This document shows, piece by piece, positions 1-42,078 of a stretch of DNA of 42,078 nucleotides (position 1 is the first letter of the stretch; each line of letters starts with the position of its first letter). The notes beneath the pieces are model-generated. The model made no database searches, was not told where the DNA came from, and worked only from the letters and a program-made list of their open reading frames with translations. The stretch lies in assembly GCA_964403465.1 (NCBI GenBank), contig CAYOFY010000006.1, positions 1-42,078 of the forward strand. Direction: 5' to 3'. The DNA comes from an uncultured bacterium. GTDB lineage: Bacteria; Ratteibacteria; UBA8468; B48-G9; JAFGKM01. The position numbers and the translations under genes were made by a program.

Positions 1-101
1 TTATTGGAGATAATCACTGCCGGTCTCGTCTTTCCTATCTCATGCCCTTTTACCGGCTCCAGAGCAACCAGCCAGATTTCTCCTCTATGCGGAAAGTCCA
101 T
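1..101 (-). CDS. mazF: MazF/PemK-family toxin (endoribonuclease), N-terminal part only, truncated by window edge
   Basis: Manual translation from ATG at 101 gives MDFPHRGEIWLVALEPVKGHEIGKTRPAVIISN, the RGEIW...P..G.E..K.RPA(V/L)I(I/V)SN PemK/MazF signature. It lies 3 nt downstream of an antitoxin-like ORF and is not in the ORF track. Confidence 0.9.
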   Translation of the reverse strand, partial: MDFPHRGEIWLVALEPVKGHEIGKTRPAVIISN

Positions 102-104
102 TAT

Positions 105-323
105 TTATTTCCATCCTTCCATGGTAATATCTTCCCATTCCTTGTTGATTTCTTTATCTTCCTGTCTCTTGGCTTTGTAACCCTCCTGCAGTTCTTTAAT
201 GAGAGTCAACCGTTTTTCTTTCTTTATTTTTTCTTTCAAAGCTTCAGCTATATAATTGCTTTTGTTGGGGATTTTTTTCAGATCTTTCTCCAGATTGTCC
301 GGTAATGTAATGTTCAAACGCAT
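105..323 (-). CDS. Ribbon-helix-helix (CopG/MazE-EndoAI-like) antitoxin
   Basis: MRLNITLPDNL...KSNYIAEAL RHH pattern and acidic C-terminus (LQEGYKA...EWE). GGAGGTGA RBS precedes the ATG at 323, and the gene is directly upstream of mazF. Confidence 0.85.
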   Translation of the reverse strand: MRLNITLPDNLEKDLKKIPNKSNYIAEALKEKIKKEKRLTLIKELQEGYKAKRQEDKEINKEWEDITMEGWK

Positions 324-335
324 GTGTATCACCTC

Positions 336-371
336 CTGTATATATTATACAGCAAAAACCTGTATTGTCAA
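336..371 (-). promoter_or_regulatory. Sigma70 promoter of the TA operon with overlapping palindromic operator
   Basis: TTGACA (371-366), 16-nt spacer, TATAAT (349-344). Inverted repeat CTGTATA-N3-TATACAG (336-352) covers the -10 element and predicted start site. Confidence 0.7.
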
Positions 372-412
372 TACCTATTAAAATATCCCGAGAAGTTCTT
401 GTTGTTTTTCTC

Positions 413-1681
413 TTAATCATGGACGGAGTCCTCTAAAAGGTATTTCCAGAGGGGGAGGTATTTTATTTTTCCTGAGGCGCCGAACCATTGTTTTTCCTCT
501 TCGCCTTCGTAGTCCTCGTTGATTATCAGCAGGTTGTCGCATTTCAGTTCCTGGCTGGCCTTGATGAGTGATTTTTCCTCCCTCTCCCTCGTTTTTATAT
601 CGTTCAGGTTATAACATACCTGTATTAACCGGGTAATCTCTGTTCCCTCTTTCAGGACGAAATCCACCTCCTGCTGGAGAGGATGCTTCCAGTAATAGAC
701 CCTGGCCCCTCCGTCCAGTTCGTTCTTCTTCAGTTTCACAGCAACCGCATTTTCGTAAAGACATCCTGTGTCGTTGCCTGTCTTGAATCCCTTCGCATGG
801 ATGAAACCGTTGTCTATGCAGTAGATCTTCTTGTTTGAACTGACCTGTTCCTGCAGTTTGGAAGAAAATTTGTGCACCCTGAAGAAGATAAAGGATTCCT
901 CAAGATAGTTCAGGTATTTTTCAATCGTGTGGACGCTCCTGCAACGGGTTATCCTGCTCAGCGTGTTATAGGAGAACTCCCTTGCGGTGTTTGAAACCAG
1001 ATAGACTGCAAGGTTTTCTATTGTCGGTATCAACCGTATATTGAACCTTCTGACGATGTCCTTGTAGATGATGGAGTTGAAGAGCGTGGAGAGGTATTCC
1101 CTGTGGTCTATCTTCTTTGTCCATGGCTCGGGATAACCGCCGTATGTCAGGTATTCAAGAAGTTTGTTCTTGATCTCCTGCGTGGTGAGTTGGGCCGGGT
1201 CGTTCTCCAGTCTCAGAAATTCAGCGAATGAGAAAGGGAAAATATTGACAAGAAGATGCCTGCCGGTCAGGTGCGGGGAGAGTTCACTGCTTAGGAGGTT
1301 GGAGTTGCTGCCGGTGATGACCATATTGAAGCCCTGCCTCTGTAAACGGTTGATGAACAGCTCCCATCTTGCGAGGTTCTGGATTTCATCAAAAAAAAGA
1401 TATTTCGGGTTATTGTAGAGAGAATTGAGCGTAGAGACTATCTCGTCGTAGTCTTTTGTCTCTATGAGTTTTTCATCGTCAAAATTCGCGTAGCCGAAAT
1501 TTCCGGTCTTGTTGAGGATGTTGAAGCCGAGAAAGGATTTGCCTGCCCTGCGCGGACCTATTATCACCTTCACAAGGTCGTTGGCAAGAAACCTGTTGAA
1601 ATCAATGTTCCTTTCAACAAACTTTTCCCTTCCCCTCTTTTCCAGTTCCCTTTTCTGAAGGAGCAGTATGTCTCTTATCAT
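413..1681 (-). CDS. AAA+ ATPase, AAA_14 + DUF4143 family
   Basis: Walker A GPRRAGKS, Walker B FFDEIQ, ITGSNS, LTGR, GGYPE, KKIYCIDNG and C-terminal EVDFV...IQV (PD-(D/E)xK-like). Confidence 0.9.
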   Translation of the reverse strand: MIRDILLLQKRELEKRGREKFVERNIDFNRFLANDLVKVIIGPRRAGKSFLGFNILNKTGNFGYANFDDEKLIETKDYDEIVSTLNSLYNNPKYLFFDEIQNLARWELFINRLQRQGFNMVITGSNSNLLSSELSPHLTGRHLLVNIFPFSFAEFLRLENDPAQLTTQEIKNKLLEYLTYGGYPEPWTKKIDHREYLSTLFNSIIYKDIVRRFNIRLIPTIENLAVYLVSNTAREFSYNTLSRITRCRSVHTIEKYLNYLEESFIFFRVHKFSSKLQEQVSSNKKIYCIDNGFIHAKGFKTGNDTGCLYENAVAVKLKKNELDGGARVYYWKHPLQQEVDFVLKEGTEITRLIQVCYNLNDIKTREREEKSLIKASQELKCDNLLIINEDYEGEEEKQWFGASGKIKYLPLWKYLLEDSVHD

Positions 1682-1703
1682 AATTGCTCTGTTTTGTTAT
1701 GTG

Positions 1704-1763
1704 TAATGCACGAAAATATAAACTTTCTTGCATTAATATACCTGTTTATCACAATTCTGTCAA
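1704..1763 (-). promoter_or_regulatory. Sigma70 promoter for the AAA ATPase with a downstream inverted repeat
   Basis: TTGACA (1763-1758), 17-nt spacer, TATATT (1740-1735). TAATGCA...TGCATTA inverted repeat at 1704-1735. Confidence 0.55.
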
Positions 1764-2887
1764 GGCGTGATACTTTTTGCCAGGTGCAGGACGGATTTGC
1801 GGACTTCGGGGGAAAGTCCTTCCCCGAAGGCGGTGGTTCTTGGCTGGATGCCTATGACCGTGCATTCAGCGGCTGTCTCCGAGCATATGTGCCGGATAAT
1901 GAGGCGAAGGGAGAAGGTGTGGGTGGAAGAGGTTGTCTCCGCAATTTCATCACGCTCCATTATCTTGATATCGCCGGGTTTTCCTCCAAAATCAACAGCG
2001 TCAATTATGACCACGGTATCCGGCCTGAATTTTTCAATAACTCCGAGATAGTTTTCAATCGCATTCTCCGCATTGATTACCTTGACGGAGCTCTTGTATA
2101 TTCTCTTCTGGAGTATCTCTGCGGACAGGCACCCTGCGCCGTCGTCCCCTTTCATCCTGTCGCCCATCCCCACAATCACTACCCTGCCTTTAAATTCAAT
2201 GCAGGAAAGGTCGGGGAATTGCGATACGGAGGCGAGCAGTGTGGAGGAAATATAGTCAAGCCAGTCTTTGAATCCATCCCCTGTTTTTGCGGAGAGAACC
2301 ATCAGTTTTGTATCCGGAGCGACGTTCTTAAGGTTTCCGGTGAAATTTGCGATGCTGAAATCCGTATGGGGGACCAGGTCTGCCTTGTTCAGCAGGCATG
2401 CGGCCGATATCCTGAACATCAGCGGGTATTTTAATGGTTTATCTTCGCCTTCCGGAATGCTTGAGATGATGACGTTCACATCCGTGCCTATGTCAAACTC
2501 CGCGGGGCATACCAGATTGCCTACGTTCTCCACGAAAAGGATATCCATATCCTCAAGGGGAAGGTGTTCAAGGCCTTTCGCCACCATATTCGCGTCAAGG
2601 TGGCATGCGCCGCCCGTGTTTATCTGAACAACGGGGATTCCCAGTCTGTCCAGCCGCTCCCCGTCCAGGCTGCCCTGTATGTCCCCTTCTATTACTGCAA
2701 AGGAAAACTCTTTCTGAAGTTTTTCTATGGTTTTTTCAAGAATGGTTGTCTTCCCCGAACCTGGAGAACCCATTATATTCAGGGCAAAGACCCCGTGTTT
2801 TTTCAGCAGTACGCGGTTTTTCCCTGCAATCCTGTCGTTCTCTTCAAAGATGCTCGCCCCGACCTCTATCGTCTTAATTTTTTTCAT
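1760..2887 (-). CDS. hypB: Fusion of hydrogenase nickel-insertion GTPase HypB and hydrogenase maturation endopeptidase (HycI-like)
   Basis: N-terminal ~215 aa: GSPGSGKTT, IEGD, GGACHLDA, ENVGNLVCPAEF, KPLKYP, NKAD, SAKTG. C-terminal ~140 aa: VIVGMGDRMKGDDGAG, VIIDAVD, STH, IGIQP, GEGLSPEV. One uninterrupted frame. Confidence 0.9.
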   Translation of the reverse strand: MKKIKTIEVGASIFEENDRIAGKNRVLLKKHGVFALNIMGSPGSGKTTILEKTIEKLQKEFSFAVIEGDIQGSLDGERLDRLGIPVVQINTGGACHLDANMVAKGLEHLPLEDMDILFVENVGNLVCPAEFDIGTDVNVIISSIPEGEDKPLKYPLMFRISAACLLNKADLVPHTDFSIANFTGNLKNVAPDTKLMVLSAKTGDGFKDWLDYISSTLLASVSQFPDLSCIEFKGRVVIVGMGDRMKGDDGAGCLSAEILQKRIYKSSVKVINAENAIENYLGVIEKFRPDTVVIIDAVDFGGKPGDIKIMERDEIAETTSSTHTFSLRLIIRHICSETAAECTVIGIQPRTTAFGEGLSPEVRKSVLHLAKSITP

Positions 2888-2910
2888 TTACCCCGCTTGC
2901 CCCGTATATT

Positions 2911-3615
2911 TTATTTACGGGGAATTCTCCTTTGATAATCCTTCATTATGAAGGGTTTTGTTTTCCCCATCTCCATCCGCAGGATTTTAAACCCGTTTTT
3001 CAAATAATACTGCCGTTTTTCCGCTTCTATTAGGGGAAACAGCTTTGTCTTGAAATCTTTTTCAATCAAGGAATCCAGTTTTGTTTCAATCCTTTTTAAT
3101 ACCGCTTCCGAGCTGTTTAATGATAAACCCTTTTTAAGCAGGAATTCAATATCAAAAGCGTCTCTTATTTCGCCTCTGTCCAGGAAAGCCTCAATTTTTG
3201 AGGACATCATGTCTTTAAGCGTAAAAGCGTTCAGGAGTACCTGGATGTCGGAGTAGGGGGAGTATGCTATTGTCTGCTCTGCGGAAAATGCTCCGCCCGT
3301 TTTCCTTATCTCTATCTTCAGCCCTCTCCTGTACCTGTCCGAGCCAATCTCGTACAGCAGTGTATTGAATTTATCCGCGGAGTCCTTAATCCTGTAGGTT
3401 TCTCCAAGAAAATTTTTTATGCCGGTGAACAGCTCTTTTGCGGCGACAGATTTTTTCAATATCCTGAAATCAATGTCCACGGAAAACCTGTCCAGACCGT
3501 AACAAAGCCGCATCATGGTTCCGCCGCAAAAGGCCAGGTAAGGCAAAAACCGGCCCGTGTTCAGCCTGTCCAGCACTTCTATTTCGAACCGCTCCTGATT
3601 TATCAGATCGTCCAT
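2911..3615 (-). CDS. abiEii: Type IV TA toxin, AbiEii-family nucleotidyltransferase
   Basis: FCGGT...YGLDRFSVDIDF motif, KIEI, and K..AFLDR...RDAFDI. Confidence 0.88.
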   Translation of the reverse strand: MDDLINQERFEIEVLDRLNTGRFLPYLAFCGGTMMRLCYGLDRFSVDIDFRILKKSVAAKELFTGIKNFLGETYRIKDSADKFNTLLYEIGSDRYRRGLKIEIRKTGGAFSAEQTIAYSPYSDIQVLLNAFTLKDMMSSKIEAFLDRGEIRDAFDIEFLLKKGLSLNSSEAVLKRIETKLDSLIEKDFKTKLFPLIEAEKRQYYLKNGFKILRMEMGKTKPFIMKDYQRRIPRK

Positions 3616-4193
3616 ATTTTTTCAAAGGTTTTTCTTGTTTTAATCGGATACTTGTCAAGCATATCCGTTATCTTTGTTTTCTGCAATTTGCCCAGAGAGA
3701 TTGAAGAGGCGTCAAATTTGTATTTGCCGAAAGAATAAAGGTAGACCGCATCAAGGAAAGCTTTTTCTTTTAAGGCAATGAAGATGCCTTCCTTCTTTTC
3801 AAATCCGAAATACAATGCAGTTTTTATTTTATAGTAATTGAAAACGGCGCTGTCCGCATTGAACTTTCTCGTCCTTTTCAGGGAAACGCTTTCATAGAAA
3901 CTGCGCTGAACCTGCGTTGAGACGTCATAAAATGCAAGTGCGCTCATGCACGATATATAAGAAGGTACCTGCAGGATATTGGCGAGTTTTAAAACATCTT
4001 CGTATTGCAGATTATCCCATTTCTCTCTGATTACGTAAAAATCCCTTTTCAATCTCACGACAAGGCCTTGTTGCTTCATCCTGGAACAAAGCACCCTTGC
4101 CGAAGAGGGATTGATGTTCAGTATTTCAGATATTTCCCCGGCTCTGAAAAATTTCCTGTTTTTCAGGTTGTTTCTTAGTGTGATATAGTTCAT
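3603..4193 (-). CDS. abiEi: Type IV TA antitoxin, AbiEi-family transcriptional regulator
   Basis: N-terminal wHTH (RLKRDFY), PSYISCMSALAFYD and IA..EKAFLDAVYL. Overlaps the abiEii start. Confidence 0.85.
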   Translation of the reverse strand: MNYITLRNNLKNRKFFRAGEISEILNINPSSARVLCSRMKQQGLVVRLKRDFYVIREKWDNLQYEDVLKLANILQVPSYISCMSALAFYDVSTQVQRSFYESVSLKRTRKFNADSAVFNYYKIKTALYFGFEKKEGIFIALKEKAFLDAVYLYSFGKYKFDASSISLGKLQKTKITDMLDKYPIKTRKTFEKIWTI

Positions 4194-4218
4194 TTTGAAA
4201 TGATCTCTAAGAACAGTA

Positions 4219-4264
4219 AATTAACAATTTTGTTAATTATATATCCCCAGAGAATTTTTGTCAA
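4219..4264 (-). promoter_or_regulatory. Perfect-consensus sigma70 promoter with a 9-bp inverted-repeat operator (probable AbiEi autoregulation)
   Basis: TTGACA (4264-4259), 17-nt spacer, TATAAT (4241-4236). AATTAACAA-TT-TTGTTAATT at 4219-4238. Confidence 0.8.
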
Positions 4265-4281
4265 GGGGAGTGCACAAGGAA

Positions 4282-4542
4282 TTATTCAACCTCTATCTCC
4301 ACGTTTTCAAGGATGAATTCCCTGCTTGCCGGGTTATCACTTCGTTCTATATGTATTTCAGCGTTTTTATAGAGAGGGTTTTCCTTCACCATGGAGCGGA
4401 ATACAAAGTTGATGTTTTCCTCGTCAATGCAGCTGCAGGGGTTTACGGTAAGGTTGATTTTCAGAAAGGATTCCGCATGTTTCTCTTTCTGCACCTTCTC
4501 AAGTATTTTCAGCAGGTTTGTTACCACGGAAAGTTCGTGCAT
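4282..4542 (-). CDS. hypA: Hydrogenase nickel chaperone HypA, short form lacking the Zn finger
   Basis: N-terminal MHELS Ni-binding motif and C-terminal EFILENVEIE. Only 86 aa, with no CxxC...CxxC pair. Confidence 0.8.
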   Translation of the reverse strand: MHELSVVTNLLKILEKVQKEKHAESFLKINLTVNPCSCIDEENINFVFRSMVKENPLYKNAEIHIERSDNPASREFILENVEIEVE

Positions 4543-4568
4543 TTTTTACAACCTCACCCGGGTTTTTA

Positions 4569-4919
4569 TTACTCGCCGCTTTCGTCTGAAGGGCGGGGAC
4601 GTGCGGGGTAGATTTTTTCGTCTCCGGGCTTCTGCCAGATTTTTATCCCCGAAATGTCGGATGCCCTGGCGAGAGCGTGGGTGGCAGTCGGGGAATTGAG
4701 GAAAAGGAAGACAAGGCAGACGATGGCTTTAATCCCTACGGCGGAAAATCCCTTCATTACAAATACGCCGAGCAATATACTGCCGGTTCCAAGGGTGACG
4801 CATTTGGTGGCTGCCTGCAGACGGCAATAGACGTCAGGCATTCTTATAAGCCCGATGCACCCCATGAGTATGAAGCACAGTCCTGTTGCCATCAGGATAT
4901 AGACTATGAACTCAATCAT
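4569..4919 (-). CDS. mnhG: Mrp/Mnh antiporter subunit G (MbhC-like)
   Basis: IGLIRMPDVYCRLQAATKCVTLG and P.ATHALARA motifs. Confidence 0.9.
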   Translation of the reverse strand: MIEFIVYILMATGLCFILMGCIGLIRMPDVYCRLQAATKCVTLGTGSILLGVFVMKGFSAVGIKAIVCLVFLFLNSPTATHALARASDISGIKIWQKPGDEKIYPARPRPSDESGE

Positions 4920-5166
4920 CTAAATTCCTCCCTTCCAGGAATTTTGCAAAAGTGATGGTGCTTACGAATCCCAGGATAGACCATGCAATGGCTATGTTCA
5001 TATAGAATTCCGCTCCGGTTGACAATGCGAGCAGGACGCAGAAGATGATTACTATGATGCCGAGAATGTCAATTCCAACCATCCTGTCCGCTGCCCTGGG
5101 CCCCCGAAAAATCCTGTAGATGCACAGAGCGACGCAGAGCGTCAGGAATGAAAATAAGAGAATCAT
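4912..5166 (-). CDS. mnhF: Mrp/Mnh antiporter subunit F (MbhB-like)
   Basis: RIFRGPRAADRMVGID and LGFVSTITFAKFLE; three hydrophobic segments. Confidence 0.9.
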   Translation of the reverse strand: MILLFSFLTLCVALCIYRIFRGPRAADRMVGIDILGIIVIIFCVLLALSTGAEFYMNIAIAWSILGFVSTITFAKFLEGRNLDD

Positions 5167-5648
5167 TCAAATACCTCCTTAAGAATTTTCTGAAGGTTGC
5201 CGCATATTAATTCTTCCGTTCTGGCCGGGTCCTCCGTAACCACGTATATCCAGTGTACATAAAGAAAATCTTCCGTGATGTCCATTGTAAAAGTGCCGGG
5301 AGCGAGCGTAATGGAATTTGCCAGGATGGTCCGGCCCAGGGGAGATTTAAGGTACAGGGGCATTTTCACAACGCCGGGTTTTATGGGAGGACCGGGACTC
5401 AATACCCTGTAAACCATTATGATATTTGCCTTGAACATCTGTTGCAGGAAAACAAAGAAAAATTTAAAGAAAATAACGTATCTCCTGATCTGAAAGGCTT
5501 TTTTAGGATGGTAGGGAAATTCTTTTCCGAATATTGCCGTTACAAAGGCAGATACCACCGCTCCCGCAATAAGATTAGCCGGTTCAAAAGACCATGTTAC
5601 CGCATACCAGACAATGAGGTTGAGGATAAACACAAGCAGATAATTCAT
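5163..5648 (-). CDS. mnhE: Mrp/Mnh antiporter subunit E (MbhA-like)
   Basis: PIKPGVV, LANSITLAPGT and LYVHWI motifs. Confidence 0.9.
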   Translation of the reverse strand: MNYLLVFILNLIVWYAVTWSFEPANLIAGAVVSAFVTAIFGKEFPYHPKKAFQIRRYVIFFKFFFVFLQQMFKANIIMVYRVLSPGPPIKPGVVKMPLYLKSPLGRTILANSITLAPGTFTMDITEDFLYVHWIYVVTEDPARTEELICGNLQKILKEVFE

Positions 5649-5651
5649 TAT

Positions 5652-7130
5652 TTAATCTCCTATCGCTATACTGGTATAAGAAAAATTGCCCATCACATCC
5701 ACGGCTTTATCCATACACGCTTCCCTTATGCCGGGGATAAGAAGGATGCCGGCAAATACCGCCATGAAGGCAAGCACGGTCATGGGAACCAGCATCCCTG
5801 CGGGCGCTTCCTTCTTCACGGCATCCCCTGCCTTGCTGCAGTAAACGGTCCTTTGAAGTTTGAGGAAATAGCCGAGAGTCATTACGGCCACAATAATGCA
5901 TAAGGCCGCTATTCCGGCATACCCCGCCTGTACAGCGGCAAGTATGATAATGAGTTTGCTCCAGAAATTGCCCATCGGAGGAATGCCTGCTATTCCAAGC
6001 ATGCCTGTGCTTGAAAGCAGCGTTGTGTGGGGCATTCGGTCATTCAGTCCATTCAGTTTTTCCGTATCGGTTGTTCCCGTCATGTACTCCACCGCCCCGA
6101 CATTCAAAAAGAGCAGGGACTTGGAAAATGCGTGTGAGATGATATGCATGAGAACCCCGAGATTGCCCAGATAGCCGCCTATTCCCAGGCCTATCGCGCA
6201 GTATCCTATCTGGCTTATGGTTGAATATGCGAAAATCCGTTTTATGTTTTTCTGTCCGTATGCCGCCACGCCGCCCAAAACCATTGAAAGCATTCCGAAA
6301 GTAAGCAGAAGTATCCTCATCTGCGGAATGTCGGTGAATATGTTGGAGGTAAGCCGGATAATGGTATAAAAACCCACCACCTTGATGAACAGCCCTGAAA
6401 GCAATGCCGATACCGGCGCAGGAGCCATTGAGTGGGCGTCCGGTAGCCAGGCATGAAACGGCACAAGGCCTGCCTTAATGGCAAATCCGGAAAGAAAAAG
6501 TCCCACGGTAAACCATAAACGGATCTGCGGTGCGGTGGCTGTCGCATGCAAAAATGCCGGGATGCTGAGGGTTCCCGTGATTCCGTATATCATGGCAATA
6601 GCGAACAGTATAAGGGTGGAGGAGATGAAGCTCATAACGGTATATTTCAAAGATGCCTCAAGTTCTTCCGCTCTCAGCCCGAAAGACACGATAATAAAAG
6701 AAGATATGGAGGCTATTTCAAAAAAGACGAATATGTTGAAGAAATCCATGCTTATGAGAATCCCGTTCATCCCGGCCAGCATGAGCATGAAAAGTATGAA
6801 GAAATAGACCGCACGGTTATATTTTTTCATATAAACTATGGAATATATCACGATGATGAACGCAACGGCGTTTGTCAGCACGAGGAACAGGCAGGAAAGA
6901 GGGTCTGCCATCAACGCTATGCCGAGGGGCTTCGTCCATCCGCCCACAAAGTAGATAATCCTTCCGCCCGCAAAGACTGATATGGACAGCAGGACGGATA
7001 CAACAAGGCTCAGGAACGCAAATGCAGAGGCGGCGATTCCCGCAAGAAAGTCATCCTTGCCGCTGAGCAGCGGCAGAAGAAATGCGGCTCCCAGATAAAT
7101 GACGACAGGGAAAATTATAAGATGGTTCAT
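5652..7130 (-). CDS. mnhD: Antiporter-like proton-conducting membrane subunit, MrpD/MbhH type
   Basis: GGW..PLGI, DFFNIFVFFEI, EASLKY, KAGLVPFHAWLPDAH, KRIFAYSTISQIG and GIPPMGNFWSK. Confidence 0.9.
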   Translation of the reverse strand: MNHLIIFPVVIYLGAAFLLPLLSGKDDFLAGIAASAFAFLSLVVSVLLSISVFAGGRIIYFVGGWTKPLGIALMADPLSCLFLVLTNAVAFIIVIYSIVYMKKYNRAVYFFILFMLMLAGMNGILISMDFFNIFVFFEIASISSFIIVSFGLRAEELEASLKYTVMSFISSTLILFAIAMIYGITGTLSIPAFLHATATAPQIRLWFTVGLFLSGFAIKAGLVPFHAWLPDAHSMAPAPVSALLSGLFIKVVGFYTIIRLTSNIFTDIPQMRILLLTFGMLSMVLGGVAAYGQKNIKRIFAYSTISQIGYCAIGLGIGGYLGNLGVLMHIISHAFSKSLLFLNVGAVEYMTGTTDTEKLNGLNDRMPHTTLLSSTGMLGIAGIPPMGNFWSKLIIILAAVQAGYAGIAALCIIVAVMTLGYFLKLQRTVYCSKAGDAVKKEAPAGMLVPMTVLAFMAVFAGILLIPGIREACMDKAVDVMGNFSYTSIAIGD

Positions 7131-7477
7131 CCCTTCAGCCTCCGTATTTTATCAGTATCAAAAGTGCCGTATTTTTCAAAAATTCTTATTGCAAGAGCGG
7201 CAAGAAAAGCAGCAAAACCCAGGTCTATTACTATTGATGTAAGAACCAGAGCTTGAGGCAGAGGGTCTACGGCTGAGGCCTGAAACTGTTCAAGCGGCAT
7301 ATCCTGTATAATTATGGGTGCAATGCCGTTCCATTTGTATCCCAGGAGAATAAAGAAAAGGTTAAGGGCATATCCCACAATATTCATCCCCACGATTATC
7401 TTGATGATGTTCTTCTTGGCTATCATTCCGTACAGCCCTATGAAAAATATCAGTGCCACAAGCAGGTAGATTATCAT
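7127..7477 (-). CDS. mnhC: Mrp/Mnh antiporter subunit C (MbhG/NuoK-like)
   Basis: IGLYG...KNIIKII, VDPLPQALVLTSIVI and YGT.D...IRRLKG. Start moved to ATG 7477, which has an ATGA overlap and GAGGAG RBS. Confidence 0.88.
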   Translation of the reverse strand: MIIYLLVALIFFIGLYGMIAKKNIIKIIVGMNIVGYALNLFFILLGYKWNGIAPIIIQDMPLEQFQASAVDPLPQALVLTSIVIDLGFAAFLAALAIRIFEKYGTFDTDKIRRLKG

Positions 7478-7944
7478 TTCTCCTCCTCGCTCTGCCTGTA
7501 CTTCACACCCTTCCTTATGTGGACAAGACGTGCCATGGAGAGTGTGACTATGGCGATGAAAAGCGCCGAGCCGACTTTTATCCCTATCATGATATTGCTG
7601 AACAGCAGTGTTCCTCCTCCCCATAGATGGAATAATCTTCCCTTGGGGAGAAGATTGAAGAAAAAAGAGCCGCCTGCAAGCCCGAACAGAGCGATTGAGA
7701 GGAATCCGAGGGCTCCGATGCTGTCAAGGGCTTTTGCTATGCTGCGGGGGAATATCCTTAAGGCATATTCGTGTCCGAAGGCAAGCAGAAGCAGGACGAA
7801 GCCGCCTGTTAAAACAACCCCTCCGGCAAAACCGCCTCCAGGTGTAACATGCCCGTACAGGACAATGGAAATTCCGAAAACCATTATGAATGGGAAGACT
7901 ATCTTGGATACACTCTTGACAATTTCGCTCATTCCCTTATTCAT
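7474..7944 (-). CDS. mnhB: Mrp/Mnh antiporter subunit B (MbhF-like)
   Basis: YGHVTPGGGFAGG and IGIKVG motifs. Confidence 0.9.
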   Translation of the reverse strand: MNKGMSEIVKSVSKIVFPFIMVFGISIVLYGHVTPGGGFAGGVVLTGGFVLLLLAFGHEYALRIFPRSIAKALDSIGALGFLSIALFGLAGGSFFFNLLPKGRLFHLWGGGTLLFSNIMIGIKVGSALFIAIVTLSMARLVHIRKGVKYRQSEEEK

Positions 7945-8467
7945 CTCGTCTCCCCCTGGTTCTCAACAGGACAAGGACGCCGATTATGGCGGTAAAGATA
8001 ACCGTTGCTTCGCCGAGGGTATCGTAACCCCGGAAATCCAGCACTGTCGAGGTGACGGCGTTTGCCGCATGCAGTCTTGTAATGGATGAAGCGAGGTATC
8101 CTGCGCCCATTGTTATCACGGGTTCGCCGAAAGGCCGGAACATCTCCTTGAAATGTATCATGAAGACAAGCAGGAAAACAGCAAAGATTACAAGCGTAAT
8201 TCCCCCGTAAATTCCGGAAGAGGTCATGTCTGCAGCTGATTCCCTGTGTATGATTGACAGAAGCACGACGAGAGCCACGATTTCAACGAACACCTGAACT
8301 ATGGCTATATCCGGCGCGCCGAGCAGCAGGAATAGAATGCTCAATATGAGCCCGGCCGTGCCCATGGACACGATTGAAGATGTCAGGCTTCTTGCCGTGA
8401 TGGCAATCACAGAGCCGGTAGCCATAAGAATCAGCAGTGAAACCAGAAGGGGTGTATTGACCGTCAT
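7937..8467 (-). CDS. MbhD/MbhE-like membrane subunit (DUF4040 + MrpA C-terminal-like region)
   Basis: LGAPDIAIVQ..VE and NAVTS.VLDFRGYDTLGEATV. Start moved to ATG 8467, which has an ATGA overlap and GGAG RBS. Confidence 0.85.
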   Translation of the reverse strand: MTVNTPLLVSLLILMATGSVIAITARSLTSSIVSMGTAGLILSILFLLLGAPDIAIVQVFVEIVALVVLLSIIHRESAADMTSSGIYGGITLVIFAVFLLVFMIHFKEMFRPFGEPVITMGAGYLASSITRLHAANAVTSTVLDFRGYDTLGEATVIFTAIIGVLVLLRTRGRRDE

Positions 8468-10290
8468 CTCCTGATAACCTCCATTAGGAAAATAATGCCT
8501 GCAAAAATCCACACGATATATTTTGGAAGAAGACCGTTCTGCAGCAATTTTAGCTTTTTCACGGACAGATCCAAAATTTCGCTTCCCCTGGAATACGCAG
8601 AATCTATTGTTTTTACTGCACATTGCCGGAAAAATCCGCTTATCCTGGGTACAACCTTCTCCGCAATCTGATATATATCAAGTTTTCCGCGGGACTCTGC
8701 GGAATAAAATTTGCTCATGGGGACAATATCCCTGACCGTGCCGTAGAAGTGAGAACCGTCAAAAGCGGTCATCTCCCCCGGGATCGTTTCGCCACCGATA
8801 AAAGTCTCCGTCTTCCTTGAATTTTTTATCCACCTTCTCCCTGCACTGAACAGCAGGCAGAATACCGCGATTGCCAGCCATCCGTAGAAACTTGCCATCC
8901 GTATAAGTTGCAGGTTCAAGGGCACGTATTCTCCGATGGCAGGGAAAAGGAATCTCTCGGTTACCACGCCGGGGAAAATCCCGAAAAGCAGGCATCCCGC
9001 GGCAAGCAGAATCATGGGGATATTCATGAAAGGAGAGGATTCGTAACGCTGGCCGGGAATCTCCCTTTTCTTCACCCCCATGAATGAGTCGTTCAGCACT
9101 TTTATGAAAGATGCGAGAGTCAGGACGCTTCCCAGCAACGCGGCCAACATGGCAAAGATGGCAAGTTCGCCGCCCTTTGCAAGCAGCGCCTGGTAGATGA
9201 GCCATTTGGAAACGAACCCGTTGAACGGAGGCATCCCGGAGATGGAAAGCGCGGCGACGGTCATCACCCCGAATGTAAGCGGCAGTTTCCTTGCAAGCCC
9301 TCCGTAATCTCCCAGTTCCCTTGACCCTGTCGCCTTGATGAGAACGCCCGCTCCGAGGAACAGGAGGCTCTTGAAGACCGCATGGTTTATCACGTGGTAC
9401 AGTGCGGCCACCAGTCCCATGCTCGTTCCGCAGGCAATCCCCAGGAAGATATAGCCTATCTGGCTTATGCTGTGGTAGGCAAGCAGACGTTTTATGTCAT
9501 GCTGGACCAGTGCAAGGAATACTCCTCCCAGGAGCGTTATTACCCCGATGAGAATCATGATTGTTTCCCATCCTATGGACCAGGACGGCTTGAAGATAAC
9601 AAAGTAGAATCTTATCATCGCATATATCCCTGTCTTTATCATTATTCCGGAGAGCATGGAGGAGACAGGGGTGGGAGCCGCGGGATGAGCATCGGGCAGC
9701 CATGTGTGCAGGGGAAATATGCCGGCCTTGATGCCCGTGCCTATGAGCATGGACAGGAAGAAGAGGTGTTTCCACAGGATATTTGCATCCACAAGCCATA
9801 TCCCCAGTATGCTGAAGAGCAGAAAGATGCTTCCGGCGCCGGTCATGATGATATATTTGAAAGAGGCCCTGCGCGCCTCTTCCGTATCGTTGAAAAGGAC
9901 AAGGAAGAAACTTGCAACGGCCATTATTTCCCAGTAAACGTACAGTGCAATCAGAGAATGGGAAAGAACGACGCCGTTCATTGAGCCGATAAAAAGGAAG
10001 AGCAGTCCGTCATAGGCAAAATCGGCTTCCGGGTTATACCACTGGGAATACGATACGCTGAAAAGGCTTATCGTTGAGATGAGCGTTGCAAACAGAAGGC
10101 CGAGAATCTCTCCGTGAGAAAGGGACATGTAATTTACATACATTGAATAGAAGCAGCTTGCGGTTACTGCCACGCCGCCCGCAAGGGATATCCATTTTCT
10201 GTAAGCCCTGCCGGCCCTGCAGAAAAGGATATGGACAAAAGCCGTCCCGAAACTGATTGCCACCGGAAGAAACCAGACGTTGACGTTCAA
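8464..10290 (-). CDS. Antiporter-like proton-conducting subunit (NuoL/HyfB/MrpA-like) with long C-terminal extension
   Basis: YVYWEIM, KAGIFPLHTWLPDAHPAAP, KRLLAYHSISQIGY, NHAVFKSLLFL and GMPPFNGFVSKW. C-terminal region ending LQNGLLPKY resembles the lateral helix/anchor. Confidence 0.88.
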   Translation of the reverse strand: MNVNVWFLPVAISFGTAFVHILFCRAGRAYRKWISLAGGVAVTASCFYSMYVNYMSLSHGEILGLLFATLISTISLFSVSYSQWYNPEADFAYDGLLFLFIGSMNGVVLSHSLIALYVYWEIMAVASFFLVLFNDTEEARRASFKYIIMTGAGSIFLLFSILGIWLVDANILWKHLFFLSMLIGTGIKAGIFPLHTWLPDAHPAAPTPVSSMLSGIMIKTGIYAMIRFYFVIFKPSWSIGWETIMILIGVITLLGGVFLALVQHDIKRLLAYHSISQIGYIFLGIACGTSMGLVAALYHVINHAVFKSLLFLGAGVLIKATGSRELGDYGGLARKLPLTFGVMTVAALSISGMPPFNGFVSKWLIYQALLAKGGELAIFAMLAALLGSVLTLASFIKVLNDSFMGVKKREIPGQRYESSPFMNIPMILLAAGCLLFGIFPGVVTERFLFPAIGEYVPLNLQLIRMASFYGWLAIAVFCLLFSAGRRWIKNSRKTETFIGGETIPGEMTAFDGSHFYGTVRDIVPMSKFYSAESRGKLDIYQIAEKVVPRISGFFRQCAVKTIDSAYSRGSEILDLSVKKLKLLQNGLLPKYIVWIFAGIIFLMEVIRR

Positions 10291-10302
10291 GCAAACCCTC
10301 CT

Positions 10303-11673
10303 TTACAATACCAGAAAAATGCCAAGAACCAGCGAAACCGTAGCCAGTATGACTATGGAAACATTCATGGGTCTGAATCCAGACCTATCAAAATCTGTTT
10401 CCCTGCCTTCTCCCATGAAAACGTACCTGAACAACCTGAACAGATATACCAGTGTAAGCGCAGAAGTTAATATTGCCGCGAATGCGAAAATTATGTGTTT
10501 TGTAACAAGGATCCCCGTGATGGCCTCCAGTTTGCCGAAGAAGCCGGGCAGTGGCGGTATCCCTATGACCGAGAGCATGCTCAGAAGGAAGGCGTAGGTC
10601 AGGACAGGCGTCTTCTTCATAAGGCCTCCCATCTCTCGCACGTCTCTCGTCCCGAAAATCTTTTCGGTCATGCCGGCGCACAGGAAAAGGCATCCCTTTC
10701 CGAGCGCGTGTGCCACGTAGAAAAGCAGGATTCCGCGGACAGCAATCGCGTTGAACATGACAAGTGCCGCAATCATGAAGCCCAGCTGGCTCACCGTTGA
10801 AAAGGCGAGTATCTTCTTGATATCCGTTTCTTTCATTGCCACCAGACCTGCCGCGAAACTGCTGAAGAGGGCCAGCCATCCAGCCCACATCACATTTCCT
10901 GAAACTATGAGTGTCGCACCGAAGAGCCTTGCCAGCCCATAGATGCCGATTTTCACGAGAACCGCCGCATGCAGGAACGCGGTAACCGGGGTTGGGGCAA
11001 CCGAGGCGTCCGGCAGCCACGTGTGGAACGGGAATGTGGCGGATTTCGTCAGGACGCCCAGGAAAAAGAGAACGAAAACGAACTGGGGTACCTGGGAATA
11101 AAGCATATGCGAGATACTGAATGTACCCGTAAAGCGGTATATGTAGGAGAAGCCCAGGAACATGAACCCTGCCCCTGCCCCGGTGAGGAGGAAGGCCTTG
11201 TCCGCCTTCAACAGGTGGTCATCCTTCCTGTAGAACCCGATGAGACGCCACGAGCACAGTCCTGCCAGTTCCCAGAACAGGTATAGGGAAATAAGATTGT
11301 CAGAAAACACAACACCCATCATGCTGCCGACAAAAACAAGACCCCAGAAGGCAAATTTCTGCTGCTCCTCCGGGGATTCCCCGGCAAAATAACCGGTGGA
11401 AAACAGGTAGATAAGCACGCCGATGAAAACGGATGTCAGGGCGAAAATAATGCTCAGGGCGTCACATGTGAAAAGGAGGTTTTTTGCATCAAGAACGAGA
11501 ATCCTTTTCAGGATAAATACCGGTTTCACAAGGGATGAAGACAGAAACAACTGTATCAGCAGAACAAGAAAGCCGCCCCTGATGGAAAATCGTCCGGGCA
11601 GAAGTCTTATGCCGAACGCTCCCAGGAAGGGGAGTATGAGCGCCGACAACAGCAAGAAACTATTTTTCTCCAT
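10303..11673 (-). CDS. Antiporter-like proton-conducting subunit (NuoL/NuoM-like, short)
   Basis: YLFWELAG, KSATFPFHTWLPDASVAPTPV, KKILAFSTVSQLGF and GIPPLPGFFGK. Confidence 0.88.
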   Translation of the reverse strand: MEKNSFLLLSALILPFLGAFGIRLLPGRFSIRGGFLVLLIQLFLSSSLVKPVFILKRILVLDAKNLLFTCDALSIIFALTSVFIGVLIYLFSTGYFAGESPEEQQKFAFWGLVFVGSMMGVVFSDNLISLYLFWELAGLCSWRLIGFYRKDDHLLKADKAFLLTGAGAGFMFLGFSYIYRFTGTFSISHMLYSQVPQFVFVLFFLGVLTKSATFPFHTWLPDASVAPTPVTAFLHAAVLVKIGIYGLARLFGATLIVSGNVMWAGWLALFSSFAAGLVAMKETDIKKILAFSTVSQLGFMIAALVMFNAIAVRGILLFYVAHALGKGCLFLCAGMTEKIFGTRDVREMGGLMKKTPVLTYAFLLSMLSVIGIPPLPGFFGKLEAITGILVTKHIIFAFAAILTSALTLVYLFRLFRYVFMGEGRETDFDRSGFRPMNVSIVILATVSLVLGIFLVL

Positions 11674-12297
11674 TTACCTGCTTTCCTTTTTCTCGTCGCT
11701 GATAAAGGCGATTCTCCTGCAGCGGGGGCATACTATTTTCAGCATATCCGTTCTTTGCACCGGAGGCGTGAATTTCTCCTCCGCGTCGGTTCTTATCTCC
11801 AGTTCTTCCATGAGCCGGGATACCATCACCGGCTGTGCAAATCCGAGGTTTTTCACCCGCCGGAATGTCCAGATAATATGTTTTTCTGTACCTATTATCT
11901 CCCCGCAATCACTGCATACGAGAAGTTTGTGCTGGATTGAATTTGTGACGTCCTTCTCGTCAAAATAGGCGATGTCAAATTTCGTTGACAATTTTATGCC
12001 TTCCTTGGTGATGCAGTTGCGCTCGCACTCGCCGCAGAAGATGCACTCGGCCGGGTGGTGCACCAGCGTTCGCGTGCCTGACCCGTCGTTGTTGACAGTA
12101 TCAATCATCTCAATGGCTTTTGCAGGGCATACCTGGAAACATGCACCGCATCCGACGCAGCCATCCTCGTTGTATTCCGGTTTTCCCCTGTATCTCTTCG
12201 GAGCCGCATACGGCTTGAACGGGAAGCCCGTCGTGAACGGCCTTGAGAATAGACTTGTAATTGCCTCCCTCAATTCCCTTATCTTGGGTTTCTTCAT
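11674..12297 (-). CDS. NuoI/HycF/MbhN-like 4Fe-4S subunit
   Basis: YRGKP...CVGCGACFQVCP and CIFCGECERNC, plus CSDCG and CPRCRR. Confidence 0.9.
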   Translation of the reverse strand: MKKPKIRELREAITSLFSRPFTTGFPFKPYAAPKRYRGKPEYNEDGCVGCGACFQVCPAKAIEMIDTVNNDGSGTRTLVHHPAECIFCGECERNCITKEGIKLSTKFDIAYFDEKDVTNSIQHKLLVCSDCGEIIGTEKHIIWTFRRVKNLGFAQPVMVSRLMEELEIRTDAEEKFTPPVQRTDMLKIVCPRCRRIAFISDEKKESR

Positions 12298-12298
12298 A

Positions 12299-13504
12299 TC
12301 AAATCTCTTTCCTTATCTTTTCGGTCTTCTGCACTGACGTCTCAACCAGTTGCCGGAAATCATAAATCTGCTTCTTCCTGTTACCGGCATCGTAAACCGC
12401 CACCCTTTCAGTACAGCAGTAGCAGGGGTCCACTCCTGCCAGGATGATCGCAACATCGGGTATCATCTGCCCGATGCAGCTGGCCTTGAATGTCGGTATA
12501 TTCGTATAACTGGGGGCACGTATCTTATGCCTCACCGGCCTGTTTGTACCGTCGCTTCTCACGTAGTGGAAGCATTCTCCTCTCGGGGCCTCGTGATGCC
12601 CGATACCTTCTCCGGGCGGGATTTCCCTTATCTCGTTCTGTATCTCCCCGCCTTTCCCTTCAATGGCGTCAAGAGACTGCTCTATTATCTTTATGGACTC
12701 AAACATCTCAAGGAGTCGTACCACCGCCTTATCAAAAACATCGCCGTGTTCAGCGGTTATAACCTTAAAATCCAGCATGGGGTATGCGGCGTAAGGGTCA
12801 TCCTTTCTTATGTCTCCCGATACTCCGCTTGCCCTGGCGACCGGACCCACCGCTCCGAAATTCTTGATATGTTCTTTCGTCAGTACCCCGACGCCTTTCA
12901 GGCGCGCCCCGAGGACAGGGTCGTCAAGCACCGCATGTGTCAGCATTTCCACCTGGCCCTTCAGTCCTTTCAGCACTTTTCTGAGCGCGGGCATATCCTC
13001 TTCCTCTATGTTCCTTCGAACCCCGCCTATCTTGAACATTGCATAGTGATTCCTATTGCCGGTTATTATTTCAAACATGTCCAGAACCGGCTCGCGGTAT
13101 TTCCATGCCCACATGAATACGGTGTTGTAGCCCAGGAAATGCCCGGCAAGTCCGACCCAGAGGAGATGGCTGTGAATCCTTTCCAGTTCTCCGACGATGC
13201 ACCTTATGTAACCTGCCCGTTCCGGGACCGTTGAGCCCAGAAGATCCTCAACCGCGTTGCAGTACGCGAAAGGATGCGAGGTTGAGCATATGCCGCATAT
13301 CCTTTCCACGAGGAAGGTCACCTGGTCCCAGTGCTTGCCCTCGGATAGTTTCTCTATCGCCCTGTGGTTGTATCCCGCCTGCCACTCAACATCCACGACC
13401 TTTTCCCCGTCGCAGTAAAGGGCGAAAAACTCCGGTTCTTCCAGAAGCGGATGATACGGTCCTATCGGTACGATTACTTTTTTCTTCCCCTTGTCTTCAG
13501 CCAT
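12299..13504 (-). CDS. Group 4 [NiFe]-hydrogenase large (catalytic) subunit
   Basis: L1 ERICGICSTSH and L2 DPCYCCTER retain all four Ni-Fe cysteines. Also PIGPYHP, GYNHRAIEK and HEAPRGE, with a 34-aa extension after the L2 Arg. Confidence 0.93.
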   Translation of the reverse strand: MAEDKGKKKVIVPIGPYHPLLEEPEFFALYCDGEKVVDVEWQAGYNHRAIEKLSEGKHWDQVTFLVERICGICSTSHPFAYCNAVEDLLGSTVPERAGYIRCIVGELERIHSHLLWVGLAGHFLGYNTVFMWAWKYREPVLDMFEIITGNRNHYAMFKIGGVRRNIEEEDMPALRKVLKGLKGQVEMLTHAVLDDPVLGARLKGVGVLTKEHIKNFGAVGPVARASGVSGDIRKDDPYAAYPMLDFKVITAEHGDVFDKAVVRLLEMFESIKIIEQSLDAIEGKGGEIQNEIREIPPGEGIGHHEAPRGECFHYVRSDGTNRPVRHKIRAPSYTNIPTFKASCIGQMIPDVAIILAGVDPCYCCTERVAVYDAGNRKKQIYDFRQLVETSVQKTEKIRKEI

Positions 13505-13925
13505 TTTTTCCCTTCCTCAGCGGATAATTACCTTTTTCCCAGTCGTCGCGCAGGAGGAAATGCGTCAAGCCCGGGTGCCCGGTAAAGTTGATCCCGAGCA
13601 GTTCCTTCATCTCCCGTTCAATATAGGAAATGCCGGGTATTATGTCAGTCATTGACTCAATCTCGGGATTTTTCTTGTCAAGATAGGTCCTGACGGAAAC
13701 AACCGTTCCTTCGCTGTCAAACCCGAAATGGTACAGTATCTCGAAAGAGTCGAAGTTTTCAACGCCCGAAGCGACGATATATCTTGCATCAAGGTCCCCG
13801 AAGATTGTTTTTATGCAATTCTTGACGGCTGCCCTGTCAACTGTTATATAAATTCTCTTGTTATTGTGCTTCACTTCCTTTATAACTGCGCCGAGTCTTT
13901 CTTTCAGTTTATCAAGAACGTTCAT
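13497..13925 (-). CDS. NuoC/MbhK-like subunit
   Basis: FEILYHF, IEREMKELLGINF.GHP and YPLRK. Start moved to ATG 13925 (ATGA overlap). Confidence 0.88.
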   Translation of the reverse strand: MNVLDKLKERLGAVIKEVKHNNKRIYITVDRAAVKNCIKTIFGDLDARYIVASGVENFDSFEILYHFGFDSEGTVVSVRTYLDKKNPEIESMTDIIPGISYIEREMKELLGINFTGHPGLTHFLLRDDWEKGNYPLRKGKNG

Positions 13926-14338
13926 TTCAGTTTCTCCAGCAGTTTCACTATCCCGGCGATCATCGCCTCGGGTTTTGGCGGGCAACCCGGGATATACACG
14001 TCCACGGGTATAAGCCTGTCAAGGGGGCCCCCCATCTGGGGTCCTTCCCTGAAGATACCACCGGTACAGGCACAGGCTCCTATGGCAACCACGACGCACG
14101 GCTTTGCCGTCTGCGCATATACCTCTTTTACCCGCTCAATGCACTTCTTGTTCACTATGCCCGTGCAGAGGAGTACATCCGCATGCCTGGGGCTGCCCAC
14201 AAGAACCATCCCGAATCTTTCAATGTCAAAACGCGGGGTAAGACAGTCAAGAATCTCTATGTCGCAGTTATTGCAGGAACCGCCAGACATATGGTAAACC
14301 CAGAGCGATTTCTTCAATGCCTTGATTTTCAGACCCAT
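13922..14338 (-). CDS. Group 4 hydrogenase small subunit (NuoB/MbhJ/HycG-like)
   Basis: GSCNNCDIE, SPRHADVL, GACACTGG and VYIPGCPPKP. Confidence 0.93.
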   Translation of the reverse strand: MGLKIKALKKSLWVYHMSGGSCNNCDIEILDCLTPRFDIERFGMVLVGSPRHADVLLCTGIVNKKCIERVKEVYAQTAKPCVVVAIGACACTGGIFREGPQMGGPLDRLIPVDVYIPGCPPKPEAMIAGIVKLLEKLK

Positions 14339-14344
14339 TTCAAG

Positions 14345-15274
14345 TTACCATCCCTTTACAGCCAGCAGAACACCTATAACGCCGAGAAGCGTAAGCCATC
14401 CCCAAAAGAACCTTAACGCCTGGTCTATCCTCAAACGGGGATTCGTGTTTTTTATAAGGACGAACAGTACCAGAATAAAAAGGTATTTCAATATCCCCAG
14501 CAGGATGCCCGTGAACGAAGAAAAAAACATCCCCCCGAGGTAAAGAGTGACGACAAACAGCGGGCCAACTATGAGCAGCATGGCCTTGGCGAGTTTGAAA
14601 AGCCCCAGCAGGATGCCGGAATATTCTATGAAGGCGCCTGAGGCAAGTTCTCCTTCGGCTTCAGCCAGGTCAAAAGGAACGAGCCCTATCTTGCCCTGCA
14701 GCGCAAAAACCGCTATGATGAAGCCGATGATGCCCGAAAGTGACCCCAGAGTCATGCCGTTCGCGTTCTGAAACCGGATAATATCCACCATTGAGGTTGT
14801 TCCGGAGCTTTTCACCGCGGGTATGATAAGGGCGCAGACGAACGGAAGTTCATATCCGAGAAGGAGTTTTATCTCCCTGCTTATTCCCACGGATGCCAGG
14901 ACGTTTCCAGAAGCGCTTCCACCCAGTATTATGGCGAGGGAAGGAACGGTCATGAGGTAAAGAAGGAGGATGGCATCGCCGGGGAAAGCGAGACCTGTTC
15001 TGAAGACGAGTAATATTATCGTTCCGCAGACAGAGGTAGCCATGACCGCGAGAACCGGTGCGAAAACGAACATGAAAACACTCGCTTTTTCAGGTATCAT
15101 TGTTTCCTTGCCCGCAAGTTTTGCAAAATCCGCGAAGTTCTGGTACCAAGGCGGTCCCACCCTGAACTGAAGTCGTGCCGTGACCTTTCTTTCCGCCCAC
15201 ATGGCAAGCAGACCGCATATGCCGAAAACCGCAATGCTCATGACAAAGTAAAGAAGTATGTAAAAAGCATTCAT
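14345..15274 (-). CDS. NuoH/MbhM/HycD-like membrane subunit
   Basis: ERKVTARLQFRVGPP, DFAKL..KE, PFDLAEAEGEL..G..IEYSG and PRLRIDQ. Confidence 0.92.
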   Translation of the reverse strand: MNAFYILLYFVMSIAVFGICGLLAMWAERKVTARLQFRVGPPWYQNFADFAKLAGKETMIPEKASVFMFVFAPVLAVMATSVCGTIILLVFRTGLAFPGDAILLLYLMTVPSLAIILGGSASGNVLASVGISREIKLLLGYELPFVCALIIPAVKSSGTTSMVDIIRFQNANGMTLGSLSGIIGFIIAVFALQGKIGLVPFDLAEAEGELASGAFIEYSGILLGLFKLAKAMLLIVGPLFVVTLYLGGMFFSSFTGILLGILKYLFILVLFVLIKNTNPRLRIDQALRFFWGWLTLLGVIGVLLAVKGW

Positions 15275-15762
15275 TTTTTTATTGCGTTAATGTCCAGCCA
15301 GTTGAGAACCCTGACCAGGATATTATCACCCAGTTGATAAAAGTTCTTCCTGTCCTCTATCTTTTCTTCATCCAGATATTGCACGGCGCCGTTCCTGCAG
15401 CTTGCGGCACAGAGGGGCTGTTCTCCTTCCCTGAGTCTTCCAAGACATGCATCGCACCTGCTCACAAGATATGGTATCAGTTCGGGCAGTATGGTGCCGA
15501 ACGGACAGGCGAGGGAACAGGTTTTGCATGACACGCACAGTATTTTAGAACGTTTGACCAAACCCGCTTCCCGTTTTAGCGCTCCTGTGGGGCAGCTATT
15601 CACGCACGGATAATCTTCACACCTCCTGCATGCGAACATAAACGCAAGTTCTTCCCGCAGTCCTGTTATCCCGTTATTTTCAGGGTGCATCCAGTAACTG
15701 CACTTTATATCCGCACTCCCTGATTCCAGCAGTTTGTCGTAATCAATATACAGTTTCTTCAT
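15271..15762 (-). CDS. DmsB/HydN/CooF-type Fe-S electron-transfer protein
   Basis: CRRCEDYPCVNSCP, CVSCKTCSLACP and CDAC...PLCAASC. The first Cys motif is degenerate. Confidence 0.85.
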   Translation of the reverse strand: MKKLYIDYDKLLESGSADIKCSYWMHPENNGITGLREELAFMFACRRCEDYPCVNSCPTGALKREAGLVKRSKILCVSCKTCSLACPFGTILPELIPYLVSRCDACLGRLREGEQPLCAASCRNGAVQYLDEEKIEDRKNFYQLGDNILVRVLNWLDINAIKK

Positions 15763-15769
15763 TTTTCTT

Positions 15770-15830
15770 ATTCGCCCTCATCCCTGTTTCCCTCTTCCTT
15801 GAGGGGAGAGGATTAAGGTGAGGGTGAAAT
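15770..15830. repeat. BoxC/REP-like intergenic stem-loop
   Basis: ATTCGCCCTCATCC...CCTCTTCCT-TG-AGGGGAGAGG...GGTGAGGGTGAAAT: nested inverted repeat with a pyrimidine-rich left arm and purine-rich right arm. Confidence 0.65.
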
Positions 15831-16661
15831 TCATACCCAGATATTCGGCTTGTTCTTTATCTGGTCGTACGTGAACACCGGACCGTCCTTGCATACAAAC
15901 AGGTCTCCGATGAGGCAGTGCCTGCACTGGCCTACCCCGCAATACATCTTCCTTTCCATGGAAAGGTATATCTGCTGGTCACTGTACCCTATTTCCAGCA
16001 GTTTCAGCGTCGTAAACTTCATCATGATGGGCGGCCCGCAGACGACAGCCACGGAATTCTTTATGTCAATATCAATGCCGTCCAGGGTCTTCGTGACCAC
16101 CCCTTCTCCGTACTTCCACTTATCGTCCTTCCTGTCAACGGTTATCCGGAAACAAAGGGGCAGTTTCTTGCAGAGAGTATGCCATTGGTCCAGTATCTTA
16201 TCCTTGTATATATAATCATCCGGTGTCTTGGCCCCGCAGCAAAAGACTATCTTCCTGTAGTTATTCACCGTTTCCAGAAGTGCGAGGAAAAGCGCCCTCA
16301 GGGGGGCAAGTCCCACGCCTCCCCCGACCAGGAGTATCTCTTTTCCCCTGTAATAATCCAGGGGATACGGTTTCCCGTAAGGGCCTCTGACTCCGACGCT
16401 GTCGCCTGCCTTGAGGTTGTGTATCTCTGCCGTAACCCTGCCCGCCTTCATCACCGTGAATTCCAGAGTTTCCTTCTGATAGGGGGAAGAAGAGGGCGTG
16501 AAAGGTGCTTCGCCAACACCCGGCACTGTCAGGGACGCAAACTGCCCCGCCAGAAAAGAAAACTCTTTTTCAGGTTTGAGAATAACCGTTTTTATCGTGG
16601 GCGATTCGGTTATTACCTCCAGCACCTTGCACCTGATAGGCTCGTAAATATTCTTATCCAT
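15831..16661 (-). CDS. FAD/NAD(P)-binding oxidoreductase with 2Fe-2S cluster (AsrB/HydG/FlxA/PyrK family)
   Basis: AGQF...GEAPF, GRVT, GVRGPYG, GGGVGLAP, VCGPPIMM and ERKMYCGVGQCRHC...VCKDGPVF. Confidence 0.92.
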   Translation of the reverse strand: MDKNIYEPIRCKVLEVITESPTIKTVILKPEKEFSFLAGQFASLTVPGVGEAPFTPSSSPYQKETLEFTVMKAGRVTAEIHNLKAGDSVGVRGPYGKPYPLDYYRGKEILLVGGGVGLAPLRALFLALLETVNNYRKIVFCCGAKTPDDYIYKDKILDQWHTLCKKLPLCFRITVDRKDDKWKYGEGVVTKTLDGIDIDIKNSVAVVCGPPIMMKFTTLKLLEIGYSDQQIYLSMERKMYCGVGQCRHCLIGDLFVCKDGPVFTYDQIKNKPNIWV

Positions 16662-16663
16662 GA

Positions 16664-17683
16664 CTACATCTTCCTTTTTTCCCTCAAGATTTCCGTCACC
16701 ACCCGTCGCTTGTCAATCTTTCCCGCGCATCCCGCGATGCACCTTCCGCATCCGGTGCATCCCTTCATGCCGAAGTTCTCAACCATGTACCAGTACTTGC
16801 AGAGTAAACGGTTTGCGTACCTGTCGTAAAGCGTAGGTCTCGGAGAGGTGCCTGCTGCCATCCTTGCGTAGCCGGGAAAAAGACAGCTGTCCCATACCCT
16901 TGTTTTCCGCATCTCTTTCTGGTTGCCCGTATCTTCAAGGAGGAAACACACGCAGGTAGGGCAGTTGTTCGTGCAGCTCCCGCACTGCACACAGTTTTCA
17001 ACCTCTTTCGGCATCTTCCATAACTCGGTCTGGTATGCGCCCTTCAGGTCTTCAATGTTCGCGAAGTCAAAATCCCTGTTATTTTCCCTTATCGTTTCAA
17101 CCGCCTTCTGTCTGTTTATGTCGCGTTTCCTGATTTGCTCGCCCGTGGTCTGGAAAAACTTCTGGTCTTCACCGATGAAGGATTTTCCTTTATCCGTGCC
17201 CACCTCTACCAGAAAACCTTCTTCAAACTGGGAAAGATTCAGGTCAAAATTTCTTTCCGGATAAGGATGCAGGAAACCGAGAATTTCGCAGAAACAGGAA
17301 GGGTAAGGAGATATGCAATCAAAACTGACGATGAGGGTTCTTTCCCTCCTTGCCGCATAGTTTGGGTCTTTATATTCACCATCTCTGAATACCCTGTCAA
17401 GTATCTCCAGCCCCTTGAGGTCGCAGGCCGCGGGTCCCATGATCACGGTATCCCCTATGCCGGTGACAGACGGTACGACTCTTTCCTTGAACGGAAAGAG
17501 CATCAGCTTGAGCGGTTCAACCGGCCTTGCCCTGTTATATACGATGCTCGTCTCATTGCCGGGTGCAATTCTCTTGTAGAAAAGAGCGCCATTGAAATCA
17601 ACGGGGGCAAATATCCTGGACATGCCGTTCCTGCCTTTGATGAAACTTTCCCAGTCTTTCCGGGCTATGTAGAGGGTCTCCAT
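16664..17683 (-). CDS. 4Fe-4S protein, AsrA/HydB (sulfhydrogenase beta)/FlxB family
   Basis: ACDL, D..Y..RRE, C...SCFC, CVQCGSCTNNCPTCVCF, RVWDSC and GCTGCGRCIAGC. Confidence 0.9.
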   Translation of the reverse strand: METLYIARKDWESFIKGRNGMSRIFAPVDFNGALFYKRIAPGNETSIVYNRARPVEPLKLMLFPFKERVVPSVTGIGDTVIMGPAACDLKGLEILDRVFRDGEYKDPNYAARRERTLIVSFDCISPYPSCFCEILGFLHPYPERNFDLNLSQFEEGFLVEVGTDKGKSFIGEDQKFFQTTGEQIRKRDINRQKAVETIRENNRDFDFANIEDLKGAYQTELWKMPKEVENCVQCGSCTNNCPTCVCFLLEDTGNQKEMRKTRVWDSCLFPGYARMAAGTSPRPTLYDRYANRLLCKYWYMVENFGMKGCTGCGRCIAGCAGKIDKRRVVTEILREKRKM

Positions 17684-17701
17684 TTGTGATTTTTTTCACA
17701 A
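17684..17701. promoter_or_regulatory. Palindromic operator matching the Rex box (also fits the CRP-family core TGTGA-N6-TCACA)
   Basis: TTGTGATTTTTTTCACAA, one mismatch from TTGTGAANNNNTTCACAA. It abuts the operon start codon and lies downstream of the predicted promoter. Confidence 0.7.
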
Positions 17702-17724
17702 GCCAATTTAAAAAAATGATGAAT

Positions 17725-17753
17725 AGGATAAAGCCCCGCTGATTTCTTGTCAA
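17725..17753 (-). promoter_or_regulatory. Sigma70 promoter of the hydrogenase operon
   Basis: TTGACA (17753-17748), 17-nt spacer, TATCCT (17730-17725). Confidence 0.65.
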
Positions 17754-17819
17754 ATTTTTCGAAAAAGACGGTATATGCTACCAGATAACTTTTCGCATGT
17801 CAACAGAGAAATATTTCTT

Positions 17820-19010
17820 CTACGCAATTGCCTGTTGTTCCTGCGTTTTCACAAAATTGCCTATCAGGAATGCCATCAGCACATTCAGTACTGCCACCAC
17901 CAGAAACGGCGTGCGAAGACTGGCCGCCCTGGCAATTGCGCCACCGGCAAAAGGCCCCAGGGCGAGGCCTGTCATGCTTATGGATGTGGCTACTCCATAT
18001 GCCCTGCCTATGTGTTTTTTATCTATGACTCTATGTATCATTGCGTTGGCGGCCGGCAGCATCCCCGCAACGCCCAGTCCGAATAAAATACGCACGGCAA
18101 AAAGCGATGAGAGGTTAAAGACGAAAAAGTGGCCGGCGGAGGCAACCGCGGCGGTTATGCAGCAGATAATCAGAATTTTCTTGTGCCCCACACGATCTCC
18201 CATGAGTCCGAGAAGAGCGGCGGAAAAGGCCCCTGCCAGAGCGGCTGCCGCCATGACCGAGCCGGTGATGCTGTTGAGATTTTTGGCGGAAGGGACAACC
18301 TCTTTTACGATCAACGGGAAAGACGGGTTTATCATGCAGTTGCTTAGCTGTACCCCGAACTGGATAACAGCCGCGACCAGAAAGCCCCCTATTGCAAGTA
18401 TTTCCAGGAAGCCCATCGGCTTGCCGCCTGTCACGTTATCAGGGGGGACAAAATCCTCTCTTACCCCCAGGGCAACAAGAAGTCCGCCGAGAAAAATAAT
18501 CCCTGCCCCGGCCCGGAATGCTGCGCGGTAACCATAAATATCCGCCATTATGCCCCCGAAGAGCGGACCTATCGTGACGCCTATGAATGCGGCCGCCTGC
18601 ATCATGCCAAGCGTAAAACCGCTCTTTTCCTGGGGTGTTACGCTGGCAACGAGTGCCACGCTCGCGGCAACGGTTCCCGTAAAGGCGCCCTGAAGAAGGC
18701 GGCAGGCAACGAGCTGTCCCACATTTCGGACAATGGACATAAGCAAGAGAACCACGGTGCCTGCAAACATTGACCTGCAGACCATGACCTTGCGGCCGTA
18801 TCGGTCCGACAGAATGCCCCACAGTGGAGCGAAAAGGCACAGGGTAACCCCCGTTGCACCGAGGACGATGCCTGACCAGAACGCCTGCTGTCCCGTATCC
18901 GAGATACCCAGCTCCGAGATAAAGAAGGGCAGAAATGGCTGGCAGAATGAGAATCCGAGAATGGAAAGAACCTGGGCAATAAAGGCCGAGACAAACGTTT
19001 TTTTCCACAT
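17820..19010 (-). CDS. MFS transporter, DHA1/MdtG-like
   Basis: PFLPFFI.ELG, WGILSDRYGRK (motif A), RLLQG, GPLFGG and second-half GDRVGHK; about 12 hydrophobic segments. Confidence 0.9.
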   Translation of the reverse strand: MWKKTFVSAFIAQVLSILGFSFCQPFLPFFISELGISDTGQQAFWSGIVLGATGVTLCLFAPLWGILSDRYGRKVMVCRSMFAGTVVLLLMSIVRNVGQLVACRLLQGAFTGTVAASVALVASVTPQEKSGFTLGMMQAAAFIGVTIGPLFGGIMADIYGYRAAFRAGAGIIFLGGLLVALGVREDFVPPDNVTGGKPMGFLEILAIGGFLVAAVIQFGVQLSNCMINPSFPLIVKEVVPSAKNLNSITGSVMAAAALAGAFSAALLGLMGDRVGHKKILIICCITAAVASAGHFFVFNLSSLFAVRILFGLGVAGMLPAANAMIHRVIDKKHIGRAYGVATSISMTGLALGPFAGGAIARAASLRTPFLVVAVLNVLMAFLIGNFVKTQEQQAIA

Positions 19011-19053
19011 GTGAGTGTTTTTTCAAAAAGGAGTTTATATTATAATGCTTTTC

Positions 19054-19668
19054 ATGGAAATATCAATAGACAGGATTGTTGTTGGAGAATTCCAGACAAA
19101 TTGCTACATGGTAACCTGCAGGAAGACAGGGGAAAGTTTCATCATAGACCCGGGAGATGAATACGAAAGAATAAAGTCCTTCATAATCGGCAGGAAAAAA
19201 CAGCCTTCCTTTATTGTGAACACGCACGGGCATGCCGACCACATAAAGGAAGACGGCATGTTCGGCCTGCCGGTTTATATCCACGGAGAGGACAGCGATT
19301 GTCTGCATGACCCGGAAAGAAACCTTTCCGCATTTTTCGGCGCCGCGCTCGTGCTTGATATAAAGCCGGTCTTGTTGAAGGATGGTGATACGGTGAGGGC
19401 AGGAGAGGCTTTGTTTGAGGTTTTGCACACACCGGGGCACAGCCCGGGAAGCATCTCCCTGAGAGGCGGGAATCTTGTTTTCACAGGGGACACTCTTTTC
19501 TGCAGCGGCTACGGAAGGACAGATTTCCCGGGAGGGTCTGAAGAAAGACTATTTGATTCCATCAGAAGATGTCTTCTCACATTGCCCGGAGAGACGGTCA
19601 TCTACCCGGGGCACGGAGAGTGTTCAACGATAGGAGCGGAAAGGATATTCCTGGCTGGAATGATTTGA
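19054..19668 (+). CDS. MBL-fold metallo-hydrolase (glyoxalase II/YcbL-like)
   Basis: TNCY, IIDPG, THGHADHI, HTPGHSPG, FTGDTLF and YPGHG. Start uncertain (19045 or 19054). Confidence 0.9.
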   Translation: MEISIDRIVVGEFQTNCYMVTCRKTGESFIIDPGDEYERIKSFIIGRKKQPSFIVNTHGHADHIKEDGMFGLPVYIHGEDSDCLHDPERNLSAFFGAALVLDIKPVLLKDGDTVRAGEALFEVLHTPGHSPGSISLRGGNLVFTGDTLFCSGYGRTDFPGGSEERLFDSIRRCLLTLPGETVIYPGHGECSTIGAERIFLAGMI

Positions 19669-19806
19669 ATTTCAGAAACAGATATGCTAAACTCCAAAAA
19701 AACAGACGGGAGAGGGAAGCGGGAACATGTGTAAAACTTTTCCCGGAGCCCGTACCCGGCAATCACGAACCCCTTTTTTTGAAACGGGTGAAGGAGGAGA
19801 GGAAAG

Positions 19807-20217
19807 ATGAAGCAGAGATTGGTTCAGATAGGGCTGATTGTGGTAATTCTTGTTGCCCTGGGTTTCGTTTTCAAGCAGTTGAAACCCAAGCAGTACAGTT
19901 ACGAGCGTCTTCTTGTGGATGTCAAGGCGAACAAGGTTTTTATTAAAAAGTATATCGCAGGCAAGGACATGGGTTTTCCCACAGAGTCTCCGTTCAGCGA
20001 AGGAAAGAACTCTTATCCGGTTATGAAATGCGTCAAGGACGGAACGATATTTGCCTATAACGAGCCGATGAATCCTGAATCCGCCGGTCCGTCCAGGAGT
20101 GATATGCCAAAGTGTCCTGTTTGCGGCGGATTTGACGTGATACTTCCTGAATTGCCGTCAGGACAAACCAGCATGGACGTGCCAGGACCTATCCAGGTAG
20201 TCCAGCCCAGCAACTAA
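19807..20217 (+). CDS. Hypothetical membrane-anchored protein with a possible Zn-ribbon
   Basis: Strong GGAGG RBS, N-terminal hydrophobic helix, CVKD...CPVC. It has its own predicted promoter, TTGAAT-17-TAAACT (19665-19693). Confidence 0.7.
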   Translation: MKQRLVQIGLIVVILVALGFVFKQLKPKQYSYERLLVDVKANKVFIKKYIAGKDMGFPTESPFSEGKNSYPVMKCVKDGTIFAYNEPMNPESAGPSRSDMPKCPVCGGFDVILPELPSGQTSMDVPGPIQVVQPSN

Positions 20218-20239
20218 GGAATATCTGCAGGGACGTTGT

Positions 20240-20899
20240 CTATGGAAGCCCAGGGTCTTTGATGCGCGCGGAGGAAAATCCTTTTGCCCTGAGAATGCAA
20301 CTGGGGCATCTGCCGCAGGGCTTTTTGCCGCTCCTGTAGCAGGACCATGTCAGAGAGAAATCCACGCCGAGCGAAAGACCTTTCCTGATTATCTGCTCTT
20401 TTGACATCCGGAGCAAGGGGGTCTCAAGTTTTATGAGTTGCCCTCCTGATGTTTTTTTCGTTGCAACGTTGATGAGTTTCCGGAAGCGATTGATATATTC
20501 CGGCCTGCAGTCAGGATAACCTGAAAAATCCACGGAGTTTACGCCTGTGAAGATTGCCCCGGCGTCAGACGTTTCCGCAAGCGCGAGAGCGAGGCTGATG
20601 AATATGGTGTTTCTGGCAGGAACGTAGGTGGCAGGTATTTCCCCGGCGCGGGTTTTCCGGGGTATGCCTATCCTGGTATCGGTCAGCGCGGATTTTGCCC
20701 AGGACAGGTCTATATCCAGAATGGTATGACTTTCAACCTTCAGGAACTCTGCAATTCTTTTTGCGGAAGAAATCTCTCTCCTGTTTCTCTGTCCGTAGTC
20801 TATGGTCAGCGCGCAGATTCTGTATCCCTTTTTCCCTGCAATCGCGGCGCTTACGAAACTGTCCATCCCTCCGGATATCAGGCAGACCGCTTTTTTCAT
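20240..20899 (-). CDS. queC: 7-cyano-7-deazaguanine synthase QueC
   Basis: SGGMDS, DYGQR, TYVPARN, GYPDCRPE and TWSCY...PCGRCPSC..R. Confidence 0.95.
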   Translation of the reverse strand: MKKAVCLISGGMDSFVSAAIAGKKGYRICALTIDYGQRNRREISSAKRIAEFLKVESHTILDIDLSWAKSALTDTRIGIPRKTRAGEIPATYVPARNTIFISLALALAETSDAGAIFTGVNSVDFSGYPDCRPEYINRFRKLINVATKKTSGGQLIKLETPLLRMSKEQIIRKGLSLGVDFSLTWSCYRSGKKPCGRCPSCILRAKGFSSARIKDPGLP

Positions 20900-20902
20900 G
20901 TT

Positions 20903-21087
20903 TATATCAAACAGATTTCATCCGGAGAGCGTCGTTGGCTGCGTCGTCGGCTTCCTCAACCCCGATTTATCGGGGCCTTCGTCGCCTTCTCTCCCGAATA
21001 AGATGCATCGGGATCCCGACAAAGGCCGTCTGCCTTTGTCAGTCGGGACTTGCCGTCTTGCTCTCCGGCGAACTCCATTTGCTATTA
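20903..21087. repeat. ERIC/IRU-like hairpin element, copy 1, with an internal 57-bp cassette at 20992-21048
   Basis: Core TCGTTGGCTGCGTCGTCGG...CTTGCCGTCTTG shared with 31426-31606. Closing stem CCGGAGAGC/GCTCTCCGG. Outer limits approximate. Confidence 0.8.
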
Positions 21088-21108
21088 TCTTAGTTGTTCA
21101 AAAACATT

Positions 21109-22206
21109 TTATACGGACGGCAGGTTGTAATCCACCCTCACCCTCTTGCCGCCCTGCCTGAAGGATTCCTCGCATGCAAATACGCAGGCCATTGTCTTCC
21201 AGCTGTCAAAAGCGCTCATAAGGGGTTGTCTGCCGTCCCTCATACGGTTGACAAAGTCGCTGAAGAACCCCCTTGAGTCGTGGTGCAGGGTTGTATCGGG
21301 CATACCAGGATAACTCTCCATCCTGGTCAGGGCGGTTTTCCCTCCGGGCCCGCTGAAATTGAATATCTGTATGTATCCTTTCCATCCGTCCGCCCTGAGG
21401 GAACCCTCGGAACCGGCGACGCTTACATTATATTCGTGCCCCAGTTCGTTCTCCATGCCCGTGGGAGCGTAATATACAGCCCTGTGCTGAAGCGTTACAA
21501 GGTTGGCAAGTTTTTCGCCGGGGAAGAAACAGAACGTGCTTGCCGGCTCGCGGTAGGCCCTGTGCCATCCCTGCGGACCCTTGAGTTCCGGTGCGGGAAT
21601 TGCCAGCACCTCCTCCGGGTCAATCCCCATGTAACTGCGGAATATGTCCAGCCGGTGACATCCTTCCTCAATATAGTAACCACCGACCTTGGCCAGGTCG
21701 GAGTGCCAGTTGCCGGATTCTCTGATGAATCCCTGTCCGCCGCAGAAGTGATTGAAGAGAATATTCTTTGGTTCCCCTATCTCTCCAGCATCAATAATCT
21801 CCTTGACCCTTCTGGTCTGCAGCGAATACCTCAGTTCAAAATCTATCTGCATGCACTTGCCGCTCTCTTTCTCGGCTTTGAGCATGAGGGCAATCTCTTT
21901 CTTCGTCATGCCGAAAGGTTTCTCAGAGAACACGTGCTTCCCTGATTTGAGCGCGGCTATTGCAACCTCCCAATGCATGAAATTGGGCGTAGCGTTATAA
22001 ATGACCTCTATATCCTTCTGTTCGCACAATTTCCTGTAATCGCTGTATGTTTTCACTCCGTACTCTTCTTCGGCCGACCTCCTTCTTCCTTCCTCGCTTT
22101 CCGCAATGCCGGTAAGTTCAATATCAGGCCGGTTTTTCATGATATCTTCCGCTGCCCCTTTGCCGATATTTCCAAAACCCACGACCCCGACCCTGATTTT
22201 TCTCAT
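21109..22206 (-). CDS. Gfo/Idh/MocA-family oxidoreductase
   Basis: VGVVGFGNIG, ATPNFMH, GKHVFSEKP and GG...EEGCHRLD. Confidence 0.9.
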   Translation of the reverse strand: MRKIRVGVVGFGNIGKGAAEDIMKNRPDIELTGIAESEEGRRRSAEEEYGVKTYSDYRKLCEQKDIEVIYNATPNFMHWEVAIAALKSGKHVFSEKPFGMTKKEIALMLKAEKESGKCMQIDFELRYSLQTRRVKEIIDAGEIGEPKNILFNHFCGGQGFIRESGNWHSDLAKVGGYYIEEGCHRLDIFRSYMGIDPEEVLAIPAPELKGPQGWHRAYREPASTFCFFPGEKLANLVTLQHRAVYYAPTGMENELGHEYNVSVAGSEGSLRADGWKGYIQIFNFSGPGGKTALTRMESYPGMPDTTLHHDSRGFFSDFVNRMRDGRQPLMSAFDSWKTMACVFACEESFRQGGKRVRVDYNLPSV

Positions 22207-22221
22207 TTTCCATAGCTCCTT

Positions 22222-22833
22222 TTATCTGACCCCTGCTATCTTATGCATCTGCATACGTAGATACCAGTTCTCTTCCGGTCTTTTTTTGAGAAACCTGATT
22301 ATTTCTTTTGCCGTTGAAATCCTGTTATCAGCCGGTTGCAGGATAACAGGATTTTTTATCTTCCTGTCTATGAATCCCATATCACGCGCTGAAGAGATAA
22401 CGTATTTGAACTCCGAAGCAGTTTTCATAAACCTTCTGTCGTATCCGTGCGGATGGTATCGCAAACCCTCCTGTTTCGGACTCACCGTGAGCCAGTCAAG
22501 CGGCAGACGTTGCCAGAGTGTTCCGCTGGTCTCCGCCGAAACCCAGTAACTTTCCCTCTTGAGACATTTTACGAGGGATGAGAGATTCTGCAAAAAGGGC
22601 TCTCCTCCGGTTATGCAGACCCTTCTGCAGCGGTATCTTCCTGCCGCCCGCAGGATTTCCGCTACCCCTTTCTCCCTGCCGCCTTTGAGGGCATATTTCG
22701 TATCGCAGAATCTGCAGTGCAGGTTGCAGCCCGCCAGTCTTATGAAGACCATGGGGAGTCCCTGCTTGAGTCCCTCTCCCTGCACCGAGTAAAAGATCTC
22801 CGATATCCTGTATACCAGGTTTTCCGCTTCCAT
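22222..22833 (-). CDS. queE: 7-carboxy-7-deazaguanine synthase QueE (radical SAM)
   Basis: EIFYSVQGEG, FIRLAGCNLHCRFCDT, ITGGEP, ETSGT, TVSPK and QMHK. Confidence 0.93.
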   Translation of the reverse strand: MEAENLVYRISEIFYSVQGEGLKQGLPMVFIRLAGCNLHCRFCDTKYALKGGREKGVAEILRAAGRYRCRRVCITGGEPFLQNLSSLVKCLKRESYWVSAETSGTLWQRLPLDWLTVSPKQEGLRYHPHGYDRRFMKTASEFKYVISSARDMGFIDRKIKNPVILQPADNRISTAKEIIRFLKKRPEENWYLRMQMHKIAGVR

Positions 22834-22842
22834 TCAAGGAAT

Positions 22843-23667
22843 CTATTTTGCAAAGTCAAGTATCCCGAATTCCTCAATCAAATGGTAATTAGTCACGGAC
22901 AGTTGCGGGACCATGGACAATTCTTTCCATGTTAAATAACGTGAAAAGTTGTACCTTGCCACAAGAATCCTCCATCCCGTGCCCGGGCCGAAGGCGTCAC
23001 CGTGGGCAATAAGGCCCTTCACCGGAATCGCCATCTCAGCGGTCCAGTATTCATCCACATCCTCCCAGTTGTTGAGGGTTCCCTTGACCTGTGCTCCCAC
23101 CAGAACGTCATCAAGGTTCATGCCGGGTTCAAACCCGCTCTTCAAGCCGAGTCTTCCCCTGCCGGGGAACCAGAAGACGGTCTTTTTTTCGTTGGGCGTG
23201 CCGTATATTTCCCAGTACCAGGAGCTGTTTTCCGGCTTTATGAATATCTCCACAAGGTCTCCGCTTGCATAAAAGTGCTGCTGGTTCTCATCACTTTCCT
23301 GCACTATATCAGAATCATAGAATTTAATGCCCACGTAAAGATAATTTTCATCCCATGCGAGTCTTGCCTCTCCGCCTTCTTTCAGCCGGTCTGCCCCGGG
23401 GCTCCTGTCCTTCTTTTTCAGCGCGAGTCTGTCAGCGCTGGACAGCGTGAGGTTATAGACGGCGGATTTTATCCATACGGGGTCGTCCAGAATTCCGTCC
23501 ACAGTCACGGGGTTTTCCGTGTACTGCGCAACAAGGACAGCAGGTCCGACAGGTTCCCTGAACCTTGTCTTGATTGACTCGAATTTCTCCCTGGTTGCGG
23601 CACAGCCCGTCATCATCAGCGCTGTTAACATCGCCAAACCGTACAACGAATATTTCTTCCTGTACAT
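22843..23667 (-). CDS. Lipoprotein with a carbohydrate-binding family 9-like (DOMON-like) domain
   Basis: Lipobox MTGC, VDGILDDPVW, LAWDENYLYVG, DLVEIFI and WTAEMAIP; GGAGG RBS. Confidence 0.75.
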   Translation of the reverse strand: MYRKKYSLYGLAMLTALMMTGCAATREKFESIKTRFREPVGPAVLVAQYTENPVTVDGILDDPVWIKSAVYNLTLSSADRLALKKKDRSPGADRLKEGGEARLAWDENYLYVGIKFYDSDIVQESDENQQHFYASGDLVEIFIKPENSSWYWEIYGTPNEKKTVFWFPGRGRLGLKSGFEPGMNLDDVLVGAQVKGTLNNWEDVDEYWTAEMAIPVKGLIAHGDAFGPGTGWRILVARYNFSRYLTWKELSMVPQLSVTNYHLIEEFGILDFAK

Positions 23668-23761
23668 TCACAACCTCCTTTACCCCGAACCGGGCAATGA
23701 CAAGCAGTAAGGGATTTCGTTTTCGCTTCTTCCATCTGCTTGATGTTTACTGGCGGGGAAT

Positions 23762-23827
23762 ACTATATCATTAGAGGATATTTTTTGCAACAGGAAGATT
23801 TACGTTGCCTGCCGGGTGTGGTATTAT
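23762..23827. promoter_or_regulatory. Divergent sigma70 promoters
   Basis: Minus strand: TTGCAA (23790-23785)-17-TATAGT with TG extension. Plus strand: TTTACG (23799-23804)-17-TATTAT (23822-23827) with TG extension. Confidence 0.6.
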
Positions 23828-23833
23828 TAACCA

Positions 23834-24076
23834 ATGAAGATCGCCGTGCGGGTAACCGCAAACTCCAGGAAGCCCAGGGTCTCCGAGGAAGGGGTGGCCA
23901 ACTTCGTCAAGGTGTGGGTGGATGCACCGGCACTGGAAGGACGTGCAAACAAAAGGCTCCTGGAGATACTCTCGGAACATTATAATAAACCCAGGACGGC
24001 ATTTGTAATCAGGAAAGGTTTTAACAGCAGGAACAAAATCATAGAGATACGGGATCGGGATGGGGACAAACGGTGA
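23834..24076 (+). CDS. DUF167/YggU-family protein
   Basis: VRVTANSRK, VKVWVDAPALEGRAN and I.KG..SRNKI. Confidence 0.88.
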   Translation: MKIAVRVTANSRKPRVSEEGVANFVKVWVDAPALEGRANKRLLEILSEHYNKPRTAFVIRKGFNSRNKIIEIRDRDGDKR

Positions 24077-24680
24077 AATGATTCTGGTTGAAAGGGCGAA
24101 GAAGGGCGACATGAAAGCGTTTGAACGCCTCATGAAGACGACCAGCAGCAAGATATATAACCTTGGATACAGACTGCTCAGGAACCGCGAGGATGCTGCC
24201 GACGTCATGCAGGAAACGTACATGTCTGCCTACGAAAATCTTCCTAGGTTCAGAGGCAACTCCTCGTTTTCAACCTGGCTTTACCGGATAGCGACCAATT
24301 TTGCGCTGATGAAGATGCGGAAGGAAAAAGGCAAAAAGGTATCTTCCTCAGAGTTGCAGGAAGCCTCCGGAGATCTATATGAAAAGGCGCTTCCGGACTG
24401 GTCTGAAAGCCCTGTTGACCACCTGAAAAACCAGGAACTGAAAGAGGTGCTGGATAAGGCGATAGACTCCCTGCCGCCGAAATACAGGTCTGTTTTTGTC
24501 CTTCACGACATAGAAGGATTGGGTATTGCCGAGGTTGCCGGCATACTTTCCATTTCAGAGCCGGCCGTGAAAACCAGGTCGCACAGGAGCCGTCTATATC
24601 TGCGGGAGAAACTGTCCGAATACTTCAGGCAGGGCCGTGGAGACGCCCAGAAGCATTTGCTAAAACAGGAAAGAATATGA
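24060..24680 (+). CDS. ECF RNA polymerase sigma factor
   Basis: GD..AFE.L, DAADVMQETY, FSTWLYRIATN, LP.KYR.VF.L and AVKTRSHR.R. Start uncertain (24060 or 24078). Confidence 0.93.
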   Translation: MGTNGEMILVERAKKGDMKAFERLMKTTSSKIYNLGYRLLRNREDAADVMQETYMSAYENLPRFRGNSSFSTWLYRIATNFALMKMRKEKGKKVSSSELQEASGDLYEKALPDWSESPVDHLKNQELKEVLDKAIDSLPPKYRSVFVLHDIEGLGIAEVAGILSISEPAVKTRSHRSRLYLREKLSEYFRQGRGDAQKHLLKQERI

Positions 24681-24910
24681 ATTGCGAACAGATTATGCGG
24701 CTGATATCCGGGTATCTGGACGATGATATTGACGCGTTGATGAAGGATATGCTGGAGAGGCATCTTGAGGAATGTGAAAGATGCCTTTCCATGCTTCGCA
24801 CAATGGAAAGAACCATCTCTTTTTCCAGGGAAATGAACAGGAGGAGAAAGGTTCCCGGGAAAGTCATGAACAGGGTTTACTACGAGATAAGAATAAGATA
24901 CAGGAAATGA
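24677..24910 (+). CDS. Soluble zinc-binding anti-sigma factor (zf-HC2/ZAS)
   Basis: MNC...LISGYLD and HLEECERC (HxxxCxxC). No transmembrane segment; ATGA-coupled to the sigma gene. Confidence 0.88.
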   Translation: MNCEQIMRLISGYLDDDIDALMKDMLERHLEECERCLSMLRTMERTISFSREMNRRRKVPGKVMNRVYYEIRIRYRK

Positions 24911-25836
24911 GAGACAAGAGCATTATCATAATCGGCGCAGGTCCCGCCGGGCTGTCGGCCGGGGTCTATTCTGTAAGGGCAGGGATAAGAACCGTGATTG
25001 TTGAAAGGCTTCTTGCCGGAGGAAGCATGCTGCTCACGGAAAGGATAGAGAATTACCCCGGTTTCCCCGAAGGCATTTCGGGTTATGAACTGGCCGAGAA
25101 GATGAAGGGGCAGTACCTGAGGTTCGGCGGCGAGGTTGTGCAGGGCGATGTCAGTGAAGTTTTTTTCGGAGAAGCAAGCAAGGGGGTGCGGATGAAGGAT
25201 GGCCGGGAGATGAGATCAGGAGCACTCATAATTGCGAGCGGCTCGTCAAGGAAGAAACTCGGGGTTGAGGGAGAAGACGCATACACGGGAAAGGGGGTCT
25301 CTTTCTGCGCGGTCTGCGACGGTGCGTTTTTCAAGGGGAAAAGGATAGCCGTGATTGGAGGGGGTGACTCGGCCCTGGAGGAGGCGATATACCTGACGAG
25401 ATACGTTGATACATGCTATCTGGTGCACAGGCGGGATGAATTCAGGGCATCGGCGTATCTGCAGGAGGAGATGAAAAAACATCCTTCCATCAGGCCGGTT
25501 CTATCCGCCGTGCCCGAGAAGATAGAGGGGGACGGAAAGATTGTGAAAAGGATAATCCTGAGGGACAAAAAGACGGGTAACGTACAGCCTCTTGATGTGG
25601 ACGGCATCTTTATCTCGGTCGGCCAGACGCCGAACGTGGAGTTCATCAGCGGAAAGATTGAGCAGAATCCTGCCGGGTATATAGTGACAGACTACAGGAT
25701 GGCAACTTCCGAAAGGGGTGTTTTCGCCTGCGGTGATGTGATGAAGAAATCGCTGTATCAGGTTGTAACCGCGTGCGGTGAGGGTGCCACGGCCGCATCC
25801 TCCGCGGAAAAATACCTTGCAGGAGGGCCGGGGTAA
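24907..25836 (+). CDS. trxB: Thioredoxin-disulfide reductase
   Basis: IIGAGPAGL, IENYPGF, GVSFCAVCDG, GGGDSALEEA, HRRDEFRA and GVFACGD. Start moved to ATG 24907 (ATGA overlap). Confidence 0.95.
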   Translation: MRDKSIIIIGAGPAGLSAGVYSVRAGIRTVIVERLLAGGSMLLTERIENYPGFPEGISGYELAEKMKGQYLRFGGEVVQGDVSEVFFGEASKGVRMKDGREMRSGALIIASGSSRKKLGVEGEDAYTGKGVSFCAVCDGAFFKGKRIAVIGGGDSALEEAIYLTRYVDTCYLVHRRDEFRASAYLQEEMKKHPSIRPVLSAVPEKIEGDGKIVKRIILRDKKTGNVQPLDVDGIFISVGQTPNVEFISGKIEQNPAGYIVTDYRMATSERGVFACGDVMKKSLYQVVTACGEGATAASSAEKYLAGGPG

Positions 25837-25869
25837 ACATTTTTCCTGACAGAACGGCGTGAGGAACGC

Positions 25870-27556
25870 GATGGAAACCAGGATCGTGGTTGATTCAGGA
25901 AGCCAGGTTAATCACAGGAGGGTCGGGAAGTCCATTGTCCGGGCCCTTGAGCACCTTGGCGTCCACTATGAGCCTGTCGACCTTTCCTGGACAAGGATTT
26001 CCTACGAAGAACTTGAAAACGTCCACCTCCTGGTACTCGCGCAGGAAGGGATAGGGAAATCCCTCAGCGGAGAAGAAACCAGCATCATCCTGAGGACGGT
26101 AAACCAGGGGATGGGCCTTCTGGTTCTTGACGGATACCTTGAGTGGTATCCTGCCTCCTTCCTGAGAGATATCAGTCTTGAAAGAGGGGGTTCAGGCAGA
26201 ACCGAATCTCTGAGAGTCTCTCCCGGAAACCGCATCATAAGAAGTATCTCAAGCCCCAAGGTTGAAATGAAGATGCCGGTACTGTCCTATAACGTACCGA
26301 AGACTCCCGAATGGAATCCTCTTTTGCTTGATGGACAGGATAACATCTGCGGCGTATACAGGAAGTTCGGAAAGGGCAGGATTGTATTTTTTCTGCTCTC
26401 CGCTTCGCTGTGGCAGGATGAATATCTCGGGTTAACGGCGGGTCTTGACGGCCTTTTCCGCAGCAGCGTTTCCTGGGCGGCAAAAAAACCATACATCATG
26501 AAAGCAATGCCGCCCTTTGTTGCCGCAAGGATTGACGATGTCTCCTTTTCCGGGAGTCCTGTCGCCGCATGCAGGGAAACCGTTGAGGGTGCCGCGTGGC
26601 TTGACATATTGAACAGGTTCAACTTCGTGCCGAATACGGGATTGTTCATAGACGATATACAGAACCGGGACATCAGACGCATGCGGGAAAAATATTACGA
26701 CGGCCTTGCCGAGTTCTCGCCGCACGCCTTTACGGACCCGGACAACACTAATGGAAGCCCCATCTACATGAAGCACAGCGGCGAGGAGTTTACCGAGGAT
26801 GTCCTGGGGGCAAACTTTGAAAAGGTTGACAGGAAATTCGCCGGGTTCGGCATCACGCCGGCAAAGACCGTCAATGCACACTTCGGTGAAATCGGCCTCA
26901 GGGCGCTGCCTTTCCTCAAGGCGAGGAAGGAGAGGTATCTCATGAATCCCATAAGGGTTGGCAGGGTCTGGGCTGACCGGTCCGCGCATTCGTGGGATGT
27001 CGGACCTTACGGGAAGCCGGCATTTTCCCTGGGAATCATACCCGAGGACAGGGATTTCTTCAATGTGACGTCCCATCCGGGAATTATGGATTCAGAATCG
27101 CCCGACTTTGATTTTCTCTGCGGATGCACGACATTCTGGAAAGAAAATTCTTCCACCGATGTCAAAAAGGCAGTGGAGAGGGGGCTCTTTCATATCAAGA
27201 GGGGGCTTGAGAACGGTTTTTTCGGTTGCCTGATGACGCACGAGGAGAGGATTGCGCACCTTACGCCCGGGGAGTGGGAAACAATTCTCAGGGGCATATC
27301 TTCGGGATTGAAAGATATTCCCCACACGCTCAAGAGTTACGATTACATAAGCAGTTATGCTGAAAACAGGACTTTCTACAGGATAGAAAAGGCGGAGTTC
27401 AGCAAGAACCTGTCCATATGGCTAAAGGGCAGGAATACCATGCCGCAGTATCTCTGCCTCTTCCTTGACGAAGGCGACTCCACCGTGGAGAGTTTTCTTG
27501 AAGTTCCCGTCTTTGAAAACTCCGTCGTTCTGAACTTCCAGTTGAGACAGCCCTGA
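25870..27556 (+). CDS. Hypothetical protein, possibly with a NodB/polysaccharide-deacetylase-like barrel
   Basis: Long ORF with ARIDD, EFSPHAF, NAHFGE and LMTHEE, spaced like the Asp-His-His motifs of carbohydrate esterases. N-terminal part resembles a GATase-like fold (GKGRIVFF). Function is inferred; start 25859 or 25870. Confidence 0.6.
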
Positions 27557-27601
27557 TCCAGATAGGAGAAGTCAAAAACCATCCCCCTTTGGCAAAATGG
27601 G

Positions 27602-28393
27602 TCAAAATTCCCCGGCCAGTTCTGATGAAATTTTTTCAACAGTTTTTTTAACTCTTTCCAGAGAGCCTATGTTATCGATTATCGAATCAAGATAAAGGTC
27701 ATTGAAAACTACAAAACCGTTCTTAAGATAGATAAAATATTTATGAAACGAAGACAATGCTTTCCTATAGCCATCCTTATCCTTAACTCGCGGGCTCTGA
27801 GATTTTCTCTCAAACTCTTTTAAATCAAAAACAGCATAAGGAATAGTAACTACCTTGCTTTTTCTCACAATTTTCAGGGCCTCTTTTCGTTGACTTATTT
27901 TGGCTATCTGGAAACCTATACTATTTATTCTCGCATCTATCCCCTTGCTATCCAAATCGGCGTTGGATTCAATTAATAAATCCCTGCTTTTTTTGGCACA
28001 TAGAGCTCTAAATAAATAGCAGAAATCCAACTGAGTGAGTACTGATACCCAGGTTCTATACATTCTGGCTTTAAATCCGAGGGAAACCTTCTCATCCAAG
28101 TCACCATTAATCTTATCATCATAAAATTTTCTATGTGCACGAACGAGGTCTTTTAAATCGCCAAATTTCTCTTTATTTCTAATTTCACTCCAGAATTTGG
28201 CAAACCAATCTTCGAAACTTAAAAAATCACGAGATTCCCAGTAGTTGCTGTAGATTGACGGCAGAGGGTATAGGGAAGGTACCAAATCTTGTTCTACCCA
28301 CTTGACATCTCTTAATTCTTCCCTGTATTTATCCAGGGGGATACTTTCAAGAAATTTGCGATATTTTTCTAAGTCAGTAATTGGATTTTTCAT
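27602..28393 (-). CDS. Type II restriction endonuclease, TaqI family
   Basis: FLESIPLDKY...VKWVEQDL...PLPSIY..YW, G.KAR.YRT.VS..TQ..FCY, LDSKGIDA and LKNGFVVF match my recollection of R.TaqI. 263 aa from ATG 28393, which overlaps the MTase stop (ATGA). Confidence 0.85.
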   Translation of the reverse strand: MKNPITDLEKYRKFLESIPLDKYREELRDVKWVEQDLVPSLYPLPSIYSNYWESRDFLSFEDWFAKFWSEIRNKEKFGDLKDLVRAHRKFYDDKINGDLDEKVSLGFKARMYRTWVSVLTQLDFCYLFRALCAKKSRDLLIESNADLDSKGIDARINSIGFQIAKISQRKEALKIVRKSKVVTIPYAVFDLKEFERKSQSPRVKDKDGYRKALSSFHKYFIYLKNGFVVFNDLYLDSIIDNIGSLERVKKTVEKISSELAGEF

Positions 28394-29799
28394 CGGAAAC
28401 ACCTTCTTATTTTCTCCCATTCTTTCTTGATCGGCAGAGGAAGATTTTTTAATTGGGTAATGCTCAAATGGTATGTAATCTCCCTGTAAACATCCTTCAC
28501 GTATCTATTTATAAAATCCGAATTTAAATACTCCACCACCAGAGAATCGCTTATATCGCAATTAATGTTAAACAGGTTGGGTCTCTTTAGCAAATGATAG
28601 ACATCCCCCATCCATGGATAGCATTTTTCATCAAGAGAAGCTCCTATTCTTCCGTTTCCACGGAAGCCTAATCCGACTACAATATGCGGCATATTAAAAT
28701 ATCCACGTAGTTTTTTTGCATCGGTCTTTTTAATCCAGTAACCTGTAAGGTTATTATAAATAATTTCATTATATTTAAGGTTTCTACCATTCAAAATAGG
28801 CATATAACCGTTTTCCCTGAAAATTTTTTCTTCTTTTATTATGCGGGGATTATTCTTAATTTCAGGAGTTCGTGGCGAAATTCTAATTTCATAAATATCG
28901 CCCAAACTATAAGAACAACATTGTTCCAGCATACGGGTGTACTTTGTTTCGAATTTTACTGTTTCACCTTGCCAATTAGAATTGGTTGTTATCGTTTCAA
29001 ATGCATTATTCCGATATTCCAGAAGTTCTAACCTGGAAATAAACTCTTTGGACTTTACAAAATTTAATATAACCGATGAAACATCAGCTTCCGGCTTAAA
29101 AACATCGGGTCCTAAGTAAATTATGGCGCTTCCTCCATTTTGGGAAAGAAAACCCCGAAGTTTTTTAAACTCATCCAGAATCATGAATGTTGCAGGAACG
29201 ATAAAAATCAATTGCCCTTTATCCTTAAGCAATTTGATTGATTTTTCTATAAAAGCACCGTAAACATTGTATTTTCCATACCATGTTTCATATAAACTTT
29301 TGTATTTATTCTTGGTGGGAAGGTCTATTTTAATAGTATAATGTTCAGAAGGGCTGGGAATTCCATAAGGCGGGTTGCCGATAATCAAATCAAAAGAGGA
29401 CCTTGTATTCCATTGCAGGTAATCATCGTTGATTATCTGAATGTTGTTGTCAACATTTAAAGTAGTTAAATAATTGATTACATCCTGGTTAATTTCCACC
29501 CCAAGGAGACGTGCTTGCTTAAAAAGTGCAGGTTTATTCCTCTTAATTCCAATTAAGAACTGCGTTAAGCCACAGGCCGGTTCAAGAATATTAGTTTTTC
29601 TATCAGGATATTCGGGAAGATTTATCAAATTTACCATGAAATCAACAATTCGTTCAGGTGTAAAGAAAATTCCATAGTTTTTTTTAACACCTTTGAGATT
29701 GTTATTTACAATATTTTGATGTATTTTATAGTCAATCAATACCTCCTCTTTTATAAGTAGTGGTTTGTATATTTCCCCTTGATATCTTGTTTTTTTCAT
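28390..29799 (-). CDS. N6-adenine DNA methyltransferase, M.TaqI-like (gamma class)
   Basis: GIFFTPE.IVDFM, ILEPACG, GVEI, FDLIIGNPPYG, GKYNVYGAFIEK and C-terminal TaqI_C-like target recognition domain (PHIVVG, YPWMGD). The ORF-track extension to 30213 is antisense to hisB; exact start uncertain. Confidence 0.88.
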   Translation of the reverse strand: MKKTRYQGEIYKPLLIKEEVLIDYKIHQNIVNNNLKGVKKNYGIFFTPERIVDFMVNLINLPEYPDRKTNILEPACGLTQFLIGIKRNKPALFKQARLLGVEINQDVINYLTTLNVDNNIQIINDDYLQWNTRSSFDLIIGNPPYGIPSPSEHYTIKIDLPTKNKYKSLYETWYGKYNVYGAFIEKSIKLLKDKGQLIFIVPATFMILDEFKKLRGFLSQNGGSAIIYLGPDVFKPEADVSSVILNFVKSKEFISRLELLEYRNNAFETITTNSNWQGETVKFETKYTRMLEQCCSYSLGDIYEIRISPRTPEIKNNPRIIKEEKIFRENGYMPILNGRNLKYNEIIYNNLTGYWIKKTDAKKLRGYFNMPHIVVGLGFRGNGRIGASLDEKCYPWMGDVYHLLKRPNLFNINCDISDSLVVEYLNSDFINRYVKDVYREITYHLSITQLKNLPLPIKKEWEKIRRCFR

Positions 29800-29922
29800 G
29801 GTATGAAAAGTTGTCTGGCAAAAAGATGAAAAATCTACCTGCAAAGGCCCTCCGGTCGTTCTCTTAATCCCAACGGTAGTATTATACAATAAAATAGAAA
29901 ATCTGAAAATTTGTGCGGCGAA

Positions 29923-29950
29923 TTGACAGACGGGGCGGTTTTGATAAAAT
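29923..29950 (+). promoter_or_regulatory. Sigma70 promoter of hisB-xerC (probably leaderless)
   Basis: TTGACA (29923-29928), 16-nt spacer, TAAAAT (29945-29950) with TG extension; ATG follows after 6 nt. Confidence 0.7.
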
Positions 29951-29956
29951 AAAGGT

Positions 29957-30541
29957 ATGGAAAGAAAGGCGAAGGTAGAGAGGAAAACAAAAGAGACTGA
30001 CATATCGGTAGATATAAACCTTGACGGCAGGGGTGATTGCAGCATATCCACCGGGGTTGGCTTTCTTGACCACATGCTGGAACTTCTCTCCAGATTCTCA
30101 GGCATTGACATCAGGATAAAGGCGAAGGGTGACCTTGAGGTTGATGAGCACCATCTTGTGGAGGATGCGGGTATATGCCTGGGGCAGGCGCTGAAGAATG
30201 CGCTCGGCGACAAGAAGGGGATAAGGAGGTTCGGTTATGCCTCGTCACCCATGGACGAGACGCTGGTAAATGCATCGCTTGACATATCTGGCCGGCCTCT
30301 GCTTGTTTTCAACGTTCCGGCCGTGAGGGGCCGCGAGGGGAGTTTTGAAACCGAGGATGCAAAAGAGTTTATAAAAGGGTTTGCGATGCACGGCGGCATA
30401 ACGCTTCACATAAACCTTGTTTACGGGGAGAACCTGCATCACATCAACGAGGCGGTTTTCAAATCGCTGGCGCTCGCTCTGAGGGATGCCGTCAGGATTG
30501 AAGGAAACCGCATCCCGTCAACGAAGGGGAAGATAGACTGA
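29957..30541 (+). CDS. hisB: Imidazoleglycerol-phosphate dehydratase
   Basis: RKTKETDI, FLDHML, GDLEVDEHHLVED, PMDE, N.HH..EA.FK and PSTKG. Confidence 0.96.
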   Translation: MERKAKVERKTKETDISVDINLDGRGDCSISTGVGFLDHMLELLSRFSGIDIRIKAKGDLEVDEHHLVEDAGICLGQALKNALGDKKGIRRFGYASSPMDETLVNASLDISGRPLLVFNVPAVRGREGSFETEDAKEFIKGFAMHGGITLHINLVYGENLHHINEAVFKSLALALRDAVRIEGNRIPSTKGKID

Positions 30542-30549
30542 CGCAACTC

Positions 30550-31425
30550 ATGAAACAGTCGCTCAAGAAATTCCTTGACTACCTTGCCCACCAGAAGAAC
30601 TGCTCTTCCAATACGATACGGGCGTACAAAACAGACCTGCGGCAGTTCCTTGCATTCCTGAGCGGCAGGAGGGTATCCTCGCTCCGGGGGGTGGATTATC
30701 CCTTGCTTCTGAACTTCCTGGCCCATCTCAAGGAAGGGGATGACTGCACCGAGAAAACGCTGGCAAGGAAGGTGGCGAGCCTGAAGGCATTTTTCAGGTT
30801 CCTGAGCGGCAGGAAGATGATTCATTCCAATCCTGCACTGCTCCTGCGTTCACCGAAGGTTCCCGAAAGACTCCCTGTATTTCTCACCGTCAAGGAAATG
30901 CTCAGGATTATTGAAGCGCCCTCGGGCGGAAACTGGCAGGCAGCCAGGGACAGGGCGATACTGGAAATCCTGTATGCGACAGGCATAAGGGTCGGAGAGC
31001 TGACCTCGCTGAAAAGGAAGAACGTGGACTTGGTGGAAGAGATGGTAAAGGTTGAAGGCAAGGGGAAGAAGGAGAGGATTGTGCCTGTCGGCAGGCCGGC
31101 AATCAACGCCCTCATAGAGTACATGGAAAGAAAGCCGCACAGAGGGGAAGAAACGGTCTTCCTGAACAAGTACGGCAGGCCGCTGACGGAAAGGGGTGTC
31201 GAGAGGATTGTTGACAAATACGCAAGGCACGCAGGTATGGGCAGAAAGATTACACCGCATACCTTCCGGCACACCTTTGCGACCCACATGCTTGAGAGGG
31301 GTGCCGATCTCAGGACCGTCCAGGAACTTCTGGGGCACGAGAGGATAACCACCACCCAGATCTACACCCATCTTACCGTTGAACGGCTCAGGGAGTTCTA
31401 CAATAAAGCCCATCCCCGCGCCTGA
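30550..31425 (+). CDS. xerC: Tyrosine recombinase XerC/XerD
   Basis: T..AY..DL, RDRAILE.LYATGIRV.EL, GKG.KER, TPHTFRHTFATH, LLGH, TTQIYTH and HPRA end. Confidence 0.9.
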   Translation: MKQSLKKFLDYLAHQKNCSSNTIRAYKTDLRQFLAFLSGRRVSSLRGVDYPLLLNFLAHLKEGDDCTEKTLARKVASLKAFFRFLSGRKMIHSNPALLLRSPKVPERLPVFLTVKEMLRIIEAPSGGNWQAARDRAILEILYATGIRVGELTSLKRKNVDLVEEMVKVEGKGKKERIVPVGRPAINALIEYMERKPHRGEETVFLNKYGRPLTERGVERIVDKYARHAGMGRKITPHTFRHTFATHMLERGADLRTVQELLGHERITTTQIYTHLTVERLREFYNKAHPRA

Positions 31426-31606
31426 TTCCGATTAGTCTTTCTTCATATAGCTTCGTTGGCTGCGTCGTCGGTATCCTCAGCGTATTCTTTACATACGCTT
31501 CGTCGTCCCGAATAAGATGCATCGGGATCCCGACAAAGGCCGTCTGCCTTTGTCAGTCGGGACCTCCTCCTTGCCGTCTTGCTATATTTTGAAATACTAA
31601 CCGGGA
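31426..31606. repeat. ERIC/IRU-like hairpin element, copy 2, with an internal 57-bp cassette at 31506-31562
   Basis: Same core as copy 1. Long imperfect terminal stem TTCCG-ATTAGT...TTCA-TATAGC / GCTATA-TTTTGAA-ATACTAA-CCGGGA. Confidence 0.8.
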
Positions 31607-31636
31607 GAACTTAAAGAGGTGTGTTATAATAAAAAA

Positions 31637-33982
31637 ATGAAAAAATACGATAATTCTTCAAGGGTTGAGGAAATTGCCGTTTCAAGGTTCGGGAAGGAAA
31701 TAATCTATCCTCCATACGAAAAAATCAAGGTGCTGGAAGTCCCGAATTTCCCGTCCCTGGGAAATATAGCAGCTCTGCGTTTCATTGAATGGTTGCAGAA
31801 AAACCCGGGAGGCGTTGTCTCGCTGCCCACGGGCAAAACCCCTGAGCATTTCATCAACTGGACCGATTACTACCTTGAAAGGTGGAGCGACGGCAGGGTG
31901 AAGAAAGAACTGGCATCGTGGGGCATTGACACATCCTTCCCGCCTGAAATGAAGTCCTGCTTGTTTGTGCAGATAGACGAGTTTTATCCCATAGACCCCG
32001 GGAGGGAGAATAGTTTCAGCCACTACATCAGAAAGTTCTATATCAGCGGTTTCGGGATGGACAGGAAAAAGGCGCTCCTGATGGATACCTGGACGACCGG
32101 CGTTCCTGCCGGCAGGAATCTCTCCTCCGTCTTCCCTGAAGGCAGGGTGGACCTATCCCTGCGGCACAGGAAGCCGAGGAACGAAACCGAACGTCAGCAG
32201 CAGGAGGCGCTGTACGGAATAGACAGGTTCGCAATGGAGTACGAGAACAGGATAGATGAGCTCGGAGGAATAGGTTTTTTCCTCGGGGGCATAGGTCCGG
32301 ACGGACACATCGCATTCAACATAAGGGGCTCGGATCATAATTCAACAACAAGGGTGCTGAACATCAACTATGAAACCGCCGCGGCTTCGGCAGGCGACCT
32401 GGGTGGAATAGAGATATCAAGGGACAAGGCTGTTATGACCATAGGCCTTGCCACGATTGCCAGGAACCCGTCGGTTACCGCAATCATCATGGCCGCGGGC
32501 GAGAGCAAGGCGGCCGTTGTAAGAAATGCGGTTGAGGAAAAACAGGATATTCTCTATCCCGCAACGTCCCTTCACGGAACCCCGGGTGCGAGGTTCTACC
32601 TGACGACGGGCGCTGCAAGCGCGCTGACCGGAAGAAGGATAGACAGGCTGAAGCGGTGCAGGAAAATCCCGTCTTCAGAAAAAGAGAGAATCCTGGTGGA
32701 TATATCCTACGGCCAGAACAGGAAGATTACCGAGTTATCCAATTCCGACGTCAGGAAAGATGTTTTCGGGAAGGTTCTCCTGGAGAAGGAGAAAAAACTG
32801 CGGCTCAAGGACCTGACGGAAAAGATAGACAGGGATTTCAGGCGGAGGATTCACAGGGGCAGGCAGGAGACAGGAAACAGGGTTTTCCTGCACACGGCCC
32901 CGCACCACGACGACATCATGCTGGGGTACCTTCCCTACATACTTCACCTTGTGAGGCAGCCCACCAGTTCCCACTTCTTCGCAACATTGACCAGCGGTTT
33001 TACGTCCATCACCAACAGTTACACGCTCCTCATGCTGGAGAACATGGAAAGGTTTGCAGGGGAAGGGAGATTGAAGCGCCTTATCGCCGAGAAGGACTAT
33101 TTCAGGCCTGATAACGTGGTCGGACGCAACAGGGACGTATACAGGTACCTTGACGGCGTTGCGGCAGGCAGGGAAGAGGTCAGAAGAGAAGCAGAGGCCA
33201 GGAGATGCCTGAGGAATATGGCAGAGGTCGCCTCCACGCAGGAAATCGGCAGGATACTGGAAAAGAGCGCGGCTCTGAAGAGGTCGATATTGAATTCTTA
33301 TCCCGGAAAGAAGGATACACCGGACGTTCAGAGGATGAAGGGCATGATACGGGAATGGGAGGAGGAACTTCTTTGGGCTCACCTTGGTTTCAGTTGCGAC
33401 AACATCTTCCATCTCCGGCTCGGGTTCTATACCGGAGACATCTTTACCCCCCAGCCCGAGTGGAAGCGGGATGTAAAACCTTTTCTTGCGGTCATGGAGA
33501 GGGTCAGGCCCGATATTGTTACCGTCGCCTTTGACCCGGAAGGGACCGGTCCCGATACCCATTACAAGGTGTTGCAGGTAATCACCGAAGGTGTTAAGAA
33601 GCATGTTTCCGAAACGGGTAAGCGCGTGAAGATATGGGGGTACAGGAACATATGGCACAGGTTCCACCCTTCGGATGCAAACATCTACGTTCCCGTTTCA
33701 ATGAATTCCCTTGCCATCCTGAGGAGCGCATTTGACACCTGTTTTTCTTCCCAGAGGAGCGCATCTTTCCCGAGTTACGAGCATGACGGGCCCTTTTCGG
33801 AACTCGCCCAGAAGATAATGGTTGAGCAGGGCGCTCTCATTAAGAAAGTTCTTGGAAGGGACTTCTTCGGGGGCAGCAGGTTTGCCCGCATAAGGGCAAG
33901 CAGAGGAGTGAACTTCATAAAGGAGATGGATGTTGAAGAGTTCTTCGCACATGCGCGCAGCCTGAAGGAGTTGATGGAATAG
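31637..33982 (+). CDS. nagB: Glucosamine-6-phosphate deaminase fused to a PIG-L/LmbE-like deacetylase domain
   Basis: SLPTGKTP, QIDEFYP, GGIGPDGHIAFN and MTIGL..I in the N-terminal part; HTAPHHDDIMLG, DP...GPDTH and SFPS..HDGPF in the C-terminal part. Start moved to ATG 31637. Confidence 0.85.
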   Translation: MKKYDNSSRVEEIAVSRFGKEIIYPPYEKIKVLEVPNFPSLGNIAALRFIEWLQKNPGGVVSLPTGKTPEHFINWTDYYLERWSDGRVKKELASWGIDTSFPPEMKSCLFVQIDEFYPIDPGRENSFSHYIRKFYISGFGMDRKKALLMDTWTTGVPAGRNLSSVFPEGRVDLSLRHRKPRNETERQQQEALYGIDRFAMEYENRIDELGGIGFFLGGIGPDGHIAFNIRGSDHNSTTRVLNINYETAAASAGDLGGIEISRDKAVMTIGLATIARNPSVTAIIMAAGESKAAVVRNAVEEKQDILYPATSLHGTPGARFYLTTGAASALTGRRIDRLKRCRKIPSSEKERILVDISYGQNRKITELSNSDVRKDVFGKVLLEKEKKLRLKDLTEKIDRDFRRRIHRGRQETGNRVFLHTAPHHDDIMLGYLPYILHLVRQPTSSHFFATLTSGFTSITNSYTLLMLENMERFAGEGRLKRLIAEKDYFRPDNVVGRNRDVYRYLDGVAAGREEVRREAEARRCLRNMAEVASTQEIGRILEKSAALKRSILNSYPGKKDTPDVQRMKGMIREWEEELLWAHLGFSCDNIFHLRLGFYTGDIFTPQPEWKRDVKPFLAVMERVRPDIVTVAFDPEGTGPDTHYKVLQVITEGVKKHVSETGKRVKIWGYRNIWHRFHPSDANIYVPVSMNSLAILRSAFDTCFSSQRSASFPSYEHDGPFSELAQKIMVEQGALIKKVLGRDFFGGSRFARIRASRGVNFIKEMDVEEFFAHARSLKELME

Positions 33983-33987
33983 CAGGT

Positions 33988-35775
33988 TCACGGCAGGTTC
34001 TTGAGCTGTCTTTTGAGAAGGGAAATCTTGTATTCAATGTCAGCCGGTGTTATGAAATATTCGTGGGCCTCGGCGTGATACCCGAAATCCCTGTTCCGTC
34101 CCATGATTTCCCTGTCTCTTTCCGAGATGGAAAGTTCGTCCTCCAGCAGTTCTTTCAACAATCTTCCCGTGCCTGCGGTTTTTGCCCTGTATTTCTTCAG
34201 AAGGTCATAGAACCTGATGATGTTCATGGTGGACATGATGAGCAGTGATATGTGCACGGCCATATCCGTCTCTTTTTGATACCGTGCGGCTCTCCACTGC
34301 CCTGCGCCTTCTTCAAGCACGGCCACGCCCTTTTCCCATTCCATGAGGAGTTTTTTCAGAACTTTTGTAACAAACCCTGCGGTGAAAGGCGCAATCCATG
34401 CCCCGGTGCTGTCCCCCGCGGCGATATGTCCCCGGCCATCCCTGGGAAGAGGAAGCCAGGACGGTATGGAGCCGATTTCCTTTGCTGAAAGGTCAAAGGG
34501 ATAAGCCGTCGCATAGTTGATGGGCGAGTAGTAAAGAAAAGGGATGCTGAAAGGGTAGGTCTTCCATGCCGCAGAGAAGAGTTTCCATGCCCTTGCGACG
34601 CAGTCTGCCGGTCCCGGCCCGAATTCCTCAACAGCAACCTCTCTCACTGCCTGCGCCGGCGAAAGGAGCGGATTGGTGGACATCCTGCCTGCAACCTTGC
34701 TCATGGCAGATACGTTTCCCCCGAATATCCAGCAGCCCAGGTACCCGTCAACACCCATCTTTTTCATCCTGTCCAGTTTCTCGGCAAGTATGTAAGGAAC
34801 CGGGATATACGGGACCGTTACAAGTTCGTGGGTTGCACCTGTCTGCAGTTTTGCAGTCACCCGCATCCCCCTTTTTTTTGCCTGATGAAACAGATTCTTG
34901 AATCTCGGGGAGGGGCCGGTGTATGAAAAACTGTATTCGTCAATCTCCAGCCGCTTGTGCATGACTGTTTTGAAAGCGCCCCGTTCAAAATCCGCCTGTA
35001 TGATTACATCCTTCGGGAGTTGCGAGAGAAGTTTTTTCTGCGGCTCGGGTTCAAGTATGTACCACGACCAGTTCCACGCAATAACCTCCGCTCCCGGGCT
35101 GGCATCCTTTATCCCCCTGTTTACCAGGGTTATTATCTCGGAGGCGACGTCTGAAGGGTGCCGTTCTGCGCACCTTTGACAGTTAAAAGACTGTTTTGCC
35201 CATTCTTCCATGAAAGGGTCGTTGAACTTTTTCTGCCACCTGGGGAAGTGAGAATAACAGTGGGTATGAAATTCGCTGGCAGTTATCATGAAGACTCCAC
35301 CCAGTCCGGGCACCTTGCGAAACACGTTGTAACTGCTCTGGCAAAGGAAATCCTTTACCTTTTGGGTGCTTGAACAAAGCGCGGAGTACCTGCCGCTGTG
35401 TTCTCCGGTTCCGGGAAAATCGGCCGGCTGTCCTCTGACATCCTCGTTATTCTTCCAGAAGGGGTCGTTTTCCCTGAAGCCCCGCGGCTCGCAGAGATAG
35501 AGGAAGACCCTGATACCGTATGCAGCCGCCTTCTCCACCAGTCTGTTGAGAGCGGGTATCTGCTCATGCTTTTTCTTTCCGAACTCCGGGAATGCATCGC
35601 AGGCGACTATGTCTCTGAGGACGCAGTGCAGCCATACCGCGTTGAATCCCTCATCTGCTATCTCCTTGAGATAACTGTCCGGATGAGTCCTGCAGGAATC
35701 CTCAATTTCTCGTCCGTAAAAATTGCTCCATGGCGAGCGTATTATCCTTATCTCAAAGGTCTCCTTCATTTTCAT
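33988..35775 (-). CDS. Hypothetical protein, probable glycoside-hydrolase-like TIM barrel
   Basis: YLKEIADEGFNAVWL, LVEKAAAYGIRVFLY, EVIAWNWSW and GVDGYLGCW; GGAGG RBS; carbohydrate-gene context. Confidence 0.6.
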   Translation of the reverse strand: MKMKETFEIRIIRSPWSNFYGREIEDSCRTHPDSYLKEIADEGFNAVWLHCVLRDIVACDAFPEFGKKKHEQIPALNRLVEKAAAYGIRVFLYLCEPRGFRENDPFWKNNEDVRGQPADFPGTGEHSGRYSALCSSTQKVKDFLCQSSYNVFRKVPGLGGVFMITASEFHTHCYSHFPRWQKKFNDPFMEEWAKQSFNCQRCAERHPSDVASEIITLVNRGIKDASPGAEVIAWNWSWYILEPEPQKKLLSQLPKDVIIQADFERGAFKTVMHKRLEIDEYSFSYTGPSPRFKNLFHQAKKRGMRVTAKLQTGATHELVTVPYIPVPYILAEKLDRMKKMGVDGYLGCWIFGGNVSAMSKVAGRMSTNPLLSPAQAVREVAVEEFGPGPADCVARAWKLFSAAWKTYPFSIPFLYYSPINYATAYPFDLSAKEIGSIPSWLPLPRDGRGHIAAGDSTGAWIAPFTAGFVTKVLKKLLMEWEKGVAVLEEGAGQWRAARYQKETDMAVHISLLIMSTMNIIRFYDLLKKYRAKTAGTGRLLKELLEDELSISERDREIMGRNRDFGYHAEAHEYFITPADIEYKISLLKRQLKNLP

Positions 35776-35853
35776 GAAAACTTCCTCCTGAAAAATGCGG
35801 TCAATCCCACCAATCTTAAAATAAATCTCGGGGTTTGTCCAGTGGGCCGGTCA

Positions 35854-38193
35854 TCACTCCTGGATAAACTCCATATGCCAGTCAATCTCTGCCCTTCGGA
35901 AAGAGAGCGAAAGGAAAGCGATGCCTCCATCACATCTGACGGCAGAAGATGCCTCCTTGACCCTGTACCCGCCGGGGATGAAGATGGCGAGAGTTCCTGT
36001 ATCTCCCTTTTGCCTGACAGCTCTTCCCTGCAGCACATGTCTTCTCCTGTCGTACCGCACCGAGTCAAGTTCAACCGCCCCCTGCGTGATATGCATGTCG
36101 GTTGAAAGTATAAAGGGATGCGACGGCACTTTCCGGATCATGAGAAGCCTGGTTGTCACAGGAGCCATGTGCATTTTCAGGGAACCCCTGCATATCCCGA
36201 GAAATTTCTTTGACCAGAATTCGTATACGAGATACGCTTTGTCCCTTTCCAGTTTCAGGGATGCGAAATCCACGGTGATTTCCGAGGCCTTTTCTGCCAG
36301 ATTGAACAAACCGACCACCTCCCAATTGCTCCATCCTGTTTTGACAGGGAGATGCCAGATTTGAGGATATGATGACGGGTATGTATGAGCAAAGAGGTCA
36401 ACTGGCCTTGCCGCTTTGCCGTAAGGAGGAATGCAGACCGAAAGGGTTTTCCACCGTTCTTCCGCGAGGGAGGGAAGACTGTCTCCGAGGAAGACCTGTC
36501 CTCCGGAAAGGGCAACCAGCGAAATCCTTATTCTTGCTTCTTCCGTATCTCCGGGCAGCCCGGCTTCCGCAACATCGGGGTTGAGCAATATTAGTTTTCT
36601 GTGCAGGAAATACCGGGAGATGAGCGTGGTTGCGTTACGCCGGAAATAATCAAGATTTTCCGTTCGGCCCTCAACATTCCTGTCCAGGGAAAAACCGGTA
36701 TTTCCTATGTCGCAGGCGCTCATGCTCGTTGAGCCCATGCCGAAACCGAGGTTAATCGGATTTGAACACCAGTATATATAGTCGTTTTTCAGGGTTTGAG
36801 AAACGAGGGCAAGCCCCCTGCGGTAGACTTCAGCCCCTTTGACCGCATTCCTGTCATGGTAGACTGCCTCCGGGCTGTTATCGGCAATCCCCCAGGTGAA
36901 ATCTATCTTCCAGTATCTGATACCCGATTTTCTCAGTTCCATGAGGAATTTCTTTATGAACCTGCGTGCGCCGGGATGCGTTGGGTCCAGGTAATATATG
37001 CGTTCTTTCGGAGGCCATGACCACCTGTAAGGCATTTCAAGAGGTTTTCCGCACCTGTCCTGTATCATGTATTCGGGATGCTCTCTGAACACCGGGGAAG
37101 ACTCCAGTACGGTGAAAAGACCGAGCCATAAACCGGGCCTGTATCCCATACGGTTCAGTCTTTTCGAGAGCCATTTCAGTCCGTGTGGAAACCGTTCGTT
37201 GGTTTCTGTCCATTGCCCGCAGATGTCTTTATACTGCCACCCGTGGTCAATCTGGATGTATGAAAAGTTAAAGCCGGGAAATCTTTTCCTGATGCATCGC
37301 GCGTTCTTCAGGATCTCTTCCTCACCTATCTTCAACCGGTATGCGTACCATGAGCACCATCCGAGCGGAACAGACTGCGGAAGTCTCACCTTCATTTCCC
37401 TGCCGGCGAGCGCAGCATATTTCTCGAGACCTTCAAAGGGAGAGTCATAAAATCCCAGGAAGAACTTTTCCGAAGAGATTGCTTCCCCCGGCTTGAGCGA
37501 ATAACCGGCAAAGTTGCATGATGCCCATCCCGAGAGGGTGTTTCCTTTCGCGTCATGGAGCCATACGACGTTGTTTATTGTTCTATACGCAGTCAGGAAA
37601 GACGCTATCATGGAGGTGTTGTCTGCGGGTGAAAATAATGCGCTTATGCCTCCTGCGCTGTTGTGGAATCCGGGAAACGGTTTCCTTATGTTGCCATATC
37701 TGCGTGATACAAGGTTTTTCTCTTCCCCGGGCAGCAGTTCCCATTGCTCCCTGCAGGGAGCGGTGCTTTCAATGTCAACCGCGCCCGTCCACCAGCCGCC
37801 TCCGCTGTCAACAAAGACCTTCAGCCCTTTCGTTCCCGCCGCGTTGCGCGTGACACGCGGAAATTCCGCAAGATGCAAAGGGCCGAGCAGAAGGTCTGCG
37901 CTGGAAAGGTTCCTGAGTTTCAACTGCATGATGAGGTAGTGGCTCCCGCGGGGGCAGTCTAACCTGAGAGAGGCGGCAAACTGCCGGGATTTTTCCTTAA
38001 GGAGAGCAGTTTCTCCGGTTTCCCGGAAATTGATTGACCGTTTACGGATATCGCCCCCGAAGAGGCCAACCCATATGCCGTTGATATATATTCTGGTGCT
38101 GAGATCGTCCAGCATGAACGGCGTGTTGAAGGGGACAACAATCTGCCATTTGCCCTGCGGATTGATTTCAAGAGATAAAGTCTTTTTCGGCAT
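35854..38193 (-). CDS. Alpha-galactosidase-like glycoside hydrolase (GH36/GH27 clan D)
   Basis: GWCSWY, IQIDHGWQ, RFPHGLK, GLW, LDPTHP, YWKIDF (nucleophile) and NPD. Confidence 0.85.
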   Translation of the reverse strand: MPKKTLSLEINPQGKWQIVVPFNTPFMLDDLSTRIYINGIWVGLFGGDIRKRSINFRETGETALLKEKSRQFAASLRLDCPRGSHYLIMQLKLRNLSSADLLLGPLHLAEFPRVTRNAAGTKGLKVFVDSGGGWWTGAVDIESTAPCREQWELLPGEEKNLVSRRYGNIRKPFPGFHNSAGGISALFSPADNTSMIASFLTAYRTINNVVWLHDAKGNTLSGWASCNFAGYSLKPGEAISSEKFFLGFYDSPFEGLEKYAALAGREMKVRLPQSVPLGWCSWYAYRLKIGEEEILKNARCIRKRFPGFNFSYIQIDHGWQYKDICGQWTETNERFPHGLKWLSKRLNRMGYRPGLWLGLFTVLESSPVFREHPEYMIQDRCGKPLEMPYRWSWPPKERIYYLDPTHPGARRFIKKFLMELRKSGIRYWKIDFTWGIADNSPEAVYHDRNAVKGAEVYRRGLALVSQTLKNDYIYWCSNPINLGFGMGSTSMSACDIGNTGFSLDRNVEGRTENLDYFRRNATTLISRYFLHRKLILLNPDVAEAGLPGDTEEARIRISLVALSGGQVFLGDSLPSLAEERWKTLSVCIPPYGKAARPVDLFAHTYPSSYPQIWHLPVKTGWSNWEVVGLFNLAEKASEITVDFASLKLERDKAYLVYEFWSKKFLGICRGSLKMHMAPVTTRLLMIRKVPSHPFILSTDMHITQGAVELDSVRYDRRRHVLQGRAVRQKGDTGTLAIFIPGGYRVKEASSAVRCDGGIAFLSLSFRRAEIDWHMEFIQE

Positions 38194-38195
38194 TT

Positions 38196-39173
38196 TTATA
38201 CATTTCCAAGATGGCGGTCAAGCCATCGGTATACCTTTGTATTTACTGCCGGCACGCAGAGATGCCCCTTTTTATGCCTGATTGTTTTCAAGGAATCTTC
38301 CGCACCCAGCATTCTGTACACCGGTTTCACCGCTTCAATGTAAGGCATGCTTCTTGCCCCGTCTTCGCTTTCCCCACATACGAGAAGGAATGCCCGCGGG
38401 GCGATAAGGGAAATGATCTGGTGATGGTCCATATCTTTTTTCCCCTTTATTCCAGCACCCAGGTACCAGGGCGCATCCCAGTTTGAAAAACCTATGCCTA
38501 TCCCCGGTTCGTTACATACGCATGCATTGATGCGCTCGTCAAAAGCAGCAAGATAAAGTGATTCCTTTGCGCCGAGGGAAAAACCGATACAGCCCATGCG
38601 GTTTCTGTCCACGAAGGCATATTGCTCAAGGATGTCAACCGCTATCATCCCGTCGGAAAGCATCTTTGTCATGCCTATCCAACCCGGGTTATATCTTTGC
38701 ACCTTCCTTACCAGTTCCTTCCGTCTTGCCGCGATGTCGTGGGGCGCGGGCATCTCTTCGTTGCCGTAGATGAAACACCGGGGGCTGATTGTAACGTACC
38801 CCCTCCGGGCGAGATGGAGAGCCGTATACCTTGACGGAGGGACACTTCTGTCCAGCCCTGCCGGTTCGTCAATGTTTGAATCCTCTGTTGAATGGAAGAC
38901 CACGACGGCAGGCATCTTCCTTCTTATCCTCTGTGGCCGGATAACATACGCCTCGGCGTGGAAGGATGTTCCCGTGGCATACCGTATCTTCTGCCGGATA
39001 AGAGCTCCCCTTTTTTCTTCCGAAATGACCCGTATTTCCATATCGCCGGCATGTCCGGGCAGTTTCCCGAGATAAACAAGCCATTTTTCGCGGAATTTCC
39101 TGCGTATCCGGCTCCATTCTTCCAGGTTATCAAACTGCGGCAGAAACGGAATTCTTTCACCTTTCATATTCAT
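38196..39173 (-). CDS. Alpha/beta hydrolase (dienelactone hydrolase/acetyl-esterase-like)
   Basis: PAVVVFH, LARRGY, GCIGFSLGAK nucleophile elbow, LAAFDERI, LIAPR and GH. Confidence 0.85.
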   Translation of the reverse strand: MNMKGERIPFLPQFDNLEEWSRIRRKFREKWLVYLGKLPGHAGDMEIRVISEEKRGALIRQKIRYATGTSFHAEAYVIRPQRIRRKMPAVVVFHSTEDSNIDEPAGLDRSVPPSRYTALHLARRGYVTISPRCFIYGNEEMPAPHDIAARRKELVRKVQRYNPGWIGMTKMLSDGMIAVDILEQYAFVDRNRMGCIGFSLGAKESLYLAAFDERINACVCNEPGIGIGFSNWDAPWYLGAGIKGKKDMDHHQIISLIAPRAFLLVCGESEDGARSMPYIEAVKPVYRMLGAEDSLKTIRHKKGHLCVPAVNTKVYRWLDRHLGNV

Positions 39174-39196
39174 ATATATCCTTTTGCTATTGTCCG

Positions 39197-39233
39197 TTTA
39201 TTGTCAACCTTGCCTGAATTTTATTGTCAACCT
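39197..39233. promoter_or_regulatory. 14-bp direct repeat (candidate operator or tandem -35 elements)
   Basis: TTTATTGTCAACCT at 39197-39210 and 39220-39233; each copy reads TTGACA on the minus strand. Confidence 0.5.
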
Positions 39234-39266
39234 CTGAATAAAACAAGAGCAACGGTTTTCAAAACA

Positions 39267-39989
39267 TCAACCTGTCAGCAGGGACAAAGCCCGGAACGTA
39301 CCGAGCACGCCTATGAGTATTATGACTAAAACTATAATCCTGCCGAATTTTTCTTCGGGCAGAAGATTCTTTATCATGATGCCGAGCAACGTTCCTATCA
39401 GGGCAGGGAGAAACGCAAATAGGGATATCTTCAGGTTTGGCACATTGAAAAGACCGTTGGTGAAATAAAGAATGATTCCGAGCGTGCCGGAGAAGGCGAA
39501 ACATCCTGCCAGCGTGGCCCTGAATTCATCTTTCCTAAGCCCCAGCGCCATCATGAGGAATATGAGCGGCGGACCTCCCATTGCCGCGGCCCCATTGAGG
39601 AACCCGCTTGCCAGCCCTGCGGTGATAAGTGTCGGCTTGTTCTCCCTGACAGGAGGTCTGAATCCTGCAAGGAAAAACATGCCGAGTATAAGGGTAACCA
39701 CTGCTATGAGGAGGCGGATTAAGTTCTGGTCAAGGAATTTCAACGCGAGGGTTCCGGCTGGCACTCCGATGAAGGAACTCAGGGATATGACCGTCACCTT
39801 GTTCCATTCTATCCTGTTGCGCACCTCAAGAAGAACGACGAAATTAAGCAGGAAACTTACCAGTGAAAAGGACGGTACTATGAATCTCGGTTCGTAAAGC
39901 AGTGTGAGCAGGGGGACGGCAAAAAGGCCCCCTCCGAAACCTCCGAGAGATTGCACCAGCGAAGACAGAAAGAAAATCAAGTAGGTCAT
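39267..39989 (-). CDS. TauE/SafE (TSUP) family membrane transporter
   Basis: GGFGGGL..VP.L, GVPAG, SGFL.G...MGGPP and FRATL. Confidence 0.88.
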   Translation of the reverse strand: MTYLIFFLSSLVQSLGGFGGGLFAVPLLTLLYEPRFIVPSFSLVSFLLNFVVLLEVRNRIEWNKVTVISLSSFIGVPAGTLALKFLDQNLIRLLIAVVTLILGMFFLAGFRPPVRENKPTLITAGLASGFLNGAAAMGGPPLIFLMMALGLRKDEFRATLAGCFAFSGTLGIILYFTNGLFNVPNLKISLFAFLPALIGTLLGIMIKNLLPEEKFGRIIVLVIILIGVLGTFRALSLLTG

Positions 39990-40011
39990 CTGGCTATTTC
40001 AGATAGTTGCG

Positions 40012-41199
40012 TCATCCTTCGACATACATGTCCCATCTGTCAACCGCAACCGGCAGAGGATGGTTAACCTCTATTGATTTCATGGCGAGGTTTGCCAGGT
40101 ACGTCGCCCTGTATCCGGCAATTGCATCGCAAGGGACAGGAGTGTTGTAAAGGACTGCGTTGACAAAACCGTTGAAGGATTCTTCCACCCCGCAATCATA
40201 CAGAAGGTTATTCCACTCTTTTCTCAGATTCCTGGAATTCCGAGCCCTTTGGTTGTGTTTTTCCAGGTACCCCGCCAGTCCCTCCCTGTCGCTCGCCTTT
40301 TCATAAGCGTCAACTGCCGGAGGGAAGAATTCGCGCTCTATCCCCGGCCGTCCGTAATACTGGTTTTCGACGTAAGACTCCATCCTGAACAATGCACCAC
40401 CACAGGCAATCTCATACATCTCCTTGGGGTAGTCAAAGGAACCGTTGGGAGAGGAGGTGATTGTCGCCGCATTACCGCTCTGAAACGAGAGATAGATACC
40501 GAACCTCATCCGCGCCGAACCCCATGCGTGTATTTCAACAGGCCTGTCGCTGTCAAAGAGCCAGCATGGCAGGTCCACCCAGTGCACCGCTTCCCCGATA
40601 ATAAGCCCGCCGCCTGTGTAAGGGTCAAGGTGTACCATGCGGAAACTTGAACTCTCGTCCTGGATTCGGATGAGGAAATCCGTTATTTTTTCTTCTATCA
40701 ATTTCTCGCGAGGGTTTTCAATATACTGCCACGGCTGATGCCGGGGGTTTTCCCTGTGCTTCAGCCACTCTCTTTTCAGGGCGACCATCGCCGGAGCCGA
40801 GCGCCGGTTGTAGTTGACGCAGAGCTTAATACTGCTTTTCTTGAGCGCACGCAGAATGTCGTAACAGTCTCTTTCAGATACTGCCAGCGGCTTTTCACAG
40901 AAGACGTGTTTGCCGTTTTGCGCCGCTGTTTCTATTATCGGAACCCTTGCCGAATGCGAGGTGGCTATGAGGACAATGTCAACTTCCGGGTCTGTCAGCA
41001 CGTCCATGAATGAAGAAGTGACCTGTTCAGCGTTGAACTCCCGCGCGTATGATTTTGCATTTTCTCCGGATATATCGCATGCCCACTTGATTCTTGAGAT
41101 ATGCGGATTTTTGGAGGCTATCCGTCCGTGCCACTGGCGGGCAAACCCTCCGCATCCTATCTGTCCCGCAACAAGTTCCTTTTTCATATTATCCTTCAA
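40012..41199 (-). CDS. Gfo/Idh/MocA-family oxidoreductase
   Basis: IGCGGFA, DPEVDIV.IAT, GKHVFCEKPLA, NYNRR.AP and GGG.IIGE.VH..D. Start could be 41190. Confidence 0.9.
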   Translation of the reverse strand: MKDNMKKELVAGQIGCGGFARQWHGRIASKNPHISRIKWACDISGENAKSYAREFNAEQVTSSFMDVLTDPEVDIVLIATSHSARVPIIETAAQNGKHVFCEKPLAVSERDCYDILRALKKSSIKLCVNYNRRSAPAMVALKREWLKHRENPRHQPWQYIENPREKLIEEKITDFLIRIQDESSSFRMVHLDPYTGGGLIIGEAVHWVDLPCWLFDSDRPVEIHAWGSARMRFGIYLSFQSGNAATITSSPNGSFDYPKEMYEIACGGALFRMESYVENQYYGRPGIEREFFPPAVDAYEKASDREGLAGYLEKHNQRARNSRNLRKEWNNLLYDCGVEESFNGFVNAVLYNTPVPCDAIAGYRATYLANLAMKSIEVNHPLPVAVDRWDMYVEG

Positions 41200-41929
41200 G
41201 AAGTTTCTTCATCTTTTTCAGTATCATCTCTTTTGCGGCGTTGCCGTATTCCATGCTGGCCTTTTTCGCACCTGCGCTGTACCATTTCTTTTCCGAGAAC
41301 CTTTTCATATCAACGCCTTCGGGGCAGAATGCCATCATGAGGGATGTCTCCTGCTGGCTTGCATGGTCTATGGGGAACTTTTTCTGGGTATCCCCGTCCA
41401 TGAAAGGATGGACCTTGATCCAGTTGAACGGGTCAGAACCCTTCTCGTGCATTGAGTAATAATCCTTCATGCTCTCGTTTCCCCACCAGCCCTCTCCTCG
41501 TTCTTTCTCTATGTATTCAAAGATGGCTTCCCTTGCGGCAAACCTGAAGGCGAGGTCAGTGGGCATGCCTGCCGCGAAATTCTCGCTCTGGTGGTGTATG
41601 AAGACGTGCATGTTCCGGAGTCCCACCCTCAGCATGCCCCTGAATATGTCTTTTGCCAGCAGGTATACGGAATGGCTTGTCACGTGTATGGTGCCGTTAT
41701 TCTCCGGGGGTTCAACGGCATAACTTGCCGCCCCATAGTAAAACGGCGGGCATATGACGATATCCATCTCCTTTTCAAGGATTTCCAGCGCCCTCACAAT
41801 CAACAGGGTGTCAACCCCGAAGACCGCGTGTTCGGAATGGTACTCAAGAACGCCCGCAGGAAGCACAACAGGAGTATTCTTTTTGATTGCCTCTCTTAAC
41901 TGTCCGGCAAACATCATCTCGTATCTCAT
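41189..41929 (-). CDS. Creatininase-family amidohydrolase
   Basis: LP.G.LEYH.EH...GVD, HHQSE and DHA...ETS. Start moved to ATG 41929 (GGAGG RBS). Confidence 0.85.
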   Translation of the reverse strand: MRYEMMFAGQLREAIKKNTPVVLPAGVLEYHSEHAVFGVDTLLIVRALEILEKEMDIVICPPFYYGAASYAVEPPENNGTIHVTSHSVYLLAKDIFRGMLRVGLRNMHVFIHHQSENFAAGMPTDLAFRFAAREAIFEYIEKERGEGWWGNESMKDYYSMHEKGSDPFNWIKVHPFMDGDTQKKFPIDHASQQETSLMMAFCPEGVDMKRFSEKKWYSAGAKKASMEYGNAAKEMILKKMKKLLEG

Positions 41930-41994
41930 TGCAATTCCTCCTTTACCCCAAACTCTCGAAAAGCGTGAAATGTGAGATGTCAAACGACGCTTTT

Positions 41995-42078
41995 TGTCGT
42001 TGCGAGAGCCGATTTCATCGGCTCGTGGCAATCCCCGCCACTCTTTTGTCATTGCGAGGGACGAAGTCCCGTGGCAAT
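41995..42078. repeat. Tandem REP-like palindromic units
   Basis: TGTCGTTGCGA-GAGCCGAT-TTC-ATCGGCTC-GTGGCAATC (41995-42033) and TGTCATTGCGA-GGGAC-GAA-GTCCC-GTGGCAAT (42047-end): conserved flanks with different inner hairpins. Confidence 0.75.

Follow-up and report, generated by a model that had tools for sequence, protein, structure and literature searches.

Organization of the locus

The window, i.e., the whole 42,078-nt stretch of DNA that was analysed, carries an intact operon of 18 co-directional, tightly packed genes running on the minus strand from 17683 to 4282 (Table 1). They encode a HydB/HydG-like pair, a HycB/CooF-like Fe-S connector, a group 4 [NiFe] hydrogenase core, an Mrp-type membrane module and a short HypA. 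An earlier note on this DNA had listed 18 co-oriented ORFs with their families, and Pfam bore out each of these assignments on the minus strand. According to the coordinates, neighboring genes overlap by 4-8 nt or are separated by 0-26 nt, the sole exception being 68 nt between the hydG-like and Fe-S genes, where a terminator-like site was looked for and none was seen. Longest-ORF starts are too long in three genes (nuoC-like, mbhDE-like and mrpC-like), for which translations and ortholog lengths give the likely starts in Table 1; hunF orthologs are mostly 139-166 aa, with a few longest-ORF calls exceeding this, and hunK orthologs mostly 105-117 aa, the Oxidored_q2 match to the long hunK ORF starting only at residue 52. 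Since the same cluster was found again in 80 related loci, the arrangement is not due to chance.

Table 1. Genes and predicted sites of the hydrogenase locus, in order along the gene strand.
Feature	Coordinates	Strand	Evidence
Promoter-like site, TTGACA-17 nt-TAGCAT, TG before second hexamer	17775..17803	-	Consensus scan; match only
Promoter-like site, TTGACA-17 nt-TATCCT	17725..17753	-	Consensus scan; match only
Predicted Rex-type operator, TTGTGAAAAAAATCACAA (gene strand)	17684..17701	.	One mismatch to consensus TTGTGAANNNNTTCACAA
hunA, HydB/AsrA-like iron-sulfur subunit, 339 aa	16664..17683	-	Pfam Fer4_22 5.5e-27
hunB, HydG/AsrB-like flavoprotein (FAD, NAD(P) site, [2Fe-2S]), 276 aa	15831..16661	-	Pfam FAD_binding_6, NAD_binding_1, DHODB_Fe-S_bind
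hunC, HycB/CooF-like poly-ferredoxin connector, 163 aa	15271..15762	-	Pfam Fer4_11
hunD, NuoH/MbhM-like membrane subunit, 309 aa	14345..15274	-	Pfam NADHdh 4.6e-62
hunE, NuoB-like hydrogenase small subunit, 138 aa	13922..14338	-	Pfam Oxidored_q6 4.7e-31
hunF, NuoC-like, likely ATG 13925 (142 aa), longest ORF from 13985	13497..13925	-	Pfam Complex1_30kDa 2.1e-22
hunG, [NiFe] large subunit, 401 aa	12299..13504	-	Pfam Complex1_49kDa, NiFeSe_Hases
hunP-equivalent, HycF/NuoI-like 2x[4Fe-4S] subunit, 207 aa	11674..12297	-	PDB HycF 7z0s_F 4.1e-20
Extra antiporter-like subunit (MrpA N-domain/NuoL/HyfD-like), 456 aa	10303..11673	-	Pfam Proton_antipo_M 2.6e-67
hunH, antiporter-like (HyfB/MbhH-like), 608 aa	8464..10290	-	Pfam Proton_antipo_M 9.7e-64
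hunI, MbhD/MbhE-like, likely start 8467 (176 aa)	7937..8467	-	Pfam MbhD, MbhE
hunJ, MrpB/MnhB-like, 156 aa	7474..7944	-	Pfam MnhB 2e-22
hunK, MrpC/NuoK-like, likely start 7477 (116 aa)	7127..7477	-	Pfam Oxidored_q2 1.5e-25
hunL, MrpD/NuoN-like antiporter subunit, 492 aa	5652..7130	-	Pfam Proton_antipo_M 2.1e-66
hunM, MrpE-like, 161 aa	5163..5648	-	Pfam MNHE 3.5e-38
hunN, MrpF-like, 84 aa	4912..5166	-	Pfam MrpF_PhaF 2.3e-16
hunO, MrpG-like, 116 aa	4569..4919	-	Pfam PhaG_MnhG_YufB 6.3e-24
Short HypA, 86 aa, starts MHE	4282..4542	-	Pfam HypA 3.4e-11
Fused hypB-hycI maturation gene, 375 aa	1760..2887	-	Pfam cobW, HycI

Hydrogenase core, membrane arm and maturation genes

HunG matches the large subunits MbhL (6cfw_L, 2.8e-89) and HycE (7z0s_E, 1.5e-86). 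Its Ni-Fe cysteines, described previously as intact, are indeed present: C70 and C73 in the L1 motif RICGICSTSH (CGIC), and C361 and C364 in the L2 motif DPCYCCTER (CYCC), past which a C-terminal extension of 34 residues follows. The hunP-equivalent lies directly after hunG rather than at the operon end, and its product matches HycF better than MbhN (6cfw_N, 3.8e-11).

In the membrane arm, the earlier note had counted two antiporter-like subunits plus mrpD; by Pfam, the operon holds three Proton_antipo_M proteins. One of these, the extra antiporter-like subunit, matches MrpA (7qru_A, 4.4e-55) over chain residues 13-493, and its orthologs are confined to the family of the window, where 23 of the 33 other genomes have one, the gene also being found in loci L002-L004, L006 and L021. 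HunH scores 9.9e-96 against the NCBIfam model for hydrogenase 4 subunit B, under that model's cut-off, and HunI is the equivalent of the MrpA C-terminal domain, its NCBIfam matches lying at about residues 600-800 of MrpA models.

The HypA match spans only profile positions 1-67 of 112 and is under the NCBIfam cut-off; hence the zinc-finger half is missing, and the protein is the N-terminal nickel-binding half without the CxxC pairs. Similar forms of 84-92 aa occur in loci L002, L003, L007 and L011. The hypB-hycI fusion joins a nickel-insertion GTPase (NCBIfam HypB, 268 bits; cut-off 121.2) to a large-subunit C-terminal endopeptidase (hydrogenase maturation protease, 100.8 bits; cut-off 47.45). 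Although an inserted AbiE pair parts it from hypA and the operon, the fusion belongs functionally to the hydrogenase; in locus L002 the same fusion follows hypA after about 50 nt, and no AbiE was matched there.

The input module

The assignment of the first two genes to the HydB/HydG type holds: the single PDB match of HunA is the beta subunit of Pyrococcus furiosus sulfhydrogenase I (9nez_B, 6.8e-40), and the best solved relative of HunB is its gamma subunit (9nez_C, 1.6e-53). Across 28 orthologs (50-86 % identity for HunB), 15 Cys of HunA are invariant, and HunB, with a mean column identity of 69 %, is the most conserved of the three input subunits. Its FAD-site motif GxGEAPFTPSSSP and dinucleotide motif GGGxGxAPxR vary little or not at all in this set, while GPPxMM and the four C-terminal [2Fe-2S] Cys are invariant. 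Past the second strand, a K/R of HunB aligns with an Arg of the gamma subunit and may contact the 2'-phosphate. Neither HunA nor HunB comes near any of the NCBIfam equivalog cut-offs for HydB, ShyB, HydG, ShyC, AsrA and AsrB (e.g., 166.9 vs 690 bits), so that a simple transfer of function is not possible.

HunC matches HycB4 (7qv7_B, 7.3e-14) and the HycB of formate hydrogenlyase (7z0s_B, 2e-12), and going by the PDB matches, one HycB-like and one HycF-like subunit link the HunAB module with the group 4 core. As expected if the asrAB-like genes are kept beside the hydrogenase in relatives, hunA, hunB and hunC ORFs are carried by 58 of the 59 loci whose sequence reaches beyond 3 kb upstream of nuoH. 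Together, this retention and the HycB-/HycF-like wiring tie the module to the hydrogenase.

Upstream sites and genomic context

The single promoter predicted previously corresponds to a consensus match at 17753-17725, but this is a match only and a second one lies at 17803-17775. A predicted Rex-type operator directly abuts the hunA ATG; it was scored against TTGTGAANNNNTTCACAA, which we take to be the Rex consensus. At up to two mismatches, 0.23 such sites are expected per window, and at up to one mismatch the whole 1.69-Mb genome holds two, the hunA site being the only intergenic one. Of 60 related loci, 46 have a comparable site close to hunA, as against 5 sites in the 1.06-Mb remainder of the loci; in the other 14 none was found near hunA. 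The genome also encodes a Rex that passes the NCBIfam cut-offs.

The genome is 93.8 % complete and has a single NiFe large subunit, a single NuoD-like gene and a single Fer4_22 protein, each of them in the operon. Searches of it found no other hydrogenase, no group 3b large or small subunit, and neither complex I nor acetyl-CoA synthase. With only one of each of these proteins, HunAB cannot serve a separate group 3b enzyme here. Three 2-oxoacid:ferredoxin oxidoreductases and Rnf are encoded, and the gene content suggests a fermentative organism. A HunG-type large subunit (E <= 1e-140) occurs in 54 of the 65 genomes of the phylum.

Proposed function and alternatives

On sequence grounds, the architecture is an already known one, that of the Hun complex: all 16 Hun subunit types are present, and HunG has the signature CGIC/CYCC. 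Hun, a 16-subunit complex (hunA-P), was named and modeled from genomes by Glass et al. (2021; bioRxiv 10.1101/536078), whose available text lists carriers among Atribacteria, Firmicutes, Omnitrophica, Elusimicrobia, Bacteroidetes and Kosmotoga. The genomic precedents that the earlier note had thought possible thus exist, and the available portions of two further sources describe a Saganbacteria cluster with cooF, asrA, asrB and Mrp, its closest relatives being in Omnitrophica (PMC6349859), and a "Mbh-Mrp-oxidoreductase type" named in a genome survey (bioRxiv 10.1101/765248). Genome-survey mentions of the architecture date from 2019 and 2020. In the literature searched, we found no assay, structure, transcript or biochemical characterization of any Hun complex. 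The statement that no complex of such composition had been characterized accordingly stands insofar as Hun was only named and modeled from genomes, and the earlier reading survives in its module type, link to the group 4 core and conservation, but its novelty was overstated.

Gene content, motifs, conservation, operator sequence and genomic context lead us to consider it fairly probable that this is a Hun-type respiratory group 4 [NiFe] hydrogenase, on the plan of formate hydrogenlyase or Mbh, in which HunAB exchanges electrons with NAD(P)(H), the reaction is coupled to ions, and the enzyme acts as a Rex-controlled redox valve. HunB (FAD, NAD(P) site, [2Fe-2S]) and HunA (several [4Fe-4S]) would form a cytoplasmic pair exchanging hydride with NAD(P)(H). 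Electrons leaving this pair at HunA would travel via HunC, the HycF-like subunit and then the small, NuoB-like one until they reach HunG, whose Ni-Fe site would interconvert protons and H2. The reaction would be coupled to H+ or Na+ movement via the NuoH-like, the three antiporter-like and the Mrp-type small subunits. A likeness of HunAB to an NADP(H)-handling module is suggested by its closest solved relatives, the sulfhydrogenase I beta and gamma subunits, and by the kept HunB motifs; sulfhydrogenase I uses NADP(H), according to the part of the source available (PMC3341082). The Rex operator at hunA, the Rex gene and the site in 46 of 60 loci point to the valve role: Hun would most likely sense NADH through Rex and vent NAD(P)H as H2. 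With little H2 present this reaction would be close to equilibrium, at higher H2 the ion gradient would assist it, and it may also reverse.

The donor put forward in the available text of Glass et al. (10.1101/536078) is reduced ferredoxin, for which HunABC would be an extended iron-sulfur antenna, the enzyme working like Mbh from ferredoxin to H2 with ion export. The same donor is assumed for the group 4g Mbh-Mrp enzymes of Omnitrophota and Cloacimonadota (Williams et al., 2021; PMC8542988, as far as its available text goes), the genome has its three 2-oxoacid:ferredoxin oxidoreductases, and electron flow from ferredoxin to H2 is exergonic enough for ion pumping through several channels. Nor can Rex control tell the donors apart, since in C. 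bescii the membrane [NiFe] hydrogenase, which depends on ferredoxin, is likewise under Rex repression (PMC6391272, available portion). However, Mbh illustrates that an enzyme fed by ferredoxin can do without a dinucleotide-binding flavoprotein, and the near-invariant HunB motifs and a module present in nearly all loci argue against this donor; moreover, the Asr analogy behind it is to an NADH-linked enzyme, and the nearest solved relatives of HunAB handle NADP(H). We regard a ferredoxin-fed Hun as unlikely, and NAD(P)H as putative donor appears to fit better. Several points weigh on the other side. The textbook potentials are about -320 and -414 mV, so that H2 formation from NAD(P)H is uphill in the standard state, and in the H2-uptake direction about 18 kJ/mol is too little for three antiporter-like subunits. 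In addition, 14 loci have no Rex-like site, and with Rnf in the genome a ferredoxin-fed hydrogenase would likewise close the redox balance.

Somewhat less likely still is a branch point, with NAD(P)(H) docking at HunB and ferredoxin at either HunC or the HycF-like subunit. The complex could then draw on both donors for H2, or serve in part as a membrane-coupled ferredoxin:NAD(P)+ oxidoreductase with H2 as overflow. The surface-type [4Fe-4S] domains of both subunits resemble the ferredoxin-accepting ones of Mbh, the organism produces reduced ferredoxin and NADH alike, and the additional energy available from ferredoxin would account for so many ion-translocating subunits; yet Rnf already serves ferredoxin:NAD+ exchange, and Pfam detects one flavin-binding domain, which leaves Nfn-type flavin-based confurcation without a second flavin site. 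We give very little credence to HunAB as a terminal reductase of, e.g., polysulfide or sulfite, an activity that sulfhydrogenase and Asr are claimed to have, with H2 or ferredoxin oxidized and a sulfur compound reduced. Homology to sulfhydrogenase beta/gamma and AsrA/AsrB, and a TauE/SafE sulfite-exporter family gene elsewhere in the window, would fit such a role, but an AsrC-like siroheme subunit is not among the 18 ORFs, an absence also pointed out for Hun in the available text of Glass et al. (10.1101/536078), and the Ni-Fe ligands are intact and accompanied by a HycI-type maturation protease, as in H2-evolving group 4 enzymes.

Comparison with known systems

Relative to the Hun complex in the available text of Glass et al., the operon has the same subunit types (AsrA/B-like HunAB, the Fe-S protein HunC, the NuoH/B/C/D/I-like core and the P- and Na-module subunits) and the same HunG metal-site signature, and its nearest relatives fall in the same phyla. 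It differs in that the HycF-like gene, last in canonical Hun, directly follows hunG; in a 17th structural gene, the family-restricted MrpA-N/NuoL-like one, absent from the canonical order; in hypA and the fused hypB-hycI coming after the operon; and in the donor, ferredoxin there and, as we favor, NAD(P)H here. With its additional MrpA-like subunit and the changed place of its HycF-like gene, the operon is a variant restricted to its own family.

Among characterized enzymes, E. coli formate hydrogenlyase (7Z0S; group 4a) and the Mrp-linked formate- and CO-respiring hydrogenases (4b) likewise connect a dedicated soluble dehydrogenase module via HycB- and HycF-like subunits to a HycG/HycE-like core. 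Formate hydrogenlyase, whose HycB, HycF and HycE match HunC, the HycF-like subunit and HunG, is fed by a dedicated dehydrogenase, not free ferredoxin, and shares the large-subunit C-terminal extension and HycI-type protease. The module is a molybdopterin formate dehydrogenase or CODH in those systems and a HydB/HydG-type flavo-iron-sulfur pair here, where the membrane arm also has the whole Mrp set. Pyrococcus furiosus Mbh (6CFW; group 4d) provides the best solved relative of HunG and shares the MbhD/E-like and Mrp-like small subunits, but has one antiporter-like subunit, against three here. Mbh is without HunABC. It accepts free ferredoxin, according to the available text of PMC3341082.

HunA and HunB align near full length with the beta and gamma subunits of sulfhydrogenase I (9NEZ), keeping the Cys clusters, FAD and NAD(P) motifs and [2Fe-2S] site; that enzyme is soluble and of group 3b, whereas the partner of HunAB here is a membrane complex. 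Complex I has in common the NuoB/C/D/H/I/K-like core and three NuoL/M/N-type antiporter-like subunits, but NuoEFG is not homologous to the HunAB module, and the acceptor site of complex I is a quinone pocket, that of Hun a proton-reducing Ni-Fe centre. If the NAD(P)H reading is true, the logic would be that of complex I, i.e., NAD(P)H oxidation coupled to ion movement.

Anatomy and identity of the operon

The operon is intact, real, and well conserved. Its 18 ORFs all point the same way on the minus strand (17683 to 4282), a Pfam family could be assigned to each (18/18), and, with internal ATGs fitted to ortholog lengths, the junctions are overlaps of 4-8 nt or gaps of 0-26 nt, save for 68 nt between hunB and hunC, in which a scan found no terminator-like site. 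All 16 Hun subunit types (A-P) lie within this one co-directional cluster, plus one extra antiporter-like gene. The group 4 core is complete, comprising a NuoH-like membrane anchor, a NuoB-like small subunit, and a NuoD-like large subunit (HunG, 401 aa) whose four Ni-Fe cysteines fall in the motifs RICGICSTSH (C70, C73) and DPCYCCTER (C361, C364), with a C-terminal extension of 34 aa after R367. ORFs, Pfam families, and junction spacing thus bear out the co-oriented, tightly packed hydrogenase genes described in an earlier note, as the four residues do its intact Ni-Fe cysteines. The antiporter-like genes that it reported are present, their count being corrected to a total of three Proton_antipo_M proteins. 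Its hypA is likewise there as the nickel-binding half alone: the product keeps the N-terminal MHE nickel site and lacks the zinc-binding CxxC pairs. Short forms of HypA (84-92 aa) also end the operon in four related loci (L002, L003, L007, and L011), and the form in another (L062) has 117 aa. The promoter predicted for the operon is a consensus match and nothing beyond that. Finally, the extent proposed for the system (4282-17753) covers the operon; the functional unit is longer, since the maturation gene hypB-hycI lies beyond an AbiE pair.

Features of the Hun operon and of other parts of the window
Feature	Position	Strand	Basis or remark
Predicted Rex operator	17684-17701		immediately upstream of the hunA ATG
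hunA, Fer4_22 protein	16664-17683	minus	Pfam
hunB, FAD_binding_6 / NAD_binding_1 / DHODB_Fe-S_bind protein	15831-16661	minus	Pfam
hunC, Fer4_11 poly-ferredoxin	15271-15762	minus	Pfam
NuoH-, NuoB-, NuoC-, NuoD-, and NuoI-like proteins	within operon	minus	Pfam
Three Proton_antipo_M proteins	10303-11673 (extra subunit), 8464-10290, 5652-7130	minus	Pfam
MbhD/MbhE-like, MnhB, NuoK/MrpC-like, MrpE, MrpF, MrpG	within operon	minus	Pfam (MNHE, PhaG, and Oxidored_q2 among the families)
HypA, 86 residues	4282-4542	minus	Pfam, profile positions 1-67 of 112 only
TTGACA-17-TATAAT, perfect match	4264-4236		just upstream of the AbiE pair
AbiEi/AbiEii toxin-antitoxin pair	2911-4193	minus	between hypA and hypB-hycI
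hypB-hycI fusion, 375 aa	1760-2887	minus	HypB N-terminal, HycI C-terminal part
TaqI-like restriction endonuclease	27602-28420		
TaqI_C/Eco57I-type N6 methylase	28390-30213		
Tyrosine recombinase	30550-31425		next to the endonuclease and methylase genes

Since the large subunit has the exact CGIC-CYCC motif pair, as do 116 of 120 listed homologs, we identify the operon as a Hun operon. This special pair was described for HunG by Glass et al. (2021), who placed the protein in HydDB group 4g yet apart. Among the 120 listed large-subunit homologs CGIC is universal (120/120); of the four that differ at CYCC, one reads CYSC and the other three lack an L2 motif, at least two of these being labelled partial. 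By Pfam and NCBIfam, the cluster also starts with AsrA- and AsrB-like HunA and HunB and lacks AsrC, as in Hun. The genomic precedents for which the earlier note had allowed do exist, the arrangement being already published and named. Matheus Carnevali et al. (2019; PMC6349859) reported a group 4 cluster from Saganbacteria that includes Mrp subunits as well as cooF, asrA, and asrB and has its nearest relatives in Zixibacteria and Omnitrophica, and Meheust et al. (2020; 10.1101/765248) a "Mbh-Mrp-oxidoreductase type" of unknown function. Glass et al. (2021) then named the 16-subunit complex (hunA-P), with AsrAB-like HunAB and HunEFGP as the hydrogenase module, and listed as carriers Atribacteria, Firmicutes, Omnitrophica, Elusimicrobia, Bacteroidetes, and Kosmotoga. 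Williams et al. (2021; PMC8542988) listed Mbh-Mrp enzymes of group 4g from Omnitrophota and Cloacimonadota and took ferredoxin to be their donor. Our literature searches found no paper characterising Hun, in agreement with the note's statement that no characterised complex of this composition was known.

Conservation and the lineage-specific variant

Using one genome per species, we surveyed 80 loci that hold a close relative of the large subunit, drawn from Omnitrophota, Ratteibacteria, Desantisbacteria, Cloacimonadota, Cytophagales, and many Bacteroidales (Rikenellaceae, Marinilabiliaceae, and Lentimicrobiaceae). ORF-level annotation showed the same cluster throughout. Where more than 3 kb was available upstream of the NuoH-like gene, hunA, hunB, and hunC ORFs were all found in 58 of 59 loci, and in the lone exception (L079) hunA was still detected by tblastn; the synteny check proposed earlier, for asrAB-like genes beside group 4 cores in relatives, therefore came out positive for all three input genes. 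The spacing of hunB and hunC varies, reaching ~500 nt in many Bacteroidales Hun loci. One such gap that was opened (L025, 6874-7332) holds a 152-aa ORF that by eye looks like a cyclic-nucleotide-binding domain, and a near relative of the window (L006, 7295-7687) has a 130-aa ORF of unknown kind where the window has its 68-nt spacer.

The usual gene order, canonical A-P in most related loci, is A B C, NuoH, NuoB, NuoC, NuoD, one antiporter-like gene, MbhD/E, MrpB-G, and HycF-like last, usually followed by the hycI protease gene. The P-equivalent is relocated in the window: here and in its nearest relatives (L002-L006) the HycF-like gene comes directly after the large-subunit gene, and next after it stands the extra antiporter-like gene (456 residues). 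The product of the latter most closely resembles the antiporter domain at the N terminus of MrpA (7qru_A, 4.4e-55), and the MbhD/E-like protein matches the C-terminal part of MrpA models; the window thus holds equivalents of all of MrpA (N and C parts), B, C, D, E, F, and G, besides a HyfB/MbhH-like subunit. In a phylum sample of 65 species genomes, orthologs of the extra subunit were confined to the family of the window, where 23 of the 33 other genomes have one, and in the matches compared, from three genera, it adjoins hunG. A Desantisbacteria locus (L021) has an extra antiporter-like gene too, with the HycF-like gene still last. The arrangement of the window may already figure among those drawn by Glass et al. 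(2021; their Figure 3A, Table S5) or in the supplementary figures of the 2019 and 2020 papers.

The maturation set consists of the HypB-HycI fusion and short HypA in the window and HypD elsewhere in the genome, whose sole HycI-family match is the C-terminal part of the 375-residue ORF. The fused gene lies ~50 nt downstream of hypA in the closest relative (L002), with which the fusion is shared, as it probably is with L003; in L007 and L011 hypB and hycI are separate, overlapping genes. Between hypA and the fused gene, the window has an AbiE pair, i.e., a nucleotidyltransferase toxin (AbiEii) and an antitoxin regulator (AbiEi). Since L002 gave no AbiE match at this place, the pair looks like a recent insertion into the maturation gene string. 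Elsewhere in the window, 27602-31425 is probably an acquired restriction-modification island, the GC content of 28001-30000 being 0.348 as compared with ~0.50 elsewhere, and three large ORFs (787, 595, and 565 aa) at 31619-35775 and 25859-27556 had no Pfam match at the thresholds used.

Relatives of the input and core subunits

The best solved relatives of the large subunit are MbhL of P. furiosus (6cfw_L, 2.8e-89) and HycE of E. coli formate hydrogenlyase (FHL; 7z0s_E, 1.5e-86). The PDB yielded just one relative for HunA, namely the beta subunit of P. furiosus sulfhydrogenase I (SHI; 9nez_B, 6.8e-40), and HunB is nearest to the gamma subunit of the same enzyme (9nez_C, 1.6e-53), with PyrK (~1e-20) and NfnA-type proteins (7e-13) far behind. 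Alignment to these subunits is near full-length, with conservation of the Cys groups, of the motifs for FAD and dinucleotide, and of the [2Fe-2S] site. HunC resembles HycB-type connectors (7qv7_B, 7.3e-14; 7z0s_B, 2e-12), and the NuoI-like protein is closer to HycF (7z0s_F, 4.1e-20) than to MbhN (6cfw_N, 3.8e-11). The electron-input side thus appears to be FHL-like, with HycB- and HycF-type proteins linking a dedicated dehydrogenase to the core.

None of HunA, HunB, HunC, HunG, and the antiporter-like subunits reached an NCBIfam equivalog cut-off, and, judged by sequence, the input and core proteins are subfamilies of their own. HunA and HunB were rejected as group 3b beta/gamma equivalogs, their similarity remaining under the cut-offs throughout: ShyB 166.9 bits (cut-off 690), HydB 145.7 (750), HydG 187 (650), and ShyC 184.8 (600). 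An AsrABC sulfite reductase was also rejected, as both TIGR02910 (112.6 bits; cut-off 323.15) and TIGR02911 (212.4; cut-off 288.6) fell short and Pfam showed neither an AsrC siroheme subunit nor a sulfite-reductase domain in any of the 18 ORFs. A complex prediction for HunA, HunB, and HunC (with alignments, and HunC as partner) gave a score of 0.00 and, having been made without control runs, counts neither for nor against an assembly. Since HunB resembles ShyC and HydG, HunB of Omnitrophota and Cloacimonadota could be picked up in environmental "sulfhydrogenase" counts made by gamma-subunit (ShyC) homology at 35 % identity (PMC9324843).

Genomic context

In the window's assembly (93.8 % complete), PF00374 and PF00346 each match a single protein, which is the large subunit of the operon, HunA is the only Fer4_22 protein, and neither group 3b large and small subunits nor an [FeFe] hydrogenase were found. 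That HunAB docks with a group 3b enzyme of its own, which the earlier note had named as a refuting case, is therefore rejected for this genome, in which neither another NiFe large subunit nor another Fer4_22 protein was found. A confurcating [FeFe] hydrogenase as an alternative outlet for NADH was likewise dropped. The genome encodes an Rnf complex and three 2-oxoacid:ferredoxin oxidoreductases. It also has, on contig C30 (~7578-8009), a second Complex1_51K domain in a 705-aa, NuoF-like frame; no NuoD subunit of complex I was found in the same genome. H2 uptake in Wood-Ljungdahl acetogenesis has been suggested for Elusimicrobia lineages (10.1101/765248), but such a role is not favored for the window's organism, since this incomplete genome gave no match to acetyl-CoA synthase (CdhC/ACS). 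Of 65 genomes from the phylum, 54 encode a HunG-type large subunit (E <= 1e-140); for those of high quality the count is 28 of 31. Therefore, Hun looks like the core hydrogenase, and in the window's genome the only one, of a small-genome fermenter lineage.

A predicted Rex operator

The sequence TTGTGAAAAAAATCACAA, which abuts hunA, is a Rex-type palindrome and a predicted Rex operator, with one mismatch to the Rex consensus. The genome has a Rex ORF that passes two NCBIfam cut-offs (242 bits, cut-off 126; 219.8 bits, cut-off 217). Only two sites with one mismatch or fewer occur in the whole 1.69 Mb assembly, the other one inside a long ORF, and five shuffles of the assembly gave 1, 0, 0, 0, and 0 such sites. 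Among the 60 loci with enough upstream DNA, a predicted site (two mismatches or fewer, -250 to +150 of the hunA ORF start) was present in 46 (5 perfect, 17 with one mismatch, and 24 with two) and absent from 14, as compared with a background of 5 sites in the other 1.06 Mb of the same loci. Since the loci are kin, these are not 46 independent events. The position of the site varies, mostly from about -18 to -27 in Omnitrophota-like loci and around -200 in most Bacteroidales. Rex senses NADH/NAD+, and therefore the operon should switch on when NADH accumulates. Predicted Rex control fits an H2-evolving redox valve. It was rejected as proof of an NADH substrate, since in Caldicellulosiruptor bescii a membrane [NiFe] hydrogenase that depends on ferredoxin is under Rex repression as well (PMC6391272).

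Electron donor and proposed function

We consider it rather probable that Hun couples NAD(P)H. By sequence, the closest solved relatives of HunA and HunB are the NADP(H)-handling half of SHI, and SHI and SHII are described as using NADP(H) and MBH as using ferredoxin (PMC3341082). HunB is the best conserved input subunit, with FAD, dinucleotide, and [2Fe-2S] motifs kept, and the near-universal retention of the HunABC module likewise argues for NAD(P)H. By analogy, its wiring would be that of enzymes fed by a bound dehydrogenase. Printed models have ferredoxin as the donor (Glass et al., 2021; Williams et al., 2021, PMC8542988); that it is the only donor of Hun seems unlikely to us. The Asr analogy used in print for ferredoxin concerns a "NADH-linked reductase" (PMC10949509), which counts for NAD(P)H. 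Since the genome has Rnf, either donor would be workable. The energetics of forming H2 from NADH are tight, which counts somewhat against NAD(P)H: by textbook potentials the reaction costs ~18 kJ/mol at 1 atm H2, and a Nernst estimate from the same potentials makes it favorable below roughly 60 Pa H2. Therefore, the membrane module could use the ion gradient to drive the reaction or, at very low H2, gain a little energy from it. An enzyme with dual input, or one acting as a branch point, we hold to be improbable; its Nfn-like, confurcating form seems unlikely, since Pfam detects only one flavin domain. A sulfur-reductase role for HunAB is very improbable.

With NAD(P)H as donor, a broader proposal, about which we are evenly divided, is that Hun works reversibly as an NAD(P)H:proton oxidoreductase coupled to an ion gradient, i.e., as an H2-evolving counterpart of complex I whose NAD(P)H module is not homologous, and that it serves a whole small-genome phylum both as its sole hydrogenase and as its Rex-gated redox valve. 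In the window's family, the complex would have been upgraded by a complete Mrp set (three antiporter-like subunits), which may shift the ion-to-H2 ratio for venting NAD(P)H at higher ambient H2. If NAD(P)H and H2 are indeed coupled across the membrane, Hun would be a missing type of anaerobic energy converter, by which fermenters and syntrophs dispose of NADH directly as H2, with ions paid or earned, and without electron-confurcating [FeFe] hydrogenases. The cluster is widespread, occurring also in many Bacteroidales, Cloacimonadota, Desantisbacteria, and others, as well as in Atribacteria and Kosmotoga (Glass et al., 2021). Where H2 flux in sediments, digesters, and aquifers is modelled from genomes, Hun is now labelled as ferredoxin-dependent (Glass et al., 2021; PMC8542988), and such models would need correction if the NAD(P)H reading is true.

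The value of the window itself is modest: an intact copy of a named system, with a clear predicted Rex operator and with a subunit added in its own lineage. What the copy adds is the lineage-specific seventeenth subunit and gene order, a very clean putative Rex operator, and a sole-hydrogenase context. Compared with FHL, Hun has in common a dedicated dehydrogenase wired via HycB- and HycF-type proteins, but its dehydrogenase is of the HydB/HydG type. Compared with the 16-subunit Hun (hunA-P) of Glass et al. (2021), the operon of the window has a seventeenth subunit gene and a relocated HycF-like gene.

What the first reader, a model, noticed from the sequence alone, without database searches (positions are those of the whole stretch)
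20992..31562. The same 57-bp palindromic cassette sits at two different positions in two copies of a host repeat
Seen: TCCCGAATAAGATGCATCGGGA-TCCCGACAAAGGCCGTCTGCCTTTGTCAGTCGGGA is identical at 20992-21048 and 31506-31562. It consists of two hairpins (22 and 35 bp), each bounded by TCCCGA...TCGGGA. Removing it restores nearly identical host sequence (CTTCGTCGCCT[T/C]CTCCTTGCCGTCTTG), but the insertion points differ by 7 nt (CTC^CTT versus TCG^CCT) with no target duplication, while the host copies have otherwise diverged. A related 16-bp palindrome, CCCCGATTTATCGGGG, occupies the central hairpin of copy 1 (20960-20975). Inference: a recently active, very small non-autonomous element that targets another repeat, perhaps moved by a HUH/RAYT-type or similar enzyme in trans.
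Basis: partly seen in the sequence, partly recalled or inferred. Interest (0 to 1): 0.7.

Follow-up and report, generated by a model that had tools for sequence, protein, structure and literature searches.

The report
Tiny scarless hairpin cassette invading repeats
A 57-base, gene-less double hairpin sits, with no duplicated target bases, at several different spots inside a larger palindromic repeat in two related uncultured bacteria, so it is likely one of the smallest mobile DNAs, and circumstantial clues suggest a small GIY-YIG nuclease may be what moves it.

Summary
The 57-bp TCCCGA...TCGGGA double hairpin is identical at both window positions, 7 nt apart within a ~120-bp palindromic host repeat, with no target duplication.

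This genome has 5 filled and 8 empty near-full host copies. A second species of the genus (75% nucleotide identity) has at least 16 near-identical cassettes at other loci. The other 63 of 65 genomes of the phylum have none.

Of 18 copies with both junctions known, 15 are precise at three recurrent sites, 3 lose host bases, and none duplicates any. All lie 5' of a C. Host plus cassette also moves as a unit and differs between strains.

The RAYT idea is weakly supported: no C^T junction, no GTAG tag, and no RAYT in this assembly. The best lead is a short GIY-YIG nuclease. Related TCC...GGA hairpins replace the same tRNA-Pro arm directly upstream of such genes in two relatives. No such gene is assembled here, and none lies beside a TCCCGA hairpin.

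Verdict: a real micro-element and a new variant of REP/SDR-like tiny repeats; the enzyme is unproven.

The parts
20992..21048 (+). 57-bp cassette, copy 1, at host site A (CTC^CTT), no target duplication
20992..21013 (+). 22-bp unit of copy 1 (6-bp stem, 10-nt loop)
21014..21048 (+). 35-bp unit of copy 1 (outer TCCCG/CGGGA stem plus inner 8-bp stem)
20960..20975 (.). 16-bp CCCCGA...TCGGGG palindrome standing in place of the host's central hairpin; its right junction is again 5' of CCT
20905..21087 (+). Host repeat copy 1 (imperfect long palindrome, about 120 bp when empty; ends approximate), between the GFO oxidoreductase gene and queC; absent at the orthologous site in G008, G001, G007 and G017
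31506..31562 (+). 57-bp cassette, copy 2, at host site B (TCG^CCT), no target duplication
31506..31527 (+). 22-bp unit of copy 2
31528..31562 (+). 35-bp unit of copy 2
31428..31604 (+). Host repeat copy 2 (ends approximate), between a XerC/D-type recombinase gene and a glucosamine-6-phosphate isomerase-like gene; absent at the orthologous site in G008 (which has another palindrome there), G024, G021 and G013

Best explanation
The 57-mer is a gene-less double-hairpin DNA that sits flush, without duplicated bases, at several sites of a larger palindromic repeat, and it is likely a non-autonomous mobile unit copied into nicks made by a short stand-alone GIY-YIG (Slx1-like) nuclease acting in trans. 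Shown: blunt TCCCGA...TCGGGA ends; one orientation; insertion 5' of C(C/T)T, that is 3' of a G on the purine-rich strand; three recurrent sites 7 nt apart; occasional loss of 3-14 host bases; modular build from end-to-end TCC...GGA units; onward spread as a passenger of the host repeat. Inferred: the host extrudes as a hairpin or cruciform, is nicked next to a G, and repair synthesis switches template to a filled copy or free hairpin, then returns. When it returns further along, host bases are lost. The enzyme assignment is circumstantial.
For: Mobility. G000 has 5 filled against 8 empty near-full host copies (C82+C79 and C30+C136 each form one copy). G003 has at least 16 copies at other loci. 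0 of the other 63 of 65 phylum genomes hold the tandem junction pattern. Host copies printed from five congeners carry no cassette. Of 18 copies with both junctions, 15 are precise (5 at site A, 4 at B, 6 at C), 3 lose 3, 7 or 14 nt, and 0 duplicate. Each site occurs in more than one host subtype and with more than one cassette variant. Identity is 57/57 between G000 and G003 (L004) against 75.4% over 280 long alignments; 0.754^57 is about 1e-7 (my arithmetic). A cassette with one compensatory pair change sits in a CGTC-type REP in 58-60% GC DNA with no other match to G000 (L134, L201). Sister TCCCGA modules sit in at least four other repeat families. 37 of 46 such units have 5' G or 3' C against 42% expected. 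Enzyme lead. In G020 and G024 a pseudo-tRNA-Pro whose anticodon arm is replaced by a TCCGC...GCGGA hairpin lies directly upstream of a short GIY-YIG gene, with the intact tRNA behind it. G000 has four pseudo-tRNA-Pro pieces with a 22-bp TCCCGA hairpin at the same junctions. TCCGCC...GGCGGA units also invade this host repeat (L006, L429, L445). 10 of the 16 weaker-scoring short GIY-YIG loci have a TCC...GGA hairpin within 200 nt upstream, against 11% background. G003 has three short GIY-YIG genes. Eukaryotic Slx1 cuts single strands at DNA junctions and has minimal prokaryotic homologues (PMC1564403 passages).
Against: No short GIY-YIG gene was found in G000; the only hit is a 498-aa UvrC-sized protein, although the tRNA-Pro arrays end in an N gap and a contig end. 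0 of 30 GIY-YIG loci has a TCCCGA hairpin within 170 nt. Short GIY-YIG genes occur in 20 of 65 genomes, most without the cassette. No clean cassette-only presence/absence was found at one locus: L125 and L163 differ from G000 in the whole host copy. No empty allele of either window copy appeared in 8 runs, all contigs. Covariation is not above shuffles (1 pair; 78 of 500 shuffles reach it). Natural tRNA-Val(CAC) and tRNA-Pro(CGG) stems also read TCC...GGA (5 of 14 matches), so part of the tRNA link may be inherited stem sequence. The counted copies are kin and not independent. The deletions could equally come from recombination between filled copies.
Confidence: 0.45

Rival explanations
1. The cassette is mobile but is cut and pasted as single-stranded DNA by a Y1/HUH enzyme (RAYT or IS200/IS605 TnpA).
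For: Blunt insertion without duplication, a fixed orientation and a short one-sided target preference fit HUH chemistry. RAYTs cleave and rejoin REP-containing strands at a distance (PMC3333891 passages). RAYTs occur in 4 of 9 genomes of the genus, including G003, and the REPIN of the G003 RAYT sits in this same host repeat.
Against: 0 of 18 target junctions are C^T or C^A. There is no GTAG tag, and the hairpins run flush to the ends, leaving no room for a 5' guide sequence. No RAYT was found in G000. Three RAYT-bearing congeners (G002, G004, G008) lack the cassette.
Confidence: 0.2
2. No dedicated enzyme. A few rare illegitimate insertions were spread by movement of the host repeat and by gene conversion between host copies, which also keeps the cassettes identical and makes the deletions.
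For: Host plus cassette clearly moves or converts as a unit: the L163 copy is 94.6% like the G000 C56 copy yet sits at the G000 C18/C82 locus. All three ragged copies have their right junction at site C, as crossing-over inside the cassette would give. The host swaps modules with several repeat families.
Against: It still needs at least three precise insertions at the same rule-obeying sites, shared by two species 25% apart, plus the same ends in another host and organism (L201). No reciprocal duplication was seen (0 of 3, a small number).
Confidence: 0.22
3. The cassette is a miniature of an IS110-family element, inserted by its recombinase into a REP-like target.
For: G000 holds one IS110 transposase (C143). 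IS elements are known to target REPs (PMC3733652 passage). That IS110 leaves little or no duplication is recalled, not tested.
Against: The ends of the C143 contig share nothing with the cassette. None was found in G003, which has the most copies. Several target sites share only C(C/T)T.
Confidence: 0.04
4. The offset is an assembly error or a one-off local rearrangement.
For: Contigs often break at the cassette, and only 2 of 4 junctions meet the strict bridging rule.
Against: Both copies are contiguous with the empty consensus. The junctions recur in contigs of other runs, and sites A, B and C recur in G003.
Confidence: 0.01

Closest known systems
Small dispersed repeats (SDR) of Nostocaceae, 'very small mobile repeated elements' (Elhai et al. 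2008; paper not held; recalled, and mentioned in a passage of PMC2884548)
   Same: Tens of bases, no gene, apparently mobile, enzyme unknown; recalled as inserting precisely into other repeats
   Different: 57-60 bp heterodimer of hairpins with fixed TCCCGA ends, in a different phylum; no sequence comparison was possible
CGTC-tagged REPs (Di Nocera et al. 2013, PMC3733652; passages and section 7 read)
   Same: 8-9 bp stems with a short CC-type tail, heterodimers, some families nested in longer palindromes, no dedicated transposase known. TCCCGA-N9-TCGGGA is itself a CGTC-type REP stem in G055, G056 and G057
   Different: The 57-mer has no CGTC/TGTC tag, its units are flush end to end, and empty targets are abundant with several offset sites
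REP/REPIN/BIME with RAYT (PMC3116915, PMC3333891, PMC8266576; passages read)
   Same: Non-autonomous hairpin doublet, intergenic, mobilised in trans
   Different: No GTAG tag, no C^T or C^A junction, no RAYT flanked by it
[quoted passage not shown]
   Same: Intergenic multicopy element with a central CGTA...TACG palindrome
   Different: The alignment itself was not found as text (7 of 19 supplement files not searched), so membership is untested; no Rfam match for the host

Membership tests
GTAG REP/REPIN moved by RAYT | GTAG tetranucleotide at the foot of the hairpin | tested here: not met
   absent from the 57-mer on both strands
GTAG REP/REPIN moved by RAYT | cleavage at C^T (or C^A) | tested here: not met
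   0 of 18 target junctions; rule
GTAG REP/REPIN moved by RAYT | cognate RAYT gene flanked by the repeat | tested here: not met
   none in G000; 0 of 10 RAYT loci of the genus carry the cassette in the flanks printed; assemblies are incomplete
CGTC REP | CGTC/TGTC tag 5' of the stem | tested here: not met
   the 57-mer starts flush at TCCCGA; only the 60-bp G003 variant has an ATCA head before the second unit
CGTC REP | short stem-loop followed by a CC-type tail | tested here: inconclusive
   the tail is supplied by the target (CCT/CTT in 21 of 21 copies in G000 and G003), not by the element
IS200/IS605 MITE (PATE-like) | subterminal hairpins with 5' guide tetranucleotides and a fixed target tetranucleotide | tested here: not met
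   hairpins are terminal; the target shares only C(C/T)T
Classical DDE MITE | target-site duplication | tested here: not met
   0 of 18 copies
IS110 MITE | ends shared with an IS110 element of the genome | tested here: not met
SDR-like very small mobile repeats | tens of bases, precise insertion, filled and empty sites | tested here: met
   the definition is recalled, paper not held
SDR-like very small mobile repeats | sequence relationship to SDR1-8 | not testable with these tools
   paper not held
GIY-YIG-moved hairpin (proposed) | short GIY-YIG gene next to the same hairpin ends | tested here: inconclusive
   met for sister TCCGC...GCGGA units; 0 of 30 loci for TCCCGA itself; G000 arrays unresolved
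GIY-YIG-moved hairpin (proposed) | enzyme nicks the host hairpin at the insertion sites | not testable with these tools
   needs biochemistry

The most novel reading that the evidence does not exclude
Short stand-alone GIY-YIG (Slx1-like) nucleases are the missing mobilisers of a class of tagless TCC...GGA micro-hairpins, perhaps born from tRNA anticodon arms in GIY-YIG/tRNA arrays, and also of CGTC REPs. They write these hairpins scarlessly into other structured DNA by nick-primed copying, a mobility route that needs no transposase.
Probability: 0.25. Interest if true: 0.85.

Novelty: new variant of a known kind. Interest (0 to 1): 0.55.

Why it matters
How REP-sized DNAs without a GTAG tag spread is open: Di Nocera et al. 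[quoted passage not shown] This case gives a defined donor (57 bp), a defined target with three mapped sites and empty copies, and a named ~90-aa candidate enzyme, so the question becomes testable in vitro. A scarless, structure-targeted insertion of a very small DNA would also be of interest as a tool. Similar micro-elements were noted in other windows of this scan, so the class looks widespread and not unique to this genome.

Tried and rejected
1. TCCCGA-type hairpins in RNase P P3 and a 23S rRNA helix of G000 first looked like invasions. Relatives without the cassette have similar stems there, so these were rejected as inherited stems. The 16S and second 23S cases were not compared.
2. The many TCCCGA hairpins of G055, G056 and G057 are ordinary tagged CGTC-type REPs, not this element.
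114 of 119 matches were not the cassette, so the range outside the phylum is undersampled.
4. Viral contigs: 0 matches for the cassette junction. Of 19 loose matches, two copies of one locus (L461, L473) hold a clear TCCCGA dimer in a hairpin loop.
5. Rfam: no family for host or cassette.
6. IS91/Y2 search: 0 of 4 genomes, but the control rang nowhere, so it is uninformative. DUF559 is present in G000 with its own repeat but was not found in G003.
7. No recently shared protein gene between G000 and 791 kb (with overlaps) of the ~1.4 Mb of G003: the top matches were rRNA and repeats, and long matches were at most 86% otherwise.
8. No ORF inside any of the host copies printed from five congeners (30 of 54 matches fetched).
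9. No RNA holder listed. No raw reads were available, so read-level polymorphism is untested.
10. The XerC/D gene and the TaqI-like restriction-modification pair between the copies were considered and set aside: copies elsewhere have no such neighbours.
11. Literature searches for GIY-YIG with REP or palindrome terms returned 0, 0, 2 (not on topic by listing), 0 and 59 (20 listed, mostly mitochondrial genomes by title) papers. The library is partial, so this does not show the link is unpublished.
Full report
Observation. The window is contig C6 of a 1.69-Mb, 145-contig, 94%-complete genome, G000. Runs holding it are labelled freshwater or freshwater sediment metagenome. The 57-mer is identical at 20992-21048 and 31506-31562 and folds into two hairpins of 22 and 35 bp. 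Copy 1 lies between a GFO oxidoreductase gene and queC; copy 2 lies between a XerC/D-type gene and a glucosamine-6-phosphate isomerase-like gene. TCCCGA...TCGGGA hairpins are enriched genome-wide (39 against 5.4 expected; reverse orientation 2). Contigs of eight other runs carry the four junctions. Two junctions meet the tool's 31-letter rule and two have 29-30 letters inside the cassette; no empty allele of either window copy was seen. Four of these runs (X2-X5) may be the source of the assembly.

The host. It is an imperfect palindrome of about 120 bp, common in the genus (54 matches in five congeners) and without an Rfam family. It is itself mobile: absent at the orthologous copy-1 site in G008, G001, G007 and G017 and at the copy-2 site in G008, G024, G021 and G013, and present inside the RNase P RNA gene of G008. 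It collects inserts from several repeat families: a RAYT REPIN in its centre in G003, DUF559-type hairpins, TCCGCC...GGCGGA units in its left arm, and the 16-mer of copy 1.

Census. An HMM of 17 empty copies gave 23 hits in G000 and 1 in the reversed genome. These resolve into 5 filled and 8 empty near-full copies plus fragments; C82+C79 (joined by strain contig L164) and C30+C136 (overlapping ends) are single copies. Among 61 relatives only G003 matched the 57-mer with up to 3 mismatches, and 2 of 65 phylum genomes hold the tandem junction. A scan of the species-genome collection for the 35-bp unit gave 14 loci, all G003. Counting by distinct right flank, G003 has at least 16 copies, some as a 60-bp variant in which the right arm of the first unit is replaced. 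G000 and G003 are 75.4% identical over 280 long alignments from 791 kb (with overlaps) of G003, yet share a 57/57 cassette. This points to recent exchange or strong constraint (inference).

Junctions. All host-repeat copies have one orientation. The base after the cassette is C in 5 of 5 G000 copies, 16 of 16 G003 copies and 3 of 4 metagenome copies; the fourth, L201, is in another host and has the C on the other strand. Eighteen copies have both junctions. Fifteen are precise: site A (C^CTT) 5, site B (TCG^CCT type) 4, site C (CCG^CCT type) 6, the sites being 7 nt apart. Three lose host bases (3 nt in L060, 7 nt in L164, 14 nt in L012), all with the right junction at C. None duplicates. Sites are shared across host subtypes and cassette variants. 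The two units were never seen apart in these copies. Pairing is kept in 98.9% of cells, with one compensatory change that is not above shuffles.

Within-species variation. L125 (flanks 98-99% like G000 C18) has a filled host where G000 has only a remnant. L163 has a filled copy 94.6% like G000 C56 where G000 has an empty, different host copy. So host plus cassette moves or converts as a unit. A cassette-only indel at one locus was not found.

A wider family. Other TCCCGA modules, single or end to end, sit in at least four more repeat families of G000 and G003, with empty versions visible for at least two of them. 37 of 46 units in G000 have a 5' G or 3' C against 42% expected (copies are not independent). 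L134 and L201, 58-60% GC and otherwise unlike G000, hold the 57-mer and a second dimer in CGTC-type REP tails. In G055-G057 the same stem is a plain tagged CGTC REP.

Enzyme. RAYT: none in G000, present in 4 of 9 genomes of the genus with their own repeats. The known C^T or C^A rule (PMC3333891 and PMC8266576, passages) fits 0 of 18 junctions. IS110: one in G000 with unrelated ends, none found in G003. Short GIY-YIG genes: found in 20 of 65 genomes; 30 of 33 matches were examined. Of the 14 best-scoring, 13 have a CGTC-type REP alongside (background 5%). Of the 16 weaker, many lie in tRNA arrays and 10 have a TCC...GGA hairpin within 200 nt upstream (background 11%). The groups were cut by rank against one query and the genomes are kin. 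In G020 and G024 a pseudo-tRNA-Pro with its anticodon arm replaced by a TCCGC...GCGGA hairpin directly precedes the gene, and the intact tRNA follows. G000 has four pseudo-tRNA-Pro pieces with a 22-bp TCCCGA hairpin at the same junctions, two of them at the locus where G003 has an intact tRNA-Pro(UGG); the arrays end in an N gap and a contig end. Against this lead: no short GIY-YIG is assembled in G000, 0 of 30 loci has a TCCCGA hairpin nearby, and 5 of 14 pattern matches were normal tRNAs with TCC...GGA stems. That last point also suggests the ends may derive from anticodon arms (inference).

Mechanism. I commit to nick-and-copy. A structure-specific short GIY-YIG nicks the extruded host hairpin 3' of a G, repair synthesis copies a filled donor, and rejoining at the same or a later site gives precise or slightly deleting insertions and whole-arm replacements. 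The junction facts are shown; the nick, the template switch and the enzyme are inferred (0.45 overall; about 0.85 that the cassette inserted independently at several sites). Rivals: conversion and host movement without a dedicated enzyme 0.22, RAYT/HUH 0.2, IS110 0.04, artefact 0.01.

Comparison. It works like the very small mobile repeats of cyanobacteria (Elhai 2008, recalled; not held) and like REPs nested in other palindromes (PMC3733652, passages and section 7). It fails the defining tests for GTAG REPINs (PMC3116915, passages), IS200/IS605 derivatives, DDE MITEs and IS110 miniatures. Papers seen: passages of PMC3733652, PMC8266576, PMC3333891, PMC3116915, PMC2884548, PMC2700814 (plus a supplement search that left 7 of 19 files unsearched and did not show the relevant alignment), PMC3543383 and PMC1564403; the rest as search listings only. 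Earlier AI notes of this scan describe similar scarless micro-hairpins in other genomes. They are leads, not support, but they lower the uniqueness of this case.

Verdict. A real, recently active micro-element; a new variant of a known kind; interest 0.55, mostly for the testable GIY-YIG lead.

Noticed in passing
L479-L487, L497-L499, L505, L231 (e.g. G003:C142, G056:C175): 13 of the 14 best-scoring short GIY-YIG genes have CGTC-type REPs alongside (background 5%), although CGTC REPs were reported to lack a dedicated enzyme (PMC3733652).
   Followed up: partly
L063, L064, L492, L495, L496, L501, L502, L503: Short GIY-YIG genes in tRNA-Asn or tRNA-Pro arrays, each preceded by a pseudo-tRNA or tRNA copy carrying a TCC...GGA hairpin in the D-loop, in the anticodon arm or just behind it.
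   Followed up: partly
G000:C27:13790-14025 (L242) and C53:11200-11346 (L243): tRNA-Pro copies with the anticodon arm replaced by a 22-bp hairpin. No intact tRNA-Pro(UGG) or (CGG) is called in G000; it probably lies in the N gap or is unassembled.
   Followed up: partly
L372 (G008:C37, about 25990-26110): A full host repeat is inserted in the P3 helix of the RNase P RNA gene of G008.
   Followed up: no
window 27602-30213: TaqI-like restriction endonuclease and methylase pair between the two copies; hexamers containing TCGA are rare in the genome.
   Followed up: no
window 2911-4193: AbiEii/AbiEi type IV toxin-antitoxin pair.
   Followed up: no
window 5163-17683: Membrane-bound NiFe hydrogenase / Mrp-antiporter-like operon, with a HypB-hydrogenase maturation protease fusion at 1760-2887.
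   Followed up: no
L014 (G008:C78:39680-39897): The orthologous xer-nagB gap in G008 holds a different palindrome, with the same ends as a G008 RAYT element: one site, two independent invaders.
   Followed up: partly
L002 (G000:C27:18290-18808): A four-helix-bundle (23S rRNA IVP family) gene lies between tRNA-Arg and tRNA-His in G000, where G003 has only a 68-bp gap.
   Followed up: no
L474 (G000:C143): An IS110-family transposase filling its whole 1.9-kb contig; target unknown.
   Followed up: partly
L461, L473 (viral contigs): A TCCCGA dimer in the loop of an intergenic hairpin. Its second unit looks like the 35-bp unit without the inner hairpin, which suggests the 35-mer is itself nested.
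   Followed up: no
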